DNA of 64,000 nt from Carpediemonas membranifera BICM (taxonomy: Eukaryota > Protista > Fornicata). The position numbers and the translations under genes were made by a program. This document shows, piece by piece, positions 1 to 64,000 of this stretch (positions are counted from its first letter, which is position 1; each line of letters opens with the position of its first letter). Below the pieces are notes generated by a model. The model did not search any database. It had not been told where the DNA came from and was given only the letters and a program-made list of their open reading frames with translations. The stretch lies in NCBI GenBank assembly GCA_019828565.1, contig JAHDYR010000040.1, positions 1-64,000 on the forward strand, read 5' to 3'.

Positions 1-720
1 CATCCTAGATGCGAAGGAAAGAAGGATTTCTCTCGACAACGACAAGAGAGAGAAGTATCTTGCGAGGATAGAGGCCTCCATCCACAATCTTCCACAAGTC
101 GCATCAAAAGAGTACATGAAGCTGCTTGGCAACCTTTCGTCCGCCTCATTAGCTTTCCCCGATGGCCGCTCATGGATCCGCCCACTGCAAACTCACGAAT
201 CATCTGTCCAAGTCCTCGAGGCGCTACAACGATGGAAGTTCATGCTCAAGAGCACAGCATCCAGATCGTTCGAGGACCTTCTGGCAGTTTGGGGCGCGAA
301 GGAGACGCTCGACATCACCATCTCAACCGACGCAGCGATCGGTTCGATTGCAGCGATCATCTCCCAGACTGGGGCCAAGGAACCTGGTCACAACGCCTGC
401 CCCCGCATGTCACGTCGTCAGCCCACATTACCGAGCAGGAGTTTCTTGCGACGATGAGAGCACTAGAATTGTTGTTGGAGGACCCCACCATCATGAGCCG
501 GGACATCACGATATTCACAGACTCCATTGCGACGGCTGCGTGGATCAACCGACAGGGCTCGACCCGGGCCCCAGGATCCGTGTGCCGTGCCCTCCAGATG
601 ATAATCCCTCGGCTGGCAGAGAGAGGGCTCAGCGTCCACGCAGTACACGCCCAGGGTCACCTGAACGTCAGAGCGGATGCCTTGTCAAGGTTGGCAGACA
701 CCGCGAGGGATCCTCGCCCG
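1..720 (+). mobile_element. DIRS-like retrotransposon remnant (end of RT plus RNase H), frameshifted, runs off window start
   Basis: The frame from nt 2 reads ILDAKERRISL..MKLLGNL..STDAAIG. After a frameshift near 375 it reads QGTWS..HITEQEFLATMRAL..IFTDSIATAAWINRQGSTR..HAQGHLNVRADALSR, the DIRS1-type RNase H pattern. Confidence 0.8.
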
Positions 721-988
721 CATCATGACCAGGTGGGGCCCAGTTCAGGTGGACGTGTCAGGCCACCCCCACAAGGTGCTTCTACTACCAGCATTGAACT
801 CGAAACCATGAGTCCTATGAACACCGGCGCCATGCCCAACCCTCACCCCCGGTGGGGCCTGGGCGTGGTTTGAACATATACTGACACATAACTGGGTAAA
901 TACGTAAATGTTCCAATTCATCAGCACATGCCGAAGAATGATAATACAAGAGTGTTTATATTACAACAGCCAAGCTTCTCCTAAAGCA

Positions 989-3147
989 TTAGTAATTGGT
1001 GCGGCGGGTGACAGACCTACCACGCGCCACCTGCCGCTCCAACTTGCTCGAGTTCAGTGCCAGTCGGTCACGGTCCTTCTTGATGTCCCCAAACGCCTTC
1101 CTCAGCTCCCGCAGCGCCTCCACAAGCTCATCTCCGCGCCTCTTGAGTCGCACATTGACTGCTTCAATGCTCTCCCCGGGCATGGGCTGGAGTGGGATGA
1201 CGGCCTGGATCTCACGGACCCTCGCCTCCTTGTCTGCCGCAACCATCTCCTTGATCTCCTTTGCTCTCCGCGTGGTTGCTGCAGCAGTGGCCACACTCTG
1301 TTGGAACGCGCCGACCATCGGCCTCAGAGCCTCAGCAAGCTGCCTGTGCTCCATGTTCGCGGCAGCCGTGACAGTAGCCCGAAGGGACGAAATATGTCGC
1401 CGTACGAGCTTGATAGACTCGTCAAGGCCAGCCACCGAGAACTCAAGCGATTCGGGGCCAGTCGAGAGAAGCGGGGTCGCCATCAAACAGCGCGACGCTT
1501 CCTCCAGCGACTGTGTGAGGCTCCGCCGGGCACCGCGCATCCCGTCCAACACACCCTGGATGCCTGCGAGGCTCACGCTGTTCAGCTGGTCTGCGGCCAT
1601 CGGCGGCAGGGCGGGCAGAGCTGCGAGCTCGACAGCCCCAGCCTCGCAGCGGTCGGCCACGAACGAGCCGAGCTTGCGGATGGCTGCGACGCTCTGCTCG
1701 AGTGTATCAGGCAGGACTGTGCTGAAGGTGGTGGTGGCGGCATGAACCTCAGAGAGCGCCTTGACAAGCTCGGGTCTACCGTCAAGCCCGGGCATGCTGG
1801 CAAGTATCTCCATCATGCTGCCAAGGCTATCGACCAGACGCTGGCCATCGCCAAGAGCCTGCAGGTTAAGGCCCTCGACCTCTGGGAGCACATGGTCTTC
1901 GATCTCATCGCCCAGATCCCGCTGCAGCCGGGAAAGCTCAGCCCCAACCTGCACGGCTATCGCGGGCTGACCGTCGCTCTTATACCGGGCTGACCACATC
2001 GCCTTGACACCCTGGTACCAGTCGATCACGCCCTCGATCGCCTCCATCCTCTCCGTGAGCTCTGCAGCCAAGACCTGGGCGTTCGACTCCAGGCTCTCAA
2101 GCTGTGAGGCGGCCTGGGCCTGGTTTGTCTGGAGTTTCCTCATGAGAACCGGCAGCGCTGCCCTGAGCGCGGCAGTGCCGTTAACGGCCTTGTGGAGCGA
2201 CACATCCGCATGCGTCACCTCCTCGCCGAGCTGGGTGATGTCTGCCTCAACCGTCCTCAGCACATCCGTCGCAGCGGTGGGGGGTGCGGCTGCAATTGCC
2301 GAGAGCGCCTTCATCCCGTCCTCAATGATTCGAACTGGGTCTGGCGCGGCGGCGTGGGGCACAGGGAGGTCGGCAGCAGGCCCGCCTAGGGCTGTGAGCG
2401 CCCTGGCGTAAGCATCAGCCCTAAGCTGGATGTCTCTGGCAAACTCCTCCTTGGCCTTCTTCAAACGAAGCTCCATCTTTCGTTGGGCCGCGTCCGAGTC
2501 TGCGAGAGCGGCCTCTAGACTCTTAATGTCCGCCGCAGCCTTCAGCTGGGTACGTTTCATCGCCATAAACTCGTCCGCGGAGCACTGCTCCTTCGGCTTT
2601 GGGATGGGCAGGGTCTGCATGGAAGAGTCGACCATCGCCCGGGGCCGGGGCGGCTTAGGGGTAGGCTGAGGCTGCGTCTGTACACCGGCAGCGAGTAGTT
2701 CAACGAGTTCCTCCTCATCTTCGTCCTCAGGCTCGTCAACCAGTTCTTCCGTCGAATCCTTCTGGAATATGCTTTCATCGAACGCATCGCCGTCCACAGT
2801 CTCAAGCAGATCCGGCTCCTCGACTGGATCGGCCACGAGCTCGGTCTCTGGATCATCTGCCGTCTGCTCGGGCGGCTGCTCACTAGACATGGGCGGCTGG
2901 GGTGCCTTGTGAGACGGTGGAGCGTCTGCTATCTCTATTTCCTCGACATCCACGTTCAATGGAACATCAAAATGTTCGTTTGAGGCTTCAATCGTCGGCT
3001 GGTCCTTGGTTTCGGTATGATCGACATCTATGACACCGCTGGCAGTTGGATCGGACGCATTTTCAGCCAGAAGATCCTTCTTCTTCGAAGATTTCTTCTT
3101 CTTGCCTGTGTAATGTGTTCAAACTCTTTCAAACCAAGTAAGCCCAT
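989..3147 (-). CDS. Long coiled-coil protein with acidic N-terminal region; 29-nt intron 3106-3134; N-terminus MGLLGKKKKSSKKK
   Basis: The 656 aa ORF stays open upstream to 3105. A GT..ACACAG intron with an in-frame TGA joins it to ATG at 3147. Confidence 0.75.
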
Positions 3148-3434
3148 CGTCGTCGTTGTTGGGGTTAGGTGCAGCGAGATAAAAATTTGTGGAGTCAGTC
3201 ACATGGCGCTGATTGGGCTGCCGACTGGGCCGGTGTCGGTGCTAATGAGGGAGGGTTGGCTCAGTATCAAGCTCTTTTCGCACTAATCAGTTGATTGACG
3301 AGGTCAAGAATATGCAGGACGACATCATTTGCCAGACCCACAACGTGTCAAAAAGGCATTACATACAATTGTATCCACCGCATCATAAGCCCCCTGCCTC
3401 ACTTCATCTCCATTAACCATATACTAGGTTACAT

Positions 3435-5607
3435 TTAATCGACCGGGACGGGCTGGGGCTCCGGTACGTCGCTCTCAGTTTCCGCCTCGATGGCCGCAGC
3501 CTCCTGCCGCCCAACCAGGGTCAGCGGGTCCACGAACCGGTCATCGCTCTCAGACATCCAGCCGCCGATGACGGCGACCAGGTCGACCAGGCCGTCCGCA
3601 TCCAGAGACAGCGTGTCGAGGGCAGTGAGGGCAAGCTTCACGCCAGTCGGGGTCTGCGACACAGGGCCGAGTCGGGCGGCCAGGACGGCGCGGACGCCGG
3701 CCTTGGTGTTTGCATGCTCGTCGCCCACAAGCCACGCTACCAGCTGGGAAATCGCACTGGCCTGTGCCTTCAGACGCCGTACAGCGAGGGCGATGAAAGG
3801 TCTGCGCCCCCTTGCCTTGGCATCATTGAGGGGGGCGATCAGGTTCTCCTTCTGGAGGGCAGTCACCTTCCGCTTAATCGTTGTCAGCGAGGCGTCCAGC
3901 CCAGCCACGGAGCCTGGCGTCTCCGCGTGCAGTATATCCCCAATGTTGACACTGACCGGCACGAGGTCCCTGAGCAAGGGTCGAGCTGGGCCCCGGTCTC
4001 GCGCCTCTGCCGGCTGTGGTCGGGCGGGACTGCCCATCCGCCGCATGCAGGTCGGGTCCCGGAGCGGGTAGGGCGACTTCGACTCCTTGGGAGTCAGTCG
4101 GGCTGTGGCTGCCAGGGGGCGGGCCGGCGAGGCAGTGTGGGTGCCAGTGAGCCGGGGCGTTGGCCTGTGCTCGAAGGCGGGCTGCGGGAGTTGGGGCTGT
4201 TCCTGTTCGGTCTCGTCGCCCCGTTGCTCTGGCGAGTCGTGCTCCTCGGCCCGGACCTCAGCCTGCTGCTCCACCACGGGCGGGCGGGTCTTCTTCTTGC
4301 GGGCGTCCCGTGCTGCATGCGCCAGGATTTCGTACGCCAGTGCTGCGGCAATGAGCCTGCCCTCGAGCGGCAGACGGGGCAGCTGCTCGATGTCGAGGTC
4401 CCGTTTTCTGGCGAGCAGGTCGGCAGTGGCCTCGTCCGTCGCCCTCTCTTCTCCGACGCCCTGCAGCACCTCATGGGCCCTCATGCTGATGACGCTGGCC
4501 AGGTAGTGGGCACCACGGACGTCGGGCGAATTCTTGTTCGCGGTGTCGAGCTCGAGCTTCTTCATGAGGAAACCCAGCGTGACTGGGTGTGCCGAGGCCG
4601 GCCTACGCAGGTCCATCTCAACCCTCTCGTCCGGCGTGGCCTCCATGTACGGTGCGAACAGGGCTCTGATGGGGACCGGATCGTTCATCAGGTTGGCCGC
4701 GTCCCTCTCGCTGCCGGGGACGGGGGACGCAGACTGGAGCAGGCCGTCCTCGAGGTGAGCGGGGGAGAGTCTGTCGAGGGTGCCGACAATGATCTTGCGA
4801 ATGTGGCTCGAGAAGGTGGGGTATGCCTTGACGCAGGACCGGTAGTACTTCCGGAACGCCCGGTCGGTTGCTAGGAGCAGCGAGAGAAGAATGGCTACCT
4901 CCACACGGCGTGCGGCGAAGGCCTGGCCGATGTCCGAAGGCTGGTGAGAGTAGTACTCGTGGATGGTCGAGTCGATCGCCTCTAGGTCCGCATCGCGGAG
5001 GGAGCTCGAGTCCATGAAGAGTGAGACGGGCTGTTCGATGATACGAAAGAGGTTGGAGATGAACTTGTTGTCTGCTCCGCGCAGGATTACAGGGATCGAG
5101 GTCTTGGGCGTCTCGGGACGGCCGTACTGAGCCAGGACACGGAGAACCATGACGGAGCGGTAGGAGAGCACCGCATCCATCAGCAACATGCACCGCTGAA
5201 CACCTTTGAGCCCGCCAGACTGGATGAACTTGTCTGATGGAGAGGGGGTGATTGCTGGGGTCGCGTCGAAAGAAAGAAGCACAAGGGATGCGATAAGCTC
5301 CATCATCGCATCTAGTACGGGAGCGGAGGTTTCTATGCAAAGCTGTCGCCCAATAAGGGACGCAATATCATGTTCTATGAAGAGATCTAGCATTTTCCTG
5401 TCGTCTTCCATGTTCTGCTGCGACGAAAGGATGTCTGACAGGTACATCACTGATGCCAAGCGGATAGATGATTCGTAGCTGCTCGACAGTGCGAAAGACA
5501 CCTGCTGGAACTGCAACGGGAGCTCGATCATGATCTGTTGGTGCAGAATAAGACCGATGCGTTGTTACGAAATTCTGACCGGCTCGCAGCAAAGTACCGG
5601 TACGCAT
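3435..5607 (-). CDS. Hypothetical helical/ARM-like protein (~710 aa); probable 34-nt intron 5535-5568
   Basis: 698 aa ORF 3435-5531. Upstream exon MRTGTLLRAGQNF joins in frame through GTAACA..CAACAG. Confidence 0.65.
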
Positions 5608-5831
5608 TAGGCTGTAGCGCTGATTAATCGACGGCTTCGGCTTTCTTTACCTTCCCTGGTAGTCCGACTAAAAGAATCCGCGGTTTGAGGGCTGGGTTTG
5701 CGGAAGTAAACGGGTTTACAAGCAGTTCCACCATATAAAATAGCATAAAATGAGGTCAGAAAGCCTCGGGTGGCTCGGGTACTGAGAGGTCGAGCGTGCG
5801 AGTGTGAGGGCGGCCGGCCGTTCACCCAACT

Positions 5832-6170
5832 TCAACGTCTACCGCGCACCCACAACGCATAAGCCTCTTGCAAACACACCGGCTTGATATCCCCAGCCTC
5901 GGTGGAGCACTCAGACGGCAGTACTGCGCCGATTGACGAGGCGGATGTGAACGGGACGACAACAAGATGGTTAGCACCGCAAAGCATGATGCCTACTGCT
6001 ATCAATCCAGCCCCAAATATGGAAATGATCGATGATAGAAACACTTTGTCCGGAAAAACGACCACAGAACGCATCATGTCGGTGGGCACGACAACGAAGA
6101 CAGCGTATAGCGCAAAAAGCACCCAGACAAACATACCAGCTGCTAAAAAGCGATACTTTGCTGCATTCAT
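5832..6170 (-). CDS. Small two-TM protein, PIG-P-like (GPI-GlcNAc transferase subunit)
   Basis: Two hydrophobic segments with LYAVFVVVP..FPDK..N....PF.S..SI spacing resembling PIG-P. Confidence 0.45.
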   Translation of the reverse strand: MNAAKYRFLAAGMFVWVLFALYAVFVVVPTDMMRSVVVFPDKVFLSSIISIFGAGLIAVGIMLCGANHLVVVPFTSASSIGAVLPSECSTEAGDIKPVCLQEAYALWVRGRR

Positions 6171-6567
6171 CTCTGTAGACGTGCCAATTTCTGTGTTACC
6201 CGTCTGAACGAGGTGCACTTTATGTAGAGTCTAGTGTTGTCGCGTCTGTGCTCGTCTGTTACGCGCTCATCTGTCGTCTATTGCTGGCGTCTGAAGCTCA
6301 TGTCGTCGTCTTCGTCATCTTCGTCTGGCCAAGACAGACCCGGCCAAGCTAACCAACCGTCTCTTAGCTGAGCACATCAAGACAAGCGGGGCCCAGCCCC
6401 TACCCGAGGTGGCGGCCGAAGCAGAGACGGCCCGGGTTCCAAATGCCCGGACTGGCTCGCAATAAACCAAAGCGGAGAGACCCCGTTTACTGTGCCTGTG
6501 TGACTAATTCCCGAGGGAAGCCTGCGAACTCTTCTCGACTTAGACACGAGCATTTACTGCGCATCGT

Positions 6568-7518
6568 TCACCCGAGGGCCTCGAGCTCCGCCTGAGCCTT
6601 CAGCACAGTCGCCTCAGTCACACCGCTGAGCCCGATGACCTTGGTCCTCACCTCAGCCTCCGCACCCTCGCTGACGGCCAGCTCCTTGTCGGTCAGTGCG
6701 ACGATGATGGCCGCCGCAGCCACAGTCTCGGACCGGTACGCCATCCCGCGGCCCTTCTCGGCAACAGAGTTTGCCCGGGTGCGCCAGAGCTTCTGCATGG
6801 GGAACGTCATGCCGTCGACGGCCCCGATCCGATCGAGCATCGAGTTGACGTCGGCATTTGCCACCCTCGTTTTTCCAGGGATGATGGTAACTTCGCTGCT
6901 CACCTCCCGGATGACCTTCTCGATCTTCTTCGGCGTGTACTCTGTGCTGTCCGCGCTCTTGCCGAACTCGGCCTGCAGGGCACGGCTGAGGTCCTTGAGA
7001 GACACAGACCCGCCCCGCTCGTCCAGGGCAAGACGGATGCATGCAGCGGCGAACATCTGGATGCTTCTGCCGCGGCGGGACTTGGCGGACCGTTTGAGGT
7101 AGCTTGTGTAGATGTTGACCGCGCGGGTGCTGATCTCCTTCGCCGGCTGGAAGTTGAAACGACGCATTAGGCGTTCCACTTCGCCCCTGAGCTCCTTGGT
7201 TGACTTCTCGATGCGTGTTTCCGTCGTCCCCGACCCGAAACCGCGGCCCGTGCTCAGGTGGAGGGAGCCGAACTCGTTCTCCTTGCCACCGACGCGAGAA
7301 CGGTCCTGTGACGATGAGTCATCAGCAAATGAGCGCCATTCGCTGGTCTTATCAATGTATTGCCCGACAACAATGCCGCATTCCTTGCATATGATGTCCC
7401 CAGCATGTGGCCGCTCCTCTGTGTTCGTCGAGCCGCATTCAGGGCATTCAACCTGCTTTTCTTGCATAACATTCGTCCGTACCGACACCAAGGGCTTTCC
7501 GGCCCATCCGCTGCTCAT
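6568..7518 (-). CDS. TFIIB: Transcription initiation factor IIB
   Basis: Zn ribbon CPECGS..GDIICKECG, B-finger IDKTSEWRSF, cyclin-fold repeats with AAACI and AAAAI. Confidence 0.92.
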   Translation of the reverse strand: MSSGWAGKPLVSVRTNVMQEKQVECPECGSTNTEERPHAGDIICKECGIVVGQYIDKTSEWRSFADDSSSQDRSRVGGKENEFGSLHLSTGRGFGSGTTETRIEKSTKELRGEVERLMRRFNFQPAKEISTRAVNIYTSYLKRSAKSRRGRSIQMFAAACIRLALDERGGSVSLKDLSRALQAEFGKSADSTEYTPKKIEKVIREVSSEVTIIPGKTRVANADVNSMLDRIGAVDGMTFPMQKLWRTRANSVAEKGRGMAYRSETVAAAAIIVALTDKELAVSEGAEAEVRTKVIGLSGVTEATVLKAQAELEALG

Positions 7519-7620
7519 CGTCGAAAACCAATCGCTCTGACTCCCCGACAGTCGTCTCGCGTCTGACCCCTCTAGCCAGGCAACGATGCCCCACCCACTG
7601 TGTAAATCATGTAAATGGCT

Positions 7621-8169
7621 TTAATCGCTCTCAGCCTCGTTGTCGTCGCCCTTCGCTGAGTCCCCGGCGGCGGCGTTCAACTCCGACGCCTTGGCCTTCC
7701 ACTCGGCCACCCGTTCCTCGGACAGCTCCTTCCACTGGGTTGTCAGCTGGACCGTGTACTTGATGGGGAGCTTCTTCCCTGTGCGGCTCTCGTACTGCTT
7801 GCGGAGGGCGTACTGGAAGAGGGAACAGCCGGTGTAGCCACGAGGGCGCTTCTTGATGGCTCCATTGGCCTCCTTCTTGTCCTTCTTCTTCTCGGCCTTG
7901 ACGGCCTTCTCCTCCTCTCTCCAGGTGGGGTACTTCTTGTCGTAGGCGGCAATCTTCTTGTCATACTCAGCCTTTTCCGCGTTGTACTCATCAACGTATG
8001 GCTTCTTAGCAGCCTCATCTAGCTGAGACCACTCATTGCCCATCGCGCTCATGATCTCCTTGGCCTTGAGCTCGGGCCTCTCCTGCTTGATAGTAGGGCG
8101 CCTAGCAATCGTGAATTTGATGTATGGTTGCATAGGTTTCTTTGGCGGAGCCTCACGTTCTTCACCCAT
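7621..8169 (-). CDS. HMG-box protein (two boxes)
   Basis: PKKPMQPYIKF..RPTIKQERP..MGNEWSQL..KKPY, plus a second degenerate box. Likely start is MGEERE at 8169. Confidence 0.88.
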   Translation of the reverse strand: MGEEREAPPKKPMQPYIKFTIARRPTIKQERPELKAKEIMSAMGNEWSQLDEAAKKPYVDEYNAEKAEYDKKIAAYDKKYPTWREEEKAVKAEKKKDKKEANGAIKKRPRGYTGCSLFQYALRKQYESRTGKKLPIKYTVQLTTQWKELSEERVAEWKAKASELNAAAGDSAKGDDNEAESD

Positions 8170-8354
8170 TGTGTGCGACTGTGTAGCACGCCATAAACTG
8201 CCCCGAACATTCTGTCTTCGTTTAGTGTCACAGAAGCTTTTACAGCGATAGTAAGTGATGACAGATACCATTAAGCCCCCAGACACTGCAGATATAGCCG
8301 AATGGGCTTTATGGGGTGATGTCTGACGTGTCAGCGGGATCGCGCCACTCTGAA

Positions 8355-8970
8355 CGTGGCATACAACTCGGCCAACCTGCCAGCCCGGCCCCTGGCCACA
8401 CTTTACGTCGATACCGTAGGTCCGATCGATCGATCCGATCACGGTGTACCAGCAGAGGTACCTATAAGTGCAGCTTATGTAAACACATCCATTCTCTTCA
8501 CGCTTAGGGCTCCCACAGTTATAACTGCCAGACAACCCGATCACCGACGCGGCCGCCTACGTCCAAGCCCTGGACGAACACCTACAGTCAGTCGCCGAGC
8601 GAGCCGCTGACTCACAGGCGGACCATCTGCGCCGCCGCAAGATCACTCCAGACGACCCAGTCGCACCTGGCGATATCGTCCTGGCCCTGAACCCACGGCC
8701 GTCCAAGCTGCACGGCCACCTTGGCCCGTTCAAGGTCCTCGCAGTGCGCGACCACCACGCCATCAGCATCTCGCTACTGCTTGGCGGCGAGGAGAAGGTC
8801 ATCCACGCCGATCAGGCAATCCGAGTCGAGGCCACCGAGCCCAACGGCCAACTGGCCGCTCTCCAGGCCGGTGACGCCGAGGAGTACTACGTCGAAGCCA
8901 TCCTGGGCGTCGATGAAGCCGATCCCAGCCACCTTATCGTCAAGTGGCTCGGCTACGACGAGACTTCTCA
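8355..8970 (+). mobile_element. Deleted Ty3/gypsy integrase and chromodomain remnant
   Basis: TLYVDTVGP; GDIVLALNPRPSKLHGHLGPFKV (GPY/F region); EEYYVEAILG..LIVKWLGYDE (chromodomain). Confidence 0.8.
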
Positions 8971-9109
8971 ATATGTCAATATCAATATTTCCTGCCTTCC
9001 GTTACAACGGAATGATGCTCTAGTGGCCTCAATGCCATTAATATTATGTCTTTAACCTCCTCGGACGCCTTCTCCGGTCATACGCGTCCAGGAACCTCTG
9101 TACGTCCTC

Positions 9110-11990
9110 ATGCTCCGCCACATAGAGGTCCAGGTCTCGACGAGAAGGGCAAAGCTTAGACCTATGACGATCGAGGTCGAAGGAGAAGAGCCAGTACTAT
9201 CGTATCCTTACAGGAAGAGCAAGCCCCAAGAAGAGGAGATTGAACGCCAGGTCGCAGAGCTAGCGAGGATGGGTATAATAGAGAAGTCACGTAGCAAGCA
9301 CAACAGTCCACTGGTGCTGGCGAGCAAGAGAGGTGGAACCTGGAGGATGTGCGTAGATTTTCGGAAAGTGAACCTCCGTACGGCGCTCCAAAATGTCCGT
9401 TGCCGAAGATCGACTCACTGATAGAGTATGTTGAAGGTTGCAAACACTTCGCGTCTCTTGATATGAAGCATGCCTTCCACCAAGTACCACTAGCGAACCA
9501 ACAGACCAAGGAGCTGACTGCCTTTACGACCGCTTCCGGCAAGTACCACTACAATTTCATGCCGTTCGGCCTGAAGAACGCGGCTAGCCACATGCAGAGC
9601 GCGTTAGAGGAGGTTTTAGCCGGACTAGTCTACGTTTCGTGCCTAGTGTATCTCGACGACATTCTTGTCTTTGGCAAAACCGAGGCAGAGTACCGCGAGA
9701 ATCTCTTGAAGGTCCTAGCGCGTCTAGATGAGGCGGGAATAGTTCTCAATCCAGCAAAGTGCAAGTTCGACCTCACACAAGTGAGGTACCTGGGCTGGTT
9801 GGTGGATGGAGAGGGACGCAGGATAGATCCAGACCGCCTTGAACCAATCAGAGCCATTCAGACGCCCCATAACCTGAAATCCGTCCGGTCACTACTAGGG
9901 ATCCTCAATTGGTTCCGATCATTTGTTCCACAGTACGCTGACGAGACAGATCCGATTCTGAGTGTCATACGGTCGAAGACATTCTTCTGGAACGATGAGC
10001 AACAGGCAAGTCTCGAGCGAGTTAAGGACATTCTCCTCAAGAACGAAAACCAGTATCACTTCAGCTATGATCTGGAGACTGAACTCTTTACAGACGCCAG
10101 TGACCTCGGTGCTGGGGGAGTGCTCTACCAAAACCACGAGGGTCGACTGTGTCCAGTGGCCTATTTCGCTCACACATTTACCGCCGCAGAGAGAAGATGG
10201 TCAACCTACGAGAAAGAGGCGTTCGGCATCCTCTTTTGCGTGAGAAAGATGCAACGCTGTTTAATGAGTGTTCGCTTTACGATCCATACCGATCATCGAA
10301 ACCTAGTATTTCTCTGGAGCTCAAGCAATGATAAGGTTGCCAGGTGGAGGCTCGAGCTCGGACAGTTCGACTTCGACATCGTCCACGTTGCGGGCGAACA
10401 AAACGGTGTAGCCGACGCGATGTCACGCAATACCGTCCGCCTGGATCACTTAGAAGCGGACGAACGCCGTCAAATGATTGCGGAGGTGCACGGGGGAGCC
10501 CAAGGACACCTAAGGGCGCGAGAGGTTGTTAGGAGGCTTCGACTGGCGGACAAGTCTTGGAAAATCATGTGGAGCGACGTGAGAGCATTCATCAAGCAGT
10601 GCCCCATATGCCAACGCCTAGTCCCGCCCGCTACAAGAGCCACGTCGATGCTGAAAACGCTGAAGTTGACCCCGTTCGAGTGTGTTCAAATGGACACCAT
10701 AGGTCCTCTCACTGAATCTGGCGGTTGTAAGTACATAGTGGCTTGGATTGACGTCCTGAGCCGATTCACGAAGCTCTACGCGGTCGAGTCTACTGCGGCA
10801 ACAACAGCGGCGACGACGATAATTGACCTGGCCTCCAACTTCGGTCTACCCAGAATCCTGCAGACTGATAATGGTTCGCAGTTTAGAAATAATCTGGTGG
10901 CCGACCTGACTAGCAAACTCACTCTCAACCATCGATTCAGCACGCCGTATCACCCACAGTCCAACGGGGTAATCGAACGGAGAAACACTGAAATCATGAA
11001 GCATCTTCGAGCAGTTTTACTGGAGACGAGCTGTGAATGGCACGAAGCGTTACCGATTGTTCAGAACATTATCAATGGAGTCCCGAACGAAGACCTACAG
11101 ATGACACCGTTTGAGATCTTGTTTGGACACACAGACAGCAGGAGACCATCAGACGAGCAGTTAGAAGAAGCACTACAGCTCAGCAAGGAGACGAGGAACT
11201 TAGTAGCAGAGTTCAAGAAGGTGGTGACATTCTGCCAGGAGCGGGCTCGGCAGATCACCCAGCAAGTCATCAACGAGTCGCACGGAGAGGAGGAGAGCGA
11301 GTATCAGTACCCTATACAGTCTTGGGTTCTCGTACGATACGCTGGGAAGCCCCCGAAGCTCGGTCCTCAGATGCGTGGGCCGATGAAGCTGCTCGACCTG
11401 GCCGAGAAACGGGCGAGACTGGAAGACGTCGTCACAGGAAGCATCGTGACGGTACACATCGATAGACTGGCCCCCTTCCACACAACGCTGAGCAACCAGG
11501 AGGTCATCAACATGCTCGCTAGGGAGGTAGAACCCTACCACCAAGGTCATCATCGTCAGACACGCCAACCGCCTCACCAAGCTGTAACACCCCCCAGGCT
11601 CCATTGATGAGGCTCGTAAGATGTTCGAGTCCGATAACACCTGGAAGACAGTCGACCATGTGGTTGACTGGCGCTCAGACCCTGCGACCCACGAGCCCAT
11701 CTGCATGCTTCGCTGGCTCGGGTTTGAGCAGGACGAAGACTCCGAATTGCCCCTGAGCAAGGTCCGCACTCTCGATGCTCTCCTCAAGTATCGCGACCTC
11801 CACCCGCAGTTTGACAAGGCCTGCAAGCGCTACGAGAACGCTCATCCGGCCATGGACTCACGTCCGCGCACTCGCACTCCTCGTCGTTAACGCCGGTTCG
11901 GCCTCTGGAGGGGAATGTAGAGATCATTAAAGTGCACCCCGATCATTCGGTAGTTGTTTAAGACCACAGAATGAAATACCTTAAACTGCA
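9110..11990 (+). mobile_element. 5'-truncated, frameshifted Ty3/gypsy pol (RT-RNase H-integrase-chromodomain) with PPT and start of 3' LTR
   Basis: WRMCVDFRKVN, YLDD, TDASD, HTDHRNL, CPIC, QMDTIGP, QTDNG, IERRN, LRWLGF. Frameshifts near 9390 and 11535. GGAGGGGAA is followed by TG at 11916. Confidence 0.93.
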
Positions 11991-12145
11991 CCGATTTTTC
12001 AAGTGGACCAAGACCCGGCTGCCACCAAGCAGTGCCGAAAGGATGACAACCTGTGCCTCTACTGCGGTGAGCCGGGTCACCGCGTCGTCATGCGCCCCGA
12101 CAAGAAACCGAAGCCCACACGTCATCGGGCTCACAACCTGCGAGC

Positions 12146-12269
12146 TGTCAGGGTCCTACCCATTGTTTACATAGTTGATATATTTATTATTGCCATATTT
12201 ACCACAGCAGGGTCAAACCCTCTCTTCTTTGCTTTTACTAAAAGTTCTTCTAAGTCTTGACAGACCACA
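12146..12269 (+). repeat. 5' LTR (124 bp)
   Basis: Base-for-base identical to 17332-17455. Confidence 0.97.
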
Positions 12270-12291
12270 ATACTAGTATTCCCCTTTCATC

Positions 12292-15200
12292 ATGACATTT
12301 AAGAACAAAGAAAAAGCGGTTCCCCCGCTATTCCGCGACCCTTCAATGAAGGCGTTGCTTGATTTTTACCTTCACCTCCAAACGTACCGTTCCCTCGGCG
12401 GTAAGGCCGATATCTCCGAACTCGTCGATCCATCTATCGCTGACTATGTCTCGCAATGCATCGACGAGGCCGGTAACTCCGAAGACGATGATTACGTACC
12501 GTTACTGATGGCAACTACCGAGCGCCGCCGTCAAAAGCGCAACTTCAGCGATCTACGAATCCTCAAGCGCCTAGGCAGCGTACTGCGTCCCAGCAGATCC
12601 ACCGCTCAGCTCGATCTTTTCCGTCTACGCGCCAAGACCTTCGACCCCGTCGAGGTCAATAACGTCAATCGGAAGTTCAAGGCGCTCCAGCTGTTAGTCA
12701 ATCCAGATGTACCTGAGGATGTGCTCAAAGAGACGTACTGCAGATGCTTCCGCGTGCAAGGATCCAACACGATCATGTACAAGGTCAAGGAGCTCGCAGA
12801 AGGCCTCGACATCCCCTCGATCATGCCGAAAGTCATGGCAATGTCACGCGACCTACAGGAGTCGCAAGAGATGGTGAACTCCTTCTCCCCCGCTGCTGCC
12901 CGTCCCAGAGCTCCACATGTTCACGAGCGCGAGCCACGCAGTGACCACCAAGATCCCTCGGAGCGCCACGACCGCCAAGGTTCGAAGCCCATAGTGAAGC
13001 CCAACCGTCAGAACAAGCCCAAGAAGCAGTACGTGTGCTACAACTGCGGTAAGCCCGGGCATCCGTCTTTCAAGTGCGCTGAGCCGAAGGCATTCTGCCC
13101 TAAGTGCCACAAGTCAGGACACCTGGCCGATTACTGCCCTACCAAGAAGGGAGTAAATCAGCGTCGGTGTGTTCATTCTGTTTCGGATTCAAAATTCGTC
13201 GCGGCCCTGAATGCCCCGAAGGAGATTTCCCCGGGTGACCTCCCTGTAGTGAACGCTCGTCTCGGCAAGCGCAAAGCCAATTCTTTACTCGACTCTGGTG
13301 CCAACTGTTCCACCATAAGCCCCAGACTAGTCGACGAGAAACGCTGCAAATGGATCTCGAGAGAACCCACGCAAATCCACACCGTCGGAGATACCCGTCA
13401 AGCAGAAGGCGAGGTAGAAGTAACCCTCAAGCTGGATCCATCTCCGTTCACTCCTCATGGTTGTACACTCACTCTCCGCGCCTACGTGATAGACACTGCG
13501 TTCGACATCATCATCGGATTTCCTCAGATGGTAAGTCTCGGACTCTTGCCAAGCGCCATTCCCAGCTCCTCCGACCCGACTGAGGACTCTAGTGAGACCC
13601 CACCGGCCACGAAATACATCGCACAAGCCATGTCCGAGCTGTCCCAAGAGGCACGCGACCGACAGTCGTCTATACTTCGACGATACGCCTCCAACTTCAA
13701 AGAGCGTGATGCGCCTAGCCTACTAGACCCCTACGACCTGGTGATCAAGGGAAACAAGGTCGTGAACGTCCGTCCATACTTCGTGCCTCCTCCTAAGGTC
13801 CCCATCGTTAAGGAGCACGTTGACACCTTGCTTGCAAAAGGCTTCATAGAGGCCTGTCAGTCTGATTATTCTAGCCCGACGATCGTTGTCCCCAAGAAGG
13901 GTGAGAAGACGCGGTTCGTGGTCGATTTCCGGGAAATTAACTCCTTGACCGAGCCGTTTGACTATCCGATTCCTCGCATTGACGAGATCTTGGCACAATT
14001 GAGTCGCAAGAGGATCTTCGCCACTCTTGACCTTGCCGCAGGTTACCACCAAATCGCGCTAACCGAGCGTTGTCGCCACCTAACGGCCTTCCGAACTGTC
14101 TTCGGACAGTATCAGTACACTCGCATGCCGTTTGGCCTGCGGAACGCTGGGGCTTATTTCCAGCGCGCGATGGAGACTGCGTTCGAGGGTCTGGTCGGAT
14201 CTTCCTGCATTATCTATATTGATGACATTATTGTAATGGGAGACTCTGAGGCAGAGTATCTGGATAACCTAGAGCGAGTGATGGCCCGAGTCGAAAAGAT
14301 GAGACTCCACCTGGGTCGGGATAAGTGCCAGTTCGGCTGTGCCGAAGTTGAATTCTTGGGGTGGATCATCCACAATGGTACGGTTCGCATTTCACCTCAG
14401 CGTGTTGAAGATATAGCACAGTTGAAAGTCCCGAAGTCCACAAGAGGGTTCCAGGCCCTTCATGGGTTCCTGAACTACTTCCGCGATCATATCCCTTTCT
14501 TCGCCGAGCGAGTCAAGCCTATAACGGATGCAATGTCCGGTAAGACGAGTTCTACAAGCGCTGACGTCTCCAAAGCACTAGAAGACGCGAAAGCCGCCCT
14601 CTGCTCCGCGGATGCACTCGCGATCTTCGACGCCACGCGTCCACACGTTGTTATGACTGACGCTTCCGCCGTGGGATACGGAGCGGTTCTCCTCCAAGAC
14701 GGCAAGCCCGTCTGCTATCTATCGAAGGCATTTAATGATGTACAGTCGCGGTGGAGTGTTGGTGAAAAAGAGGCGTACGCCATTGTGTCCGCGCTCCAGG
14801 CCTGGCGCAAGTTCTTGTGCTGGGAGCGCTTCGAGATCAAGACCGACCACCGTAACTTGCTCTATATGTATAAGTCGGTCAACGCTAAGGTCAGGCGCTG
14901 GGCCGATTCTATCGCCGATCTCGATTTCACTATCTCCCACGTTCCCGGCCTCGATAACGGTGCCGCTGACGGTTTGTCTAGGGTGTTTGCCATGGCCAAG
15001 AAGACAGCAACGACCGAACAGATTCACCAAGCTCACTTGTTCGCTGACGTCCACCTGTCGAGACGTCTTACGATCGAGCGCCTCCGTGGCCAAGGACTGT
15101 CAGTCTCACGCGATGCAGTTGATAGGGTCGTATCCGACTGTCCGATCTGCCAAGTCCTCGATCGGCCGCCGGTCGACCAACCCGACGGTCTCCACACAGC

Positions 15201-16290
15201 TGTTGACACCCCACTACAACGCGTGGCAATCGACACGATGGGTCCTTTGCCGTCCTGTGACGGGTACTCGTATATTACCGTCATGGTAGATATGTGCTCT
15301 CGCTGGACTGAATTAGTCCCTGCCAAGAGCAACTCCGGAAAAGAAGCAGCCGAGGCCTTTATCAATACCTGGGTCCTAAGATATGGAGCGCCGCAAGTAC
15401 TCCAGTCAGACGGCGGATCTGAGTTTCACAATGGCCTATTCCGACGACTATCGCAAGAGGTGGGGTTCCAGCAGCATATCACCACCGCGTACCATCCTCA
15501 GGCCAATGGGATGGTGGAAAGAGCGAACCAACAAGTCGAGAGGATCCTTAAGGCCCGTAAGTTCCAGTTAAGAAACCCCAACTGGCTCACACACCTGCCA
15601 GTCGCAAGATTCATTGCCAATTCGACGCCGAGAATCCCTACGAGGCTGTCCCCGGCCGAGATCATGCTGGGAGCCAACATCACTATCCCATCGACGCTTT
15701 ATACCACGGACGCTTCCTCCGCAGGCATCACCCAGTCCCACCGTAAGGCCGCCGAGGCTGCGGTACAGCTGGCTAAGGCCAGGATCTCAACTATGCGTGA
15801 AGAGGCGCTCGCCAGAGCGTCCTCTACCCGCTCAGAGATCCTCAGTCGCTACGTGCTCGTCAAGTACGCCAAAAGACCCCCAGATAAGCTGTCGCCGGGG
15901 TGGCGTGGCCCAATGCGAAGAGTCGAGTCAGTCAAGCGCGACGGTGTCACCGTGGGCTACATTGTACAGGACCTGTCGCAGCCGAGAGACGGCCCGACGA
16001 TCAAGGTCGACGCTGCCAGAGTCCGACGGTTCAACCCTGGCACCTTGTCCGACACTCAGATCAAGGAGCTTGCCGCAGCCGCTACCGAGGAGTGGTACGT
16101 CGATCGGATCAGCCGCTCAGAGGGTCCCGACGGTAGCAAGAGATGTCCGATGTCCAGACGCCGCTATCTGGTGCACTGGACAGGCTTCGAGGACTCTGAA
16201 GCCACCCTGCAGGATTACAGCTTCGTCAAAGACTTGGCCGCGCTCACTGAGTACCTAGAGTCAGAGCAAGCCAAGATCGACGGTCTGTAA
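12292..16290 (+). CDS. Single-frame Gag-Pol polyprotein (2 CCHC knuckles, protease, RT, RNase H, integrase, chromodomain)
   Basis: CYNCGKPGHPSFKC, CPKCHKSGHLADYC, LLDSGA, YIDD, TDASA, CPIC, IDTMGP, QSDGG, VERAN, EEWYVDRI..YLVHWTGF. Confidence 0.98.
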   Translation: MTFKNKEKAVPPLFRDPSMKALLDFYLHLQTYRSLGGKADISELVDPSIADYVSQCIDEAGNSEDDDYVPLLMATTERRRQKRNFSDLRILKRLGSVLRPSRSTAQLDLFRLRAKTFDPVEVNNVNRKFKALQLLVNPDVPEDVLKETYCRCFRVQGSNTIMYKVKELAEGLDIPSIMPKVMAMSRDLQESQEMVNSFSPAAARPRAPHVHEREPRSDHQDPSERHDRQGSKPIVKPNRQNKPKKQYVCYNCGKPGHPSFKCAEPKAFCPKCHKSGHLADYCPTKKGVNQRRCVHSVSDSKFVAALNAPKEISPGDLPVVNARLGKRKANSLLDSGANCSTISPRLVDEKRCKWISREPTQIHTVGDTRQAEGEVEVTLKLDPSPFTPHGCTLTLRAYVIDTAFDIIIGFPQMVSLGLLPSAIPSSSDPTEDSSETPPATKYIAQAMSELSQEARDRQSSILRRYASNFKERDAPSLLDPYDLVIKGNKVVNVRPYFVPPPKVPIVKEHVDTLLAKGFIEACQSDYSSPTIVVPKKGEKTRFVVDFREINSLTEPFDYPIPRIDEILAQLSRKRIFATLDLAAGYHQIALTERCRHLTAFRTVFGQYQYTRMPFGLRNAGAYFQRAMETAFEGLVGSSCIIYIDDIIVMGDSEAEYLDNLERVMARVEKMRLHLGRDKCQFGCAEVEFLGWIIHNGTVRISPQRVEDIAQLKVPKSTRGFQALHGFLNYFRDHIPFFAERVKPITDAMSGKTSSTSADVSKALEDAKAALCSADALAIFDATRPHVVMTDASAVGYGAVLLQDGKPVCYLSKAFNDVQSRWSVGEKEAYAIVSALQAWRKFLCWERFEIKTDHRNLLYMYKSVNAKVRRWADSIADLDFTISHVPGLDNGAADGLSRVFAMAKKTATTEQIHQAHLFADVHLSRRLTIERLRGQGLSVSRDAVDRVVSDCPICQVLDRPPVDQPDGLHTAVDTPLQRVAIDTMGPLPSCDGYSYITVMVDMCSRWTELVPAKSNSGKEAAEAFINTWVLRYGAPQVLQSDGGSEFHNGLFRRLSQEVGFQQHITTAYHPQANGMVERANQQVERILKARKFQLRNPNWLTHLPVARFIANSTPRIPTRLSPAEIMLGANITIPSTLYTTDASSAGITQSHRKAAEAAVQLAKARISTMREEALARASSTRSEILSRYVLVKYAKRPPDKLSPGWRGPMRRVESVKRDGVTVGYIVQDLSQPRDGPTIKVDAARVRRFNPGTLSDTQIKELAAAATEEWYVDRISRSEGPDGSKRCPMSRRRYLVHWTGFEDSEATLQDYSFVKDLAALTEYLESEQAKIDGL

Positions 16291-17321
16291 ATCATGCTCT
16301 GCTTGATTTGCGCATTTTCGTTAGCCACAACCTCTAGAAAACAGCATATGATGTTGTTAATTGATGCTTTGCATACTGAATGGCGAGAGGAGCGCATACT
16401 GGAGACCAACGTCATCGCTTCCAGCGAGATAGTACACTGTCTTCCGTCGTAAGACAACAAGCAGTCTTCTTAATGTTAACGCACAAGGTTCTACAGCCTT
16501 TTACACCGTGAAGAGAACTATACGCATCGTTTGTCGACGTCAAATGGATTGACGGCGACCCAAAAATGCGTCGACGGTGTGGCGGAGTAAGCAACCACGA
16601 TGACCAGAATTGAACCTCCATCGCGAGGTCACTGGCCGAGATGACACCCTTTGGCGCACGTAGCTGGCGTCTATTAGGACCGAAAAGACGACCGGTGCGT
16701 GCACACCCATGTTTCGGGCAAGTCAGTACTACTGAAGGAATCGTTACCGTGTAACGCCTCAATCCATCACATTTGATGTCCTAATGGCGCGATTGATGTT
16801 GTTATTTGCATTAAGAGCTTACTCGTGGCGATCGTGTAGTTCTAGGGAGCTCCGAAAGAAGAAAGCACGAGAACTCGCCAACAAAGCCCTACTGAGGCTA
16901 TTGGAGGTCTTTTTGGACTCTATGTAAGAATAGGCGCAATCAGCGCGAGGACTTGTCCATTCCTGAGATCCGAACTCGTTATGTGCCCAAAAGTGCACAT
17001 TGAAATGTTTGCGTTCTTTACGGCCGAGGTATGGCCGTGGAGGGCAGGGAGACCTGCAGTCCCCATTCCCATAACATAGCATGCTCACACAGCGGTACCG
17101 CGACAATTTCGAATATTTTCGAATCTTCAGATTCGTTTTGATATCCTTACCGATTATGGCCTTCTGGGTCCTGCCAAGTCCTAGGAGTGGTCCAGCCGTT
17201 GGGGTGGCACCCAACAGGGCTGTATCCAATCGACCAACATCGGGAAATCCTCACCACTCGCCTGTGGCGCAGTGGCCGTGAAGGTGACACCTTGAGGTCA
17301 TGTCAGCCTATAGGCTGGCAT
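16291..17321 (+). other. Non-coding 3' internal region of the element, densely packed with stem-loops
   Basis: More than 15 hand-identified hairpins and no credible ORF. Confidence 0.6.
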
Positions 17322-17331
17322 GGAGGGGCAG

Positions 17332-17455
17332 TGTCAGGGTCCTACCCATTGTTTACATAGTTGATATATTTATTATTGCCATATTTACCACAGCAGGGTC
17401 AAACCCTCTCTTCTTTGCTTTTACTAAAAGTTCTTCTAAGTCTTGACAGACCACA
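17332..17455 (+). repeat. 3' LTR (124 bp)
   Basis: Identical to the 5' LTR; preceded by the PPT. Confidence 0.97.
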
Positions 17456-17746
17456 GAGCCCAAAACGCCGGCAGGTGTCACTCGTTGCGCTAGAAGAACA
17501 GAGCACTGAGTCGAGAGCGATGCTCGCACACCTGAGTCAAGACATGCAAGCCGCAGGCTAGGAAGAAAGCGCCCTCAAGCTAGAGAGTACAAGAAGGCTC
17601 CAGCACATTTTTTGAATGCCAAAGGACCAGACGTCTGGATCGAGTCAGAGAACCCAGAGATGAGATTCTGAGGCGTGCCACTAAGTATTTACTCGGATTT
17701 ACGGTAGAATCGATAGTCAACGGGTGAGGTGAGGGCCGACCGGAAT

Positions 17747-20170
17747 TTATGACCTCCCGTGATCCAACACCATCTTCGCCATGCACCCCGCACTCCCCTT
17801 TCCGGTGGCAACAACCTTGGCGATGTTCAGCACAGCCAGAGACTCCTCCCGCCAGCCGGACCCGAAGTCGTACTCGGCCGGCATGAAGTTCTGACACCGT
17901 GTATCCTTCACCGCCGCCCAGGCCGCCTGCCGAAGCCTGGCGTCTCCATTGGCCCCATGCAGGGCGGGCAGGAGGAGCTTGAACTTCAGGTCCCGGCCAG
18001 CAGCCCCCCATTCGTCGAACCCGTCCTGGAGATGGCCCAGGACAATAATGAAAGAATCAAACACGGAGGAGTCGAGGACGTCTCGGGCGGGGGAGTGGAT
18101 CGACAGCTGCTGCTGGAGTGGGAGCCGCATACTATGGTCAGCATCACTCAAAATCGTATCTAAAGATCTGCTGACTGTTTCAATTTGCGAGTCGTCGAGC
18201 TCTGCGCCAGTCTGGGCGAGGGTGGGCAGGACGAGGGCGAGGAGGGAGATCAGGGTGTCATATTTCATCGCTGCAGTCGGGAGGATCTCAAAGATCTTAT
18301 CAACGCCGTTGAGTAACTCAACCACCTCGTCCTTGCCGAGCAAGCTGGCGAGCCCGGCCACCCACCGCGCCGGCATCAGCATCTCCTCTCCGTGCCCGAA
18401 CCACTGGTCGGCCCCGCCTGCGAGCTGGGCGATGATAGGGGCGGGCAGACTGTCGGGCAGCAGGGTCGGGTCGAGCATGGAGACGAAGGGGAGAGAGTGG
18501 AGCAGGTGGGCACGCATGAGGGCGTCGGGGCGGGCTGTGAGGTAGGCTTGGAGGGAGGTGGCGAAGGGCGCTGTGAAGAGCAGGCGGCTGGCTGCAGGGA
18601 GGGCTTCGAAACACGGGACGTGGAGCCCTAGTGTCTCTGGGGAGATAAACTGGGAGAACGGGTTGCTGTCGAGACCCCGGATGGCCTCGGGGTAGACCCC
18701 GACGATGGTCCCCAAGAGACAGGCACCGGCCATGGCGTCGATCATCCCTTGGTCGGTGGCCAGGGAGGCCGGCATCGACCGGCTAGGAAGCCCCAGGACG
18801 TGCGGTGTGCGGTCCTGCACCGCAACGGGTGCCTTGGTCAGCATGCCGACGGAGGCAGCGAGCATAGTCTGCTGCGCGGCAGAGCTGGCCTCCTTGTCGT
18901 GATGGGCGAGCACGGTGATGGCCGAGGCGGCATACTGGAACGATTCCGCCGTCCTGAAGTTTGATAGCGACTCAACAGACTCGAGAATCTGGGTGGAGAC
19001 AAAGTCGCCGAGTTTTCCGGCAAATGGCGGTGTTGCAAGGACATCAAGGGTAGATGCCCTGAAAGAAAAGCCGACCGGGTCTGCAGGCGCCGACCGCAGA
19101 ATCTCAAGACACGATACCAAGATCTTAGATCCGATTGAATCTTCGTCAGCAAGGTCCCAATCAGCAGATACAGGCCTGTGCGCAACAATCGTCAAGACCG
19201 CGGCCAGCCTCCTCACGAGGGCGGCCGACCTGACCGTGAACTGGGTCGAGTAGCACACCCACTGCCTCGTCAGCGCCTCCAGCACAGTCACAGTGCCCGG
19301 GGCGCTCCAGCTCGCGATTCTGTCGGCCAGGGTTGGGTGGGCTGCGGCGATGGCGTGCCAGACCATGCCCATGGCCGCGGCGGCGTTAGACGGCTCTGAG
19401 TTAGTCGATATGCCGGCCAGGGCGGCAGTCATCTTTGCGAGCACGTAGAATAGGTCCGAGTGGGCGATGAAGTGGGCCGCGAACATCGAGTGGAGGGCAC
19501 AGCGGGCCAGGGCCTGCAGCAGGAGGACGTTCTCGGCAGAAGTCACCGGAATAGTGTCCCACGGCACGCGGAGGAAGAGAGGCGGCACACGGTCGTTGGG
19601 ACTGCGGGCCGACTCCCCGACGAGCAGGGCGAGGTGGACGTCGGTGTCAGACAAGTCGGCCAGCTCACCGAAAGTGAGCTCGCCGGGCGGATGCTCTGGG
19701 TCGAAAGAAAGGGGGGCCAACCGGGGCAGGGATGGCCACATGGGGAGGCCGGCCGTTCGCCTGGGGTGGAAGCAAGGGAGCATGAAGCACGGGCCCACCT
19801 CGCCCACAGCACACAGGAGGTTGTGGATGAGACCAATTGTGGGGGAAGACGTGAGGGTGAGCTCCCGTTGGGTGATGAGGATGAGCGGCAAACGGACGCG
19901 CTCGATGAGGGCGAGCAGGATGTCCCCAGACTGAGCACCGAACTCGCCGGAACGTGCATAGCGGGTGATGGCGCTCAGGACATGCGCACCGATCTCCCTT
20001 TGGGAGTGATCGGTGGACCGGATCACTCGGTGGAGCATGGCGAGCGTGACGCCGGGAAACACATCGAGATTATCGTCTGGGCGCATAATACGGCCAGTGT
20101 TGTGAAACTTGAGGCTATTAAACACGTTTTCAACCTCTGGGCTGGTTGTTCGCTCCGTCTTGCCGACCAT
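17747..20170 (-). CDS. RPAP1/Rba50-like RNA polymerase II-associated protein
   Basis: GVTLAMLHRVIRSTDHSQREIGAHVLSAI resembles the RPAP1 motif GYTL.EL..L.RS....QR..AL..L..I; 807 aa. Confidence 0.6.
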   Translation of the reverse strand: MVGKTERTTSPEVENVFNSLKFHNTGRIMRPDDNLDVFPGVTLAMLHRVIRSTDHSQREIGAHVLSAITRYARSGEFGAQSGDILLALIERVRLPLILITQRELTLTSSPTIGLIHNLLCAVGEVGPCFMLPCFHPRRTAGLPMWPSLPRLAPLSFDPEHPPGELTFGELADLSDTDVHLALLVGESARSPNDRVPPLFLRVPWDTIPVTSAENVLLLQALARCALHSMFAAHFIAHSDLFYVLAKMTAALAGISTNSEPSNAAAAMGMVWHAIAAAHPTLADRIASWSAPGTVTVLEALTRQWVCYSTQFTVRSAALVRRLAAVLTIVAHRPVSADWDLADEDSIGSKILVSCLEILRSAPADPVGFSFRASTLDVLATPPFAGKLGDFVSTQILESVESLSNFRTAESFQYAASAITVLAHHDKEASSAAQQTMLAASVGMLTKAPVAVQDRTPHVLGLPSRSMPASLATDQGMIDAMAGACLLGTIVGVYPEAIRGLDSNPFSQFISPETLGLHVPCFEALPAASRLLFTAPFATSLQAYLTARPDALMRAHLLHSLPFVSMLDPTLLPDSLPAPIIAQLAGGADQWFGHGEEMLMPARWVAGLASLLGKDEVVELLNGVDKIFEILPTAAMKYDTLISLLALVLPTLAQTGAELDDSQIETVSRSLDTILSDADHSMRLPLQQQLSIHSPARDVLDSSVFDSFIIVLGHLQDGFDEWGAAGRDLKFKLLLPALHGANGDARLRQAAWAAVKDTRCQNFMPAEYDFGSGWREESLAVLNIAKVVATGKGSAGCMAKMVLDHGRS

Positions 20171-20319
20171 TCACTTCCCGGCCGGATCGACTAGCCTTAA
20201 CCCGCTCGGACACCAGCCGGCGCCGAGTTCGAGCCGATGTTCCTAGTTATCCTGCACTCGAGAGCCACCTAGGAACATCGGCAGGACGACACGGAGTCCG
20301 CCAACGCCATGCCATACAT

Positions 20320-21082
20320 TTACTCAAGCTCAGGCGCCGGCAAGCTGTCGATGATGCCCTGCATCTGCTCACTGTTATAGTGCTGGATACCGTCAGTCGA
20401 CAGCCGGACGACCTGCACATTCTCCGTCGTCAGCTTCTCCTCCATCACCTGCTTCAGCAGGCTGACGACGCACTTCTCGCTCTCCTCGACAGTCATGTCG
20501 TCCTTGTACTCCCGGTTGAGACCCTGCTGGGCGCCATCACAGCCCGCCCCGATAGCTTTGCCCTTGCACTTGGCAAACGTGCCCGAAGGGTCCGTATGGT
20601 AGAGGACGGGTCCCTCACGGGGGTCTATGCCGCCGATGAGGAGGGCGACACCAAAGGGCCTCGACATGATGTCCTCCTCGTCGTGGCCGAAGCGGAGGGA
20701 GAGGTCGCAGACAGACTGGGTCAGGTGCCCCACGGTGATCGGCTCGTTGTAGTTGAAGCGGAAGTTCTGGGCCTCAGCACGGGCGTGCTCGATGAGAGTG
20801 CGTGCGTCGGCGGTGAGGCCGGACATGGCCACGAGGACATGGTCATCGACTTCAACGAGCTTCTCAGCTGAGGAGATGAGAAGAGGAGAGGTGCTGCGCC
20901 TTTCGCATGCGATAATCACTGCATCCTTTGTCTGAATGCCCACAACTGTGGAGCCAAGCTTAGTAAATGAAGAAACAAGAAAAACGGACCTTAACAGCCT
21001 CAATTGCGTATTCTACCTGAAATATTCTGCCCTCTGGGGAGAATGTGTTACCCTTATCATGTTCGTTTCTCGTCAGGAACAT
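20320..21082 (-). CDS. PSMA5: 20S proteasome subunit alpha-5; 31-nt intron 20959-20989
   Basis: Spliced product [31 protein letters not shown]|[23 protein letters not shown]. Confidence 0.96.
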
Positions 21083-21622
21083 TATTCTGTTCCGCGTTCA
21101 CAGTCGCCTCGTTTGACATGATCAATTGATCAGGGGATGGTACCCGCCCATGAATGTTGGTGGGTGGCAACCAGGCGCGTGTCATGCTTTGTACCTCAAC
21201 TGGTGATTTGAGAATGCAAACTGCTGCAGAGTTTCACCCAGCAACAGGTGACGCATGCGGCTGTTGGTGATGTCCTGGCTCCTGATCTGGCTCACTGGAA
21301 GCCTCTCCAGATGTCGGACCCGGGCTTTACTACGCAGTGACATGTGCTGTCCGCTACAAATACCTCAAGACGACCCGCGACCCTGGGACTTTCATGCCGA
21401 TCCTCCAAGAACAGTGCTAAGATTTCAGTCGACTTGGCACGCCGAGGTTCACTGGATGGCATGGTGCAGGAGATTCAACTTTATATTCTGTGGGCCACAC
21501 TCGGGCTGCTCCTGGGAACCAAGGACTCGCCCTCGATCGATAAAGCAGCTTTCAAAAGTATTAATAATAAATGTCAAGAGAACTCATCAAAGTAACCGGG
21601 CCGGGCGGACCTACATGCTATG

Positions 21623-22518
21623 TTACATGCCGCACTTCTCCTTCAATGTACGGACCTGCTCGCCCCTAAGCGCCGCCAGCTCCTGGAGCTTCATGTTCTT
21701 TGCCCCGAGGATGGCCACGTGCTTCCTCATCTCGTCAAGCTCGTGTTTCATCCTCATATACTCCTCCACAGTTGGGCCACCCCGGGCCGTGACATCGGAG
21801 AACTCGCGGTCGATCTCCTCGGCCAGGGCCCGGTCGTCGAACTCATCGGCAAACTCGTCGTAGCTATCTCCATTGGCTCTACCCGCGGGTGGCGACAGGG
21901 GAGAGTAATCCGACTCATACGACACGCTGCCAGACTGGTACGGCTCCGCTGAACCCCCTCTGCTCACGCGTGGGCTCGGGCTCGGGCTGTCCGAGGGGCG
22001 GGTCCTGTGGCGACGGGGAGGCGGGCGGGACTCCTCAGCCTTGTCCACCTTGTGGCGCTCCATGTACGAGGATGGCCGCTCCCTCTCTCGCGGCCTGGAG
22101 GACTTGGGAACGAAGACGAAAGAGTCAATCGCCAGCCGGGCACGCCAGAGGAGCTCCTCAATGGCACCAGGCTCGGCCTTGGCAAGGCTGGCGATCTCTT
22201 CGTTGCTGAGAGGGAGATTAAGCTTGCTCCGGCCCAGGATTTTCTCAGCGTGAGATGGGGAAGGGAAACGAACTCTTGAGAGTCTGCCAGTTGTACTTCT
22301 TCTGATCAAAGGAGCTAGCAGGAGAGTAGTTATGCAGGTCAACGAGATTTGGATGGAATTGGTGCACTAGCTCAGCGAACATGCAGGCGTCGCTGAAATC
22401 ACGGGCTATGTTTCTCTTCGGGCGGCTGAGTTCGATCGTATCTATCCACTGTATAAGTTTAACTAGGATCACGAACAGAATAAAGGTCTTGAAGCTCTTC
22501 TTCGCTCAAACTGCTCAT
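21623..22518 (-). CDS. SPEF1: SPEF1/CLAMP-like CH-domain flagellar protein; 28-nt introns 22449-22476 and 22246-22273 (second ends in TG)
   Basis: MSSLSEEELQDLYS|WIDTIELSRPKRNIARDFSD..LHNYSPASS..NWQTL..PGAIEELL. Confidence 0.88.
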
Positions 22519-22736
22519 TAGTTTCGGTTTTGTCAGATCTGCGCAAATTCCTTTGTGATATCTTGAGGCCACCACGAGTGGCGCACCGAGTGCGCAGCAG
22601 CTCGAAAGCGATCATGCGTCCATTCGAAGAGATCATCGCAGACTGCGATCCACTTAGAGAGCAGACCTCATCCTGCACAACGGCCCTGATCCGAAACAAT
22701 GCCAACCTAACTCGCAAAACAATAAATTTAAACCCT

Positions 22737-23951
22737 CTAATTCTTCCACGGATACTTCGACAGACATGAGGCATACTCCTCATTCGACCCTACAACCATG
22801 GCACAGCCATACGCAGCCCGCCCACTGGCCGCGTTCTCCGTCATCGACCGGCCGAAGTAGTCTGCCCAATACTCCCCATCGTCGAAGATCGCCTGCTGTA
22901 TGGCTTTGATCGTCTTAGCAGTGGCCTTGCCGCCATCCATGTACTTGGCGTAAAGCTCGCTCATCTTATACTCAATGCTGTACTCGACCTTGCCGGCATA
23001 GTTGGCATGCATCAAATCAGAGTAGTATTGAGTCAAATCCACCAGATTTCCCTCGTGGTCCCACTCAATCGTCCGGAACGACGGGTTGTTCCCGAAGGTG
23101 GGGGTGATCGAGGGCGAGATGAACATGGGGATGGACCCGAAGACGCGGTGGAGGTCTGCATGCTCGTGGAAGAAATACATACCTGTAAAGCTCTCCTCGT
23201 GCTTCGTGACTATCTCGCTGAACCGCTTGAAGTCTGCCGCCATCCATGGGTCGACCTGGTCGAATCCGTTGACCCCGGGCGGGATGTGGCCGACGAGCAC
23301 GATAGACGCGCCGGCAGCGGAGCTCTTGGCGACCTCAGACTCGAGCCAGGCGAACTGCTTGGCGGTCATGTCACCCTGGTTGTACTGGGAGATGACGACG
23401 AGCGTGTTGATGACGATAATGTGCAGAGATGAAGAAACTTCGCGCTTGTAGTAGCCGCCGACCTTGAAAGTGCCCTGCTCTGATGGCATGAGCCACTTGC
23501 TCCATGCGGATGCCAGATCCGACAGGATGGAGGGCGTTATGTGGTAGTCGGGGAACCCGTCGTCGTTTCCAATGACGGGGATGCCATAGGCATGGGGGTA
23601 GCGCTTCGTGATCTCATTAGTCACATCCGTGATTGACTGAAGCGTCTGTTCCCATGAAACGGCAGTGTGGCCGGCAAGGTCGCCGCCGATGAGGAGCATG
23701 AACGGGCTAGGGACCTCGTCGACAATGTCATCCAACGAGGCAGTGATAAGAGACATCGGAGCGTCGCAGTTGTACCTACCGAATGACGCTACCGCTGCAG
23801 ATGGGACCTCTTTCTCACAGTAGGAGGAGGAAGAGGACTTTTCCTTATAATAAGGGCTATAATGGACATCGTTGATCACTAGCAGCTCATACGCGGATAT
23901 AAAGCCAATTAGAGCAATGATAGCTGCTAATCTATGGCCGGAAACACCCAT
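22737..23951 (-). CDS. Acid sphingomyelinase-like metallophosphoesterase (SMPDL3 family), secreted
   Basis: Signal peptide; DVHY, GRYNCD, GGD, GNDD, GHIPPG, HEH, PSITP..GNNPSFR. Confidence 0.9.
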   Translation of the reverse strand: MGVSGHRLAAIIALIGFISAYELLVINDVHYSPYYKEKSSSSSYCEKEVPSAAVASFGRYNCDAPMSLITASLDDIVDEVPSPFMLLIGGDLAGHTAVSWEQTLQSITDVTNEITKRYPHAYGIPVIGNDDGFPDYHITPSILSDLASAWSKWLMPSEQGTFKVGGYYKREVSSSLHIIVINTLVVISQYNQGDMTAKQFAWLESEVAKSSAAGASIVLVGHIPPGVNGFDQVDPWMAADFKRFSEIVTKHEESFTGMYFFHEHADLHRVFGSIPMFISPSITPTFGNNPSFRTIEWDHEGNLVDLTQYYSDLMHANYAGKVEYSIEYKMSELYAKYMDGGKATAKTIKAIQQAIFDDGEYWADYFGRSMTENAASGRAAYGCAMVVGSNEEYASCLSKYPWKN

Positions 23952-24251
23952 GTCCGTTGAAGACAGGCTCTAGCAAAACCTTATCCTGCGATTTGAGCAA
24001 AACTTAGACTCAACAATTCTAATCCTGCGCGGCACAGCCTCGAGAACGACTTGAAAACTACCCATCCTTCATGTTCATCGACATCCTATCGTTCATGAAT
24101 ATGGTAGACAAGGAGGTGCGCGATGATGCCCGCGGATACCTTATCAGGCAGCTGGCTAGCCGTGCGTTACCTAATATACTTTACCATAAGATTACCTTCC
24201 TGTCTGCTTGGAGAACGATAAATATAACAATAACAATAGCATGCCCGGCGC

Positions 24252-26492
24252 CTATGATAGCCGTGGGAAGAACATCGTCTCCTCGAACTCGTGGTCCTCC
24301 ACTGGCGAGGGTGGGGCCAATGAAATGAGTGGGCCCAGCTGTCGTGGATTTGACTCAAATTCACTCGAGTCAGCATCGGAGAACTCGGGGCCGGGGGCGT
24401 AGAATTGGTCCTCGTCGTTCTCGATCTCCAATAAATCGACACCGGATTCGCCCGAGTCACTCAAGTCGCTGACGGGCTCGGCGTCGGACTGGCCGCCGTC
24501 CAAGAGGGAGACTAGCCCGGCAGCCTCGGATGCCCTCGCCCTCTGGCTGACTGGGGCGAGGCGGCGGTAGGCCAGCCTTGCTTGGGCGGGCGGGCGCGGT
24601 GTCGGGTTGACAGCGACACGATGGGACCGCATCACCGGCGCCTTGGTGCCAACCGCGGCAGTCACCCCGTTGGCGGTCTCCCGGCGGTACCATCCGACCT
24701 TATGTGGCCGTGCCGGCCTGACCGCGCACCCGGCATAAAAGTTGACCGACTGGCAGAGGGGGAAGGGGCCCAGGTGGAATACGGAGACGACGACAGGCAG
24801 GTGTGGGTGCATCACATAAGACACAGAGACGTCCTTGAACCGGGAGACCAGCGTGTTGCGGGTGGCCTCTGCCATCGTCCGGGGCAGGTCGGCCGGGCTG
24901 GGAGCCCCCGTTGGGTGAAGCCAGAAGCCAGGCAGAGAGTCCATCGCCGCGGGCGGGCGGGGACGGCCGCCGTACTTGGTCCTGTCCGGTAGGCGGAGGA
25001 GAGTATCGCTATCGTCGCTAGGGACAGGGAGTACGTTGATTGCGGACTGGGGAACAGGGTAGGGGCGCATGACACCGCCCCACTGGCCGTCGTCGAAGGC
25101 GTACAGGTGCGGGTCGACCCACGGTCCCGTCTGTACGGTCTGCGGGCTCGCGGGGAACATGTCCACCAGCCGACCCAGCCGTACAGGGTCGACCTGCTCC
25201 CCAGTGGTGCACTGCTGGAATATGCGGTGGCGCTCAGGCTTAAGCGGCAGTGTGTGGGCGATCGGGTGGGAGCAAGTCATCGGGGCTTTGCCCTTGGTGT
25301 ACGCAGTGAACGAGTTTGAGTGGTTATGGACCGCTAGTGATGCCAATAGTGTCTCGTGTAGTACGTATACAAACGCCCCTGCCGAGGGGTGGTTGACGTT
25401 GGTCAGGCGGGTGATTGTGTCAGTGTTAAAGTCATAAACCATAAACATGCTGCCATTCCTGTCTTTCCGCAGGGCTACACGGTCCAGCAGATCTTTGATG
25501 GCTGTCACCCGTATCAAAATGTGGCGGTAAGAGATTTGCTGAATCTTGGCCATGACGAGGCGACGGAATCTCGGGCTGTTCTTGTGGAATACAGTAAAGA
25601 GCTCGTCCATACCCCTGACATGCGGCATCTCATCGCCCCCCACAGCAGAGTTGAGCCGAGCAAGACGTCGTTCGCGTTGTACGGCCTTCTCGTGCTCCGA
25701 CACCAGCTGCCGGTACAAATATGCCATCGTGCGGTGCAGCAGGCCGCTGAATACGTCCCTCCTGCTCGGTGCGCGGTAGGGCAGGGCCGGGTGGGCTGGC
25801 GGCGGGGTGGTCTCTGTCAGTGGAATGACCTTGACTGGCTTAAACGAGCACGACTCCCCCTCCGTCTCGAGCTGGAGAATGTGGATGGTCTGGTGGCGCA
25901 GGGACAGGACGGAGAAGAAGTTGTGGTACAGAGAGACGCCTGAGTTAAATGACAGCTGCACGTAGTCATCAGTGAGTTTGAATTTGTCCACCTCGACGCC
26001 GTCTGCCAGCCGGATCACCCTGAAGCAGATGGTTTTGAAGCATGGGAGGCACTCTAGGTCGCTGTCAGCGGAGCATACAATCTGCCTTGCCGACCGGGAA
26101 GTGGATGCAATGATGAAGAAGCGCTGATCTGGAGAGAAGAGAAGGAAGTCTTTCCTGAGCAGACATCCCTCTCCGACAAAGCACTTGGTGTACTGAAGTC
26201 GAAACATGTCGCTAAAGGCCAGGTCCTCGCGGCTGACGGAGTCCGGGCGTCCGAGGCCGTGGAAAGAATAGACGACGATGTCTTCTCGGGTCAGAGAGTA
26301 GGCAATGACGTACTGGCCGCAGGGACTGAAGGATTTGAACATCACATTGTTCGTTGGAACGTGTATGATGGAACTAGACGGCGGAAAGTGAACGCAAAGC
26401 TTACGCTGGATGGTAGAACAGTTTGGGAGCCCACGTTGTGGCGGTCTATGATCTGCAAGCGCAAATGTGCGCCATAAGTTTGTATTTCGCAT
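24252..26492 (-). CDS. DET1: DET1 (de-etiolated 1) homolog
   Basis: KSFSPCGQYVIAYS; DYVQLSFNSGVSLYHNFFSVLSLRHQTIHIL; HPHLPVVVS. Confidence 0.82.
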   Translation of the reverse strand: MRNTNLWRTFALADHRPPQRGLPNCSTIQRKLCVHFPPSSSIIHVPTNNVMFKSFSPCGQYVIAYSLTREDIVVYSFHGLGRPDSVSREDLAFSDMFRLQYTKCFVGEGCLLRKDFLLFSPDQRFFIIASTSRSARQIVCSADSDLECLPCFKTICFRVIRLADGVEVDKFKLTDDYVQLSFNSGVSLYHNFFSVLSLRHQTIHILQLETEGESCSFKPVKVIPLTETTPPPAHPALPYRAPSRRDVFSGLLHRTMAYLYRQLVSEHEKAVQRERRLARLNSAVGGDEMPHVRGMDELFTVFHKNSPRFRRLVMAKIQQISYRHILIRVTAIKDLLDRVALRKDRNGSMFMVYDFNTDTITRLTNVNHPSAGAFVYVLHETLLASLAVHNHSNSFTAYTKGKAPMTCSHPIAHTLPLKPERHRIFQQCTTGEQVDPVRLGRLVDMFPASPQTVQTGPWVDPHLYAFDDGQWGGVMRPYPVPQSAINVLPVPSDDSDTLLRLPDRTKYGGRPRPPAAMDSLPGFWLHPTGAPSPADLPRTMAEATRNTLVSRFKDVSVSYVMHPHLPVVVSVFHLGPFPLCQSVNFYAGCAVRPARPHKVGWYRRETANGVTAAVGTKAPVMRSHRVAVNPTPRPPAQARLAYRRLAPVSQRARASEAAGLVSLLDGGQSDAEPVSDLSDSGESGVDLLEIENDEDQFYAPGPEFSDADSSEFESNPRQLGPLISLAPPSPVEDHEFEETMFFPRLS

Positions 26493-26679
26493 TCTCAGAG
26501 TAATCTAACGTGATTGATGAGTACTCTTGCGATTATGCGAGGACCGCGCACTAACCTGCGCGTAGACTGGTCCTACTCAACCACCGATAAATAACTCCCC
26601 CAAACGAGGCTGTGACGAGGGACACACACGTGAGAACCTACTCGCCGACATTCGCACCTTTGTTGGAGGCGCTTGGGTG

Positions 26680-27460
26680 ACCAGGACCATGAGCTGACCA
26701 GTCGGGTCAGACAAGCGCAGCTTGAGGCCGCAAAGTGCCATAAAGACTTAGATCCGACAGTGGTCGAGTTCCATGCCCCGAGACAGCTGTTCAACCCGGA
26801 GACGGAGAAGGAGGTTGAGCGACAGGTGTCAGATATGCTCAACCAGGGGGTGATTCGACCGTCTGCCATGGAATAATCATCGGCAGATGATATCCCAGAG
26901 CAGGGATGACGACATCCAACGGGTGGTGTCTGCAACAAAAAGGGCGGCGCACTGAGACTGTGGGTCGACTTCTAGGGGCTGAACGAAATGACAGAGTACA
27001 AGCTGCCCGACATCACCCAGATCCTACTGGTGCTGGCAGGCATGTGGTGTCGTGTACATCGACGACATCGTGGTGTTTGGTGAGACGGGGGAAGCATACC
27101 GGAGTAACTTGGCGGAGGTAGTCATGTGGTTGGCGCAGCATTCGGTCGGCCTCAATGAGTAGATATACGAGAGAGGTCGACCACGGAGGCGTTCGCGATT
27201 AGAAGCACTGAGAACGATGAGGAAGTTGGCCAGACGGAAGGTGACTGTCTTCACAGACCATAAACCGGCGAGGGTAAGAGCGCTGTCCACAAGGCAGCCA
27301 AGATTCGCGTTGGCCTCGAGCCCAAGCGGGTCGGCAACATCCAGACCAAGAACGGTCAGAGTAGGATGGTAAGAGCGAGATGCTCTATTCTGCAACCGCC
27401 CGGGTCACAAGGATGACTCCTGCTGGGTTAAAAATCCTGCTATCAAGCCGAAGTAAAAGT
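26680..27460 (+). mobile_element. Heavily deleted gypsy remnant mosaic plus a CCHC knuckle
   Basis: Discontinuous motifs EVERQVSDMLNQGVIRPS / LRLWVDF / VYIDDIVVFG / VTVFTDHKP / FCNRPGHKDDSC. Confidence 0.8.
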
Positions 27461-27545
27461 CTGAATTCTCGGAAGGAACTGTCAGTGTCATGATGGCCAT
27501 CAGTCTGCCGCCTCATATGAATAAGGGCAACGCTTTATGTACAAC

Positions 27546-28730
27546 TCAGAGTGCCTCGATCTCGATACCCTCGAACTTGTGCGGCAGCGGCTCGATCGCG
27601 TTCTCCGGCATGATGACGCTGATGACCTTCTTCGCCCGGTCGATGTGAAGGATGCTGATGTAGCTCATGAGACGGCCCCGGCCCTCGTCGTCGGTGTCCT
27701 CCTCCGTTCTCAGTGCGATAATATTGTTGGGGCGACCCGGTATGAACTTGAAAGAACTGAACCCTCTCTTGGGGATGAGCATCGATTCAATCCGGAGCTC
27801 CTCGACCTTCTTGAACTTCTCGTCCGCGATCAGGATCAAATCAGTCCCATTGGACCGGTCCTCCTCCTCCGTGTACGGCTTCTGACTCTCCCGGCGGGGA
27901 ACGAAGAACCATGCCTTGTGGTAGTCGGACCACCCCACCGCCTCGTGCAGCAGGTATCCGGGGTACTCGGTGTGCGTCTTCGCACGGAGCTTGTCATAGA
28001 CAGTGGTCCAATCAATTGATGTGATGTGATCGGTGGACTTGTCGAGCTTCTTGATCCACATCGGCTTGCTGTGAATGAATGCGCCGGTCTTAGGGTCAGC
28101 GAACTCCTTGCCGAACGAGCCGAAGAGAGCGTCGCCGTGATAAATGGTCGCCCACTCACACTTGAAGCCCTTGTTCGTCGTTTGGCCGTCGCCCTCGAGC
28201 AGGATGTAGCGGGACAGCGCTTGGGGCGCCCCGTCGACCTCCTTGACCTCGTACACGAGCCCGGTGCGGTCGTCGCATGCTAGGAGCCTTCCCCTGTAGA
28301 ACAGCAGCTCCGACAGCTCCATCGCCCGGTCTGCTTCGTTCGTCCTCGTGTTGAACGACGCCTGGCGGTCCCAGTGGAAGTCATAGTTGTCGTCTGCGGT
28401 GAGGGAGAGTGTCCCTGTCCAGAAGTTCGATTCCCAGTAGGGCTTGGCACCGTCCACCTTGCTCGCCTGATCGTCGTCGCTGATGATGTGGATACGGAAC
28501 TTTGTCGGCACGTCACCAGATGCATTGCTCTGTGGATCAAGTACAAGCACGAGCATGGCGATCAAGAAGCAGATGGCCGCAATTAGCCCAACCAATGCCA
28601 CACGGACGCGCCAGCTCCGTATCAGGAGGAGTATGGAGCTCGCATTCGCTTTTGGTGGCAATACTCCACCAATGAGCGCCCCAGACTCGATATCACGCTC
28701 ACGGTCGCTGGGGTCCATATGTTTGCTCAA
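27546..28730 (-). CDS. Calcium-activated nucleotidase/apyrase (CANT1 family), type II membrane
   Basis: RAMELSEL, CDDRTGLVY, GFKCEWAT, PGYLLHEA, FVPRRES, RGFSSFKFIPG, KFEGIE. Confidence 0.95.
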   Translation of the reverse strand: MSKHMDPSDRERDIESGALIGGVLPPKANASSILLLIRSWRVRVALVGLIAAICFLIAMLVLVLDPQSNASGDVPTKFRIHIISDDDQASKVDGAKPYWESNFWTGTLSLTADDNYDFHWDRQASFNTRTNEADRAMELSELLFYRGRLLACDDRTGLVYEVKEVDGAPQALSRYILLEGDGQTTNKGFKCEWATIYHGDALFGSFGKEFADPKTGAFIHSKPMWIKKLDKSTDHITSIDWTTVYDKLRAKTHTEYPGYLLHEAVGWSDYHKAWFFVPRRESQKPYTEEEDRSNGTDLILIADEKFKKVEELRIESMLIPKRGFSSFKFIPGRPNNIIALRTEEDTDDEGRGRLMSYISILHIDRAKKVISVIMPENAIEPLPHKFEGIEIEAL

Positions 28731-28865
28731 TGCGCAGAACTGGCAAAACAGGATGATGTGTTGAGCAGCGATACAGTGCCAGCCCGCGTTACAGTCCTAA
28801 TAGCCAGTGCGAGCCTCATCATTTACATCGCCCTGTGTCTGTGTCGAGTCGACCACCATACCACG

Positions 28866-30395
28866 CTATGATATATCCTGCACCGTGTATTCCTCGTCGC
28901 TGTCGTCCGGCTCGCTCTCGTCAATCAGGGTTGCCGTGCTGTTGTCCGGGAGGGGCTGGGTGGACGTCTCCTCGACAACGTGGTCCGTCTCGCTGGGGCT
29001 GCTCACAGCTTGCCCCGCCATCTCGACGTCCTCGTCCTCCTCGACCGCCTGCGACTTCCCCTCCACTGCCCCCTCCTTGCCCGGGTCCGGCTTGGCCTCG
29101 GCCACGGCCCACTGATCCCGCTCCTCGTACTCCTCGTCGTGGTGCTCCCCCCGCGACTCATCCCACTCCCACATGCGGAGCGTCGTCTTGTGGCATGATG
29201 AACAGACACCGATCCAAGCTGTGACCATCGCCCCGTCCTTGCCCGACCCCCGGGTCAGGTCTGCGTTCATCCCGTACAGCTGGCAGATGGTGTGCATGTG
29301 ACGTCCGGGGCAGTAGCGTTGGAGGCACTTGATATCGCGTGGGGCGCCCAGGATGCGGTCAAACGGTCCGATCTGGAGTGAGGATTCTGTCTGCCCGGCA
29401 ATCATAGGAAGCCGCACGTTATGCTGCGTCCCGTCGTCCAGGAACGGCTCAAGGTGCACGATAACGCGTGGCGGCATGGCGGTGGCTGCAGCCCGCTCGT
29501 CGTCTCCGGTAGGCCTAAGCTGCACCATGCCCTTCTCTTCCCGGTTCCTGCGGAAGAGGGTCGGGAGCCACGTCGACAGCATGCCGTTCTTCAGCTCACT
29601 GGGGGCATCATCGCCCAGGCCGGGCAGGATCACCTTCTGGTCCCGGAAGTGCTGCCACGCCCTGCTGCACACCAGCATGGCGAACACCCGCTCGCTGCGA
29701 CGCGAGCCCACGTCCGTCATGTCATATGGGGGCTCTTCGATAAACTCCCGGGGTGGGGCTCCGTTGTTCGTCGTCGGGGTCAAGCTGGCCAGCTTGGGCG
29801 GGGAGGATAACATGTGCACGTCCCCGTCCGACTCATCGGACTCCAATGGGCTCTCTGCGGTCGGCTCCCAGTCGGCGAGGATGTCGTCCGGGTTGCTGGC
29901 CTTCGTAGTGCTCTTCACGTCCTTGCTCTTGTCAGTGCCCACGTCTTCTTGTTCGTTCTTATCCACAAAGTCGTCTTCGAAGTCAATCAACTCCACCTGC
30001 TGCACAATGGCGCTCTTTGTCTCATAGCTGGCGATCGAATCGGGAACCTGGAATATGGTTTCAACGAGCTCGTCGAGATTCAACCGGATCAGCGGCGTCA
30101 AGTATCCACCGCGGCCTTTGCCCCTGCACGAGCAGACAATGGGCGCGGAGCCGGTTGGGACACCGTCCAGGTCGGAGTCCCACCCACCGTATACGGACTG
30201 GTTGTACTGGATGCGTTCAGAAGTAGTAACAGTCACCGGATGAAAGGCTAGATACCGCTGCTTCTCATCCTTGGCGTCGGCATTTGGCCCCAAGCCGTTG
30301 TTCTCATGCGCAGGATGGCGCATGACAGCATCGGCCAGAATATGATCGAACCGAATGATATCCGTCGTGGATAGATCGGCTACGTGCTTGCTCAT
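28866..30395 (-). CDS. Hypothetical protein (~510 aa) with acidic tail
   Basis: Long ORF. MSKHVAD at 30395 taken as the start because the upstream extension overlaps BBS5. Confidence 0.7.
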   Translation of the reverse strand: MSKHVADLSTTDIIRFDHILADAVMRHPAHENNGLGPNADAKDEKQRYLAFHPVTVTTSERIQYNQSVYGGWDSDLDGVPTGSAPIVCSCRGKGRGGYLTPLIRLNLDELVETIFQVPDSIASYETKSAIVQQVELIDFEDDFVDKNEQEDVGTDKSKDVKSTTKASNPDDILADWEPTAESPLESDESDGDVHMLSSPPKLASLTPTTNNGAPPREFIEEPPYDMTDVGSRRSERVFAMLVCSRAWQHFRDQKVILPGLGDDAPSELKNGMLSTWLPTLFRRNREEKGMVQLRPTGDDERAAATAMPPRVIVHLEPFLDDGTQHNVRLPMIAGQTESSLQIGPFDRILGAPRDIKCLQRYCPGRHMHTICQLYGMNADLTRGSGKDGAMVTAWIGVCSSCHKTTLRMWEWDESRGEHHDEEYEERDQWAVAEAKPDPGKEGAVEGKSQAVEEDEDVEMAGQAVSSPSETDHVVEETSTQPLPDNSTATLIDESEPDDSDEEYTVQDIS

Positions 30396-30543
30396 CGTCG
30401 TATTTACACCTTTCGAGCTCACGTTCGATTCTTTCAAAGTTCCAGTATGTAACACGTAAATGCAGCTTCTCTGCCCCATAAATCGCCCCACGCCATACCA
30501 AACGCTCGGCCTACTCCATTTATCGAACAAACCCCCGCTCCAC

Positions 30544-31599
30544 TCACCCGCTGCCCCCCAACCCGCCCAGGGCAAATAGGTCGGCCACGTGATAGCCCGT
30601 GGGGGGCGCCTCCACCAACAGCCCCAGGCCAGGGTCGAGGATGGGTGCCCGTCCGCCCTGGGCCCGCACCATGTACCGGCTGAGCGGGTCGACTGGGTTC
30701 GCCCGCTTGGTGACGGTGACATCGCTGGCTCGGGGGGCCGGCTGGGGGGTTGCTGAAGCGACATCGACTACAGTGCGGGTGATGCCGAAGAAGGGCTTGG
30801 CGCGGAATGCCCGGATGAGGGCGATGAGCTCTTCCTTGATCTGGACCAGACGAGACTCCGGATCGATCTTGAAGCCCAGGGTAAAGCGCTTGGTAGGATC
30901 ACTGGCTGACACCGCGCTGATTACTAGTGCGCGGCCAAATTTGGAATCGTGGCTGCACATTTGAGTGATTTTGAGATATGGAATAGATACGTTGAAGTTG
31001 TCGGTGTTATTACTGAACCACACCACCCTCACTGATGTGACCACTAGTGTGCCAAGGCTGCCCTGTGACTCCTGGGAGCTGAGCGACCACACGCCGTCGT
31101 ACGACGAGTACTGCTCCTCCTGGGGCAGCAGCACGAGCCGCTTGTTCTGGACGAACCCACCCCTGAGTGTGAGGTTCCTGTAGAGCTTGGATGTGTCGTA
31201 TGCCCTCTGGACTGCCTGGACGGAGCTGAACATGCGGGGGGATGTCTGGTGGAGGTGGGTGAAGACGAACTCGTACTGAGAGGACTTCGAGGCGAATACG
31301 ATGAACAGGGCCTGGGATACGCCGCGTAGGGCGGAGCGTGCGCTGTGGATCGCGAGGTTCTTGAGGCAGCTGAAGCCCATCGAAAGATTGATCGCCGATG
31401 TGCCTGAAGAAACCCATATGAGACGAAGGTTAGTTATTGTCAGAGTTCCCTCCATTCCAGCGTTTCCCTTCGTGTCCTCGACGCGGTAAATCACATCTGC
31501 TGCGTACTCGCCAGGACAAAGTTCCAGCCTTGATTTGTCAACGTCAAAGAGTACTTCTTGATCTTGCCATATGATTTTCTCGTTTTCGTAGTCAGCCAT
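30544..31599 (-). CDS. BBS5: BBSome subunit BBS5
   Basis: VEDTKGNAG..GTLTITNLRLIW; YEFVFT; GVWSLSSQ..GSLGT; SKFGRALVI; LGFKIDP. Confidence 0.96.
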   Translation of the reverse strand: MADYENEKIIWQDQEVLFDVDKSRLELCPGEYAADVIYRVEDTKGNAGMEGTLTITNLRLIWVSSGTSAINLSMGFSCLKNLAIHSARSALRGVSQALFIVFASKSSQYEFVFTHLHQTSPRMFSSVQAVQRAYDTSKLYRNLTLRGGFVQNKRLVLLPQEEQYSSYDGVWSLSSQESQGSLGTLVVTSVRVVWFSNNTDNFNVSIPYLKITQMCSHDSKFGRALVISAVSASDPTKRFTLGFKIDPESRLVQIKEELIALIRAFRAKPFFGITRTVVDVASATPQPAPRASDVTVTKRANPVDPLSRYMVRAQGGRAPILDPGLGLLVEAPPTGYHVADLFALGGLGGSG

Positions 31600-31775
31600 C
31601 AACCAACAGCTTCAAACTGAGCTTGATGTTTTTGGCATAAACTGCGATTAAAAAATGATGTAACCACTACAAAGTGCACCCACTCACAGCCCACAACAGA
31701 GCTCGCGCGAAGCACTGGTACTCATACGACCCCGCCCGCCGTGATTCATTTATCTCCCGGTCAGGACCTCTGCGT

Positions 31776-32564
31776 TCAATCGCGGACATGGTCCAAGAGC
31801 TCGGCCAGACTCCGGAGGCCCTTGACATATCCCTCGTCAATGCCGTTGATTACCTCAATGTGCGGGAAATCGATCATCCCGATCCTGCTGACGCCACCCG
31901 CGCCAGAGTCGAAGCACAGCAGGAGGGATGTGCTGATGAAACGGTGCCCGGCACCCCGCGGCCCAGACATCACGTCCAGCAGCCCGTTGACCTGGTCACG
32001 AATAGTCGCAAGTTGTTCCTCCGACGCATCGGCAAAGAAGGTCTTGAAGAAGGAAGGAAGGTCCTCCTTCTTCAGGTCCCGGCCCACGAACTTGGATTTC
32101 TTTTCCACATAGCCGTCCGCCAAGGTCTTGAGTGTTCCGTTGACCCTGAAGCCGAGTTCCCAAGAAGTCGTCGCCTTGCACTTCTTCACTGATTTCGCCA
32201 TCTTTGACTCCGAGGCAGTCTGGCGGTGCTGGATGACGCCCATCTTGAGCTCTATAGCGTTGGGACGTTCCATTCCGCGGAAGAGATTCGACATGCAGAT
32301 GAAGGGCTTCGCGGTGGAACCCGCCGGTGGTTCGCCACTGATAAACTTGCCATCGGCTTTTTTGTGATATACACCATAGTATTCAGGGCAATATTCCACG
32401 AGTGAGCTATCGGGTAGTATTTTCTCGAAGAAAGTCCTTTCACTGTCGATAGCGAGCATTTTCAAAATAAATAACCGCGAATCATCGCGCGCAACCAGCT
32501 TATGGCCAGCTATTGCTATGTCATCGTGGTTTTTACTCGATACTGAGATCTCCGAAGGCGGCAT
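31776..32564 (-). CDS. Inositol polyphosphate kinase (IPK family)
   Basis: PEYYGV, PNAIELKMG, TTSWELGFRVNG, STSLLL, MIDFPH, DEGYVKGL. Confidence 0.9.
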   Translation of the reverse strand: MPPSEISVSSKNHDDIAIAGHKLVARDDSRLFILKMLAIDSERTFFEKILPDSSLVEYCPEYYGVYHKKADGKFISGEPPAGSTAKPFICMSNLFRGMERPNAIELKMGVIQHRQTASESKMAKSVKKCKATTSWELGFRVNGTLKTLADGYVEKKSKFVGRDLKKEDLPSFFKTFFADASEEQLATIRDQVNGLLDVMSGPRGAGHRFISTSLLLCFDSGAGGVSRIGMIDFPHIEVINGIDEGYVKGLRSLAELLDHVRD

Positions 32565-32836
32565 TCTTGGAACTGCGACAAACCTGCGGGAAATCTGCAG
32601 CCTGATCCGATTCAATCCTGCTTCTCGGAAGTCAAGAGACTTCGCAAACAATGACGTCTGTAGCCAACCGCGTCCATTTCTGGGTCAACGCCATTTCACT
32701 CCAAATGAAGGGGGGCCGACCAGACACTCCAGTGTGGTGGGGCTCGGATAATAGAGTTGCACTAGTGGTAGACAAACCTTTCGAGTACAGGTTGGAGTGA
32801 TGTCGCCGATGTTTTGTGTCAATGTCTCGATGTCGG

Positions 32837-33059
32837 GTCTGCCGCCTCCTATGAATAAGGGCAACGCTTTATGTACAACTCAGAGTGCCTCGATCTCGAT
32901 ACCCTCGAACTTGTAAGGAAGTCCTTGTTCGTCGTTTGGCCGTCGCCCTCGAGCAGGATGTAGCGGGACAGCGCTTGGGGCGCCCCGTCGACCTCCTTGA
33001 CCTCGTACACGAGCCCGGTGCGGTCGTCGCATGCTAGGAGCCTTCCCCTGTAGAACAGC
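32837..33059 (-). pseudogene. Internally deleted partial duplicate of the apyrase gene
   Basis: 32837-32914 matches 27503-27580 and 32918-33059 matches 28164-28305, both near-identical. Confidence 0.9.
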
Positions 33060-33151
33060 GGCGCCATGGCCCATGGTCTATCTCGTTCGTTCTCGTCGGC
33101 CTGTCCCTGTAAGGTAACGTCATCATAAAAAAAGTCCTTAAAACTACACAT

Positions 33152-34360
33152 TTAGCTGTCTTCATGAATGTTGTCAGCCTTAGCTAGGTTGACGGCCTTC
33201 ATTTTCTGCAGCTTCCCGGCGAGCACGCCATCCCGCCACACGCCGTTCGACAAGTTGACGAGCTTGGTCCTGATCAGCTCCACCGCCTTCGAGTCGCTGA
33301 GCCTGAACCTGTTGCCCTCTCCGAGCACGGGCCTGCTCTGCGGGACGTACTTCATAGTGGCGACGTCCATGGTGTAGAGGGGGTCCTCGGGGTCTGTGTC
33401 TTCGTCCTCTGGGGCACGACGGACGACAACATACGCCATCGTCATGTTCGTGCGGATGGTGTTGGTCGCGAAGGGCATCTCACCGCGGCCGTCCTGGAAA
33501 ATGACGACCACGTGGTCGTTTCCGATGAACCGCTTCCGCTCGATCTGCTGGGGGTTGCTCTTGCTGTAGGGGAGCATGTTTGCTACGTGGTACATCACCT
33601 TGTGGCCTCTGTGATCGATGAACACAGACTGATCGCCGGTGTATCCCTTGGCTGTGTTCAGCCCGCCAGCGTAGTCGCCCCAGCCGAGGAGGTCGACTGT
33701 ATCGCCCAGAGCACCGAGGAAACGGCCGAACTCGGGGGTGATCTCCTGGTTGCTGAACATCTCCTCCTCCGTGGTCTGGCCTGGGAGCTGAAGCAGAACG
33801 CCTACGGTGTGGTGGCGCTGCTTGTCGATCTGGATCGACTCAAAGTGCACGAGCTGGTCGATCACGGGCTGGGTATGGGGCAGACTGTGCCAGGATGTAG
33901 AGGAGAGGTCGATGTCGTTCCAGAAGTCAGAACCGACTGCGGCGCGGAGAATACTGCTGCGTGAGGCGCCGAGGCAGAAGAGCTTACGCCACCACGGGAC
34001 CATTACAGCGTCCTCAAGGGCATGGAAGAGCTCCGTGCTGTTTGCATCGCGGAGGAGAACGTTGTATTGGTACATGGGAGCGATCTCTTCGTCTGATTCG
34101 CTCGAAGAGTCGGCGGGAACGTCGGTGGGGGCTACTCCGAGAGAGATGGACGCAACCAAGGGATTGGCAATATCATCCTCGAAGTCCTCGAGGTAGGTGA
34201 TGTAGTTCTTATGGTCATCGGCAAAGTTTAGCTGATATGCACGGGAAACGGCTTCTGGGATGTCGTCTACAAGGACCTGTGCCTGGATATCTGGGATAAC
34301 GGCGTCCACGGGGGTGATATCACGCTTCCAGCCATGTTTCAACTCAATAGACGCGCTCAT
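33152..34360 (-). CDS. Rap/Ran-GAP domain protein
   Basis: GQTTEEEMFSN, FLGALGDTV.L.GW..YAGGL, MYHVANMLP, QQIERKRFIGNDHVVVIFQD. Confidence 0.93.
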   Translation of the reverse strand: MSASIELKHGWKRDITPVDAVIPDIQAQVLVDDIPEAVSRAYQLNFADDHKNYITYLEDFEDDIANPLVASISLGVAPTDVPADSSSESDEEIAPMYQYNVLLRDANSTELFHALEDAVMVPWWRKLFCLGASRSSILRAAVGSDFWNDIDLSSTSWHSLPHTQPVIDQLVHFESIQIDKQRHHTVGVLLQLPGQTTEEEMFSNQEITPEFGRFLGALGDTVDLLGWGDYAGGLNTAKGYTGDQSVFIDHRGHKVMYHVANMLPYSKSNPQQIERKRFIGNDHVVVIFQDGRGEMPFATNTIRTNMTMAYVVVRRAPEDEDTDPEDPLYTMDVATMKYVPQSRPVLGEGNRFRLSDSKAVELIRTKLVNLSNGVWRDGVLAGKLQKMKAVNLAKADNIHEDS

Positions 34361-34419
34361 TGGCGTGAAAATAGTTGTAGTGGAGCGTAAAGTGCACACG
34401 GGTTCTAGTCAGTTCTTGC

Positions 34420-34760
34420 CACACAAGCTTGTGGGGGAGAGAGTGCACCGACAGGTCGTCAATGATCAAGCTTACCCCTCGAGCCGCTTCCATCGCCTTG
34501 AGCCAGGTGAGTGGGTGCTCGTCCGCAAGGACGACCCAGTGCCCCGCCTCGCTACCGCATGCACGGCCCCTTCCGTGTTGAGGCTGTCGCCGAGCGCTAC
34601 ACGTACGAGCTGTACAACCCCGTCACCCGCACGACAGTCATATACACTATGCAGCGATCATAAAATGCACCCCTGTGAAATGATGGGTTGGCCGATGGTC
34701 GACCTGGCCATCCAGGGGTTCGCGAGCTGTACGAGACCTACATGCTTGAGGGCGGAACGA
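34420..34760 (+). mobile_element. Gypsy integrase C-terminal remnant
   Basis: LEPGEWVLVRKDDP then (shifted frame) GPFRVEAVAERYTYELYNP. Confidence 0.65.
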
Positions 34761-34975
34761 TGACGGGAAGCGCAAGCCATTTGATCTTGTCGACACCGCA
34801 TGAAACTCAACAGCATCCAGGCGAGAGTAGCCGCTTTGGAAACAAGAATGATAGGCTGATGATATTCGAGGAAAGCGTCGACAATCGGCACTACTCTTCA
34901 CGGATCCTCGGATTTATGAGAGCCCCACCGTCATGGCGAGACCACAGCCGCGCAAGTCTACGTATAAACACCAGC

Positions 34976-35713
34976 CTACTGCATCTCGTTGACATACGCT
35001 GTGATACGAGCTACTGGAATCTGTCGCACCTTGTCGGCCAGGCTCTGGATCACGGGCTTCAACCAGGGCAGTCGGTCGCCCCATGACGTCTCCAACGTCA
35101 AAGATGTTATCGGGTTGGGTGTCTTGAGCGCGGCGCTGGCCTCCATCGAGAACTCGGTTAGCCCGGAGTCCGAGAAGTCCACCGCCTTCACCTGGCCGTC
35201 ACAGTCGGTCACCTCGATGGCAAGGGCCCTCTTCTCGAGTATATTCTTGATCCGAGTGGGCAGGTCGACCATGTCATCGATCTCAAGGCGGTGCTTCACG
35301 CTGAGCTCGACCTCGGCGTCAACACTGAGGGACGAGAGGGTCACCGAGAGTGGGATGCGGGTCTGCTTGGAGAGGAGCGTCGGTGCGGTCCCCATAGCCC
35401 TGTGCATGAAGGACGAGGCTGGCGTGGCGGCAGGGGCGGCGTTGGACTTGACGAAGCCCGACACACGGCACCAAGCGTCGCCGCTGTATCTAAGGTGGAA
35501 TACCGCCTGGAGAGAGTTGAAATCTGCGGCTATAACGTCAACAATGTCTAGTTCTGGCGGCTTATGGCCCAAATGAAGCTCATCAACTCGGATTGGGCCA
35601 GCTATGACGGTAGTGTCCTTTTCAATAAACTCATTGAGCTTGGAAACTATCATTTCATCGACATTCTGAAGGATAATGTCCTCTATCGCCGCCCAGTTGA
35701 ACTGAAAGCTCAT
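34976..35713 (-). CDS. SMP-domain protein, ERMES Mdm34(Mmm2)/Mdm12-like
   Basis: MSFQFNW start; IRVDELHLGHKPPELDIVDV; FHLRYSGDA; IPLSVTLS. Confidence 0.72.
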   Translation of the reverse strand: MSFQFNWAAIEDIILQNVDEMIVSKLNEFIEKDTTVIAGPIRVDELHLGHKPPELDIVDVIAADFNSLQAVFHLRYSGDAWCRVSGFVKSNAAPAATPASSFMHRAMGTAPTLLSKQTRIPLSVTLSSLSVDAEVELSVKHRLEIDDMVDLPTRIKNILEKRALAIEVTDCDGQVKAVDFSDSGLTEFSMEASAALKTPNPITSLTLETSWGDRLPWLKPVIQSLADKVRQIPVARITAYVNEMQ

Positions 35714-35842
35714 CTCGTCGCGACAAAGTCAGCGCGGAGTCGTGACTGCGGCGGAGTCGCAGTTACCTTACCTTACAGGAAACACCCTCGAGTCACTGTT
35801 CCGCATATGCGCCGAGCGACGCATACACTTAAGCACAGCTAA

Positions 35843-36170
35843 GTGTCAGTGACCTACCTCGGTTTCATCTATGATGGTGTTTCAAGAAAGGTCACCCCCG
35901 CACGCAAACAGGGGATAGTCGACCTCCCAGTACCTCACACGCGAGCGCAAGCTCACTCAGCAATCGGCGTCTACAACTACTTACGTGACTTCATCCCTGG
36001 CTTTGCCACGATCTCGAGACCAATCAACGAGTTCATAACCAGCCAGGAGCGCCAGGCCTCGCCGGAAGTGCTGTCTGCATTTGAGCAACTGCAGAGCCGG
36101 GTAGACACGGCGCTACATGAGTACAACCCCCGCCTGGGTCCCCTGCACGTGTTCACTGACGTCAGATCGA
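35843..36170 (+). mobile_element. Gypsy RT thumb/RNase H remnant
   Basis: VTYLGFIY..IGVYNYLRDFIPGFATISRPI..HVFTD. Confidence 0.85.
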
Positions 36171-37043
36171 CCTTCCATGTTGCATCACATCTTCTTGAAG
36201 CCGCTTGACGGGGGAAATGACCAGTCTGTACGCACCCCCTGGTGTGGCTTGACTCGCCATGGACACATGCATATCAACTACACAGTGGATTGAACACGTA
36301 AAGTGCAAGATTCCCTCGGGATCGGGCTGAAAAAGCAGGCGCCGATGGCAGCATGATGTCAAAGAAAAAGAAGAAAGAAAATTTTAAGAATCCTGTATTA
36401 ATACGCCTGTGTAAAATCAGGGAATTACCAGTTTGCACCATCCGTTGTCCCCGGGAACGCCTTAGCGTGTTGACTTCCCATCTTGAGCGAGCCTGATACT
36501 ACGTTGGTGCCGTAAGTGCCAGCCGTCAGGGTCCAGTTGGTAAGGCTGGGGGGTCCCTTGTATAGGGTCGCAACATGGTGTCATGCGACTTCGAGGATAT
36601 CGAGGCTGCGATAGGTCGTGCTGTCATGCCCTCGGTTCAGGATACGGCAGTCAAGATCCTGAACCGGAGCAAGATCCCGATCGTCGACGCTACCCTACCT
36701 AACATTCTAATCAACATCTTCTCTGCGGGCCTTGAGCCCAACCAGGAGCGCTGGATGATGGAGTGGGTGGTGGAGCGTCCGACTCCCGATGCCGCGAGAC
36801 GAGCAATCACCGCCCACATGCTGACTTTCTCTGGCTGGCGAGACCTCCTCACCGCTGTTCATGAGGAGGGCCCGAGGTGCAGCGCCAATTCGACCCGGGC
36901 AAGGGACACCGGTAGCGACGTGGCAGAGGCAGAGGCTGGTGTCGGGGCGGAGCAACGCCAAGAAGAACAATCGTCGTCTGGCTTTCAGACGGAAGCAGGG
37001 TCTTTAATGTGTCCGGCGAGGGTCCAACGACTGCCCTGGCCTC

Positions 37044-37694
37044 TCACTCCGGTACATCAGCGTACTGTAGCTGCACAACAAACATCTTCTTGTCCGGGTA
37101 CCACTGCTCGTACGTCCTGCTGTCGTCCAGCTCCCAGTTCGGGACCTTGATGGCGATCGTGTCGTACGGCTGGGCGGCGAAGGCGATAAACTGCCAGTTC
37201 GAGTCCGGCACCTCGACCTTCTGTTCAAACCACGAGATGGCCCGCCATCGGGGCACAATACCGTCCAGGATCTCTGGATAGTGCACCTCGACCTTGATCG
37301 ACGGGCGATTCTGGAGGTCGCGCTGGCGGGTCACCCAATATGAAGGCTGCCCAATGGATGGGACAGTCCTCTGTGGCTTGGGGCGCACGTACAGAGGCCC
37401 GTTGTCGATTGTGTTGCCGGCCTTCATCTTTTCGAACCTCGCGATGTTGACCTTGTGCTTCCGAAGCTCTCTATGAACAGTGTAATCAGCAATGGTACTG
37501 TGAACAGACATGCAGAGCTTGCATTCGTACTGTCCGAACTGGTTCTTCGACACATACGGGTCTTTGGCCACTTCCTCCTGCAGCGCCTCCTCCATAAGTG
37601 CTTTCTTCTCTCTCTGCAGCCGAGCGTTCAGTACGGACTGTGATAGCTGCCCACCGGTACCAATACGGCTGCCAAAGTCTCGAAAGCCTTGCAT
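37044..37694 (-). CDS. SF3A2: Splicing factor 3A subunit 2 (SAP62/Prp11)
   Basis: DPYVSKNQFGQYECKLC..H; IGQPSY.VTRQRD; SWFEQKVE.PD..WQFIAFAAQPYDTIAIKVP. Confidence 0.95.
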   Translation of the reverse strand: MQGFRDFGSRIGTGGQLSQSVLNARLQREKKALMEEALQEEVAKDPYVSKNQFGQYECKLCMSVHSTIADYTVHRELRKHKVNIARFEKMKAGNTIDNGPLYVRPKPQRTVPSIGQPSYWVTRQRDLQNRPSIKVEVHYPEILDGIVPRWRAISWFEQKVEVPDSNWQFIAFAAQPYDTIAIKVPNWELDDSRTYEQWYPDKKMFVVQLQYADVPE

Positions 37695-38560
37695 CACTGC
37701 ACGTCCTGTCTGCTTGTCTTGAGAACGATACATGTGTACATGTAACACGATAAAGACAATGAGTCACCTCATGCCGCGCGGAGCACAGTTTTGCTCCGGT
37801 TTTTGAAGGTCGGGGCCGACTGGGAGGTCATGGTCTTGCCCTGTGGCCACCGAGCTCCTCGAGACCATATGTCGGGCGGACAAGGACACGCCAGCTCCGA
37901 ACCGACCCATACGCCTCGGGATGACCCCGGGAGCCAGCAAGGCAAACACGGAAGGCGAGTCCCCTTGGGACGACAGCGGCGGGAGCACCAGCAGCGAAGA
38001 GCTTCTCGGAATACACCAACCACTCCCCACACCACCACCCGCGTCACCTGTGCGCCCCTAAATCGTCACACCGCAGGCTAGCCCGCGCCCAGCGAGTCAG
38101 TCCGCTCCAGTCAGACAACTCAGCGACGTCGCTCGCCGCCTGATTCCAACTGGCACTGACCTCATTGCGAGGCTGACGCCCACAGCAACCCCACCGCGCT
38201 CGACCCGCATCTCAACAGTCAGACTGACTCGTAAGATGGCAGCCGCAGAAGGGACTACCTCGTGTATTAATCCCTGTCTTCGGTCTCAAGCGGGCATGAG
38301 TCTGAACGACAACAAGGGCGCTGCCGACCTCAAAGCAGCCAAGGCAAGAATCGCCAAGCTGACGACGATGATCAAGCAGAGGGACGCGACGATCAGGAAG
38401 CTGAGCCAACATGTAAATGCCCGTCAGTATCCTTCTTCTATTCACCCCTCCAGTACCCCCACGACTACCGAGATCACACCCACATTTACAAGTTGGACCC
38501 ACCCTGTGATCAGTTGATCTGGTTTAGGATGCGGTCCACCCTGCAAACCCCGTGGAACGG

Positions 38561-38721
38561 TGTCAGGAGAACAGGCCATTTGTAGCTCAGTGGTAAGGTG
38601 TGCCATGCTAATGGATGCAAGGTGGTCCGATATACATAAACTGCACTGTGACTCACAAAGGGCAACAGTAGCATAACTGTTGCCCTAACCACTAAGCTAT
38701 AAATGGCGTGTTCTCCTGACA
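38561..38721 (-). repeat. Putative LTR (TGTCAGG..CCTGACA) with 39-bp terminal inverted repeats, preceded on the minus strand by PPT-like GGAGGAGAAG
   Basis: 38560-38598 vs the reverse complement of 38684-38722 match at 35/39. Internal 11-bp hairpin 38659-38686. No TSD seen. Confidence 0.6.
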
Positions 38722-39581
38722 CTTCTCCTCCACGCTCCGGTCGTCTACCGGTTGCCTCTATCAGGACATATCTTCGTAGTTACCAGGTAGCAGCTCATGC
38801 CAGCCTCACTTTTTCTTTACCTTTGCGCCGATAAATCCACACCGTCACATCGTTAAGACTCCTCAGGATTCGAATTACCAGGTGTCCACAGCCTCTGATA
38901 CGGGTCAGGGCCCAGCACTCCATCCGACTACTCTTTGGTAACGACTGGGCCACCTGTCAGTAGAATATTGAGAAGCATTGACGATGAATTTATAAGTGCC
39001 AAAAGGCAGCCACAAAGAGGAATGGTGTTATTCGGAGTTCTAGAGTAAGGGAGGTACATAAGGAGGTCATTGTGAGCTGGAAATATCCGCACGGTTCAAC
39101 TCAGCGATTGTTCTCGTCTAATCACTCCTCCAGAGTTACAAACGATGTCTTTGTAAGAGAAGCGAGTCTAGCCTCAGATAGCAAGGTGTGTCTTCACATG
39201 ATGTTCAGAACCACAGGGTTTCTTCATCTTTCGGCTTATAGACAAACTGTTATTGAGCATGAGATGGTCAAATCGGTAGTTAGACCGTTATGACAATGGC
39301 TTGGAACTGTGTAATAAGATGATAGTTGCTTTCCTTCAGAAGAGATGTCAGAAGTAAGAAATTCCACACAGATTGTTATTACCTATTGTTCAGAACCACA
39401 GGATAATCATCTTAGAAAGCAGTGGACGACATACGCAAAGAATTGCTTCGAGACTGATTGCACTTGCCGGATGGAAAACCGGCTGCTACATAAAATGGTC
39501 TAAACTAATTCTGGTCCTCCAAACGACTTTACGCTGCACATAAATGCCCTAATGACCAAGCTACCCCTCCTTTGATCCTTT

Positions 39582-40715
39582 TCAACCTTCGAAGAACTCT
39601 GGCTGGCCGATGTAAATGCGCCACATGACCAGACCGAGGAGCTGGAGGACAGACATCACCGCAAAGTACCCAATGGCGATCATAATTCCGCCACCAGTAG
39701 CTTTTGTCTGGATAAGTCGGACCCCGACGACGACAACGACCGCAAGCATGCCGACCCATGCCACAGCAGTCAGGACAGTCAGCAAGGAGGCATCCGTGTC
39801 GCCAAACAGTACGCGACCCTTGCTAGGACACTCTAGGATGGCAGCGAAGAGCAGGGGCGGTGCTAGCAGGGCGAGGATGACTGGTGACTTGGACCATAGG
39901 CGGGCAGGGGGCGCCAGGCCGACAAAGGCCACGAGAATGCCGGCAAAGTGGCCAAGAAGGATCCATATCCAGGGAATAGTGGCGAGGGTGAGTGGCGCGG
40001 CTACGAAGCCGGCGGCACATGCAAGGTCAATGGCGGCATACGTAAAGATGCTGATTCCAACGATAAAGAGACCCTGGAATACACCGAGGATGCAATCAGT
40101 GGGGAAGTGGACGCCAAGCTGGATGCGGGCGATAGCTGTGAGTATGATGAAGGGGACGGAGGCGACAAAGAGTGGGAGTGAGACGACGAGCCCGAAGATG
40201 TTCAAGTTGGTGTGGAGGTACGCACAGACGCCTCCAATGCTGTACACTACGGCGCATGTGACGGCCCGAGAGGGGATTGAGGAGGTTTCGTCCTTGCGAC
40301 GACGGAATGCCCTACCCTGCATGTATGGGCGGTCACGCCAGACAAAGCGCTTGGGAATCTGGGAGACTATGGCCGTGAATGTGCTTAGGATGAGTGAGTA
40401 TAGGCCCAGGTCGTCGAGTGCCAGGGCAAATAGGATTGTCGGAATAATGCAGCCGATTTCCACGCAAGTGAGGAACGTCATCACATAATCGAACACGTGG
40501 AAGAACTTGTTGTCCGCGGATTGGGCGTAGCGGAGAAGGGCATCGTCGAACCTGCGCCATTTGTCTTCAACGGAGCGAGGGAAGTCAAAAACAAATGATG
40601 TAGGCTTCTTGCGCTTGAACTTGATGCTAACACCTTCATATGACGTATCCACCAGGCAGTATTTTGCCTCCAGAGCCTCACCGACAAGCCCCTTGCCTGG
40701 TTCAGAGACGGCCAT
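39582..40715 (-). CDS. PAP2-superfamily multi-pass lipid phosphatase-like protein
   Basis: KRFVWRDRP (motif 1), SIPSRAV (atypical motif 2), ARIQLGVHFPTD (motif 3), many TM segments. Confidence 0.85.
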   Translation of the reverse strand: MAVSEPGKGLVGEALEAKYCLVDTSYEGVSIKFKRKKPTSFVFDFPRSVEDKWRRFDDALLRYAQSADNKFFHVFDYVMTFLTCVEIGCIIPTILFALALDDLGLYSLILSTFTAIVSQIPKRFVWRDRPYMQGRAFRRRKDETSSIPSRAVTCAVVYSIGGVCAYLHTNLNIFGLVVSLPLFVASVPFIILTAIARIQLGVHFPTDCILGVFQGLFIVGISIFTYAAIDLACAAGFVAAPLTLATIPWIWILLGHFAGILVAFVGLAPPARLWSKSPVILALLAPPLLFAAILECPSKGRVLFGDTDASLLTVLTAVAWVGMLAVVVVVGVRLIQTKATGGGIMIAIGYFAVMSVLQLLGLVMWRIYIGQPEFFEG

Positions 40716-40852
40716 TCGTCATGACTCGCGACGACTTCTCGCCGACTGTAACATGCCAAAATCATGCCTTTCCGACCCGGTAAACGACCCCGTGCAAGAG
40801 ACTCACGGCTATATACCCGCTAGTTTAATTTGATCCGCGGCCAGCTGGCTCT

Positions 40853-41374
40853 TCATACAAAGTGCCGGGCCAACTTGAGCAGACCCCGTATCTTCTGGAC
40901 AACGGGGTGGGAAACAAGCTCAACTCGCCCATCCATATCAGTTGTTGCGAGAATGGAGAAAAAGACGGCGAAATGGAGCCCTAGTGCATGCCGGATGGCC
41001 TTCTCTTCGTCGGTAAACGACTCATCGCCCTCGGTTGGCTCATGGAGCTTGTTGTGTAGTACTATCCACTCCTCGATATGAGGAAAGAATGCAGTGAGGG
41101 CTCCCTTCTTCTGCTTGTCTGTCATATCCGCCATCTCATCGTTCTCATCGGAGACAACCTTATCATCGTCAGATTCGCCAAGATCTGAGTATTCAAGGAA
41201 GTCTTCAGGGTTCATAGCGTCCATCTGCTGCTGGCGGATGCGTTTAGCCTCCTGGAACTCGCCAACGTCCGAGGCATCGTCTTCTTCATCACGAACGTCG
41301 CCAACCTGATAGTAGTTGTTCACATTCTTTCCCCAATCGGTTATTTCCTCAGTCTCCGCAATAGGCTTCCGCAT
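40853..41374 (-). CDS. Sas10/Utp3-like protein, N-terminal part only
   Basis: WGKNVNNYY..D..EFQEAKRIRQQQM....EDF and HPVVQKI. Confidence 0.6.
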   Translation of the reverse strand: MRKPIAETEEITDWGKNVNNYYQVGDVRDEEDDASDVGEFQEAKRIRQQQMDAMNPEDFLEYSDLGESDDDKVVSDENDEMADMTDKQKKGALTAFFPHIEEWIVLHNKLHEPTEGDESFTDEEKAIRHALGLHFAVFFSILATTDMDGRVELVSHPVVQKIRGLLKLARHFV

Positions 41375-42115
41375 TTCCCCCTTCCTTCGGTTGGAACACC
41401 TTCCAGGCCGCGTCTATAAACCTTAAAATGCGGAGCTGAGAACAACCCCTCGGGAACTATAGTTGACCCTATGTCGCTGCGTGTAGATGTGCCCGGTGCG
41501 TCGATGATCGCGTCCCCTCTGTTGTATGCCGCCCTGATGAACTCGTTGTTGAACTCGTCCCGGGCCACACTCACGGCCTCCGGGAACTTAGCGCGCACCC
41601 TATCGCCCTCCAGGGATACTGCCGGCATGCGAGTGTCTGTGTATGCACTCCGCATCTTGTTCAAAGCCGTCTTGCGTAGGTTCTTGTCCAGGAGCGACAG
41701 GACTGTCTGCAACTTCTGCTCCTCCGTCGTGGGTGTCTCAGTCTGCCCGCCCTCGACGTTCGGCACCGTGACCATGTCACTGGCGTACCGGTTGATGCGG
41801 TAGTGGCCGTGGTCAGCATCCCTCACCGACCCCTCGATGCAAGCCGCGAGGTTGTTCACCTCCTCCAGTTCCGACTCGAATGCGACACTTGGCATGGTCC
41901 TCCCGACCCTCGCCGCCTGGCAGCCCGTCTGGAGTTTCGTGATTGTCGGAAGAAGTGGGAACTATTGTTGACCCAATGCCAACTCGAGAGACATTCGCAC
42001 GGCGAGCGCTCTCCACCGGCTTCAACGCGGCATCAATGTCCCTCTCTTGGCCAAGCGACATGCTGGCCAGTTCCATCACATTCACGTCGATGATCGCACC
42101 AGAAGGAAGCATCAT
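41341..42115 (-). CDS. Hypothetical protein; probable 34-nt intron 41929-41962 joining two ORFs
   Basis: GTTCCC..CTCCAG removal joins ORF 41813-42124 to ORF 41341-41895 in frame. Confidence 0.5.
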
Positions 42116-42157
42116 TTCACACATTTATCACACTGCAACCCATGGCGCTTCTAGCGC

Positions 42158-42283
42158 TTAGGAGGTGGGCGAGGTCATGTCCGTGTTCTTCTTCTTCGTG
42201 ACCTTGTTCTTCAGCTTGGTTGCCTTATCCTTTGTCTTGTCCTTAACGCTCTTGAGACGCTCTCCCATTGACTTCTTGACCAT
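42158..42283 (-). CDS. 41-aa lysine-rich microprotein (MVKKSMGERLKSVKDKTKDKATKLKNKVTKKKNTDMTSPTS)
   Basis: ATG in caaaATGG context, host-like AAG/GAC codon usage, below the ORF-track cut-off. Confidence 0.45.
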   Translation of the reverse strand: MVKKSMGERLKSVKDKTKDKATKLKNKVTKKKNTDMTSPTS

Positions 42284-42387
42284 TTTGCCTGCAACTTGTT
42301 GTTCTGTCTACCGCATTCGCAGACGTATTCGTGAAGATGAGCTCGTAGTCCTCAAACTGTAGGTGCAGTTTAAGGTTGTCACGCAGG

Positions 42388-43275
42388 TTAAGCAGGTAAC
42401 GTATGTGCTATTGAAGGGTCATGATCGATGCAGTGCTCTCTGTGAAGACAGACGGGGTCTCTGTTGCTGTGACGGTTTGGGTGGGTCGCGAGAAATACCG
42501 TGGCGGTCGGGTGGCTGACCGGCCCACGTACAAAAAGGGTAGCAGCAACAAGCGGGCTCAGCTCGGTCAGGATGACGCCGAAGCTACTCCTGCCCCGGAC
42601 ATTCAAGCTCTCATGGGCTTCGACCCTGGTGCTCGGTCGCTGGGCGGCTACACGATCCGCCTCGTTCTGCAGCTTCTGGGTGATGTCCATCTCGGGGATG
42701 TTGGCCTTGAGGTCGGGTGTGGCGACCCAGACCTCGAGCTCTGTGCCGACTGTGACTGTAACCGAGTCAGAGACGACGGTGGAGCCGGCAGGGACGCCGA
42801 AGTACTCGGGGTTCTGGGCGAGAAGAGGCAGGATCTGCTTGTTGGCGGCAGCGACAGAGTCGCGGAGGCGGGAGCGGCTGCCGACGAAGATCCCGTTGTG
42901 GATCAGGTAGCAGGGGACAAGGAGGGTGCCCACGATCTCGTCGGTGAGCTTGCTCTTGTTGAGGTTGTACTGGACATACCACTTGACAGTCGTGTCGACA
43001 TGCATGTCCACTTGGGCGTCGTCGAGATCGGCCAGACCGGTGAGGACGACGGAGGATCCGTCGGTCTGAAGAGTGGACTTGCCGTCGAAGACGTCGTGGA
43101 GGTCGGAGAGGAACGCATCGATGGGAACGAGCGTATCAGTGGCGTTACCGATGACATCGACGCCAACGAAGGACACAAAGCGCACAGCGGGGTTTGTTAA
43201 GAGAGTACGACGGACGGATGCTTCACCCTTGGTTGGATCTACACAGAAGAGGGACACTTGAGAAAGAATCGACAT
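42388..43275 (-). pseudogene. Anaerobic-bacterial-type glutamine synthetase, N-terminal part only
   Basis: VRFVSFVGVDVIGNATD.LVPI..FL; QTDGSSVVLTGLA; WYVQYN; GTELEVWVATP. Similarity is lost after QKLQNE (~42660). Confidence 0.7.
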
Positions 43276-43455
43276 GTTTGCTTCACTGTCACACAATGAC
43301 AAGTGATCCGTGGATTTGAAGCTGGCATGCTGGAATCCGGCGGATCTTCCATATCAACAAGATCTGAACAAAATCGACAGACTCTAACGTCTGCACCAAG
43401 TCCATGTAGCCCAAGGACACGCCCTCGGCCATATAGCACGCAGCGTTCAGCCGAT

Positions 43456-43803
43456 TCACGAATAATTACGTGTCAACATAATCGACTCGATCATGGCCCG
43501 TTGCATCTCGTAGGTCTCGGCATAGTCCTTAACATACGCCTTCTCCAGGGAATCAGCGAGAGCCACAAGATGGGCCCGGCATCGGAGGGCTTTTCGAACG
43601 GTGTCAACCGAGTCCTTGAGGCTGGTCCGCCACGCCCGCAGTACCTCCATCTGGTTCAAGGCGGCAAAAACATCCTTGTGAACCATATCGAAGAAGTCGA
43701 CCGGAGAGCGGCACACCTCCAGATACAGCTCCAGGGCCGCAATAAACATAGCCATGAGACTCGGCTTCAACTCCCGTAAGAACGCAGTTTTCGTGACTTG
43801 CAT
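43456..43803 (-). CDS. Hypothetical 115-aa helical protein
   Basis: ATG-started ORF filling an intergenic gap, with host-like codon usage. Confidence 0.5.
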   Translation of the reverse strand: MQVTKTAFLRELKPSLMAMFIAALELYLEVCRSPVDFFDMVHKDVFAALNQMEVLRAWRTSLKDSVDTVRKALRCRAHLVALADSLEKAYVKDYAETYEMQRAMIESIMLTRNYS

Positions 43804-43936
43804 GAGTCTTTACGTGTCTACATAAAGATATGCTGCAGTAGTTTGACTGTTCCCGACTAAAGGGTGGAGACAGGGCAAATCACTTCACTGACCCGGCCGA
43901 ATCAGCACTCAACCCACACCAAAAGATGGACGAGAT

Positions 43937-44728
43937 TTACTTGTTCTCACTCCGCCATAATACGTACTGGTCCAGCAGCACCGGCCAGCTCCCCTTCGGG
44001 TCATGTGTGCTATAGTCGCCGTTGGGGTAGGTGAGGATGAAATCCCAGAGGAGTGAGAAGGTGTCGAGCTTCACTGTCCGCACCTTCCTTTGGGTCCGCA
44101 AGAAGTCGATCCAGTCCTCCAGCTCGTTCCAACGGCCAGTGAAGAAGATCCGCCACAGGGAGGCGCAGTCCTTCTTCTTGAGAGAAGCGAGGTTCCTGGT
44201 CTTGTCCAGGTTGTACTTGTATGCGAACTCGTAAAGATCCTTGTGATCCTTATCAATCGCAAAGTGCGCAAGGCGGCCCTTAAGGTGCTCCTCGAGCTCG
44301 CCCACGGTGTGGACATTCGCCTTGGCCATACCCCGGATGAATTCATCGCGGGTAAACACAAACTGCGTCTCGCATTCGCCAAGCCAAGCAAAGATAAGAA
44401 TTTCAGTGCAGTTCTCGTCCAAGTGCAGGTCCTCAGCCAGCTGGAGCGTCCCGGACTCGGTTATGATCTCCGTGTCATCTACAGTCTTGCAATACTGCGC
44501 GAAAATGGCCTCCGCTTGTGTTGTATCGTATGCAAGAGTAGGTTCTTTTGCGGGTTTAGGCTCTGGCTGCGCCACTTGGTTCTGGAAATAGAGGTTTGCA
44601 AGGCTATTCAGGTCTGTATACTCGCCGCGGTGCTCGTTGGCGAAATTATATGCTGTCTGGTAGTTGGTGCCACCAATAGCTTCCATAAACATGTTCACAA
44701 ACTTCTTTGTGAGCCTCACACCTGCCAT
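43937..44728 (-). CDS. DCN1: DCN1-like cullin neddylation protein
   Basis: LIFAWLG.C....FTRDEFIRGM; LYEFAYKY; HDPKGSWPVLLDQYV. Confidence 0.9.
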   Translation of the reverse strand: MAGVRLTKKFVNMFMEAIGGTNYQTAYNFANEHRGEYTDLNSLANLYFQNQVAQPEPKPAKEPTLAYDTTQAEAIFAQYCKTVDDTEIITESGTLQLAEDLHLDENCTEILIFAWLGECETQFVFTRDEFIRGMAKANVHTVGELEEHLKGRLAHFAIDKDHKDLYEFAYKYNLDKTRNLASLKKKDCASLWRIFFTGRWNELEDWIDFLRTQRKVRTVKLDTFSLLWDFILTYPNGDYSTHDPKGSWPVLLDQYVLWRSENK

Positions 44729-45355
44729 CACTATGCAGTGTGAGATAAACTGCACCATTGTGAAACCCTACAGCACAAGCCTTTACTGCACTAGTAGACC
44801 CACACAGATGTAACCAAGTGGTTGAAGCTAGAAACGACGTTGTCCTCACTCTTCAGGCGGGTGGACGGGTGTTCAAAACAGGAAGAGCTTCGTGTCTGAT
44901 CCAGACCCGTAGTCGACGACACAACCCCGGTAGCTATTGATGCTACCAACTGGGACGCGGACGTCGACAAGCAGTCCCAGCCCCAGTACTCGGTGCACAC
45001 TCAGCCCATGCCGGCCGACCCACACACGGCCAGCCCTCCCCTCCCTTCATGGTGCCGATAAAGTAATACAACTGCATGCAAGCTTCGACTCTTCGTCGAC
45101 ATCGTCAAGCTCGGATGAAGAGGAGACCCGCGCTGAACGTAACAGCCGCCTGCGGGACGCATGGATGGGCCTGTGTGAGTCTGCCGTGTGCCCCGTGACC
45201 AGGGAGGGTCATGAGCGGCTGCTTACGGGCAGGATGCTGAGTGCGTCGCCCACCGACGTCGCAGCGCATCTCAGGCGCTTCCGGGAGGCCCACCGCATCT
45301 GCGGAGATGCGTCGTGGCATGTCGCCTGCAGATTTATAAATCCAAATGGATCCCC

Positions 45356-46615
45356 TCAATCCACGGTCCGCCACCGGACCTCGTCGAACTCCTCCTCAAA
45401 CCCGCGGGTACCGTAGTATACCAGCTCATCCCTGACCATCGCCTCGGCAGTAGCAGGCGAGTCCTCGCCCTCGGCGTTCTTGATGGGAGCGAACTCGTGC
45501 TCTCTAGCCACCATGATCACCCCGATCCGGTCAGCAAAAGTCAAGGAGTCAAAGATAAATTGCTCCAGCTTGTAGCCATTGGGGGTGGGTGGGTTGACAG
45601 TCTGCCCGGTCGCCTCGTCATAGTAGGGGATGGTCTTCTTGGCAACATGCCAGGGCAGCTGGTGAAGGGCGACCTTTTTGATGAACTCTACGGTGAACAT
45701 GTGGTTCGCGATGTTACCGCATGAGAAGAGCAGCTTACCATCTTCATCAGTGGCCCCGCGGAGGTCCTGCGGCAGCTCGGAGTACTCGGCGACAACCGTG
45801 CCACCGCCGTTGTGGCAGATGACGCCAATCTTCTCCTCGGGGCCCCGCTTGGGAATAGCCTTCAGCGCCGCGTCGTATCCGTGAGTTACGAACTGGCCAA
45901 CGAGTTCTGGGTCGCATATACGTGTGAGTGGGTTATCAACGGTAAATACGTGGATGTACCTCACCCCGCGCCGCTCAATGTCAAGCCAGGCTGTCGATGT
46001 ACCAGGGCCGTTGGGTCCGTTGAACAGAGCGGAGTAGAGCCCGCCGTTGCCGTCAGCTGCGGTGACGAGGCTGTCGGGACCAGACTTGAGCGGCTGATAG
46101 TCGAGATCGAAGCATGGCACCTCGCCCTGAGTGAAGAAGACTACCTGTGCGGGGTCGAGTCCGAAGAACGGTGAGCCCGTCCCGCCCGCCCCGGTCTCGA
46201 AGAACCGTCTCGTCTCGGCCTCGTTGTCCCTGCTGCACATGACATAGTAGGGGATCACACCGCGTGCCTTGCGCTGTAGAGCAAGGATGCGCATGGCCTG
46301 GATCTGGAATATGGAGGGTGTGGTGTGCGCGACGCCGATGGTGAAGGTGCCCTTTGGCTTATTGCAGCCCAGCCGGGTCCCCATGCCACCGGCCATCACA
46401 ACTGCGGCCACATGGCCTTCTTTGATCTCCTCGAGGCCAATTGTGTACCGTTTGCTGGCTACGGTCGAATAATTCACAGTGAGGACGTCGTCGGAGGGGA
46501 AAGGGTGGTATTCAGCCATCTTCCCGGAAGCAATACGATCGTTTTGTTGCTTGTGGATCAGCCTGACATCAAGCTCGGCAATTGAGCCTCCTTGCTTCTT
46601 TGCGAGCTCGTCCAT
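45356..46615 (-). CDS. UAP1: UDP-N-acetylglucosamine pyrophosphorylase
   Basis: MAGGMGTRLG..PKG, DGNGGLY, VDNPL, VAEYSE, GYKLEQFIFD, EFAPIKN. Confidence 0.95.
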   Translation of the reverse strand: MDELAKKQGGSIAELDVRLIHKQQNDRIASGKMAEYHPFPSDDVLTVNYSTVASKRYTIGLEEIKEGHVAAVVMAGGMGTRLGCNKPKGTFTIGVAHTTPSIFQIQAMRILALQRKARGVIPYYVMCSRDNEAETRRFFETGAGGTGSPFFGLDPAQVVFFTQGEVPCFDLDYQPLKSGPDSLVTAADGNGGLYSALFNGPNGPGTSTAWLDIERRGVRYIHVFTVDNPLTRICDPELVGQFVTHGYDAALKAIPKRGPEEKIGVICHNGGGTVVAEYSELPQDLRGATDEDGKLLFSCGNIANHMFTVEFIKKVALHQLPWHVAKKTIPYYDEATGQTVNPPTPNGYKLEQFIFDSLTFADRIGVIMVAREHEFAPIKNAEGEDSPATAEAMVRDELVYYGTRGFEEEFDEVRWRTVD

Positions 46616-47565
46616 TTCGGCTTTGTATAATATTCGTACTCGCGCATCAGTCTTAATCTGCCGGAAGATACCAGACCTGAATAGACGCCCCGCCGGACAT
46701 GGGAGGCGTAGCTGATCGTAGTTATCCCTACATATGCCGATGGCGTTCATCCATTCCCAAACCGTGCCCGCCACCCTCATGCGGGAACCACTCCTCCAGG
46801 GTTAGTTGCATGGACGGAGAAATCCACTTTCCATACGGGTACAACGCGTCCCCTGTGACAAGCAAGGTGTCTTCTGGCGTGCTTTCTGCGCCTCATCTTT
46901 GGCCTGGCTCAATACGATGGGAGGGGTGGATGCCGCGCTGATCGCGAGACACAGAGGCTGCTAGCAGATAGACTTCGGCAACCGCCGCTCTAAAGGCATG
47001 GTTTGTCGCAGGGTGACAGAGTCATTGGGCTTCTGACAATTCGAACGTGGTGCAACGTTCCAGATGTTGGGAACGGTGACTTCAGGTGATTTACAGAGTG
47101 CATTAGATGCCGCAGCTGTGTAATTCAAAGTAAAAGTTGCATACCCGCCACCACCGCAGCTGTGTTAGAGACTTTGTTATGCGTGGGCGCCAAAACGCTC
47201 CGCGAAGACTTACCTGCCGCCGCCAAAGTTGACTTCAGTCTCGTTAATCACCTCGAACTGAGGCTCTTTTGTTGCATTCCAGAAACCAAGGCTAAAACCC
47301 ATTGTTGTTTGTGTGGCAGAAAAATCTCGCTTGATCTTGCTTGAATAAAAGGGACGTGTGAAAAATCTCCACGCATCTTGATATCCTTTGACCGCCCATG
47401 ACCCACGTCTTCATGAACGAGTGACGCCGGAAAGAAAATTGGGCCGACCAAGAACGTCAACATGCCCCTGGCCAGGCCTGCTTGTTGTATTGCCCAAGAT
47501 AGTCGGGCAAGATCCCCCGGTCCAGCCAACGCAATCGTATTGCTCCACACAACACTGCATGGTCC

Positions 47566-47979
47566 TCACCTGCCGTCCAGCAGATGAACCAGGGCCAGGA
47601 GCACCAGACGCTTGTCCCTCCGGACATCGCCATACTTGAGCTGCTCCAGGAGGGTCGGGGGGCGAGAAGGTTCGCTGAATGTCTGCCTTGGAACTGCCTT
47701 GTGAGACGTGCTGGCCTCTACTTCCAGTTTCTCCTCGGCCTCGGCTTCTGCCTCCGTCTTGGCGTCCTCTTGTCTGGTGATCTTCTCAGCGACGCGTGCT
47801 CGCGTTGGATAGCGGGCCTTGCGCTCCGCAATATACTTCCGCAGGTCCTCGTCAGTTTCAATGATCGGAATGCGGTAACCTGCTGTCGAGGGGACGCCTT
47901 TTTGCTTCTTCTGAATGGGTCTGGATGAAGCAGTCTTCTTAGTGGTCGGTTTGGCCGCTAATGGTGTTGCTGAACTCAT
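47566..47979 (-). CDS. NUFIP1/Rsa1-like box C/D snoRNP assembly factor
   Basis: ETDEDLRKYIAERKARYPT..RVAEK and PTLLEQL...DVRRD..LVLLAL. Confidence 0.7.
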   Translation of the reverse strand: MSSATPLAAKPTTKKTASSRPIQKKQKGVPSTAGYRIPIIETDEDLRKYIAERKARYPTRARVAEKITRQEDAKTEAEAEAEEKLEVEASTSHKAVPRQTFSEPSRPPTLLEQLKYGDVRRDKRLVLLALVHLLDGR

Positions 47980-48372
47980 AGATTCCCCCTTATGCTCAGT
48001 AGAACGCGCATTGACGAGATTGGTTAAAAAGTCCATGTGATAAACTGCACCGAAGATGGGTACGGAGACGCCGACGTCGCTGAACACCGGACCAAGAAGT
48101 GTGAACTGCTATCCGATACAGCTTCCCTGGCAATCAAGGTCAAGGACCATACGCCTTCCTCACACGATACTTCTCATCGAATCGCGGCTCTCACCAGGCA
48201 AGGCTGACGACACCCTGTCCTACATGCGGCTCGGTCTACACACTCAGATCCAGGAGAGTCTCGGCCACCTCCGGTCAATCCCCTAGGTCGCGATCAGTCC
48301 GTCCAGGACAACAACCATCGCTTCCTATCAGCCTATGTGGCGCACTTTGCCCGCATGGTCAACCTGGCACTC

Positions 48373-48978
48373 CTAGAGATCGACAAGGACGATATCAACG
48401 TCCAGCGTGACCTGAAGCAGGCGCTGATTACCATACCCTGAACTTCCCGAACGCCAGTCCAGGTCCCTGATCGCTCCAGGCATCAGCACAGTCTCAGAAG
48501 ACTGACAGGCAAGGTACATTTCATGGGGTTTACTGGTAGGCGTTGGCCATAGGGGCGTAGTTGGCCGGCTGGTACTCGTTCTTCGCGGCAGCGTTCTTGT
48601 ACGTAACGATGCCCCAGTAAAGGCCTGTATAAAGGATAAACCGAAGAACAAACCGAATATGACATTGCAGACGAGGACAATGAGCCACGTGGCGAGGGCG
48701 GCGAGGTAAAGCACCTGGCCGACAAAGGGGATCCAGGCGACGACGATGAAAGCCATGAACCAGGGGATACAGAGCATCATCTGGACGATGCCGAGGACGA
48801 TGATATCAGAGTCACTGCCGGAGATGCCGCCAATGAGAGTCCCGAGGCCAGCGATGGGGACAACATTGAGAATGATGCAGATAAGAGCAATAGAGGGATC
48901 GATGTCGGCCTATGTAATGGATACGACGGGTATGAAGGCTGTTCGATGCACAGAGTATCGGAAACTGGTCTCCTCCAT
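48373..48978 (-). CDS. SPEC3/Stum-like small membrane protein; 42-nt intron 48910-48951; 3' end uncertain
   Basis: Spliced MEETSFRYS|ADIDPSIALICIILNVVPIAGLGTLIGG..LGIVQMMLC. The intron contains an in-frame TAG. Confidence 0.6.
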
Positions 48979-49223
48979 GTTAGGATGCGTTTCGACGCGA
49001 GCAACAGGGAATCCCGGTGTGGCGAGATCTTCCGATTGAACAGTGCGCAATATCCCTTCGCTACCCTAAACAAACAGTAGCCTGGTCCTTAACGGCAGAG
49101 ATAAAGGACATTCTGAAGGCGCTCACAATTGCGACTCAGACCCGACTCCAATCTGGAGATCTGGCAATCTATCGAGATACGCGATGAAGCAAGGCCGTCC
49201 AGACACATCCCACCATCTCGTCT

Positions 49224-50000
49224 TTACTCTTCGTTCGGCTCTGCGGTATTGCTTTTCGCGATGACGCTCTTCATCACAGTCCCGATCTGCTCGAGCAAAT
49301 CCTCCCCATCGCGGAGCAAGGACGTGTACAGCTTCGACCTATCGTCCCTCGCCTTGGTCCCAATGACCCCCGCGACTATGTCGATCCGACTCTCGAGGTG
49401 GCCGAGAGCAATGTACCCTGCCAGCGTCCTCTCGAGCACAGCAGGGTCCACGCCGAATGTAGACGCCATACGATCGATAGAGACATTCTGGTATGCGACC
49501 AGGAACTGCTTGAACGCCTTGACACGGCATGTGTGGAGGTAGTGGGCGGCATGGGGTGCCAGACGCTCGTCCGTCCGCATCCAGAGCGAGAAGTACTCAA
49601 GAAGCTCCACAAAGCGCGCATAGTTGCACTCATACAACGAGGACATGAATTCGCCGATGAGGGGCTCCGACTCGGACGTGACGGCGATGACCTCGGGGGA
49701 CTGGATGAGCTTCTCCTTCAGCTCGGCGCGGTCGAGGGTATACACACCGCACAGGCATGTGTACTTGATCATTTGTTCGAAGGACATGACGTCTGTGGCA
49801 TTAAACGTCTCTAGAAGTGAGATTAGAAGGGTTGCTGCTTTCTTGAAGTCACGGCGCTTCATGCAGTCCAATGCTTCAATCGCCTTCTGTCTGTTCTTCT
49901 TCTCGAAATCGGTAGTTTCGTTCTCTACGTTGTCAATGGTTTCTTCAGCCGGCATATGTGTTTGAGTCGATTGATGACAACGCCGCAGAATAAGGCCCAA
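49224..50000 (-). CDS. RPN7: 26S proteasome lid subunit Rpn7 (PCI), apparently N-terminally truncated
   Basis: DFEKKNRQK..RDFKKAA..LETF; TLDRAELKEKLIQSPEV; QFLVAYQNVSIDRMASTFGV; RIDIVAGVI. Confidence 0.85.
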   Translation of the reverse strand: MGLILRRCHQSTQTHMPAEETIDNVENETTDFEKKNRQKAIEALDCMKRRDFKKAATLLISLLETFNATDVMSFEQMIKYTCLCGVYTLDRAELKEKLIQSPEVIAVTSESEPLIGEFMSSLYECNYARFVELLEYFSLWMRTDERLAPHAAHYLHTCRVKAFKQFLVAYQNVSIDRMASTFGVDPAVLERTLAGYIALGHLESRIDIVAGVIGTKARDDRSKLYTSLLRDGEDLLEQIGTVMKSVIAKSNTAEPNEE

Positions 50001-50316
50001 CTCTCCTGTGCACCAGGACGAAGCTCTATTTGCCGTGGAAGGCGCCGAAGAGTGGCCTGGGACTAAGGAAGAACTCTATGAGATGGAGGCCAAGAAGCCA
50101 GAAACAACTCACGAGATGCCATATAGACGGCCTGGACAGTCCACTTCCCCTCAATGCCGTGTGACTTCAGCTTGGATCGTGACGCGATTACTCAAGTCTT
50201 GAACAACTCCACCCGGCGAGCCGACCTCGCCACCTGAATTCTCCGGCAAGAGGCCACACGCGAGACCGACTCAAGTGCAGTTCAACCGGGAGATAACATG
50301 TAATCTAGACATTTAC

Positions 50317-51777
50317 TTAGACACGAGGTCTAGTGGTGGCCATCTGCATGGCATCGAGAGGCATGCAGGCACGCAGCAGCTTGTTGCCATAGAGACCCTC
50401 GTCCAACAGGTACAACCACATGAAAGCAGCGGTGCTCATGCGGTACTTGTTCGCAGCAGCAAAGTCGGCGGGCAGACTGTCGACGTACCGAACAACCTGC
50501 TCCATGTGGGGCCCGAGGCTGGCTGCGATGTTGAGGCGACACTGTGCATGCCTATCGGGGCCGAACTTGACTATGCGACGAACCAGACGAATGGTGGGCG
50601 AGCACTTGGCCAGGGCAGGATCGTGTGGGGCGAGCCGCTCGGACCAGAGCAGGTTGGCCCTGATTGCCACTTCGAAGATGGTCATTGTACCGTCCATGAA
50701 GCTGTCATGGCAAGACTCGTAAATCTCAGTCGCGAAGTCAAAAACGGTGGTGTTAATCGACTCAACCAAGTCTGGCGGGGCGGCGAAATTCATGCTGTCG
50801 CAGAATGTCCGGCGGAACATGTGTGTCGAGGACACGGCAAATCTATTGATGCGATCGGTCCGGGTTAGCATCATGCAAACCCGGTTGACATGGTCGACCA
50901 GGGGCCAGTCGGACCCGGTAAAGAGCTCGGCGAGGGTCGGCACGTGGTCGCTCGTCCAACCGGGGTCACCCTCAATGAGCGGCAGTGCGGGGGTGTTGAT
51001 TCGGAACAGACCGCAGGGGGCAAACTTGGCGTGGATCATGCGGTAGATCTCGGCAATTGTCATCCTTGGGTCAATGGGAGATGGGGCTACGTTGGCAGCC
51101 ATGGGTGGGACAAGGGCAGACGCAGGGCCAGTGTTCTCAGTCTGGGGGCCGGGCTGAGCACCATCGCCGCTTCCAGAGGCCAGGGCTGGCAGTGTGATGC
51201 CAGTGTGTTGGCTCAAACCCACTTCGGTGACATCGGACGATGTAATTGGCTGCTCGTTGGAAACAGGAAGATGGGGTCGATCACCTTCTGTGACAGGCCC
51301 GTTCCCGAGGGCGTTACCACCAGGCAATGCCGCGGCCGTTGTCTGCTCGACCAACTCTGCAACAGAGCTTGACAAAGCTTCGCTAGGAGGTGCGAAAACG
51401 GCATTATTGCCGACTAGGATGGGATCTTGGCCCAATAAATTGGATGAGTGCGCTAACTCGCCAGTGGAATTTGTGGATCGCACGGGATCCGTGGAAGAAG
51501 AGTGGTTGACGCCATAGCACAATGTAAGAGGTTGGTAGCTCGTCTTATCAGTCAAATCACTGCATGGTACGGTCTCTTCGTGCCTAGCTTGCATCGGTTT
51601 GTCTTTGCGGAGCCAACAAAATTTTGCACTTGGGCGCGAGATCATCACAGGCGCCATGCGAGTCCAATCCCCGTTTTGGTAAAAAGTCGTTGCATATGCC
51701 CGAGGCACTGTGTACATACTAGGTGGGAGGCCTGTGAAAAAACGGAACGCGGCCGAGCAAACAGTGATCTGGTTCAA
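50317..51777 (-). CDS. Hypothetical protein (start uncertain)
   Basis: 486 aa ORF with a low-complexity middle and a helical C-terminus. Confidence 0.55.
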   Translation of the reverse strand: MNQITVCSAAFRFFTGLPPSMYTVPRAYATTFYQNGDWTRMAPVMISRPSAKFCWLRKDKPMQARHEETVPCSDLTDKTSYQPLTLCYGVNHSSSTDPVRSTNSTGELAHSSNLLGQDPILVGNNAVFAPPSEALSSSVAELVEQTTAAALPGGNALGNGPVTEGDRPHLPVSNEQPITSSDVTEVGLSQHTGITLPALASGSGDGAQPGPQTENTGPASALVPPMAANVAPSPIDPRMTIAEIYRMIHAKFAPCGLFRINTPALPLIEGDPGWTSDHVPTLAELFTGSDWPLVDHVNRVCMMLTRTDRINRFAVSSTHMFRRTFCDSMNFAAPPDLVESINTTVFDFATEIYESCHDSFMDGTMTIFEVAIRANLLWSERLAPHDPALAKCSPTIRLVRRIVKFGPDRHAQCRLNIAASLGPHMEQVVRYVDSLPADFAAANKYRMSTAAFMWLYLLDEGLYGNKLLRACMPLDAMQMATTRPRV

Positions 51778-52114
51778 TAGATCGAGTCATTAAAGCAGAG
51801 GCCGTACATGTTCATCTTGCGAGTGGCAAGAGTGCTGAACTAAGTGTTTTTGGCGAACAATCAGTCTCTACAAGAGTTTTTCCTCGATCTCATTGGTCAA
51901 AAAAGAGTCGCGATTCTGTCCATATCGCATGACGTTGTCACCCTTGCCGGCGTGACTGATCGTCGTCAAATTCAGTCTGGGCGTGGGACGAAAGGGCGGA
52001 CGGGCTCTCGCCGATGTGGCGCAGCTCAACCAGGCGGTATGCCCTCAGAGCGGGCTGTCGGGGCGATGTACATTGACGTCTGTCTGGTTGACCTTTATGT
52101 TGAATAATATGGTG

Positions 52115-53563
52115 TCACAAATGCTTGGCCACTGCCGCCGCCCGCTCCCTCTCCTGCAGCTCTACCCGTTCCCTCAGCCTCTCCACGCTGTTGGCCGGCC
52201 TCTGCCCGGGTAGTGTCGCGGTCAGCCCGGCCCACAACCCCGCCGCCACCCCAACCACCAGGGCAATGGGGCTGAAGGTGATGACCACGGAGTAGGGCAC
52301 GGTATGCCGGCAGAAGTAGGACAGCGAGAGCCCCGCCGTGTCCCGAGTGACAGGCCCGAAGGTAAGGAACAGCAGATGGATGAGGCCGAAGTCGGCCACA
52401 AGCAGCAACGTTGCCAGGCCTATGATATACGTCGCCGGGGTCGACCTGCTTCCGACTCCGAGGTAGCCAAGGACGCGCAGGCCCGGGATGACGTAACTCA
52501 ACACCAGAACGATGAAGGCCAGCGCCACGCACTCTCTGACTGGTGTGATCATAGCCCGGTACACCAGCAGGTGCTGCATGGACACGTCGGTCAGAACGAG
52601 GGTTAGGAAGAGAGGGATGGTCGCAACCAGGACGAGACGGGTCGAGGCGACGAGCACCTGGAAGTACGCCCCAAGTACGTTATACAGCTTGTGCCGGGAC
52701 GCTATGACATGGAAGATGTCGGCCTCGATGTCGTTGACTGCTTGGTCGAACCGCTGCCGGGTCCTGTTATGCCTCACCCGGCCCCGTACAGTCAAGCCCT
52801 CCTCACGCTCAACGACGAGCTGCTGATAAACCTTGGTCAGATGCTCCCCGCGCTCCTTGATGGACTTCATAGAGAGACGGAACACAGCCTCTGAGATTGC
52901 CTTGGGTCGACTCCGCCACAGTCGCCACGAGACGGCAGGGCCCCTGCCCAGACCGTATCCAGCCAGGAGGTAGAGCACAATAACGCCTATCGTGGTGAGC
53001 AGCACAAAGGCGCCAGTGGGAATCGACGGGGGAATGGCCATTACGGCATCGTCGAAGGTCAACTCAACAATGGTTGTGATGGGGTTGGCATTGTCATCAA
53101 CGTAGCCCGATGTCTGTACTGGCACTGGCACGATTGCATACGACAGGAACATCGTGAGCGCCACGATCCCGGCGACGACAACGCCTGCCAGCGTCAGCAC
53201 GGCGAGTACTAGGAGCAGCTTGGTCCGAACCCTCCGCTTAATCCCGTACGAGTCATACGAGATCAGACTCAGGGGAAGCACAAGCAGGGCTGACACGCCC
53301 GTGGCGAGCGTGACGGAGTAGTACAGGACCGAGCCGATAGTGATGGAGAGTGGGAGGAATTCGGCAACGAGGAAGTCGATGATGACCAGAAATGGGGTGA
53401 ATATAGCTAGTGCGAGTACCGTTGCTGCGCCTAGTATGTGGAGCGGCGCGGCGTCGTGTGTTTTCAGCCGCTTAATGATAAGTATGCTGAGAAAGAAGGA
53501 GAACGTAGCCCAACAAAGGCTGATTATGGATATAGCAACACCAGCGACGGCCTGTTGCCACAT
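52115..53563 (-). CDS. LMBR1-like multi-pass membrane protein
   Basis: Five TM segments, LLAGYGLGRGP, long cytosolic helical loop, then further TMs. Confidence 0.65.
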   Translation of the reverse strand: MWQQAVAGVAISIISLCWATFSFFLSILIIKRLKTHDAAPLHILGAATVLALAIFTPFLVIIDFLVAEFLPLSITIGSVLYYSVTLATGVSALLVLPLSLISYDSYGIKRRVRTKLLLVLAVLTLAGVVVAGIVALTMFLSYAIVPVPVQTSGYVDDNANPITTIVELTFDDAVMAIPPSIPTGAFVLLTTIGVIVLYLLAGYGLGRGPAVSWRLWRSRPKAISEAVFRLSMKSIKERGEHLTKVYQQLVVEREEGLTVRGRVRHNRTRQRFDQAVNDIEADIFHVIASRHKLYNVLGAYFQVLVASTRLVLVATIPLFLTLVLTDVSMQHLLVYRAMITPVRECVALAFIVLVLSYVIPGLRVLGYLGVGSRSTPATYIIGLATLLLVADFGLIHLLFLTFGPVTRDTAGLSLSYFCRHTVPYSVVITFSPIALVVGVAAGLWAGLTATLPGQRPANSVERLRERVELQERERAAAVAKHL

Positions 53564-53641
53564 TTCCAGCTAAATGGTCCAACAAGTCTTGTTATCCAAG
53601 CCACATGTCACGTCCTAAGCCTGCCAGTTTAAAAATCTAAC

Positions 53642-54424
53642 CTAGTTGCCTAGCCGCCCCTTCACCGTGTCACTAACCACCCGCTGGATCCCGCCCGCCC
53701 GCCCTGGCCGGGTGAGCGTGTTTTGATTGACGAGCCCGAGGCCCTCCGCGCCCTTGGCTGCACGTAGCAAGCAATTCAGCACCTGGGCAATCTCTTCGGC
53801 CATACTGTGCCCGTCCTCAACCTCTGTAGGCACCAGGTAGAGCTTGGCGCGGTCTCCATGGGGCTTGTCCTCGGCCATGACGACCTTGACGCCGTAGTGG
53901 TCCCTCTCGCGGTGGAAGCTGCCGTAGTGGACATACGCAACGTCCTCGAATGGGAAGCGCTTGCTACGCTTCACAGCTCCTCCTGCAGTCTTAATATGAT
54001 ACAGGGCGGCGTCTGTGAAGATGGCGACACGGTCGGACACCTTATTGTACTGGTTGATGCACTGCAGCACGTATCCCTTAATATACAGCTCATTATCCTC
54101 CTGTTGTGTCGCTATTTCTTCCTTGCACTTCTCAATAACCTCAATATCCTCGGCAGATGGCGTGCATCCTGCGGTGGCAGAACCAAGCATATCAGCGAGC
54201 TTAACAACGTCACCAGCAAGTACGCATTCATTAAATTCCCTCTTTGTCGTTGAATAACGTACGCTGTGCATCGATTGAGAAGAGCAAGCGCCTGTTTTGT
54301 TTTTGATGCCATAAACTGCGTTTGATCCAATCAAACCACTCTGGACCATCATCCCCGGTGACAGTAACAGGGCCGAGGAAGCTGATTCGTTCGCCGTGGA
54401 GTAGAAACATGAGGCATCATTCAT
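53642..54424 (-). CDS. Hypothetical protein with C-terminal PH-like (hSac2-like) domain
   Basis: CINQYNKVSDRVAIFTDAALYHIK...KRFPFEDV..V.YG. Confidence 0.55.
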   Translation of the reverse strand: MNDASCFYSTANESASSALLLSPGMMVQSGLIGSNAVYGIKNKTGACSSQSMHSVRYSTTKREFNECVLAGDVVKLADMLGSATAGCTPSAEDIEVIEKCKEEIATQQEDNELYIKGYVLQCINQYNKVSDRVAIFTDAALYHIKTAGGAVKRSKRFPFEDVAYVHYGSFHRERDHYGVKVVMAEDKPHGDRAKLYLVPTEVEDGHSMAEEIAQVLNCLLRAAKGAEGLGLVNQNTLTRPGRAGGIQRVVSDTVKGRLGN

Positions 54425-54793
54425 TCGCTTGGCCTCGTAGTTTTTTTCGCGAGGCGGGCGTCGGGCGGCACCGCTTTACGAGCGGCCCATAAACCGACTT
54501 AGCAGCGACGATCCCGTGACAAACCTACTAGATGAAGCTCGTGAAAGAACGGTGCAGTTCTAGGTCGACCTGACTCGTCTGGAGCCCTCTGCGACCCCGG
54601 AACACCTGCCTCCATCCCGTCGGCCTCGACTGGTCTGGACGAGCTACAGGCTCTGCTTGAGACACCAGCGTCACCCTCCACAGCCACTGCTGACCCACGT
54701 CCAAGTGTGAAGGAGAGTCGAGGACCCGCCCCCGGTGCATCTGCTGGCGATCAAATTTAATGGGAAAATCATGCTGCATCCCTTGCTATCATA

Positions 54794-55521
54794 CTATTTC
54801 ACCACCGGCATCTCGAGCACTAGCCGACCGCCCCTGTAGTCAGCGCTAACGGCCTCCGCGTCCACCGGGAACGCGAGGGGCAGCTCTAGTTGGTACTGCC
54901 CGGGGACTACGAGCTCCACCCACTGCGGCTCGACGTCCAGGTCGATGTCCTCGATGCGGGGCTGGGCCGGGAGGGCCACGGTCAGCCTGATGGCGTCCGG
55001 TGTCCCCGACTTAACCTTAAACTGAACACTAAAATGGTCAGACCAGTTGAGGGCCTCCTTGTATGCCACGGAGTACTCGGGGGTCTCCGGCTCCGTCTTG
55101 GAGGCCGGCCTGGACGCGGTCACCTGAATCATGGGCTTGCCCAGGGATGGGGCCTGCACAGGCTTGGTAGGCTGCGGCTGAGCTACCTTCTTCGGCTGCT
55201 GCTTAGGCTGCGCGGGCTTGCGCTGGACGGGCCTAGCGGCGGCCTTTGAGGGCTTCTGCTGTGTTGCAGACTGTGTGAACTCGGCGACCTCCTGCTGCCA
55301 GATCTTGGGGTCGTTCCTGTTCTGCTCTTCGAGCTTCCTGATCTCCTCGCTATACTTCTGTGTGAAAGGGGGCTGAGAAAACGGACCAAGAAGTTTTCCG
55401 GGTCACTGATCTGCTTGGCGTAGTCGGCAAAAAGCTCAACGAACTTCGGGTCCTTGAAGCACTCCTTTATCCTATTCGCTTCCTTCTGACTGATCTTGAA
55501 GTCTTCCTTTTCGCCGCTCAT
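54794..55521 (-). CDS. DNAAF2: Kintoun/DNAAF2-like dynein assembly factor, short form (232 aa); 29-nt intron 55358-55386
   Basis: RIKECFKDPKFVELFADYAKQISDPENFL|KYSEEIRKLE; C-terminal CS domain YQLELPLAFPVD..LVLEMPVV. Confidence 0.75.
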
Positions 55522-55753
55522 TGCTTAAGTGCAGCTTATGCTAATCGACCGGGCTTAATGTGTCTGGACGTGTGTCTTTTGGTCTTCCTCGGTCCTCGTG
55601 GGTATGTCTGCTCACTTTGTTCCCCCCTGATTGCTGGGGGAAAGAGGGAAGTCCAGATGTTGGCTGAACAGGGTGACGTTCCGTTTATAAAGACACAGCC
55701 AAAGACTTGTCTGTGTTAATGCATCGTAAGATGGCTAATAAGACTCTTGGCCC

Positions 55754-56045
55754 TCACTTCTGCTGAGATATGAGGAGGACGTTCTCACCCTTGAGCAAGA
55801 TGGTACCGATGGGACGCTGGGTATCCTTCTTGCGGTTAACTTCTATAGCATCAGCAAGCGTGAGGTTCATGAACTCGTCGAAGCCGACAATGCGTCCCTT
55901 GATGAAGAAATCACGCATGTCTCTCAGCCAGACAGTAACGGTCTCTTTGTCCTTCAAATAGGAGTACACCTGGTTCTATGGAAGAATTTGGGATGAGTAA
56001 ACATACTATAGGTTCCAGGACGCCCTTTGCGCTTTTCCTGTTCAT
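55754..56045 (-). CDS. SNRPE: Small nuclear ribonucleoprotein SmE; 31-nt intron 55976-56006
   Basis: VLEPI|NQVYSYL..VTVWL..GRIVGFDEFMNLTLADA..ILLKGENV. Confidence 0.95.
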
Positions 56046-56206
56046 CGCTGCTGCCTCTGACCCGAGCTTCGAGTCGAAACAGAAGGAGGCCCAGAAGTTG
56101 ATGGAGGAGCACCCCCGCAGCCTTCGTCTGTAGCTCGGTGATCGTGGACGTCATACATCTGGCTATACCGGCTTCGTCCTGGATTCCCGCATTTTAAACT
56201 ATCAAC

Positions 56207-57541
56207 TCAATCGACTCTGCCTCGCTTGCCCTCGTGCGTCGGCTCAACTGGGATGTGCCGCACGACCTTCCCGAAGTTGTCATAGCTCTTTCCCGCCATG
56301 ACAGCGGCCTCGTCGCCCTCAGCGGCCTCCCTCACCTTCTCCATGGTGATCAGCCGCCGGCCATAGACCTCAGTGAGCTCCTGGAAGCAGTTGGACACAA
56401 GTCTGAGGGCAGGGTGGGTGGGCAAGTCGGCCTCGGTGTAGAACTCGACAATCACCGGCAGCCAGAAGACGATGCGGCCGCCCACGGTGAGGTGGGAGGC
56501 GGCGAACGCTAGGAGGGAGACCATCTGGTTGGCGATCGAAGTGCTCTTGTTTCGCGGCATGGAAGGCGTCTCGCCCTTCGGTTTCGCCGCTCCCGAGTCT
56601 ACTGTCTTCACAAAAGCACGCAGGCCATATGGTGGATCGCAAATGATTGAGTCAAATTTCCCGGACCAGATGTTGACCTTCATGTCGGCCCAGCCGATGG
56701 AGGGCCGGGGCAGGTGATAAAAGTCGAAGTTTGTGAGGATGTTCTTCTCTCTACGAACCCCGTGTCGCGTGTAAGCCCCGATTATCTTGATGTCGAGGTC
56801 AGTCCCCACACAAGTGCTGCCCCAGTGTGTCGCTGCGACGAGGATTGAGCCTGTGCCGACGAACGGGTCGAGGGTGAACGACCCCGGTCTCGCCCGGCCC
56901 ATGTTGCCCATGATCAGGGCGAGCTCGGCGTCCATGGAGGTCGGCCCGAGGAAGGGGCGCTTCTTGAGCGTGTATTTGTACGGCAGCTGGCGCTGGGCGG
57001 TGTGGAGGAGCATCCCCAGGAAGACGCGGGCGGGGGCTGTCAGCTTGGAGTTCTCGCCGTAGTGGTACATCGTCATGAACATCTTCTCGCCGTGCTTGAG
57101 GTCCACGGTGCCGAACTTGGGGGCGAGGAACGACAGCTTCTCGAAAGAGTCTCGCTTGTCAAAGAGAGACATCTTGCGGCCGAAAGTGAGGAGGTCGAAG
57201 GCCCATGTAGAGGTCTCTGGGAGGAACATCCGCGTGATCTCCTCGGCGCGTGGCCGGCACTGATCGGCAACGTCCTGGATGGAGTCGCCCACGGCCACGA
57301 ACTCATAGACCTCGTAGATGAGGACACAACGGCTACACACACGAGCAACATCGTCCCTAGGGTTCTCGCCTGTGAAGCGAAGAATGGCAAACGGCCGTTC
57401 AGGCGTGAGAGGTTCGTCAATCTCGTATTTCACGCCGTACATGGAAGTAACCGCTTCAAACTCGGGCATACGAAAGTCCAAGTGGAATTGGGCGAAGTGA
57501 ATGATGCACTTAAGCCCTGATTCGGCCGTAGGACTTGACAT
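56207..57541 (-). CDS. TRM11: tRNA m2G10 methyltransferase Trm11
   Basis: HLDFRMPEF, LKKRPFLGPTSMDAEL, DPFVGTGS, DPPYG. Confidence 0.93.
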   Translation of the reverse strand: MSSPTAESGLKCIIHFAQFHLDFRMPEFEAVTSMYGVKYEIDEPLTPERPFAILRFTGENPRDDVARVCSRCVLIYEVYEFVAVGDSIQDVADQCRPRAEEITRMFLPETSTWAFDLLTFGRKMSLFDKRDSFEKLSFLAPKFGTVDLKHGEKMFMTMYHYGENSKLTAPARVFLGMLLHTAQRQLPYKYTLKKRPFLGPTSMDAELALIMGNMGRARPGSFTLDPFVGTGSILVAATHWGSTCVGTDLDIKIIGAYTRHGVRREKNILTNFDFYHLPRPSIGWADMKVNIWSGKFDSIICDPPYGLRAFVKTVDSGAAKPKGETPSMPRNKSTSIANQMVSLLAFAASHLTVGGRIVFWLPVIVEFYTEADLPTHPALRLVSNCFQELTEVYGRRLITMEKVREAAEGDEAAVMAGKSYDNFGKVVRHIPVEPTHEGKRGRVD

Positions 57542-57777
57542 GGGCGGTGATCGTCGTATAGTCGTTCGAGTCGAATGAAATGGTAGCACAACCCCCGAAA
57601 TGCCCTCGAACAGTCGCGCCCAGCTGCAACCTCCACCATTGCGTTCTCAACTTTTGTGGCAACATCGCCATTATCGGCTGACTTCGGTATGTTTGGAGAG
57701 CAACAGGTGCTTGAGGACCCGGTTTGTCCTTTATAATGTATGATAGTAGTACGCTCTTGCATGTCCTGCCTCGCCAC

Positions 57778-58194
57778 TCAGTCGAGCGCGTCGAGCTTGG
57801 CCACCTGCTCGCCAAGCACAGCTGGTCCGTTGACTCGGCCAAACTTGCGGATAACTATCCCCTTGTGGTGCTCGATGGCTTTCTTGCGGCAGGACCTGAT
57901 GGTGCCGCCCTTATGGATCACGGTACAGGCGGGGAAGCGGTAGCGTAGGGAATCCTCCATCTCACTGACGGAAGCATGCGCTATGCGAAGAATAAACACC
58001 TGAAGCGCTGGATAATGGTATACTAGTTTCGTAAACCTGGATGTAAGCCCTTTAGCACGAGCCCCATGCCTTTGCAGCACCACATCATGCAGTTTCGCCA
58101 CAAGACGGGTATCTACCTCGTCTTTGGACATTGTTTCGGTATTCTTCTTGGGTGAATAGTCAATATAGAGGTATCTATACTTGTGCCGCACCAT
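57778..58194 (-). CDS. POP5: RNase P/MRP subunit Pop5
   Basis: MVRHKYRYLY; FILRIAH; HKGGTIRSC. Confidence 0.85.
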   Translation of the reverse strand: MVRHKYRYLYIDYSPKKNTETMSKDEVDTRLVAKLHDVVLQRHGARAKGLTSRFTKLVYHYPALQVFILRIAHASVSEMEDSLRYRFPACTVIHKGGTIRSCRKKAIEHHKGIVIRKFGRVNGPAVLGEQVAKLDALD

Positions 58195-58526
58195 ATGAAG
58201 GAAGGAGTGTTGCGAGCATTAAACTGCATTGGTGTCTAAGCAGACAACAGAAGCTTCTCCAGATATTAGAATGATGACATCCGACTTGCACTGTCCATGT
58301 AAACGATTACTCGTTCAATGGGCGCGTTTTATTAACGCTGTAGCAAATCTGACAATTCGGACAGTTCGGACGAAAATGACCCCCCCCCAAGGGTATGACT
58401 CCAGTGGGGGCTCCACGTCGCGGGCTGCCCTCCCGCATACACTCGCCAGTCCCAGCAGCTGCGGGGTTGTCCAAGTGTATCATCTAGGCTCAATGTCCCA
58501 GGTCCATCTGATGTCGCGCGGTAGTC

Positions 58527-58861
58527 TCATACTATCCACACGTTCCTAGCACTAACTCGGGTTCCACGCCGTACAAAGTGGCGCGGCTGTCCCGGTGTGC
58601 AGCAAGGGCCAGAGGCCAATGCAATCCCACGGGTCCGAAGACGTCGTGGCGCACAGCTAGGATTCTGACATCATATGATGATGCGGCGGACTTACCTTGT
58701 TGCCGCTCCAGGGTCCCGTCGGCGCACCTGATTGATGTTGTTTAGTTCGGCACCGTGGAGAGACCGAAACGAAGATAGCGAGAATAAATGCGATCTAGAC
58801 GTGTAGACGAAAGGGAGAACACGAAACAGCACCATAACAGCACCATAAGTGTGATGGACAT
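58527..58861 (-). CDS. Possible 91-aa protein with N-terminal hydrophobic segment; introns 58795-58822 (28 nt) and 58665-58695 (31 nt)
   Basis: Two GT-AG introns of the size typical for this window give one open frame, MSITLMVLLWCCF|IAFILAIFVSVS..NK|NPS..; no recognised homology. Confidence 0.35.
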
Positions 58862-58972
58862 GGATATCGGGAGGAACTTTTGTGCAAGACGAATTTGGCG
58901 AATATGTGCGAAAAAGATGACGAGTTCAACCGCTCGACGCTTTTAGTGATACAGGGCACGCCTCCACTTCTC

Positions 58973-59599
58973 CTACGCATCCACCTCTGGTCCGGGAGGC
59001 GGCAGTTTCATTGCAGGCATGGCTGAGGCGGTAAGATAGGCGGGCGTGGTGAACGGCGCCGTCTGGTTGAGCCGAGCCCTTGGCGTCGCCACATCGCTCG
59101 CAGCACTCCACATAGGGCTGGTCATGTATGGGGAGCCCTGCGGATGGAGGCGGGGCGACGGGGCGGTCTCCAGCTCTTCCCGTTTGTCAATGGGAAGGAA
59201 GTCGGGCTTGAAGTCGTAGTAGATGACCCCCTCTCGCAAATCACCGCCTGTGTTGGATCCCGCATAGCCGTGGTCCCTGAGCGTGCTGTTGTCGTCCGGG
59301 TATATGATGTTCTCTGGGTGAACCTGCTTCTTGTAGAGAACGACGCCGTTAATGGACCCACCGTGGCGGTCTTGGATCATTCGCCTGATCAGGAAGAGGG
59401 ATGTGTCTACGGGAACCCGGATAGTGAAGTCTAAATAGCTCCAGGAGACGAGGCGGATGTGTAGGAGGACAATTTCTGAGGACGGCACGTTAACAGGCTC
59501 GTAGCTGAAAGGTGGGCGCGCAGGGCCTGATTCCTTCTTGCTCTTCTTCCCTTTCTTGCCCTTCTTCTTTCCTTTCTTCTTGCCGCCCTTCTTCGGCAT
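58973..59599 (-). CDS. Hypothetical protein with lysine-rich N-terminus and ubiquitin-like core
   Basis: MPKKGGKKKGKKK; IRLVSWSYLDF..TSLFLIRRMIQDRHGG..STLRDHG. Confidence 0.7.
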   Translation of the reverse strand: MPKKGGKKKGKKKGKKGKKSKKESGPARPPFSYEPVNVPSSEIVLLHIRLVSWSYLDFTIRVPVDTSLFLIRRMIQDRHGGSINGVVLYKKQVHPENIIYPDDNSTLRDHGYAGSNTGGDLREGVIYYDFKPDFLPIDKREELETAPSPRLHPQGSPYMTSPMWSAASDVATPRARLNQTAPFTTPAYLTASAMPAMKLPPPGPEVDA

Positions 59600-59858
59600 C
59601 ACACGGTCGATGATTTGGCGAAAAACGTATCGTCACTGCGGGACAAGCATAGACATGCCACTCTGGATGTGTTGGCCAGGCGCGGTGTTGCAGCGGCGCA
59701 TGGGTCGATCATGTCTGTGCACGAGCCGCGGTTGATGACAATTCTTGAGGTCGACGGCACGGGCTATCGGCTCTATACAACTGAGAAGGCTTCTTGAAGA
59801 CTAGATAGCGACTACACACAACGAAGATATGACTACAAATCAAATCCTTTATGTCCAA

Positions 59859-61250
59859 TTATGAGTGTTCACTATTTTCCAGCGTTTGGGCGATCTGCTC
59901 GACCCGGGTGGCAATGTGTCTGCCGTATACGAAGTCCCGCATGGCCGGGAGCCGGGCCATCACGTAGTCGACCATGAAGCGGAGATCACGGGTCTCGGCC
60001 ACGTCGAGCATCTTCTGCACCACGTAGTTGCCGTACTTGTCCTTAACCAGTGCTCCAAGGACCTCGCCCTGGGGCGTTAGCAGCTCTGTGATGAGGGCCT
60101 GGCGGTGGGCGGGGGAGAACTCCAGACAGCACTCGATGACGTTCGAGGCGAACTTGTGCATCGAGAGCCGACCGACTTCGCCGTGAAGTGCTGCGACGAC
60201 GGCGGCTATATCCTCAGGCTGGCCCTTCTTGATCACATGGCTGACCACGTAGTTGCCAAACCGGTTCTCGGCCAGGGATATGGCGTTTTTGACGATCTCT
60301 GCAACGAGCGGGGCTGTCTGCTCTGTCGTGCCATACTCGAGAAGCCGCTGCAGCACGCGGCATGCGAATGAGTGGGTGGAAAGGGCGTTCACCTGGCCAG
60401 GCGAGGCCGCCGCGTCTGCGATGAACTGGAAGTCGGCCGGAGTTGCGTGGGTCAGGATGTTCTGGGCGACATGGTTGCCGTGCTGGTCCTTCATCACTGT
60501 GAGAATGTCTCCCCGGAGCTGCTGGAGGAAGGGGGCGTGGGATGCGGGGCAGAGCTCAATGATGCGCTGGACAACCCTGCAGCCATACATGTGGGTCGAA
60601 AGCTGGTACACGGTTGGGGTCAGCGTCGCGACAACGTCTCTCTGCTGGGCCGGTGTGGCTCTCTCGATGAACTTCTGCACGACGTAGTTACCGAAGGGGT
60701 CAGTCGAGAGGTCCGTGGCGTGCTCCTTCACCATGGGCAGCGCCAGGGCGAGCTCCGTCTCAGAGCACTCGTCAAAGCGCTGCTGCACGTATCTAGACCC
60801 GTTCTGGTCGGCTGACAGGGAGTGCAGCGTCTCGACCATCTCAGCAAACGGCATCGAGAGCGCCTTGTGCCCTGGCCCGTGTCTGTGGTCCCGGCCGCGG
60901 TGCTCCATGCGGACAGCGGCCTCGTGGGACTGTATGGCGTACATCATGGGCGGGTTGTGGTACATGTGGCCCATGGCGTACTGGAGCGGCGGGGAGCCGA
61001 TGCCGTTGAGACCAGGGGGGACAATCTCGCCGTACTGCACGGGTTCGGGGGACCAGACGTCGCGGGTACCTGGTGGTGATCCGACTACCTCCATGCCATC
61101 AAAAGCGGCAGGAACAGGAGGTGAACGGGCCTGATCAATGGGCATGCCCTGATCCATCATCATGGAAGGCATCATGATCGAGAAAGGACGCCAGTTTCCA
61201 ACGTTGTAGTAGTTAGTGTAGTAGTTAGGAACATTATTGTCCTGATCCAT
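59859..61250 (-). CDS. Pumilio/PUF RNA-binding protein
   Basis: Eight PUF repeats: SRYVQQ, NYVVQK, CRVVQR, NHVAQN, CRVLQR, NYVVSH, SNVIEC, NYVVQK. Confidence 0.96.
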   Translation of the reverse strand: MDQDNNVPNYYTNYYNVGNWRPFSIMMPSMMMDQGMPIDQARSPPVPAAFDGMEVVGSPPGTRDVWSPEPVQYGEIVPPGLNGIGSPPLQYAMGHMYHNPPMMYAIQSHEAAVRMEHRGRDHRHGPGHKALSMPFAEMVETLHSLSADQNGSRYVQQRFDECSETELALALPMVKEHATDLSTDPFGNYVVQKFIERATPAQQRDVVATLTPTVYQLSTHMYGCRVVQRIIELCPASHAPFLQQLRGDILTVMKDQHGNHVAQNILTHATPADFQFIADAAASPGQVNALSTHSFACRVLQRLLEYGTTEQTAPLVAEIVKNAISLAENRFGNYVVSHVIKKGQPEDIAAVVAALHGEVGRLSMHKFASNVIECCLEFSPAHRQALITELLTPQGEVLGALVKDKYGNYVVQKMLDVAETRDLRFMVDYVMARLPAMRDFVYGRHIATRVEQIAQTLENSEHS

Positions 61251-61576
61251 GAGGACGATCGTTTCAGCGTTTTGGCGAAACGCAGGCTAAGCCTTTTTTT
61301 CCAACCCACAAATTCTTTTCGCGACATACCTGCCCGAATGGACCTCAAGCAGGCTCGGGTTCGCTATAGGTGTTTTTTTACTCAGCCAATTTTATTCTTG
61401 AGCCATTGTTATGACTACAATCGACCGGCAGTATAAGCAAATAAATTGCTCGTCGACGCAACAGGCAGCAGGATGGTGCTGTCATGGGGGAGGGGGCTTT
61501 AGATATCCCACCCCTCCATCCCAGTTAGATCAGCCTTCAACGCCGCTGGAGTGGCTTACCTGTTTGTTTTCTGAAC

Positions 61577-62240
61577 CTACCTTCGTCTGTCCTTGAACCG
61601 GGCATCGACAGATATGGCGGCGACGGGTTGGGCTGTAGTCTGGCCGTGGCCATACCGGCTGAGCGAATCAGCTATGACGTTATCCTTCCCGGGAACGTGT
61701 GTGATTTCGAAGTCGGCTAGCGTCAGACGCCAGCGGAGGATCTTGTCGTTCGTCGCGGACTTGTAGATCATGTAGATCAGATTACGGTGGTCCGTTCTGA
61801 GGGTTACATGCTTCACGCGCAGAAGGTGGGTGAGGGAGGGGTGCGTGAAGGCGTATACGATGGCGAAAAGTTCCTGTTCGCAGGTAGCACATCTGGTCTG
61901 GGTGGGGGTGAACGTATGAGAGAAATAGGCCAGCACTTGTCTGCCCGAGTTGTCGTTGGGAGTCTGGTAGAGTACACCTCCGGCTCCGACATTGGAAGCG
62001 TCGGTCTCGAGGGTCCAAGGAAGGGACAAGTCTGGGTGAGCGATGAAGAGGTCATCGGTGAAGAGGGACTTAAGGGTGTTGAAAGCCTCAGTCTCGGCTG
62101 GGCCGAAGCTGAAGACGGCGTCCTTCTCTAGGAGAGCGGTAAGGGGCTTGAACAGCTCGTGGCGTTTCTCTGAGATGAATGAGGCAAAGGACTGGAACTT
62201 GCCGAGCACGGTCCTGAGCCCGTGGACATCAGTGGGAGGG
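61577..62240 (-). mobile_element. Gypsy RT thumb/RNase H remnant
   Basis: ETDASNVGAGGVLYQ, EQELFAIV, RTDHRNL, HVPGKDNVIADSLSR. Confidence 0.9.
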
Positions 62241-62572
62241 GAAGCTCTCGTAGGGCGCGGGTGCGCTCAGGGTCTACGTGAACTCCAGCCTTGTCGACAA
62301 TGAAACCAACTATGGGAGCCTCGGAATAGCCTATTCGGCACTTCTTTGCGCCTAGGCGTTGGCTTCTTCCAGGCGAGTGAGGGTGTCATCGAGAAGCTTG
62401 AGGAAAAGTTCCTCGGAGGAGTACATGAAGAGGTCATCGATGTACGGGTCAACCCCCTTATGGAGGATGGGCCCGAGGATAGTCTCGATGCCTCGCTGGA
62501 AATGCGACGGGGCATTGGCAAGCCCAAAAGGCTCTCAGAATTCGCAGGATAAGGATCAGAGCATAGTACAAC

Positions 62573-64000
62573 ATGGAAACGTTCAAGATCCTAAGCCTGA
62601 ACACTCAGGGGCACATAGGACGAGGAAAGGACTTCACGGCATCAATAGCAACAGCAATTCAAACCAAACTCAGAGACATTGAAGCGGTTTGTATACAAGA
62701 GACATGGAGAACAGCAAACACAAGAGTCCACAGCTTCATAGACTTCCAGTACGCTTTAGCAGGCAGAGAAACAGAGGAAACACTAGCAACAACGAACGAA
62801 AAGCGGAAAAGAGAGACCAGGTGCCAGCATCGCGTGAACAGACAACTGGGAATCACAGGTGACGACCCCCCTACACCCAAGTGGCACGGGACCAGAGAAG
62901 GCATCGGCACAATCGTAAGCCCGCATGCCAGAGCAACATGGGATGTCGGCATCACTGACAGCCTGTCAGGAAGAGTGCAGGCGAGTATTATGAGGACGAG
63001 CAGAGACATCATGGTAATCACAGTGTATGCACCCACTTCAGATAAAGGGAAGACAGTGAAAGATCAGTTCAGAGACAACATCCAAGAGATACTGGACATG
63101 AAAGGGGACATGGAAGCAATCATCATTGGGGACTGGAACATGGCCCCAGGGCCGGCACACGGAACCACCAGGTGGAAGGACGTTATGGACAAACACAAAC
63201 TCAGAGCAATCATACCAGAGAGGGGCACATTATCCAGTGGCAACACCACACCGGACTTCGCAATGGTCTCAGAGGGAATCAGGAAAGCAGAGATTCAAGT
63301 GGTCAGCTCGACAGTGCTGGGAGTATGGGGGTCGGCCCACAAAGGGGTCAAGCTTGCCTGGGAAGAACCCCGATACAGAGCCAACAGAGACGATGACAGT
63401 GGCCTGGAAATGCCAGGAGTGCACACATGGAATATGGAAGAGAGGGAGGGCCACACAACAATCAAGGAGCTAGACAGAAACGGATCGATAGATCAGTGGG
63501 AGGAGACAATCAGAGCCTGCCTGGGGGAACCAGCCGGGGAGAAGAGAGCCAAACCACGAGAGCAGATAGTACAAGACAGCGCATGGGCCGACCTCCATGA
63601 AACAGAATGGTCAGAAGCAGGCAACAAGGTGAGGACGAGACTAATGAACAGCGAACTGAAGAAGTGCTGGGACAAACGCAGAGAAGAGTGGATAGCCGAC
63701 CTCAGCAAGAGCACAAGAGAGGGATACAAAGCATCGAGATCAATGGTAGAGGCTGCAGTCAGAAGATGGTGGTGCGACAACCAGTACAAAAGGGATGCCT
63801 GGCAGCCTGCTCAAGGACGGAATGATCACCACGGACAAGGCCACGATCAGTGAAATCCTGCTTAAGCAGTATGCGAAGGTAAGTAGAGGCAGAGAACCAG
63901 AGTGGAAGGAGTGGCCTGGCATAGGAGGGGACGAATTCTCCAAGGAGGAAGTGAGAGCAGCCATCAGTAAGATTAAGAGAGACACAGCCCCGGGCCCAGA
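62573..64000 (+). mobile_element. Non-LTR retrotransposon (LINE) ORF2: APE endonuclease leading into RT; frameshift near 63790; runs off window end
   Basis: LSLNTQG, CIQET, VYAPT, IIGDWN, TPDF, SAHKGV; shifted frame FSKEEVRAAISKIKRDTAPGP. Confidence 0.92.

Follow-up and report, generated by a model that had tools for sequence, protein, structure and literature searches.

Long directional gene arrays are a textbook feature of kinetoplastids and dinoflagellates, where they are tied to spliced-leader trans-splicing. In kinetoplastids (Leishmania, Trypanosoma), tens of functionally unrelated genes follow one another on the same strand with short spacers, and the clusters diverge from strand-switch regions. 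The unidirectional blocks of dinoflagellates (e.g. Symbiodinium) likewise form long same-strand runs, here in protists outside the Euglenozoa, and dinoflagellate mRNAs bear a 22-nt spliced leader. Giardia and the other diplomonads, the nearest well-studied relatives of Carpediemonas membranifera, are known for compact gene expression; for Giardia, a literature search retrieved no description of genes keeping to one strand over long stretches.

Carpediemonas membranifera is a free-living protist outside the Euglenozoa as well, and its contig 40 resembles the kinetoplastid arrangement in all of these structural respects: many unrelated same-strand neighbours, short spacers and clusters that diverge from a strand switch, with two arms that together occupy the entire 186 kb. 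An earlier note, made from the sequence of the first 64 kb, knew of no such description for an organism of this kind, and the genome paper is indeed silent on gene orientation (PMC8516963). Here we describe the array, the mRNAs made from part of it, and gene orientation across the genome.

A one-strand gene array on contig 40

The window analysed covers the initial 64 kb of the 186-kb contig 40, in an assembly of 24,237,836 bases and 69 contigs with a GC content of ∼0.57, values that agree with Table 1 of PMC8516963. Between 989 and 61250, approximately 35 host genes lie on the minus strand without exception. On this point, which the earlier note had raised, the ORF listing, Pfam matches and an ORF caller based on codon-usage log-likelihoods, for which 17 Pfam-confirmed genes served as the training set, were concordant. 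Neighbouring genes are functionally unrelated and spacers of 78–300 bp are frequent, again much as the note had described. Specifically, the run opens with four host genes (989..8544, minus; codon scores 81–160, Pfam), namely two without a Pfam family followed by a TFIIB-like gene (Zn_Ribbon_TF/TFIIB) and an HMG-box gene (HMG_box). About 13 host genes at 17747..37748 (minus; Pfam and codon scores) include Det1, apyrase, BBS5, inositol polyphosphate kinase (IPK), RapGAP and SF3A2, and about 12 more at 45356..61250 (minus; Pfam and codon scores) include UDPGP, NUFIP1, RPN7/PCI, hSac2-like, methyltransferase and PUF genes.

The only well-scoring plus-strand ORFs in the window are retrotransposon genes. 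Two Ty3/gypsy-type pol ORFs (9349–11607 and 12292–16290, plus; RT-RNaseH-integrase, Pfam RVT_1, RT_RNaseH, rve and Integrase_H2C2) are antisense to the host run and are not host genes. At 61580..63853 the run is interrupted by transposon debris, consisting of a gypsy RNase H fragment (61580–62266, minus; Pfam) and a LINE-like endonuclease ORF (62573–63853, plus; Pfam), and restarts beyond the window. Over the whole of contig 40, nine transposons are antisense and five sense to the host genes, a difference that is not significant. When open frames of at least 35 codons in the gaps were assessed by codon score and Pfam, none proved to be a supported plus-strand host gene; the top plus-strand candidates (36575–37150 and 48640–49077) had weak codon scores and no Pfam match. 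A tRNA scan of the window gave no match.

The minus-strand run begins at the contig end and extends past the window to 74078, for a total of ∼39 genes. It is followed by a divergent strand switch of 138 bp (74079–74216), the sole flip on the contig, and from 74217 to 185.8 kb the Pfam-supported host genes are exclusively on the plus strand. Contig 40 comprises a 74-kb and a 112-kb run, with host genes directed away from the switch, which at 138 bp is unlike that of kinetoplastids. An assembly artefact was considered and ruled out: the contig is continuous, cDNA contigs are colinear with it, and gene frames are intact. Telomere repeats were found at neither end of contig 40; the ends resemble coding or transposon sequence.

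Separate mRNAs in a 6-kb segment

To the earlier note, the array had suggested polycistronic transcription. We examined assembled cDNA contigs from four runs (one sample of one study) over a 6-kb region, 39400–45399, and found five distinct mRNA 5′ ends, at 39465, 40722, 41415, 42358 and 44739. Loose ends that are the reverse complement of GACCTTGGCTGTCACTCA adjoin all five, which made this common 5′ sequence a candidate spliced leader. The candidate was rejected: the 18-mer GACCTTGGCTGTCACTCA is a commercial adapter, trimmed from Roche 454 dRNA-Seq libraries whose cDNA was prepared by Vertis Biotechnologie (PMC4176332), it also turns up in publications dealing with unrelated organisms, and the Carpediemonas genome contains no match to it at up to two mismatches. 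At each of the five ends the adapter joins genome-colinear sequence directly, with no leader in between. Since the shared sequence is a library adapter absent from the genome, these mRNAs carry no spliced leader, unlike those of kinetoplastids and dinoflagellates. In agreement with this, the note had seen no obvious trans-splice acceptors, and an Rfam scan of the window matched no family, spliced-leader RNAs included.

All five transcripts are on the minus strand. The first belongs to a spliced gene (37800..39465), in which the adapter junction at 39465 is followed by exon 1 down to 39435; here the cDNA contig jumps to 39306, across a 128-nt GT..AG intron (39307–39434). A PAP2-family gene (39521..40722; Pfam PAP2) has its own mRNA, covered by contigs 39521–40702 and 40218–40722, the latter with adapter, and its ATG at 40715 is 7 nt downstream of the 5′ end. 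The separate mRNA of a 173-aa gene (40812..41415) was recovered in contigs from three runs, with adapter at 41415 (41-nt 5′ UTR) and a T-run before the poly(A) site at 40812 (41-nt 3′ UTR). The overlap between the ORFs at 41341 and 41374 reported in the note is present at the ORF level; however, no cDNA covers the upstream ORF (41341–41895), within which the 5′ end of the downstream gene's mRNA (41415) falls. A small mRNA of 245 nt (42114..42358) had loose ends of adapter and poly(A) in runs X2 and X3, the poly(A) site at 42114 again being preceded by a T-run, and contains a 49-codon frame (42161–42307) with a high codon score of 22.5. Lastly, a Cullin-binding (DCN1-like) gene (43927..44739; Pfam Cullin_binding) also yields a separate mRNA, seen in runs X2, X3 and X4. 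The contigs of these three runs stop at 43927 (10-nt 3′ UTR), and the adapter-joined end at 44739 leaves an 11-nt 5′ UTR, so that the true ATG is 44728.

No cDNA contig from the four runs bridged two genes in this region, and several of its spacers were uncovered in all four. Thus, in the 6 kb tested, the mature mRNAs are monocistronic and polyadenylated, each with its own ends. All five 5′ ends map to an A preceded by a pyrimidine (C or T), an initiator-like context that kinetoplastid mRNAs do not share, and probably mark transcription starts, the cap dependence of the library not being on record. The 5′ UTRs measured 7, 11 and 41 nt and the 3′ UTRs 10, 41 and ∼47 nt, with TAAA located ∼7–16 nt upstream of all three mapped 3′ ends. 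Of 60 contig 40 host genes, 34 carry the same tetranucleotide no more than 50 nt past the stop codon, compared with ∼10 expected from a rough base-composition estimate. In the 60 nt ahead of start codons, ATTTT and TTTTG are over-represented, and no positionally fixed motif was found. Very short UTRs, few introns, a TAAA or AGTAAA-like (AGTRAAY type) poly(A) signal near the stop codon and promoters confined to spacers of ∼100 nt are all likenesses to Giardia and other diplomonads.

Gene orientation across the genome

Genome-wide orientation was determined from the coordinates and strands of 362 Pfam gene markers, with 2000 strand shuffles as reference; WD40 matches on contig 5, where one expanded family dominates, were left out. 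Marker pairs were on the same strand in a proportion of 0.74 at < 5 kb, ∼0.65 at 5–20 kb and ∼0.5 past 20 kb. Within 20 kb, 131 of 195 pairs were co-oriented, a value equalled in none of the 2000 shuffles, and so the local co-orientation is real; at 20–50 kb the count was 114 of 232 (0.49). The marker set is rich in expanded families (kinases), and cross-family and non-kinase subsets were concordant, with fewer pairs. Among close pairs on opposite strands, 23 were divergent and 16 convergent, which is no clear difference.

Local bias thus exceeds random expectation, yet long clusters do not typify the genome, since strand correlation is lost beyond ∼20 kb. This separates Carpediemonas from kinetoplastids, whose strand correlation spans whole chromosomes, and its local bias and compact 24-Mb genome distinguish it from dinoflagellates. 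Were orientation random, a case the note had called vanishingly unlikely, 8300 genes would be expected to contain a run of 35 genes 2 × 10⁻⁷ times; with the genome's own same-strand probability of ∼0.75–0.8, the expectation rises to 0.1–0.8 times. The local orientation bias is genome-wide, and contig 40 lies at its extreme.

Explanations for the array

We consider it likely, at a probability of roughly 0.7, that the array consists of compact units expressed as gene-by-gene mRNAs, that the one-strand run is the extreme of the neighbour bias, and that inversions are selected against. Each gene would be a very compact unit, with the 5′ end of its mRNA 7–41 nt ahead of the start codon and a poly(A) site 10–47 nt past the stop codon, preceded by a signal of the TAAA type; unmatched spacers separating such units are ∼90 nt or less, offering transcription little space to terminate. 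Read-through in a tandem pair would do no harm, whereas convergent or divergent neighbours could suffer antisense collisions or share promoters, and inversions would accordingly be selected against. On contig 40, no inversion would have been fixed on either side of the single 138-bp bidirectional switch. Avoidance of transcriptional interference may thus be the selective cause of the one-strand arrangement. The average same-strand run in the genome is ∼7–14 kb, compared with 74 and 112 kb on contig 40, and the interference argument alone leaves the length of these two runs unexplained.

A neutral history would dispense with selection: the stretch would be functionless in its arrangement and simply lack fixed inversions, and the neighbour bias would stem from how rearrangements arise. 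If neighbours share a strand with a probability of 0.8, ∼0.8 runs of at least 35 genes are expected in 8300 genes, and the window was chosen for its extreme look. We nevertheless hold this to be unlikely, as two such runs adjoin back to back on a single 186-kb contig, transposon insertions on both strands have left host orientation unbroken, and the neighbour bias of 0.75 would in turn require a cause. Replication, which the earlier note had named as a second possibility, offers another cause of co-orientation, attractive because Carpediemonas membranifera lacks ORC; this organism is without ORC and Cdc6, and initiation at highly transcribed loci via RNA-DNA hybrids has been proposed (PMC8516963). 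If forks started at few places, one of them at or near the 74.1-kb switch, and travelled far, they could select gene direction, with genes oriented outward from the initiation site in the manner of bacterial leading strands and transcription still proceeding gene by gene. The layout of contig 40 accords with this, its entire 186 kb being two arms whose host genes face away from one 138-bp switch, as does the absence of the usual eukaryotic origin-licensing proteins. Between genes, GC skew does not exceed 0.016 nor AT skew 0.036 in either arm, and both track the sense strand; third-codon skews track the coding strand, and no signal can be separated from transcription, unlike in bacterial-type strand bias. 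Moreover, most of the genome shows no chromosome-wide bias, the loss of strand correlation past ∼20 kb is at odds with long forks that shape the whole genome, and divergent close pairs show no clear excess over convergent ones. Taken together, we regard a replication-driven origin as distinctly unlikely.

The remaining alternative is that one unit is read from the 74.1-kb switch and its precursor processed into individual mRNAs in the way known from kinetoplastids. Thirty-nine unrelated same-strand genes with 78–300-bp spacers and a single divergent switch are what such a unit would look like. Adapter ligation could also have labelled processed 5′-phosphate ends, since the library protocol is not on record, and assembled cDNA contigs are compatible with rare nascent multi-gene precursors. 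Against this stand the leaderless 5′ ends, which leave the known route for capping downstream cistrons missing, their initiator-like sites, the separate poly(A) tails, the uncovered spacers and lack of gene-bridging contigs in the 6 kb tested, the negative Rfam scan and a genome organized without long clusters. The polycistronic reading of the earlier note is consequently very improbable, and selection acting on compact, individually expressed genes is the interpretation we favour.

If the bias reflects mere avoidance of transcriptional interference, it would be a useful, modest addition to knowledge of genome architecture. The array is nonetheless a metamonad counterpart, with 39 genes and an opposite arm of 112 kb, that is as long as kinetoplastid and dinoflagellate arrays, yet gives rise to ordinary gene-by-gene mRNAs. 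A long array with such mRNAs implies that co-orientation and polycistronic expression can be uncoupled. Furthermore, as Carpediemonas membranifera is the sole eukaryote reported without ORC and Cdc6, its strand switches are candidate replication-start sites. In the specific form that replication starts at a limited number of divergent switch promoters, such as that at 74.1 kb, and proceeds 70–110 kb outward along transcription, this idea has an outside chance of being correct. Were it true, long one-strand arrays would be footprints of origin-less, transcription-coupled replication, and the switches would be the long-sought initiation sites.

Two divergent arms on contig 40

We listed the open reading frames (ORFs) of the window, scanned 30 of them against Pfam, and scored both strands alike for codon usage, with a log-likelihood caller whose training set was 17 genes confirmed by Pfam. 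All ORFs from 989 to 61250 that matched a host-type Pfam family or scored well for codon usage lay on the minus strand, so that the ORF list, Pfam and codon scores bear out both the count and the coordinates of the ~35 minus-strand genes reported there by the earlier note. The run in fact exceeds these limits, beginning at the contig end and finishing at 74078, with ~39 genes. Its families include TFIIB, HMG box, Det1, apyrase, BBS5, inositol polyphosphate kinase, RapGAP, SF3A2, PAP2, cullin-binding, UDPGP, NUFIP1, RPN7/PCI, a methyltransferase and PUF. On the plus strand, the strong ORFs of the window are retrotransposon genes, namely two gypsy-type pol ORFs (9349-11607 and 12292-16290) and, at 62573-63853, an ORF for a LINE-like endonuclease. 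No supported plus-strand host gene was found in any window gap when open frames of ≥ 35 codons were searched, and the window held neither a tRNA gene nor a match to an Rfam family. Intergenic spacers were often 78-300 bp.

Contig 40 (185,969 b), of which the window is positions 1-64000, was examined in full; neither end carries telomere repeats. Scanning 50 further ORFs from outside the window against Pfam revised what the raw ORF list had implied for the rest of the contig. Nearly all minus-strand ORFs past 74 kb with any Pfam match were gypsy or reverse-transcriptase genes, the sole other one having two weak matches, both under curated cut-offs. From 74217 to 185.8 kb, every Pfam-supported host gene lies on the plus strand (AATF, kinesin, DEAD helicase, proteasome subunit, PQ-loop, topoisomerase I, beclin/APG6, Arf, Nop53, phospholipase B, Mnd1, a kinase, RimK-like and RsmB-like). 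Low-scoring minus-strand ORFs without a family occur in this arm at 76332-77955, 101532-104151, 108929-109306, 111745-113541 and 128933-133343. The Pfam-supported strands on either side thus divide contig 40 into two arms, which diverge from a single 138-bp spacer (74079-74216). Host orientation is unbroken through all retroelement insertions between 92 and 171 kb.

At least 10 reverse-transcriptase ORFs, of gypsy type or otherwise, make up these insertions and occur on both strands; two of the elements (95567-101604 and 160412-171327) are related, carry a chromodomain and are 86-91% identical. An inverted duplicate of 1.1 kb with 99.6% identity (132961-134079 and 184600-185720, 50 kb apart) is also present; the copy that forms the contig end contains an ORF of 147-163 aa and of unknown kind. 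The window segment 29095-31647, which contains the 5′ portion of gene 28866-30764 together with BBS5, is duplicated at 92-96% identity on contig 1 of the assembly (L002, G000:C1:1339860-1343604), where the next gene is seemingly absent. Many Pfam matches elsewhere in the assembly are likewise paired, the two members scoring identically but lying on different contigs; this suggests that segmental duplication has been frequent and recent.

Strand bias across the assembly

The assembly comprises 24,237,836 bases in 69 contigs, with GC of 0.54-0.60, as published for Carpediemonas membranifera (24.2 Mb, 69 contigs, GC 57.1%, 8300 proteins; PMC8516963, Table 1). As strand markers, standing in for full gene runs, we used the coordinates and strands of whole-assembly Pfam matches to protein kinase, Helicase_C, Ras, AAA, RRM, WD40 (contig 5 matches excluded), kinesin, DnaJ and RabGAP-TBC, which gave 362 gene markers (182 plus) on ~50 contigs. 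Pairs shared a strand in 40/54 cases below 5 kb (0.74), 28/44 at 5-10 kb (0.64) and 63/97 at 10-20 kb (0.65); the fraction was 0.48 at 20-35 kb (57/119), 0.50 at 35-50 kb (57/113) and ~0.5 beyond 50 kb. The 131 same-strand pairs among the 195 within 20 kb were equalled in none of 2000 strand shuffles, and the same pattern appeared in cross-family pairs and in sets without kinases or WD40 genes. In most eukaryotes, the same-strand fraction of neighbours is near 0.5; these statistics place C. membranifera neighbours far above that random value. A two-state fit gave a mean run of ~7-14 kb.

In the genome-wide comparison proposed earlier, neighbours as judged by markers therefore share a strand more often than random orientation predicts, but long clusters are not general. 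Kinetoplastids have megaclusters genome-wide, whereas the bias here is local and lost past 20 kb; the C. membranifera genome is not built in that fashion. At a same-strand neighbour probability of 0.75-0.8, the expected number of runs of at least 35 genes is 0.1-0.8 per genome, compared with 2e-7 under random orientation. The presence of two such long runs side by side on a single contig points to a heavy tail, with some regions far more directional than average.

Contig 5 (G000:C5:6600-325300) carries a very large WD40-repeat family throughout, many members also having a kinase domain. These genes are all minus at 7-52 kb and almost all plus at 65-277 kb; as they are paralogues, tandem duplication could explain this two-arm pattern.

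mRNA ends in the 39400-45399 segment

Assembled cDNA contigs from four small runs of one sample were aligned over these 6 kb only. The tails past 39465, 40722, 41415, 42358 and 44739 are all the reverse complement of one sequence containing GACCTTGGCTGTCACTCA. A spliced leader was rejected as its identity: this 18-mer has no match in the whole assembly with up to two mismatches, is printed in papers on plants, human cells, EBV, Helicobacter and Neisseria, and is the adapter trimmed from Roche 454 dRNA-Seq libraries, with cDNA libraries by Vertis Biotechnologie (PMC4176332). At the mapped 5′ ends, the adapter plus one or two A residues runs directly into genome-colinear sequence, and the tested mRNAs thus have no leader of their own. 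As the library protocol is unrecorded, these ends may be either capped starts or processed 5′-phosphate ends. Each mapped 5′ end is an A preceded by C or T, and the 5′ UTRs measure 7, 11 and 41 nt. Poly(A) tails show as T-runs preceding 40812 and 42114, and 43927 is an end point of contigs from three runs. The 3′ UTRs measure 10, 41 and ~47 nt, with TAAA ~7-16 nt upstream of each mapped 3′ end; this motif lies within 50 nt past the stop codon in 34 of the 60 host genes of contig 40. No cDNA contig in the four runs spanned two genes over this segment. Several spacers were uncovered in all four, a gap that by itself proves nothing.

The suspected 41341/41374 overlap is present between ORF 41341-41895 and its neighbour; this ORF is uncovered by cDNA and contains the 5′ end (41415) of the neighbour's mRNA. 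The PAP2-family gene is near-leaderless, its mRNA 5′ end (40722) being an out-of-frame ATG with a 6-codon frame, 7 nt upstream of the true start (40715). Contigs of run X1, with depth up to ~10,000, match only 42432-42665 (230 bases of the 42388-43275 ORF) before continuing off contig 40, and a 1915-nt cDNA contig matches 42665-43275 at ~97.5%; the gene thus has at least one highly expressed close paralogue elsewhere. One cDNA contig revealed a GT..AG intron of 128 nt (39307-39434). In > 15 kinesin genes of the assembly (e.g. C54:1323943-1324936, C22:113246-114239, C16:85750-86743 and C17:191018-191996), the motor-domain match is split at model position ~85-87 into pieces 10-35 bases apart, a pattern that would fit a very small intron conserved at a single ancient position.

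Origin of the one-strand array

The earlier note had proposed polycistronic transcription, a reading that these data do not support: mRNAs in the tested 6 kb are separate, with their own 5′ ends and no contig bridging two genes, and the genome lacks kinetoplastid-style megaclusters. A spliced leader is the only known way in which downstream cistrons of a eukaryotic polycistron gain a cap, and the leaderless mRNAs remove that route. Giardia genes are compact and expressed singly, and the mapped UTRs and separate mRNAs of C. membranifera match this gene-by-gene expression.

Selection of gene strand for co-orientation with replication is an attractive possibility in an organism without origin-licensing proteins; ORC, Cdc6 and Ndc80 are reported to be absent from this free-living metamonad flagellate, and transcription-linked replication initiation was proposed in its genome paper (PMC8516963). 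The genome-wide loss of strand correlation past 20 kb speaks against long forks having shaped most of the genome. On contig 40, GC and AT skews at third codon positions change sign from one arm to the other in exact step with the coding strand, intergenic skews (GC ≤ 0.016, AT 0.036) track the sense strand, and no skew signal separable from transcription or codon usage was visible on this contig.

The arrangement appears undescribed within the literature searched, consistent with the earlier note, which knew of no such description for a flagellate of this kind. The main text of PMC8516963 makes no mention of gene orientation, gene order, synteny, polycistrons or skew, the top-ranked papers for polycistronic or same-strand organization in Carpediemonas do not mention this genus, and our search on Giardia returned nothing about long one-strand runs. 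With the original observation confirmed and extended, the run is best accounted for as an array of extremely compact genes, placed head to tail and each expressed independently, and as an extreme case of a local co-orientation bias that is real across the genome. With spacers of only ~100 nt, the simplest explanation of this bias would be that it avoids transcriptional interference.
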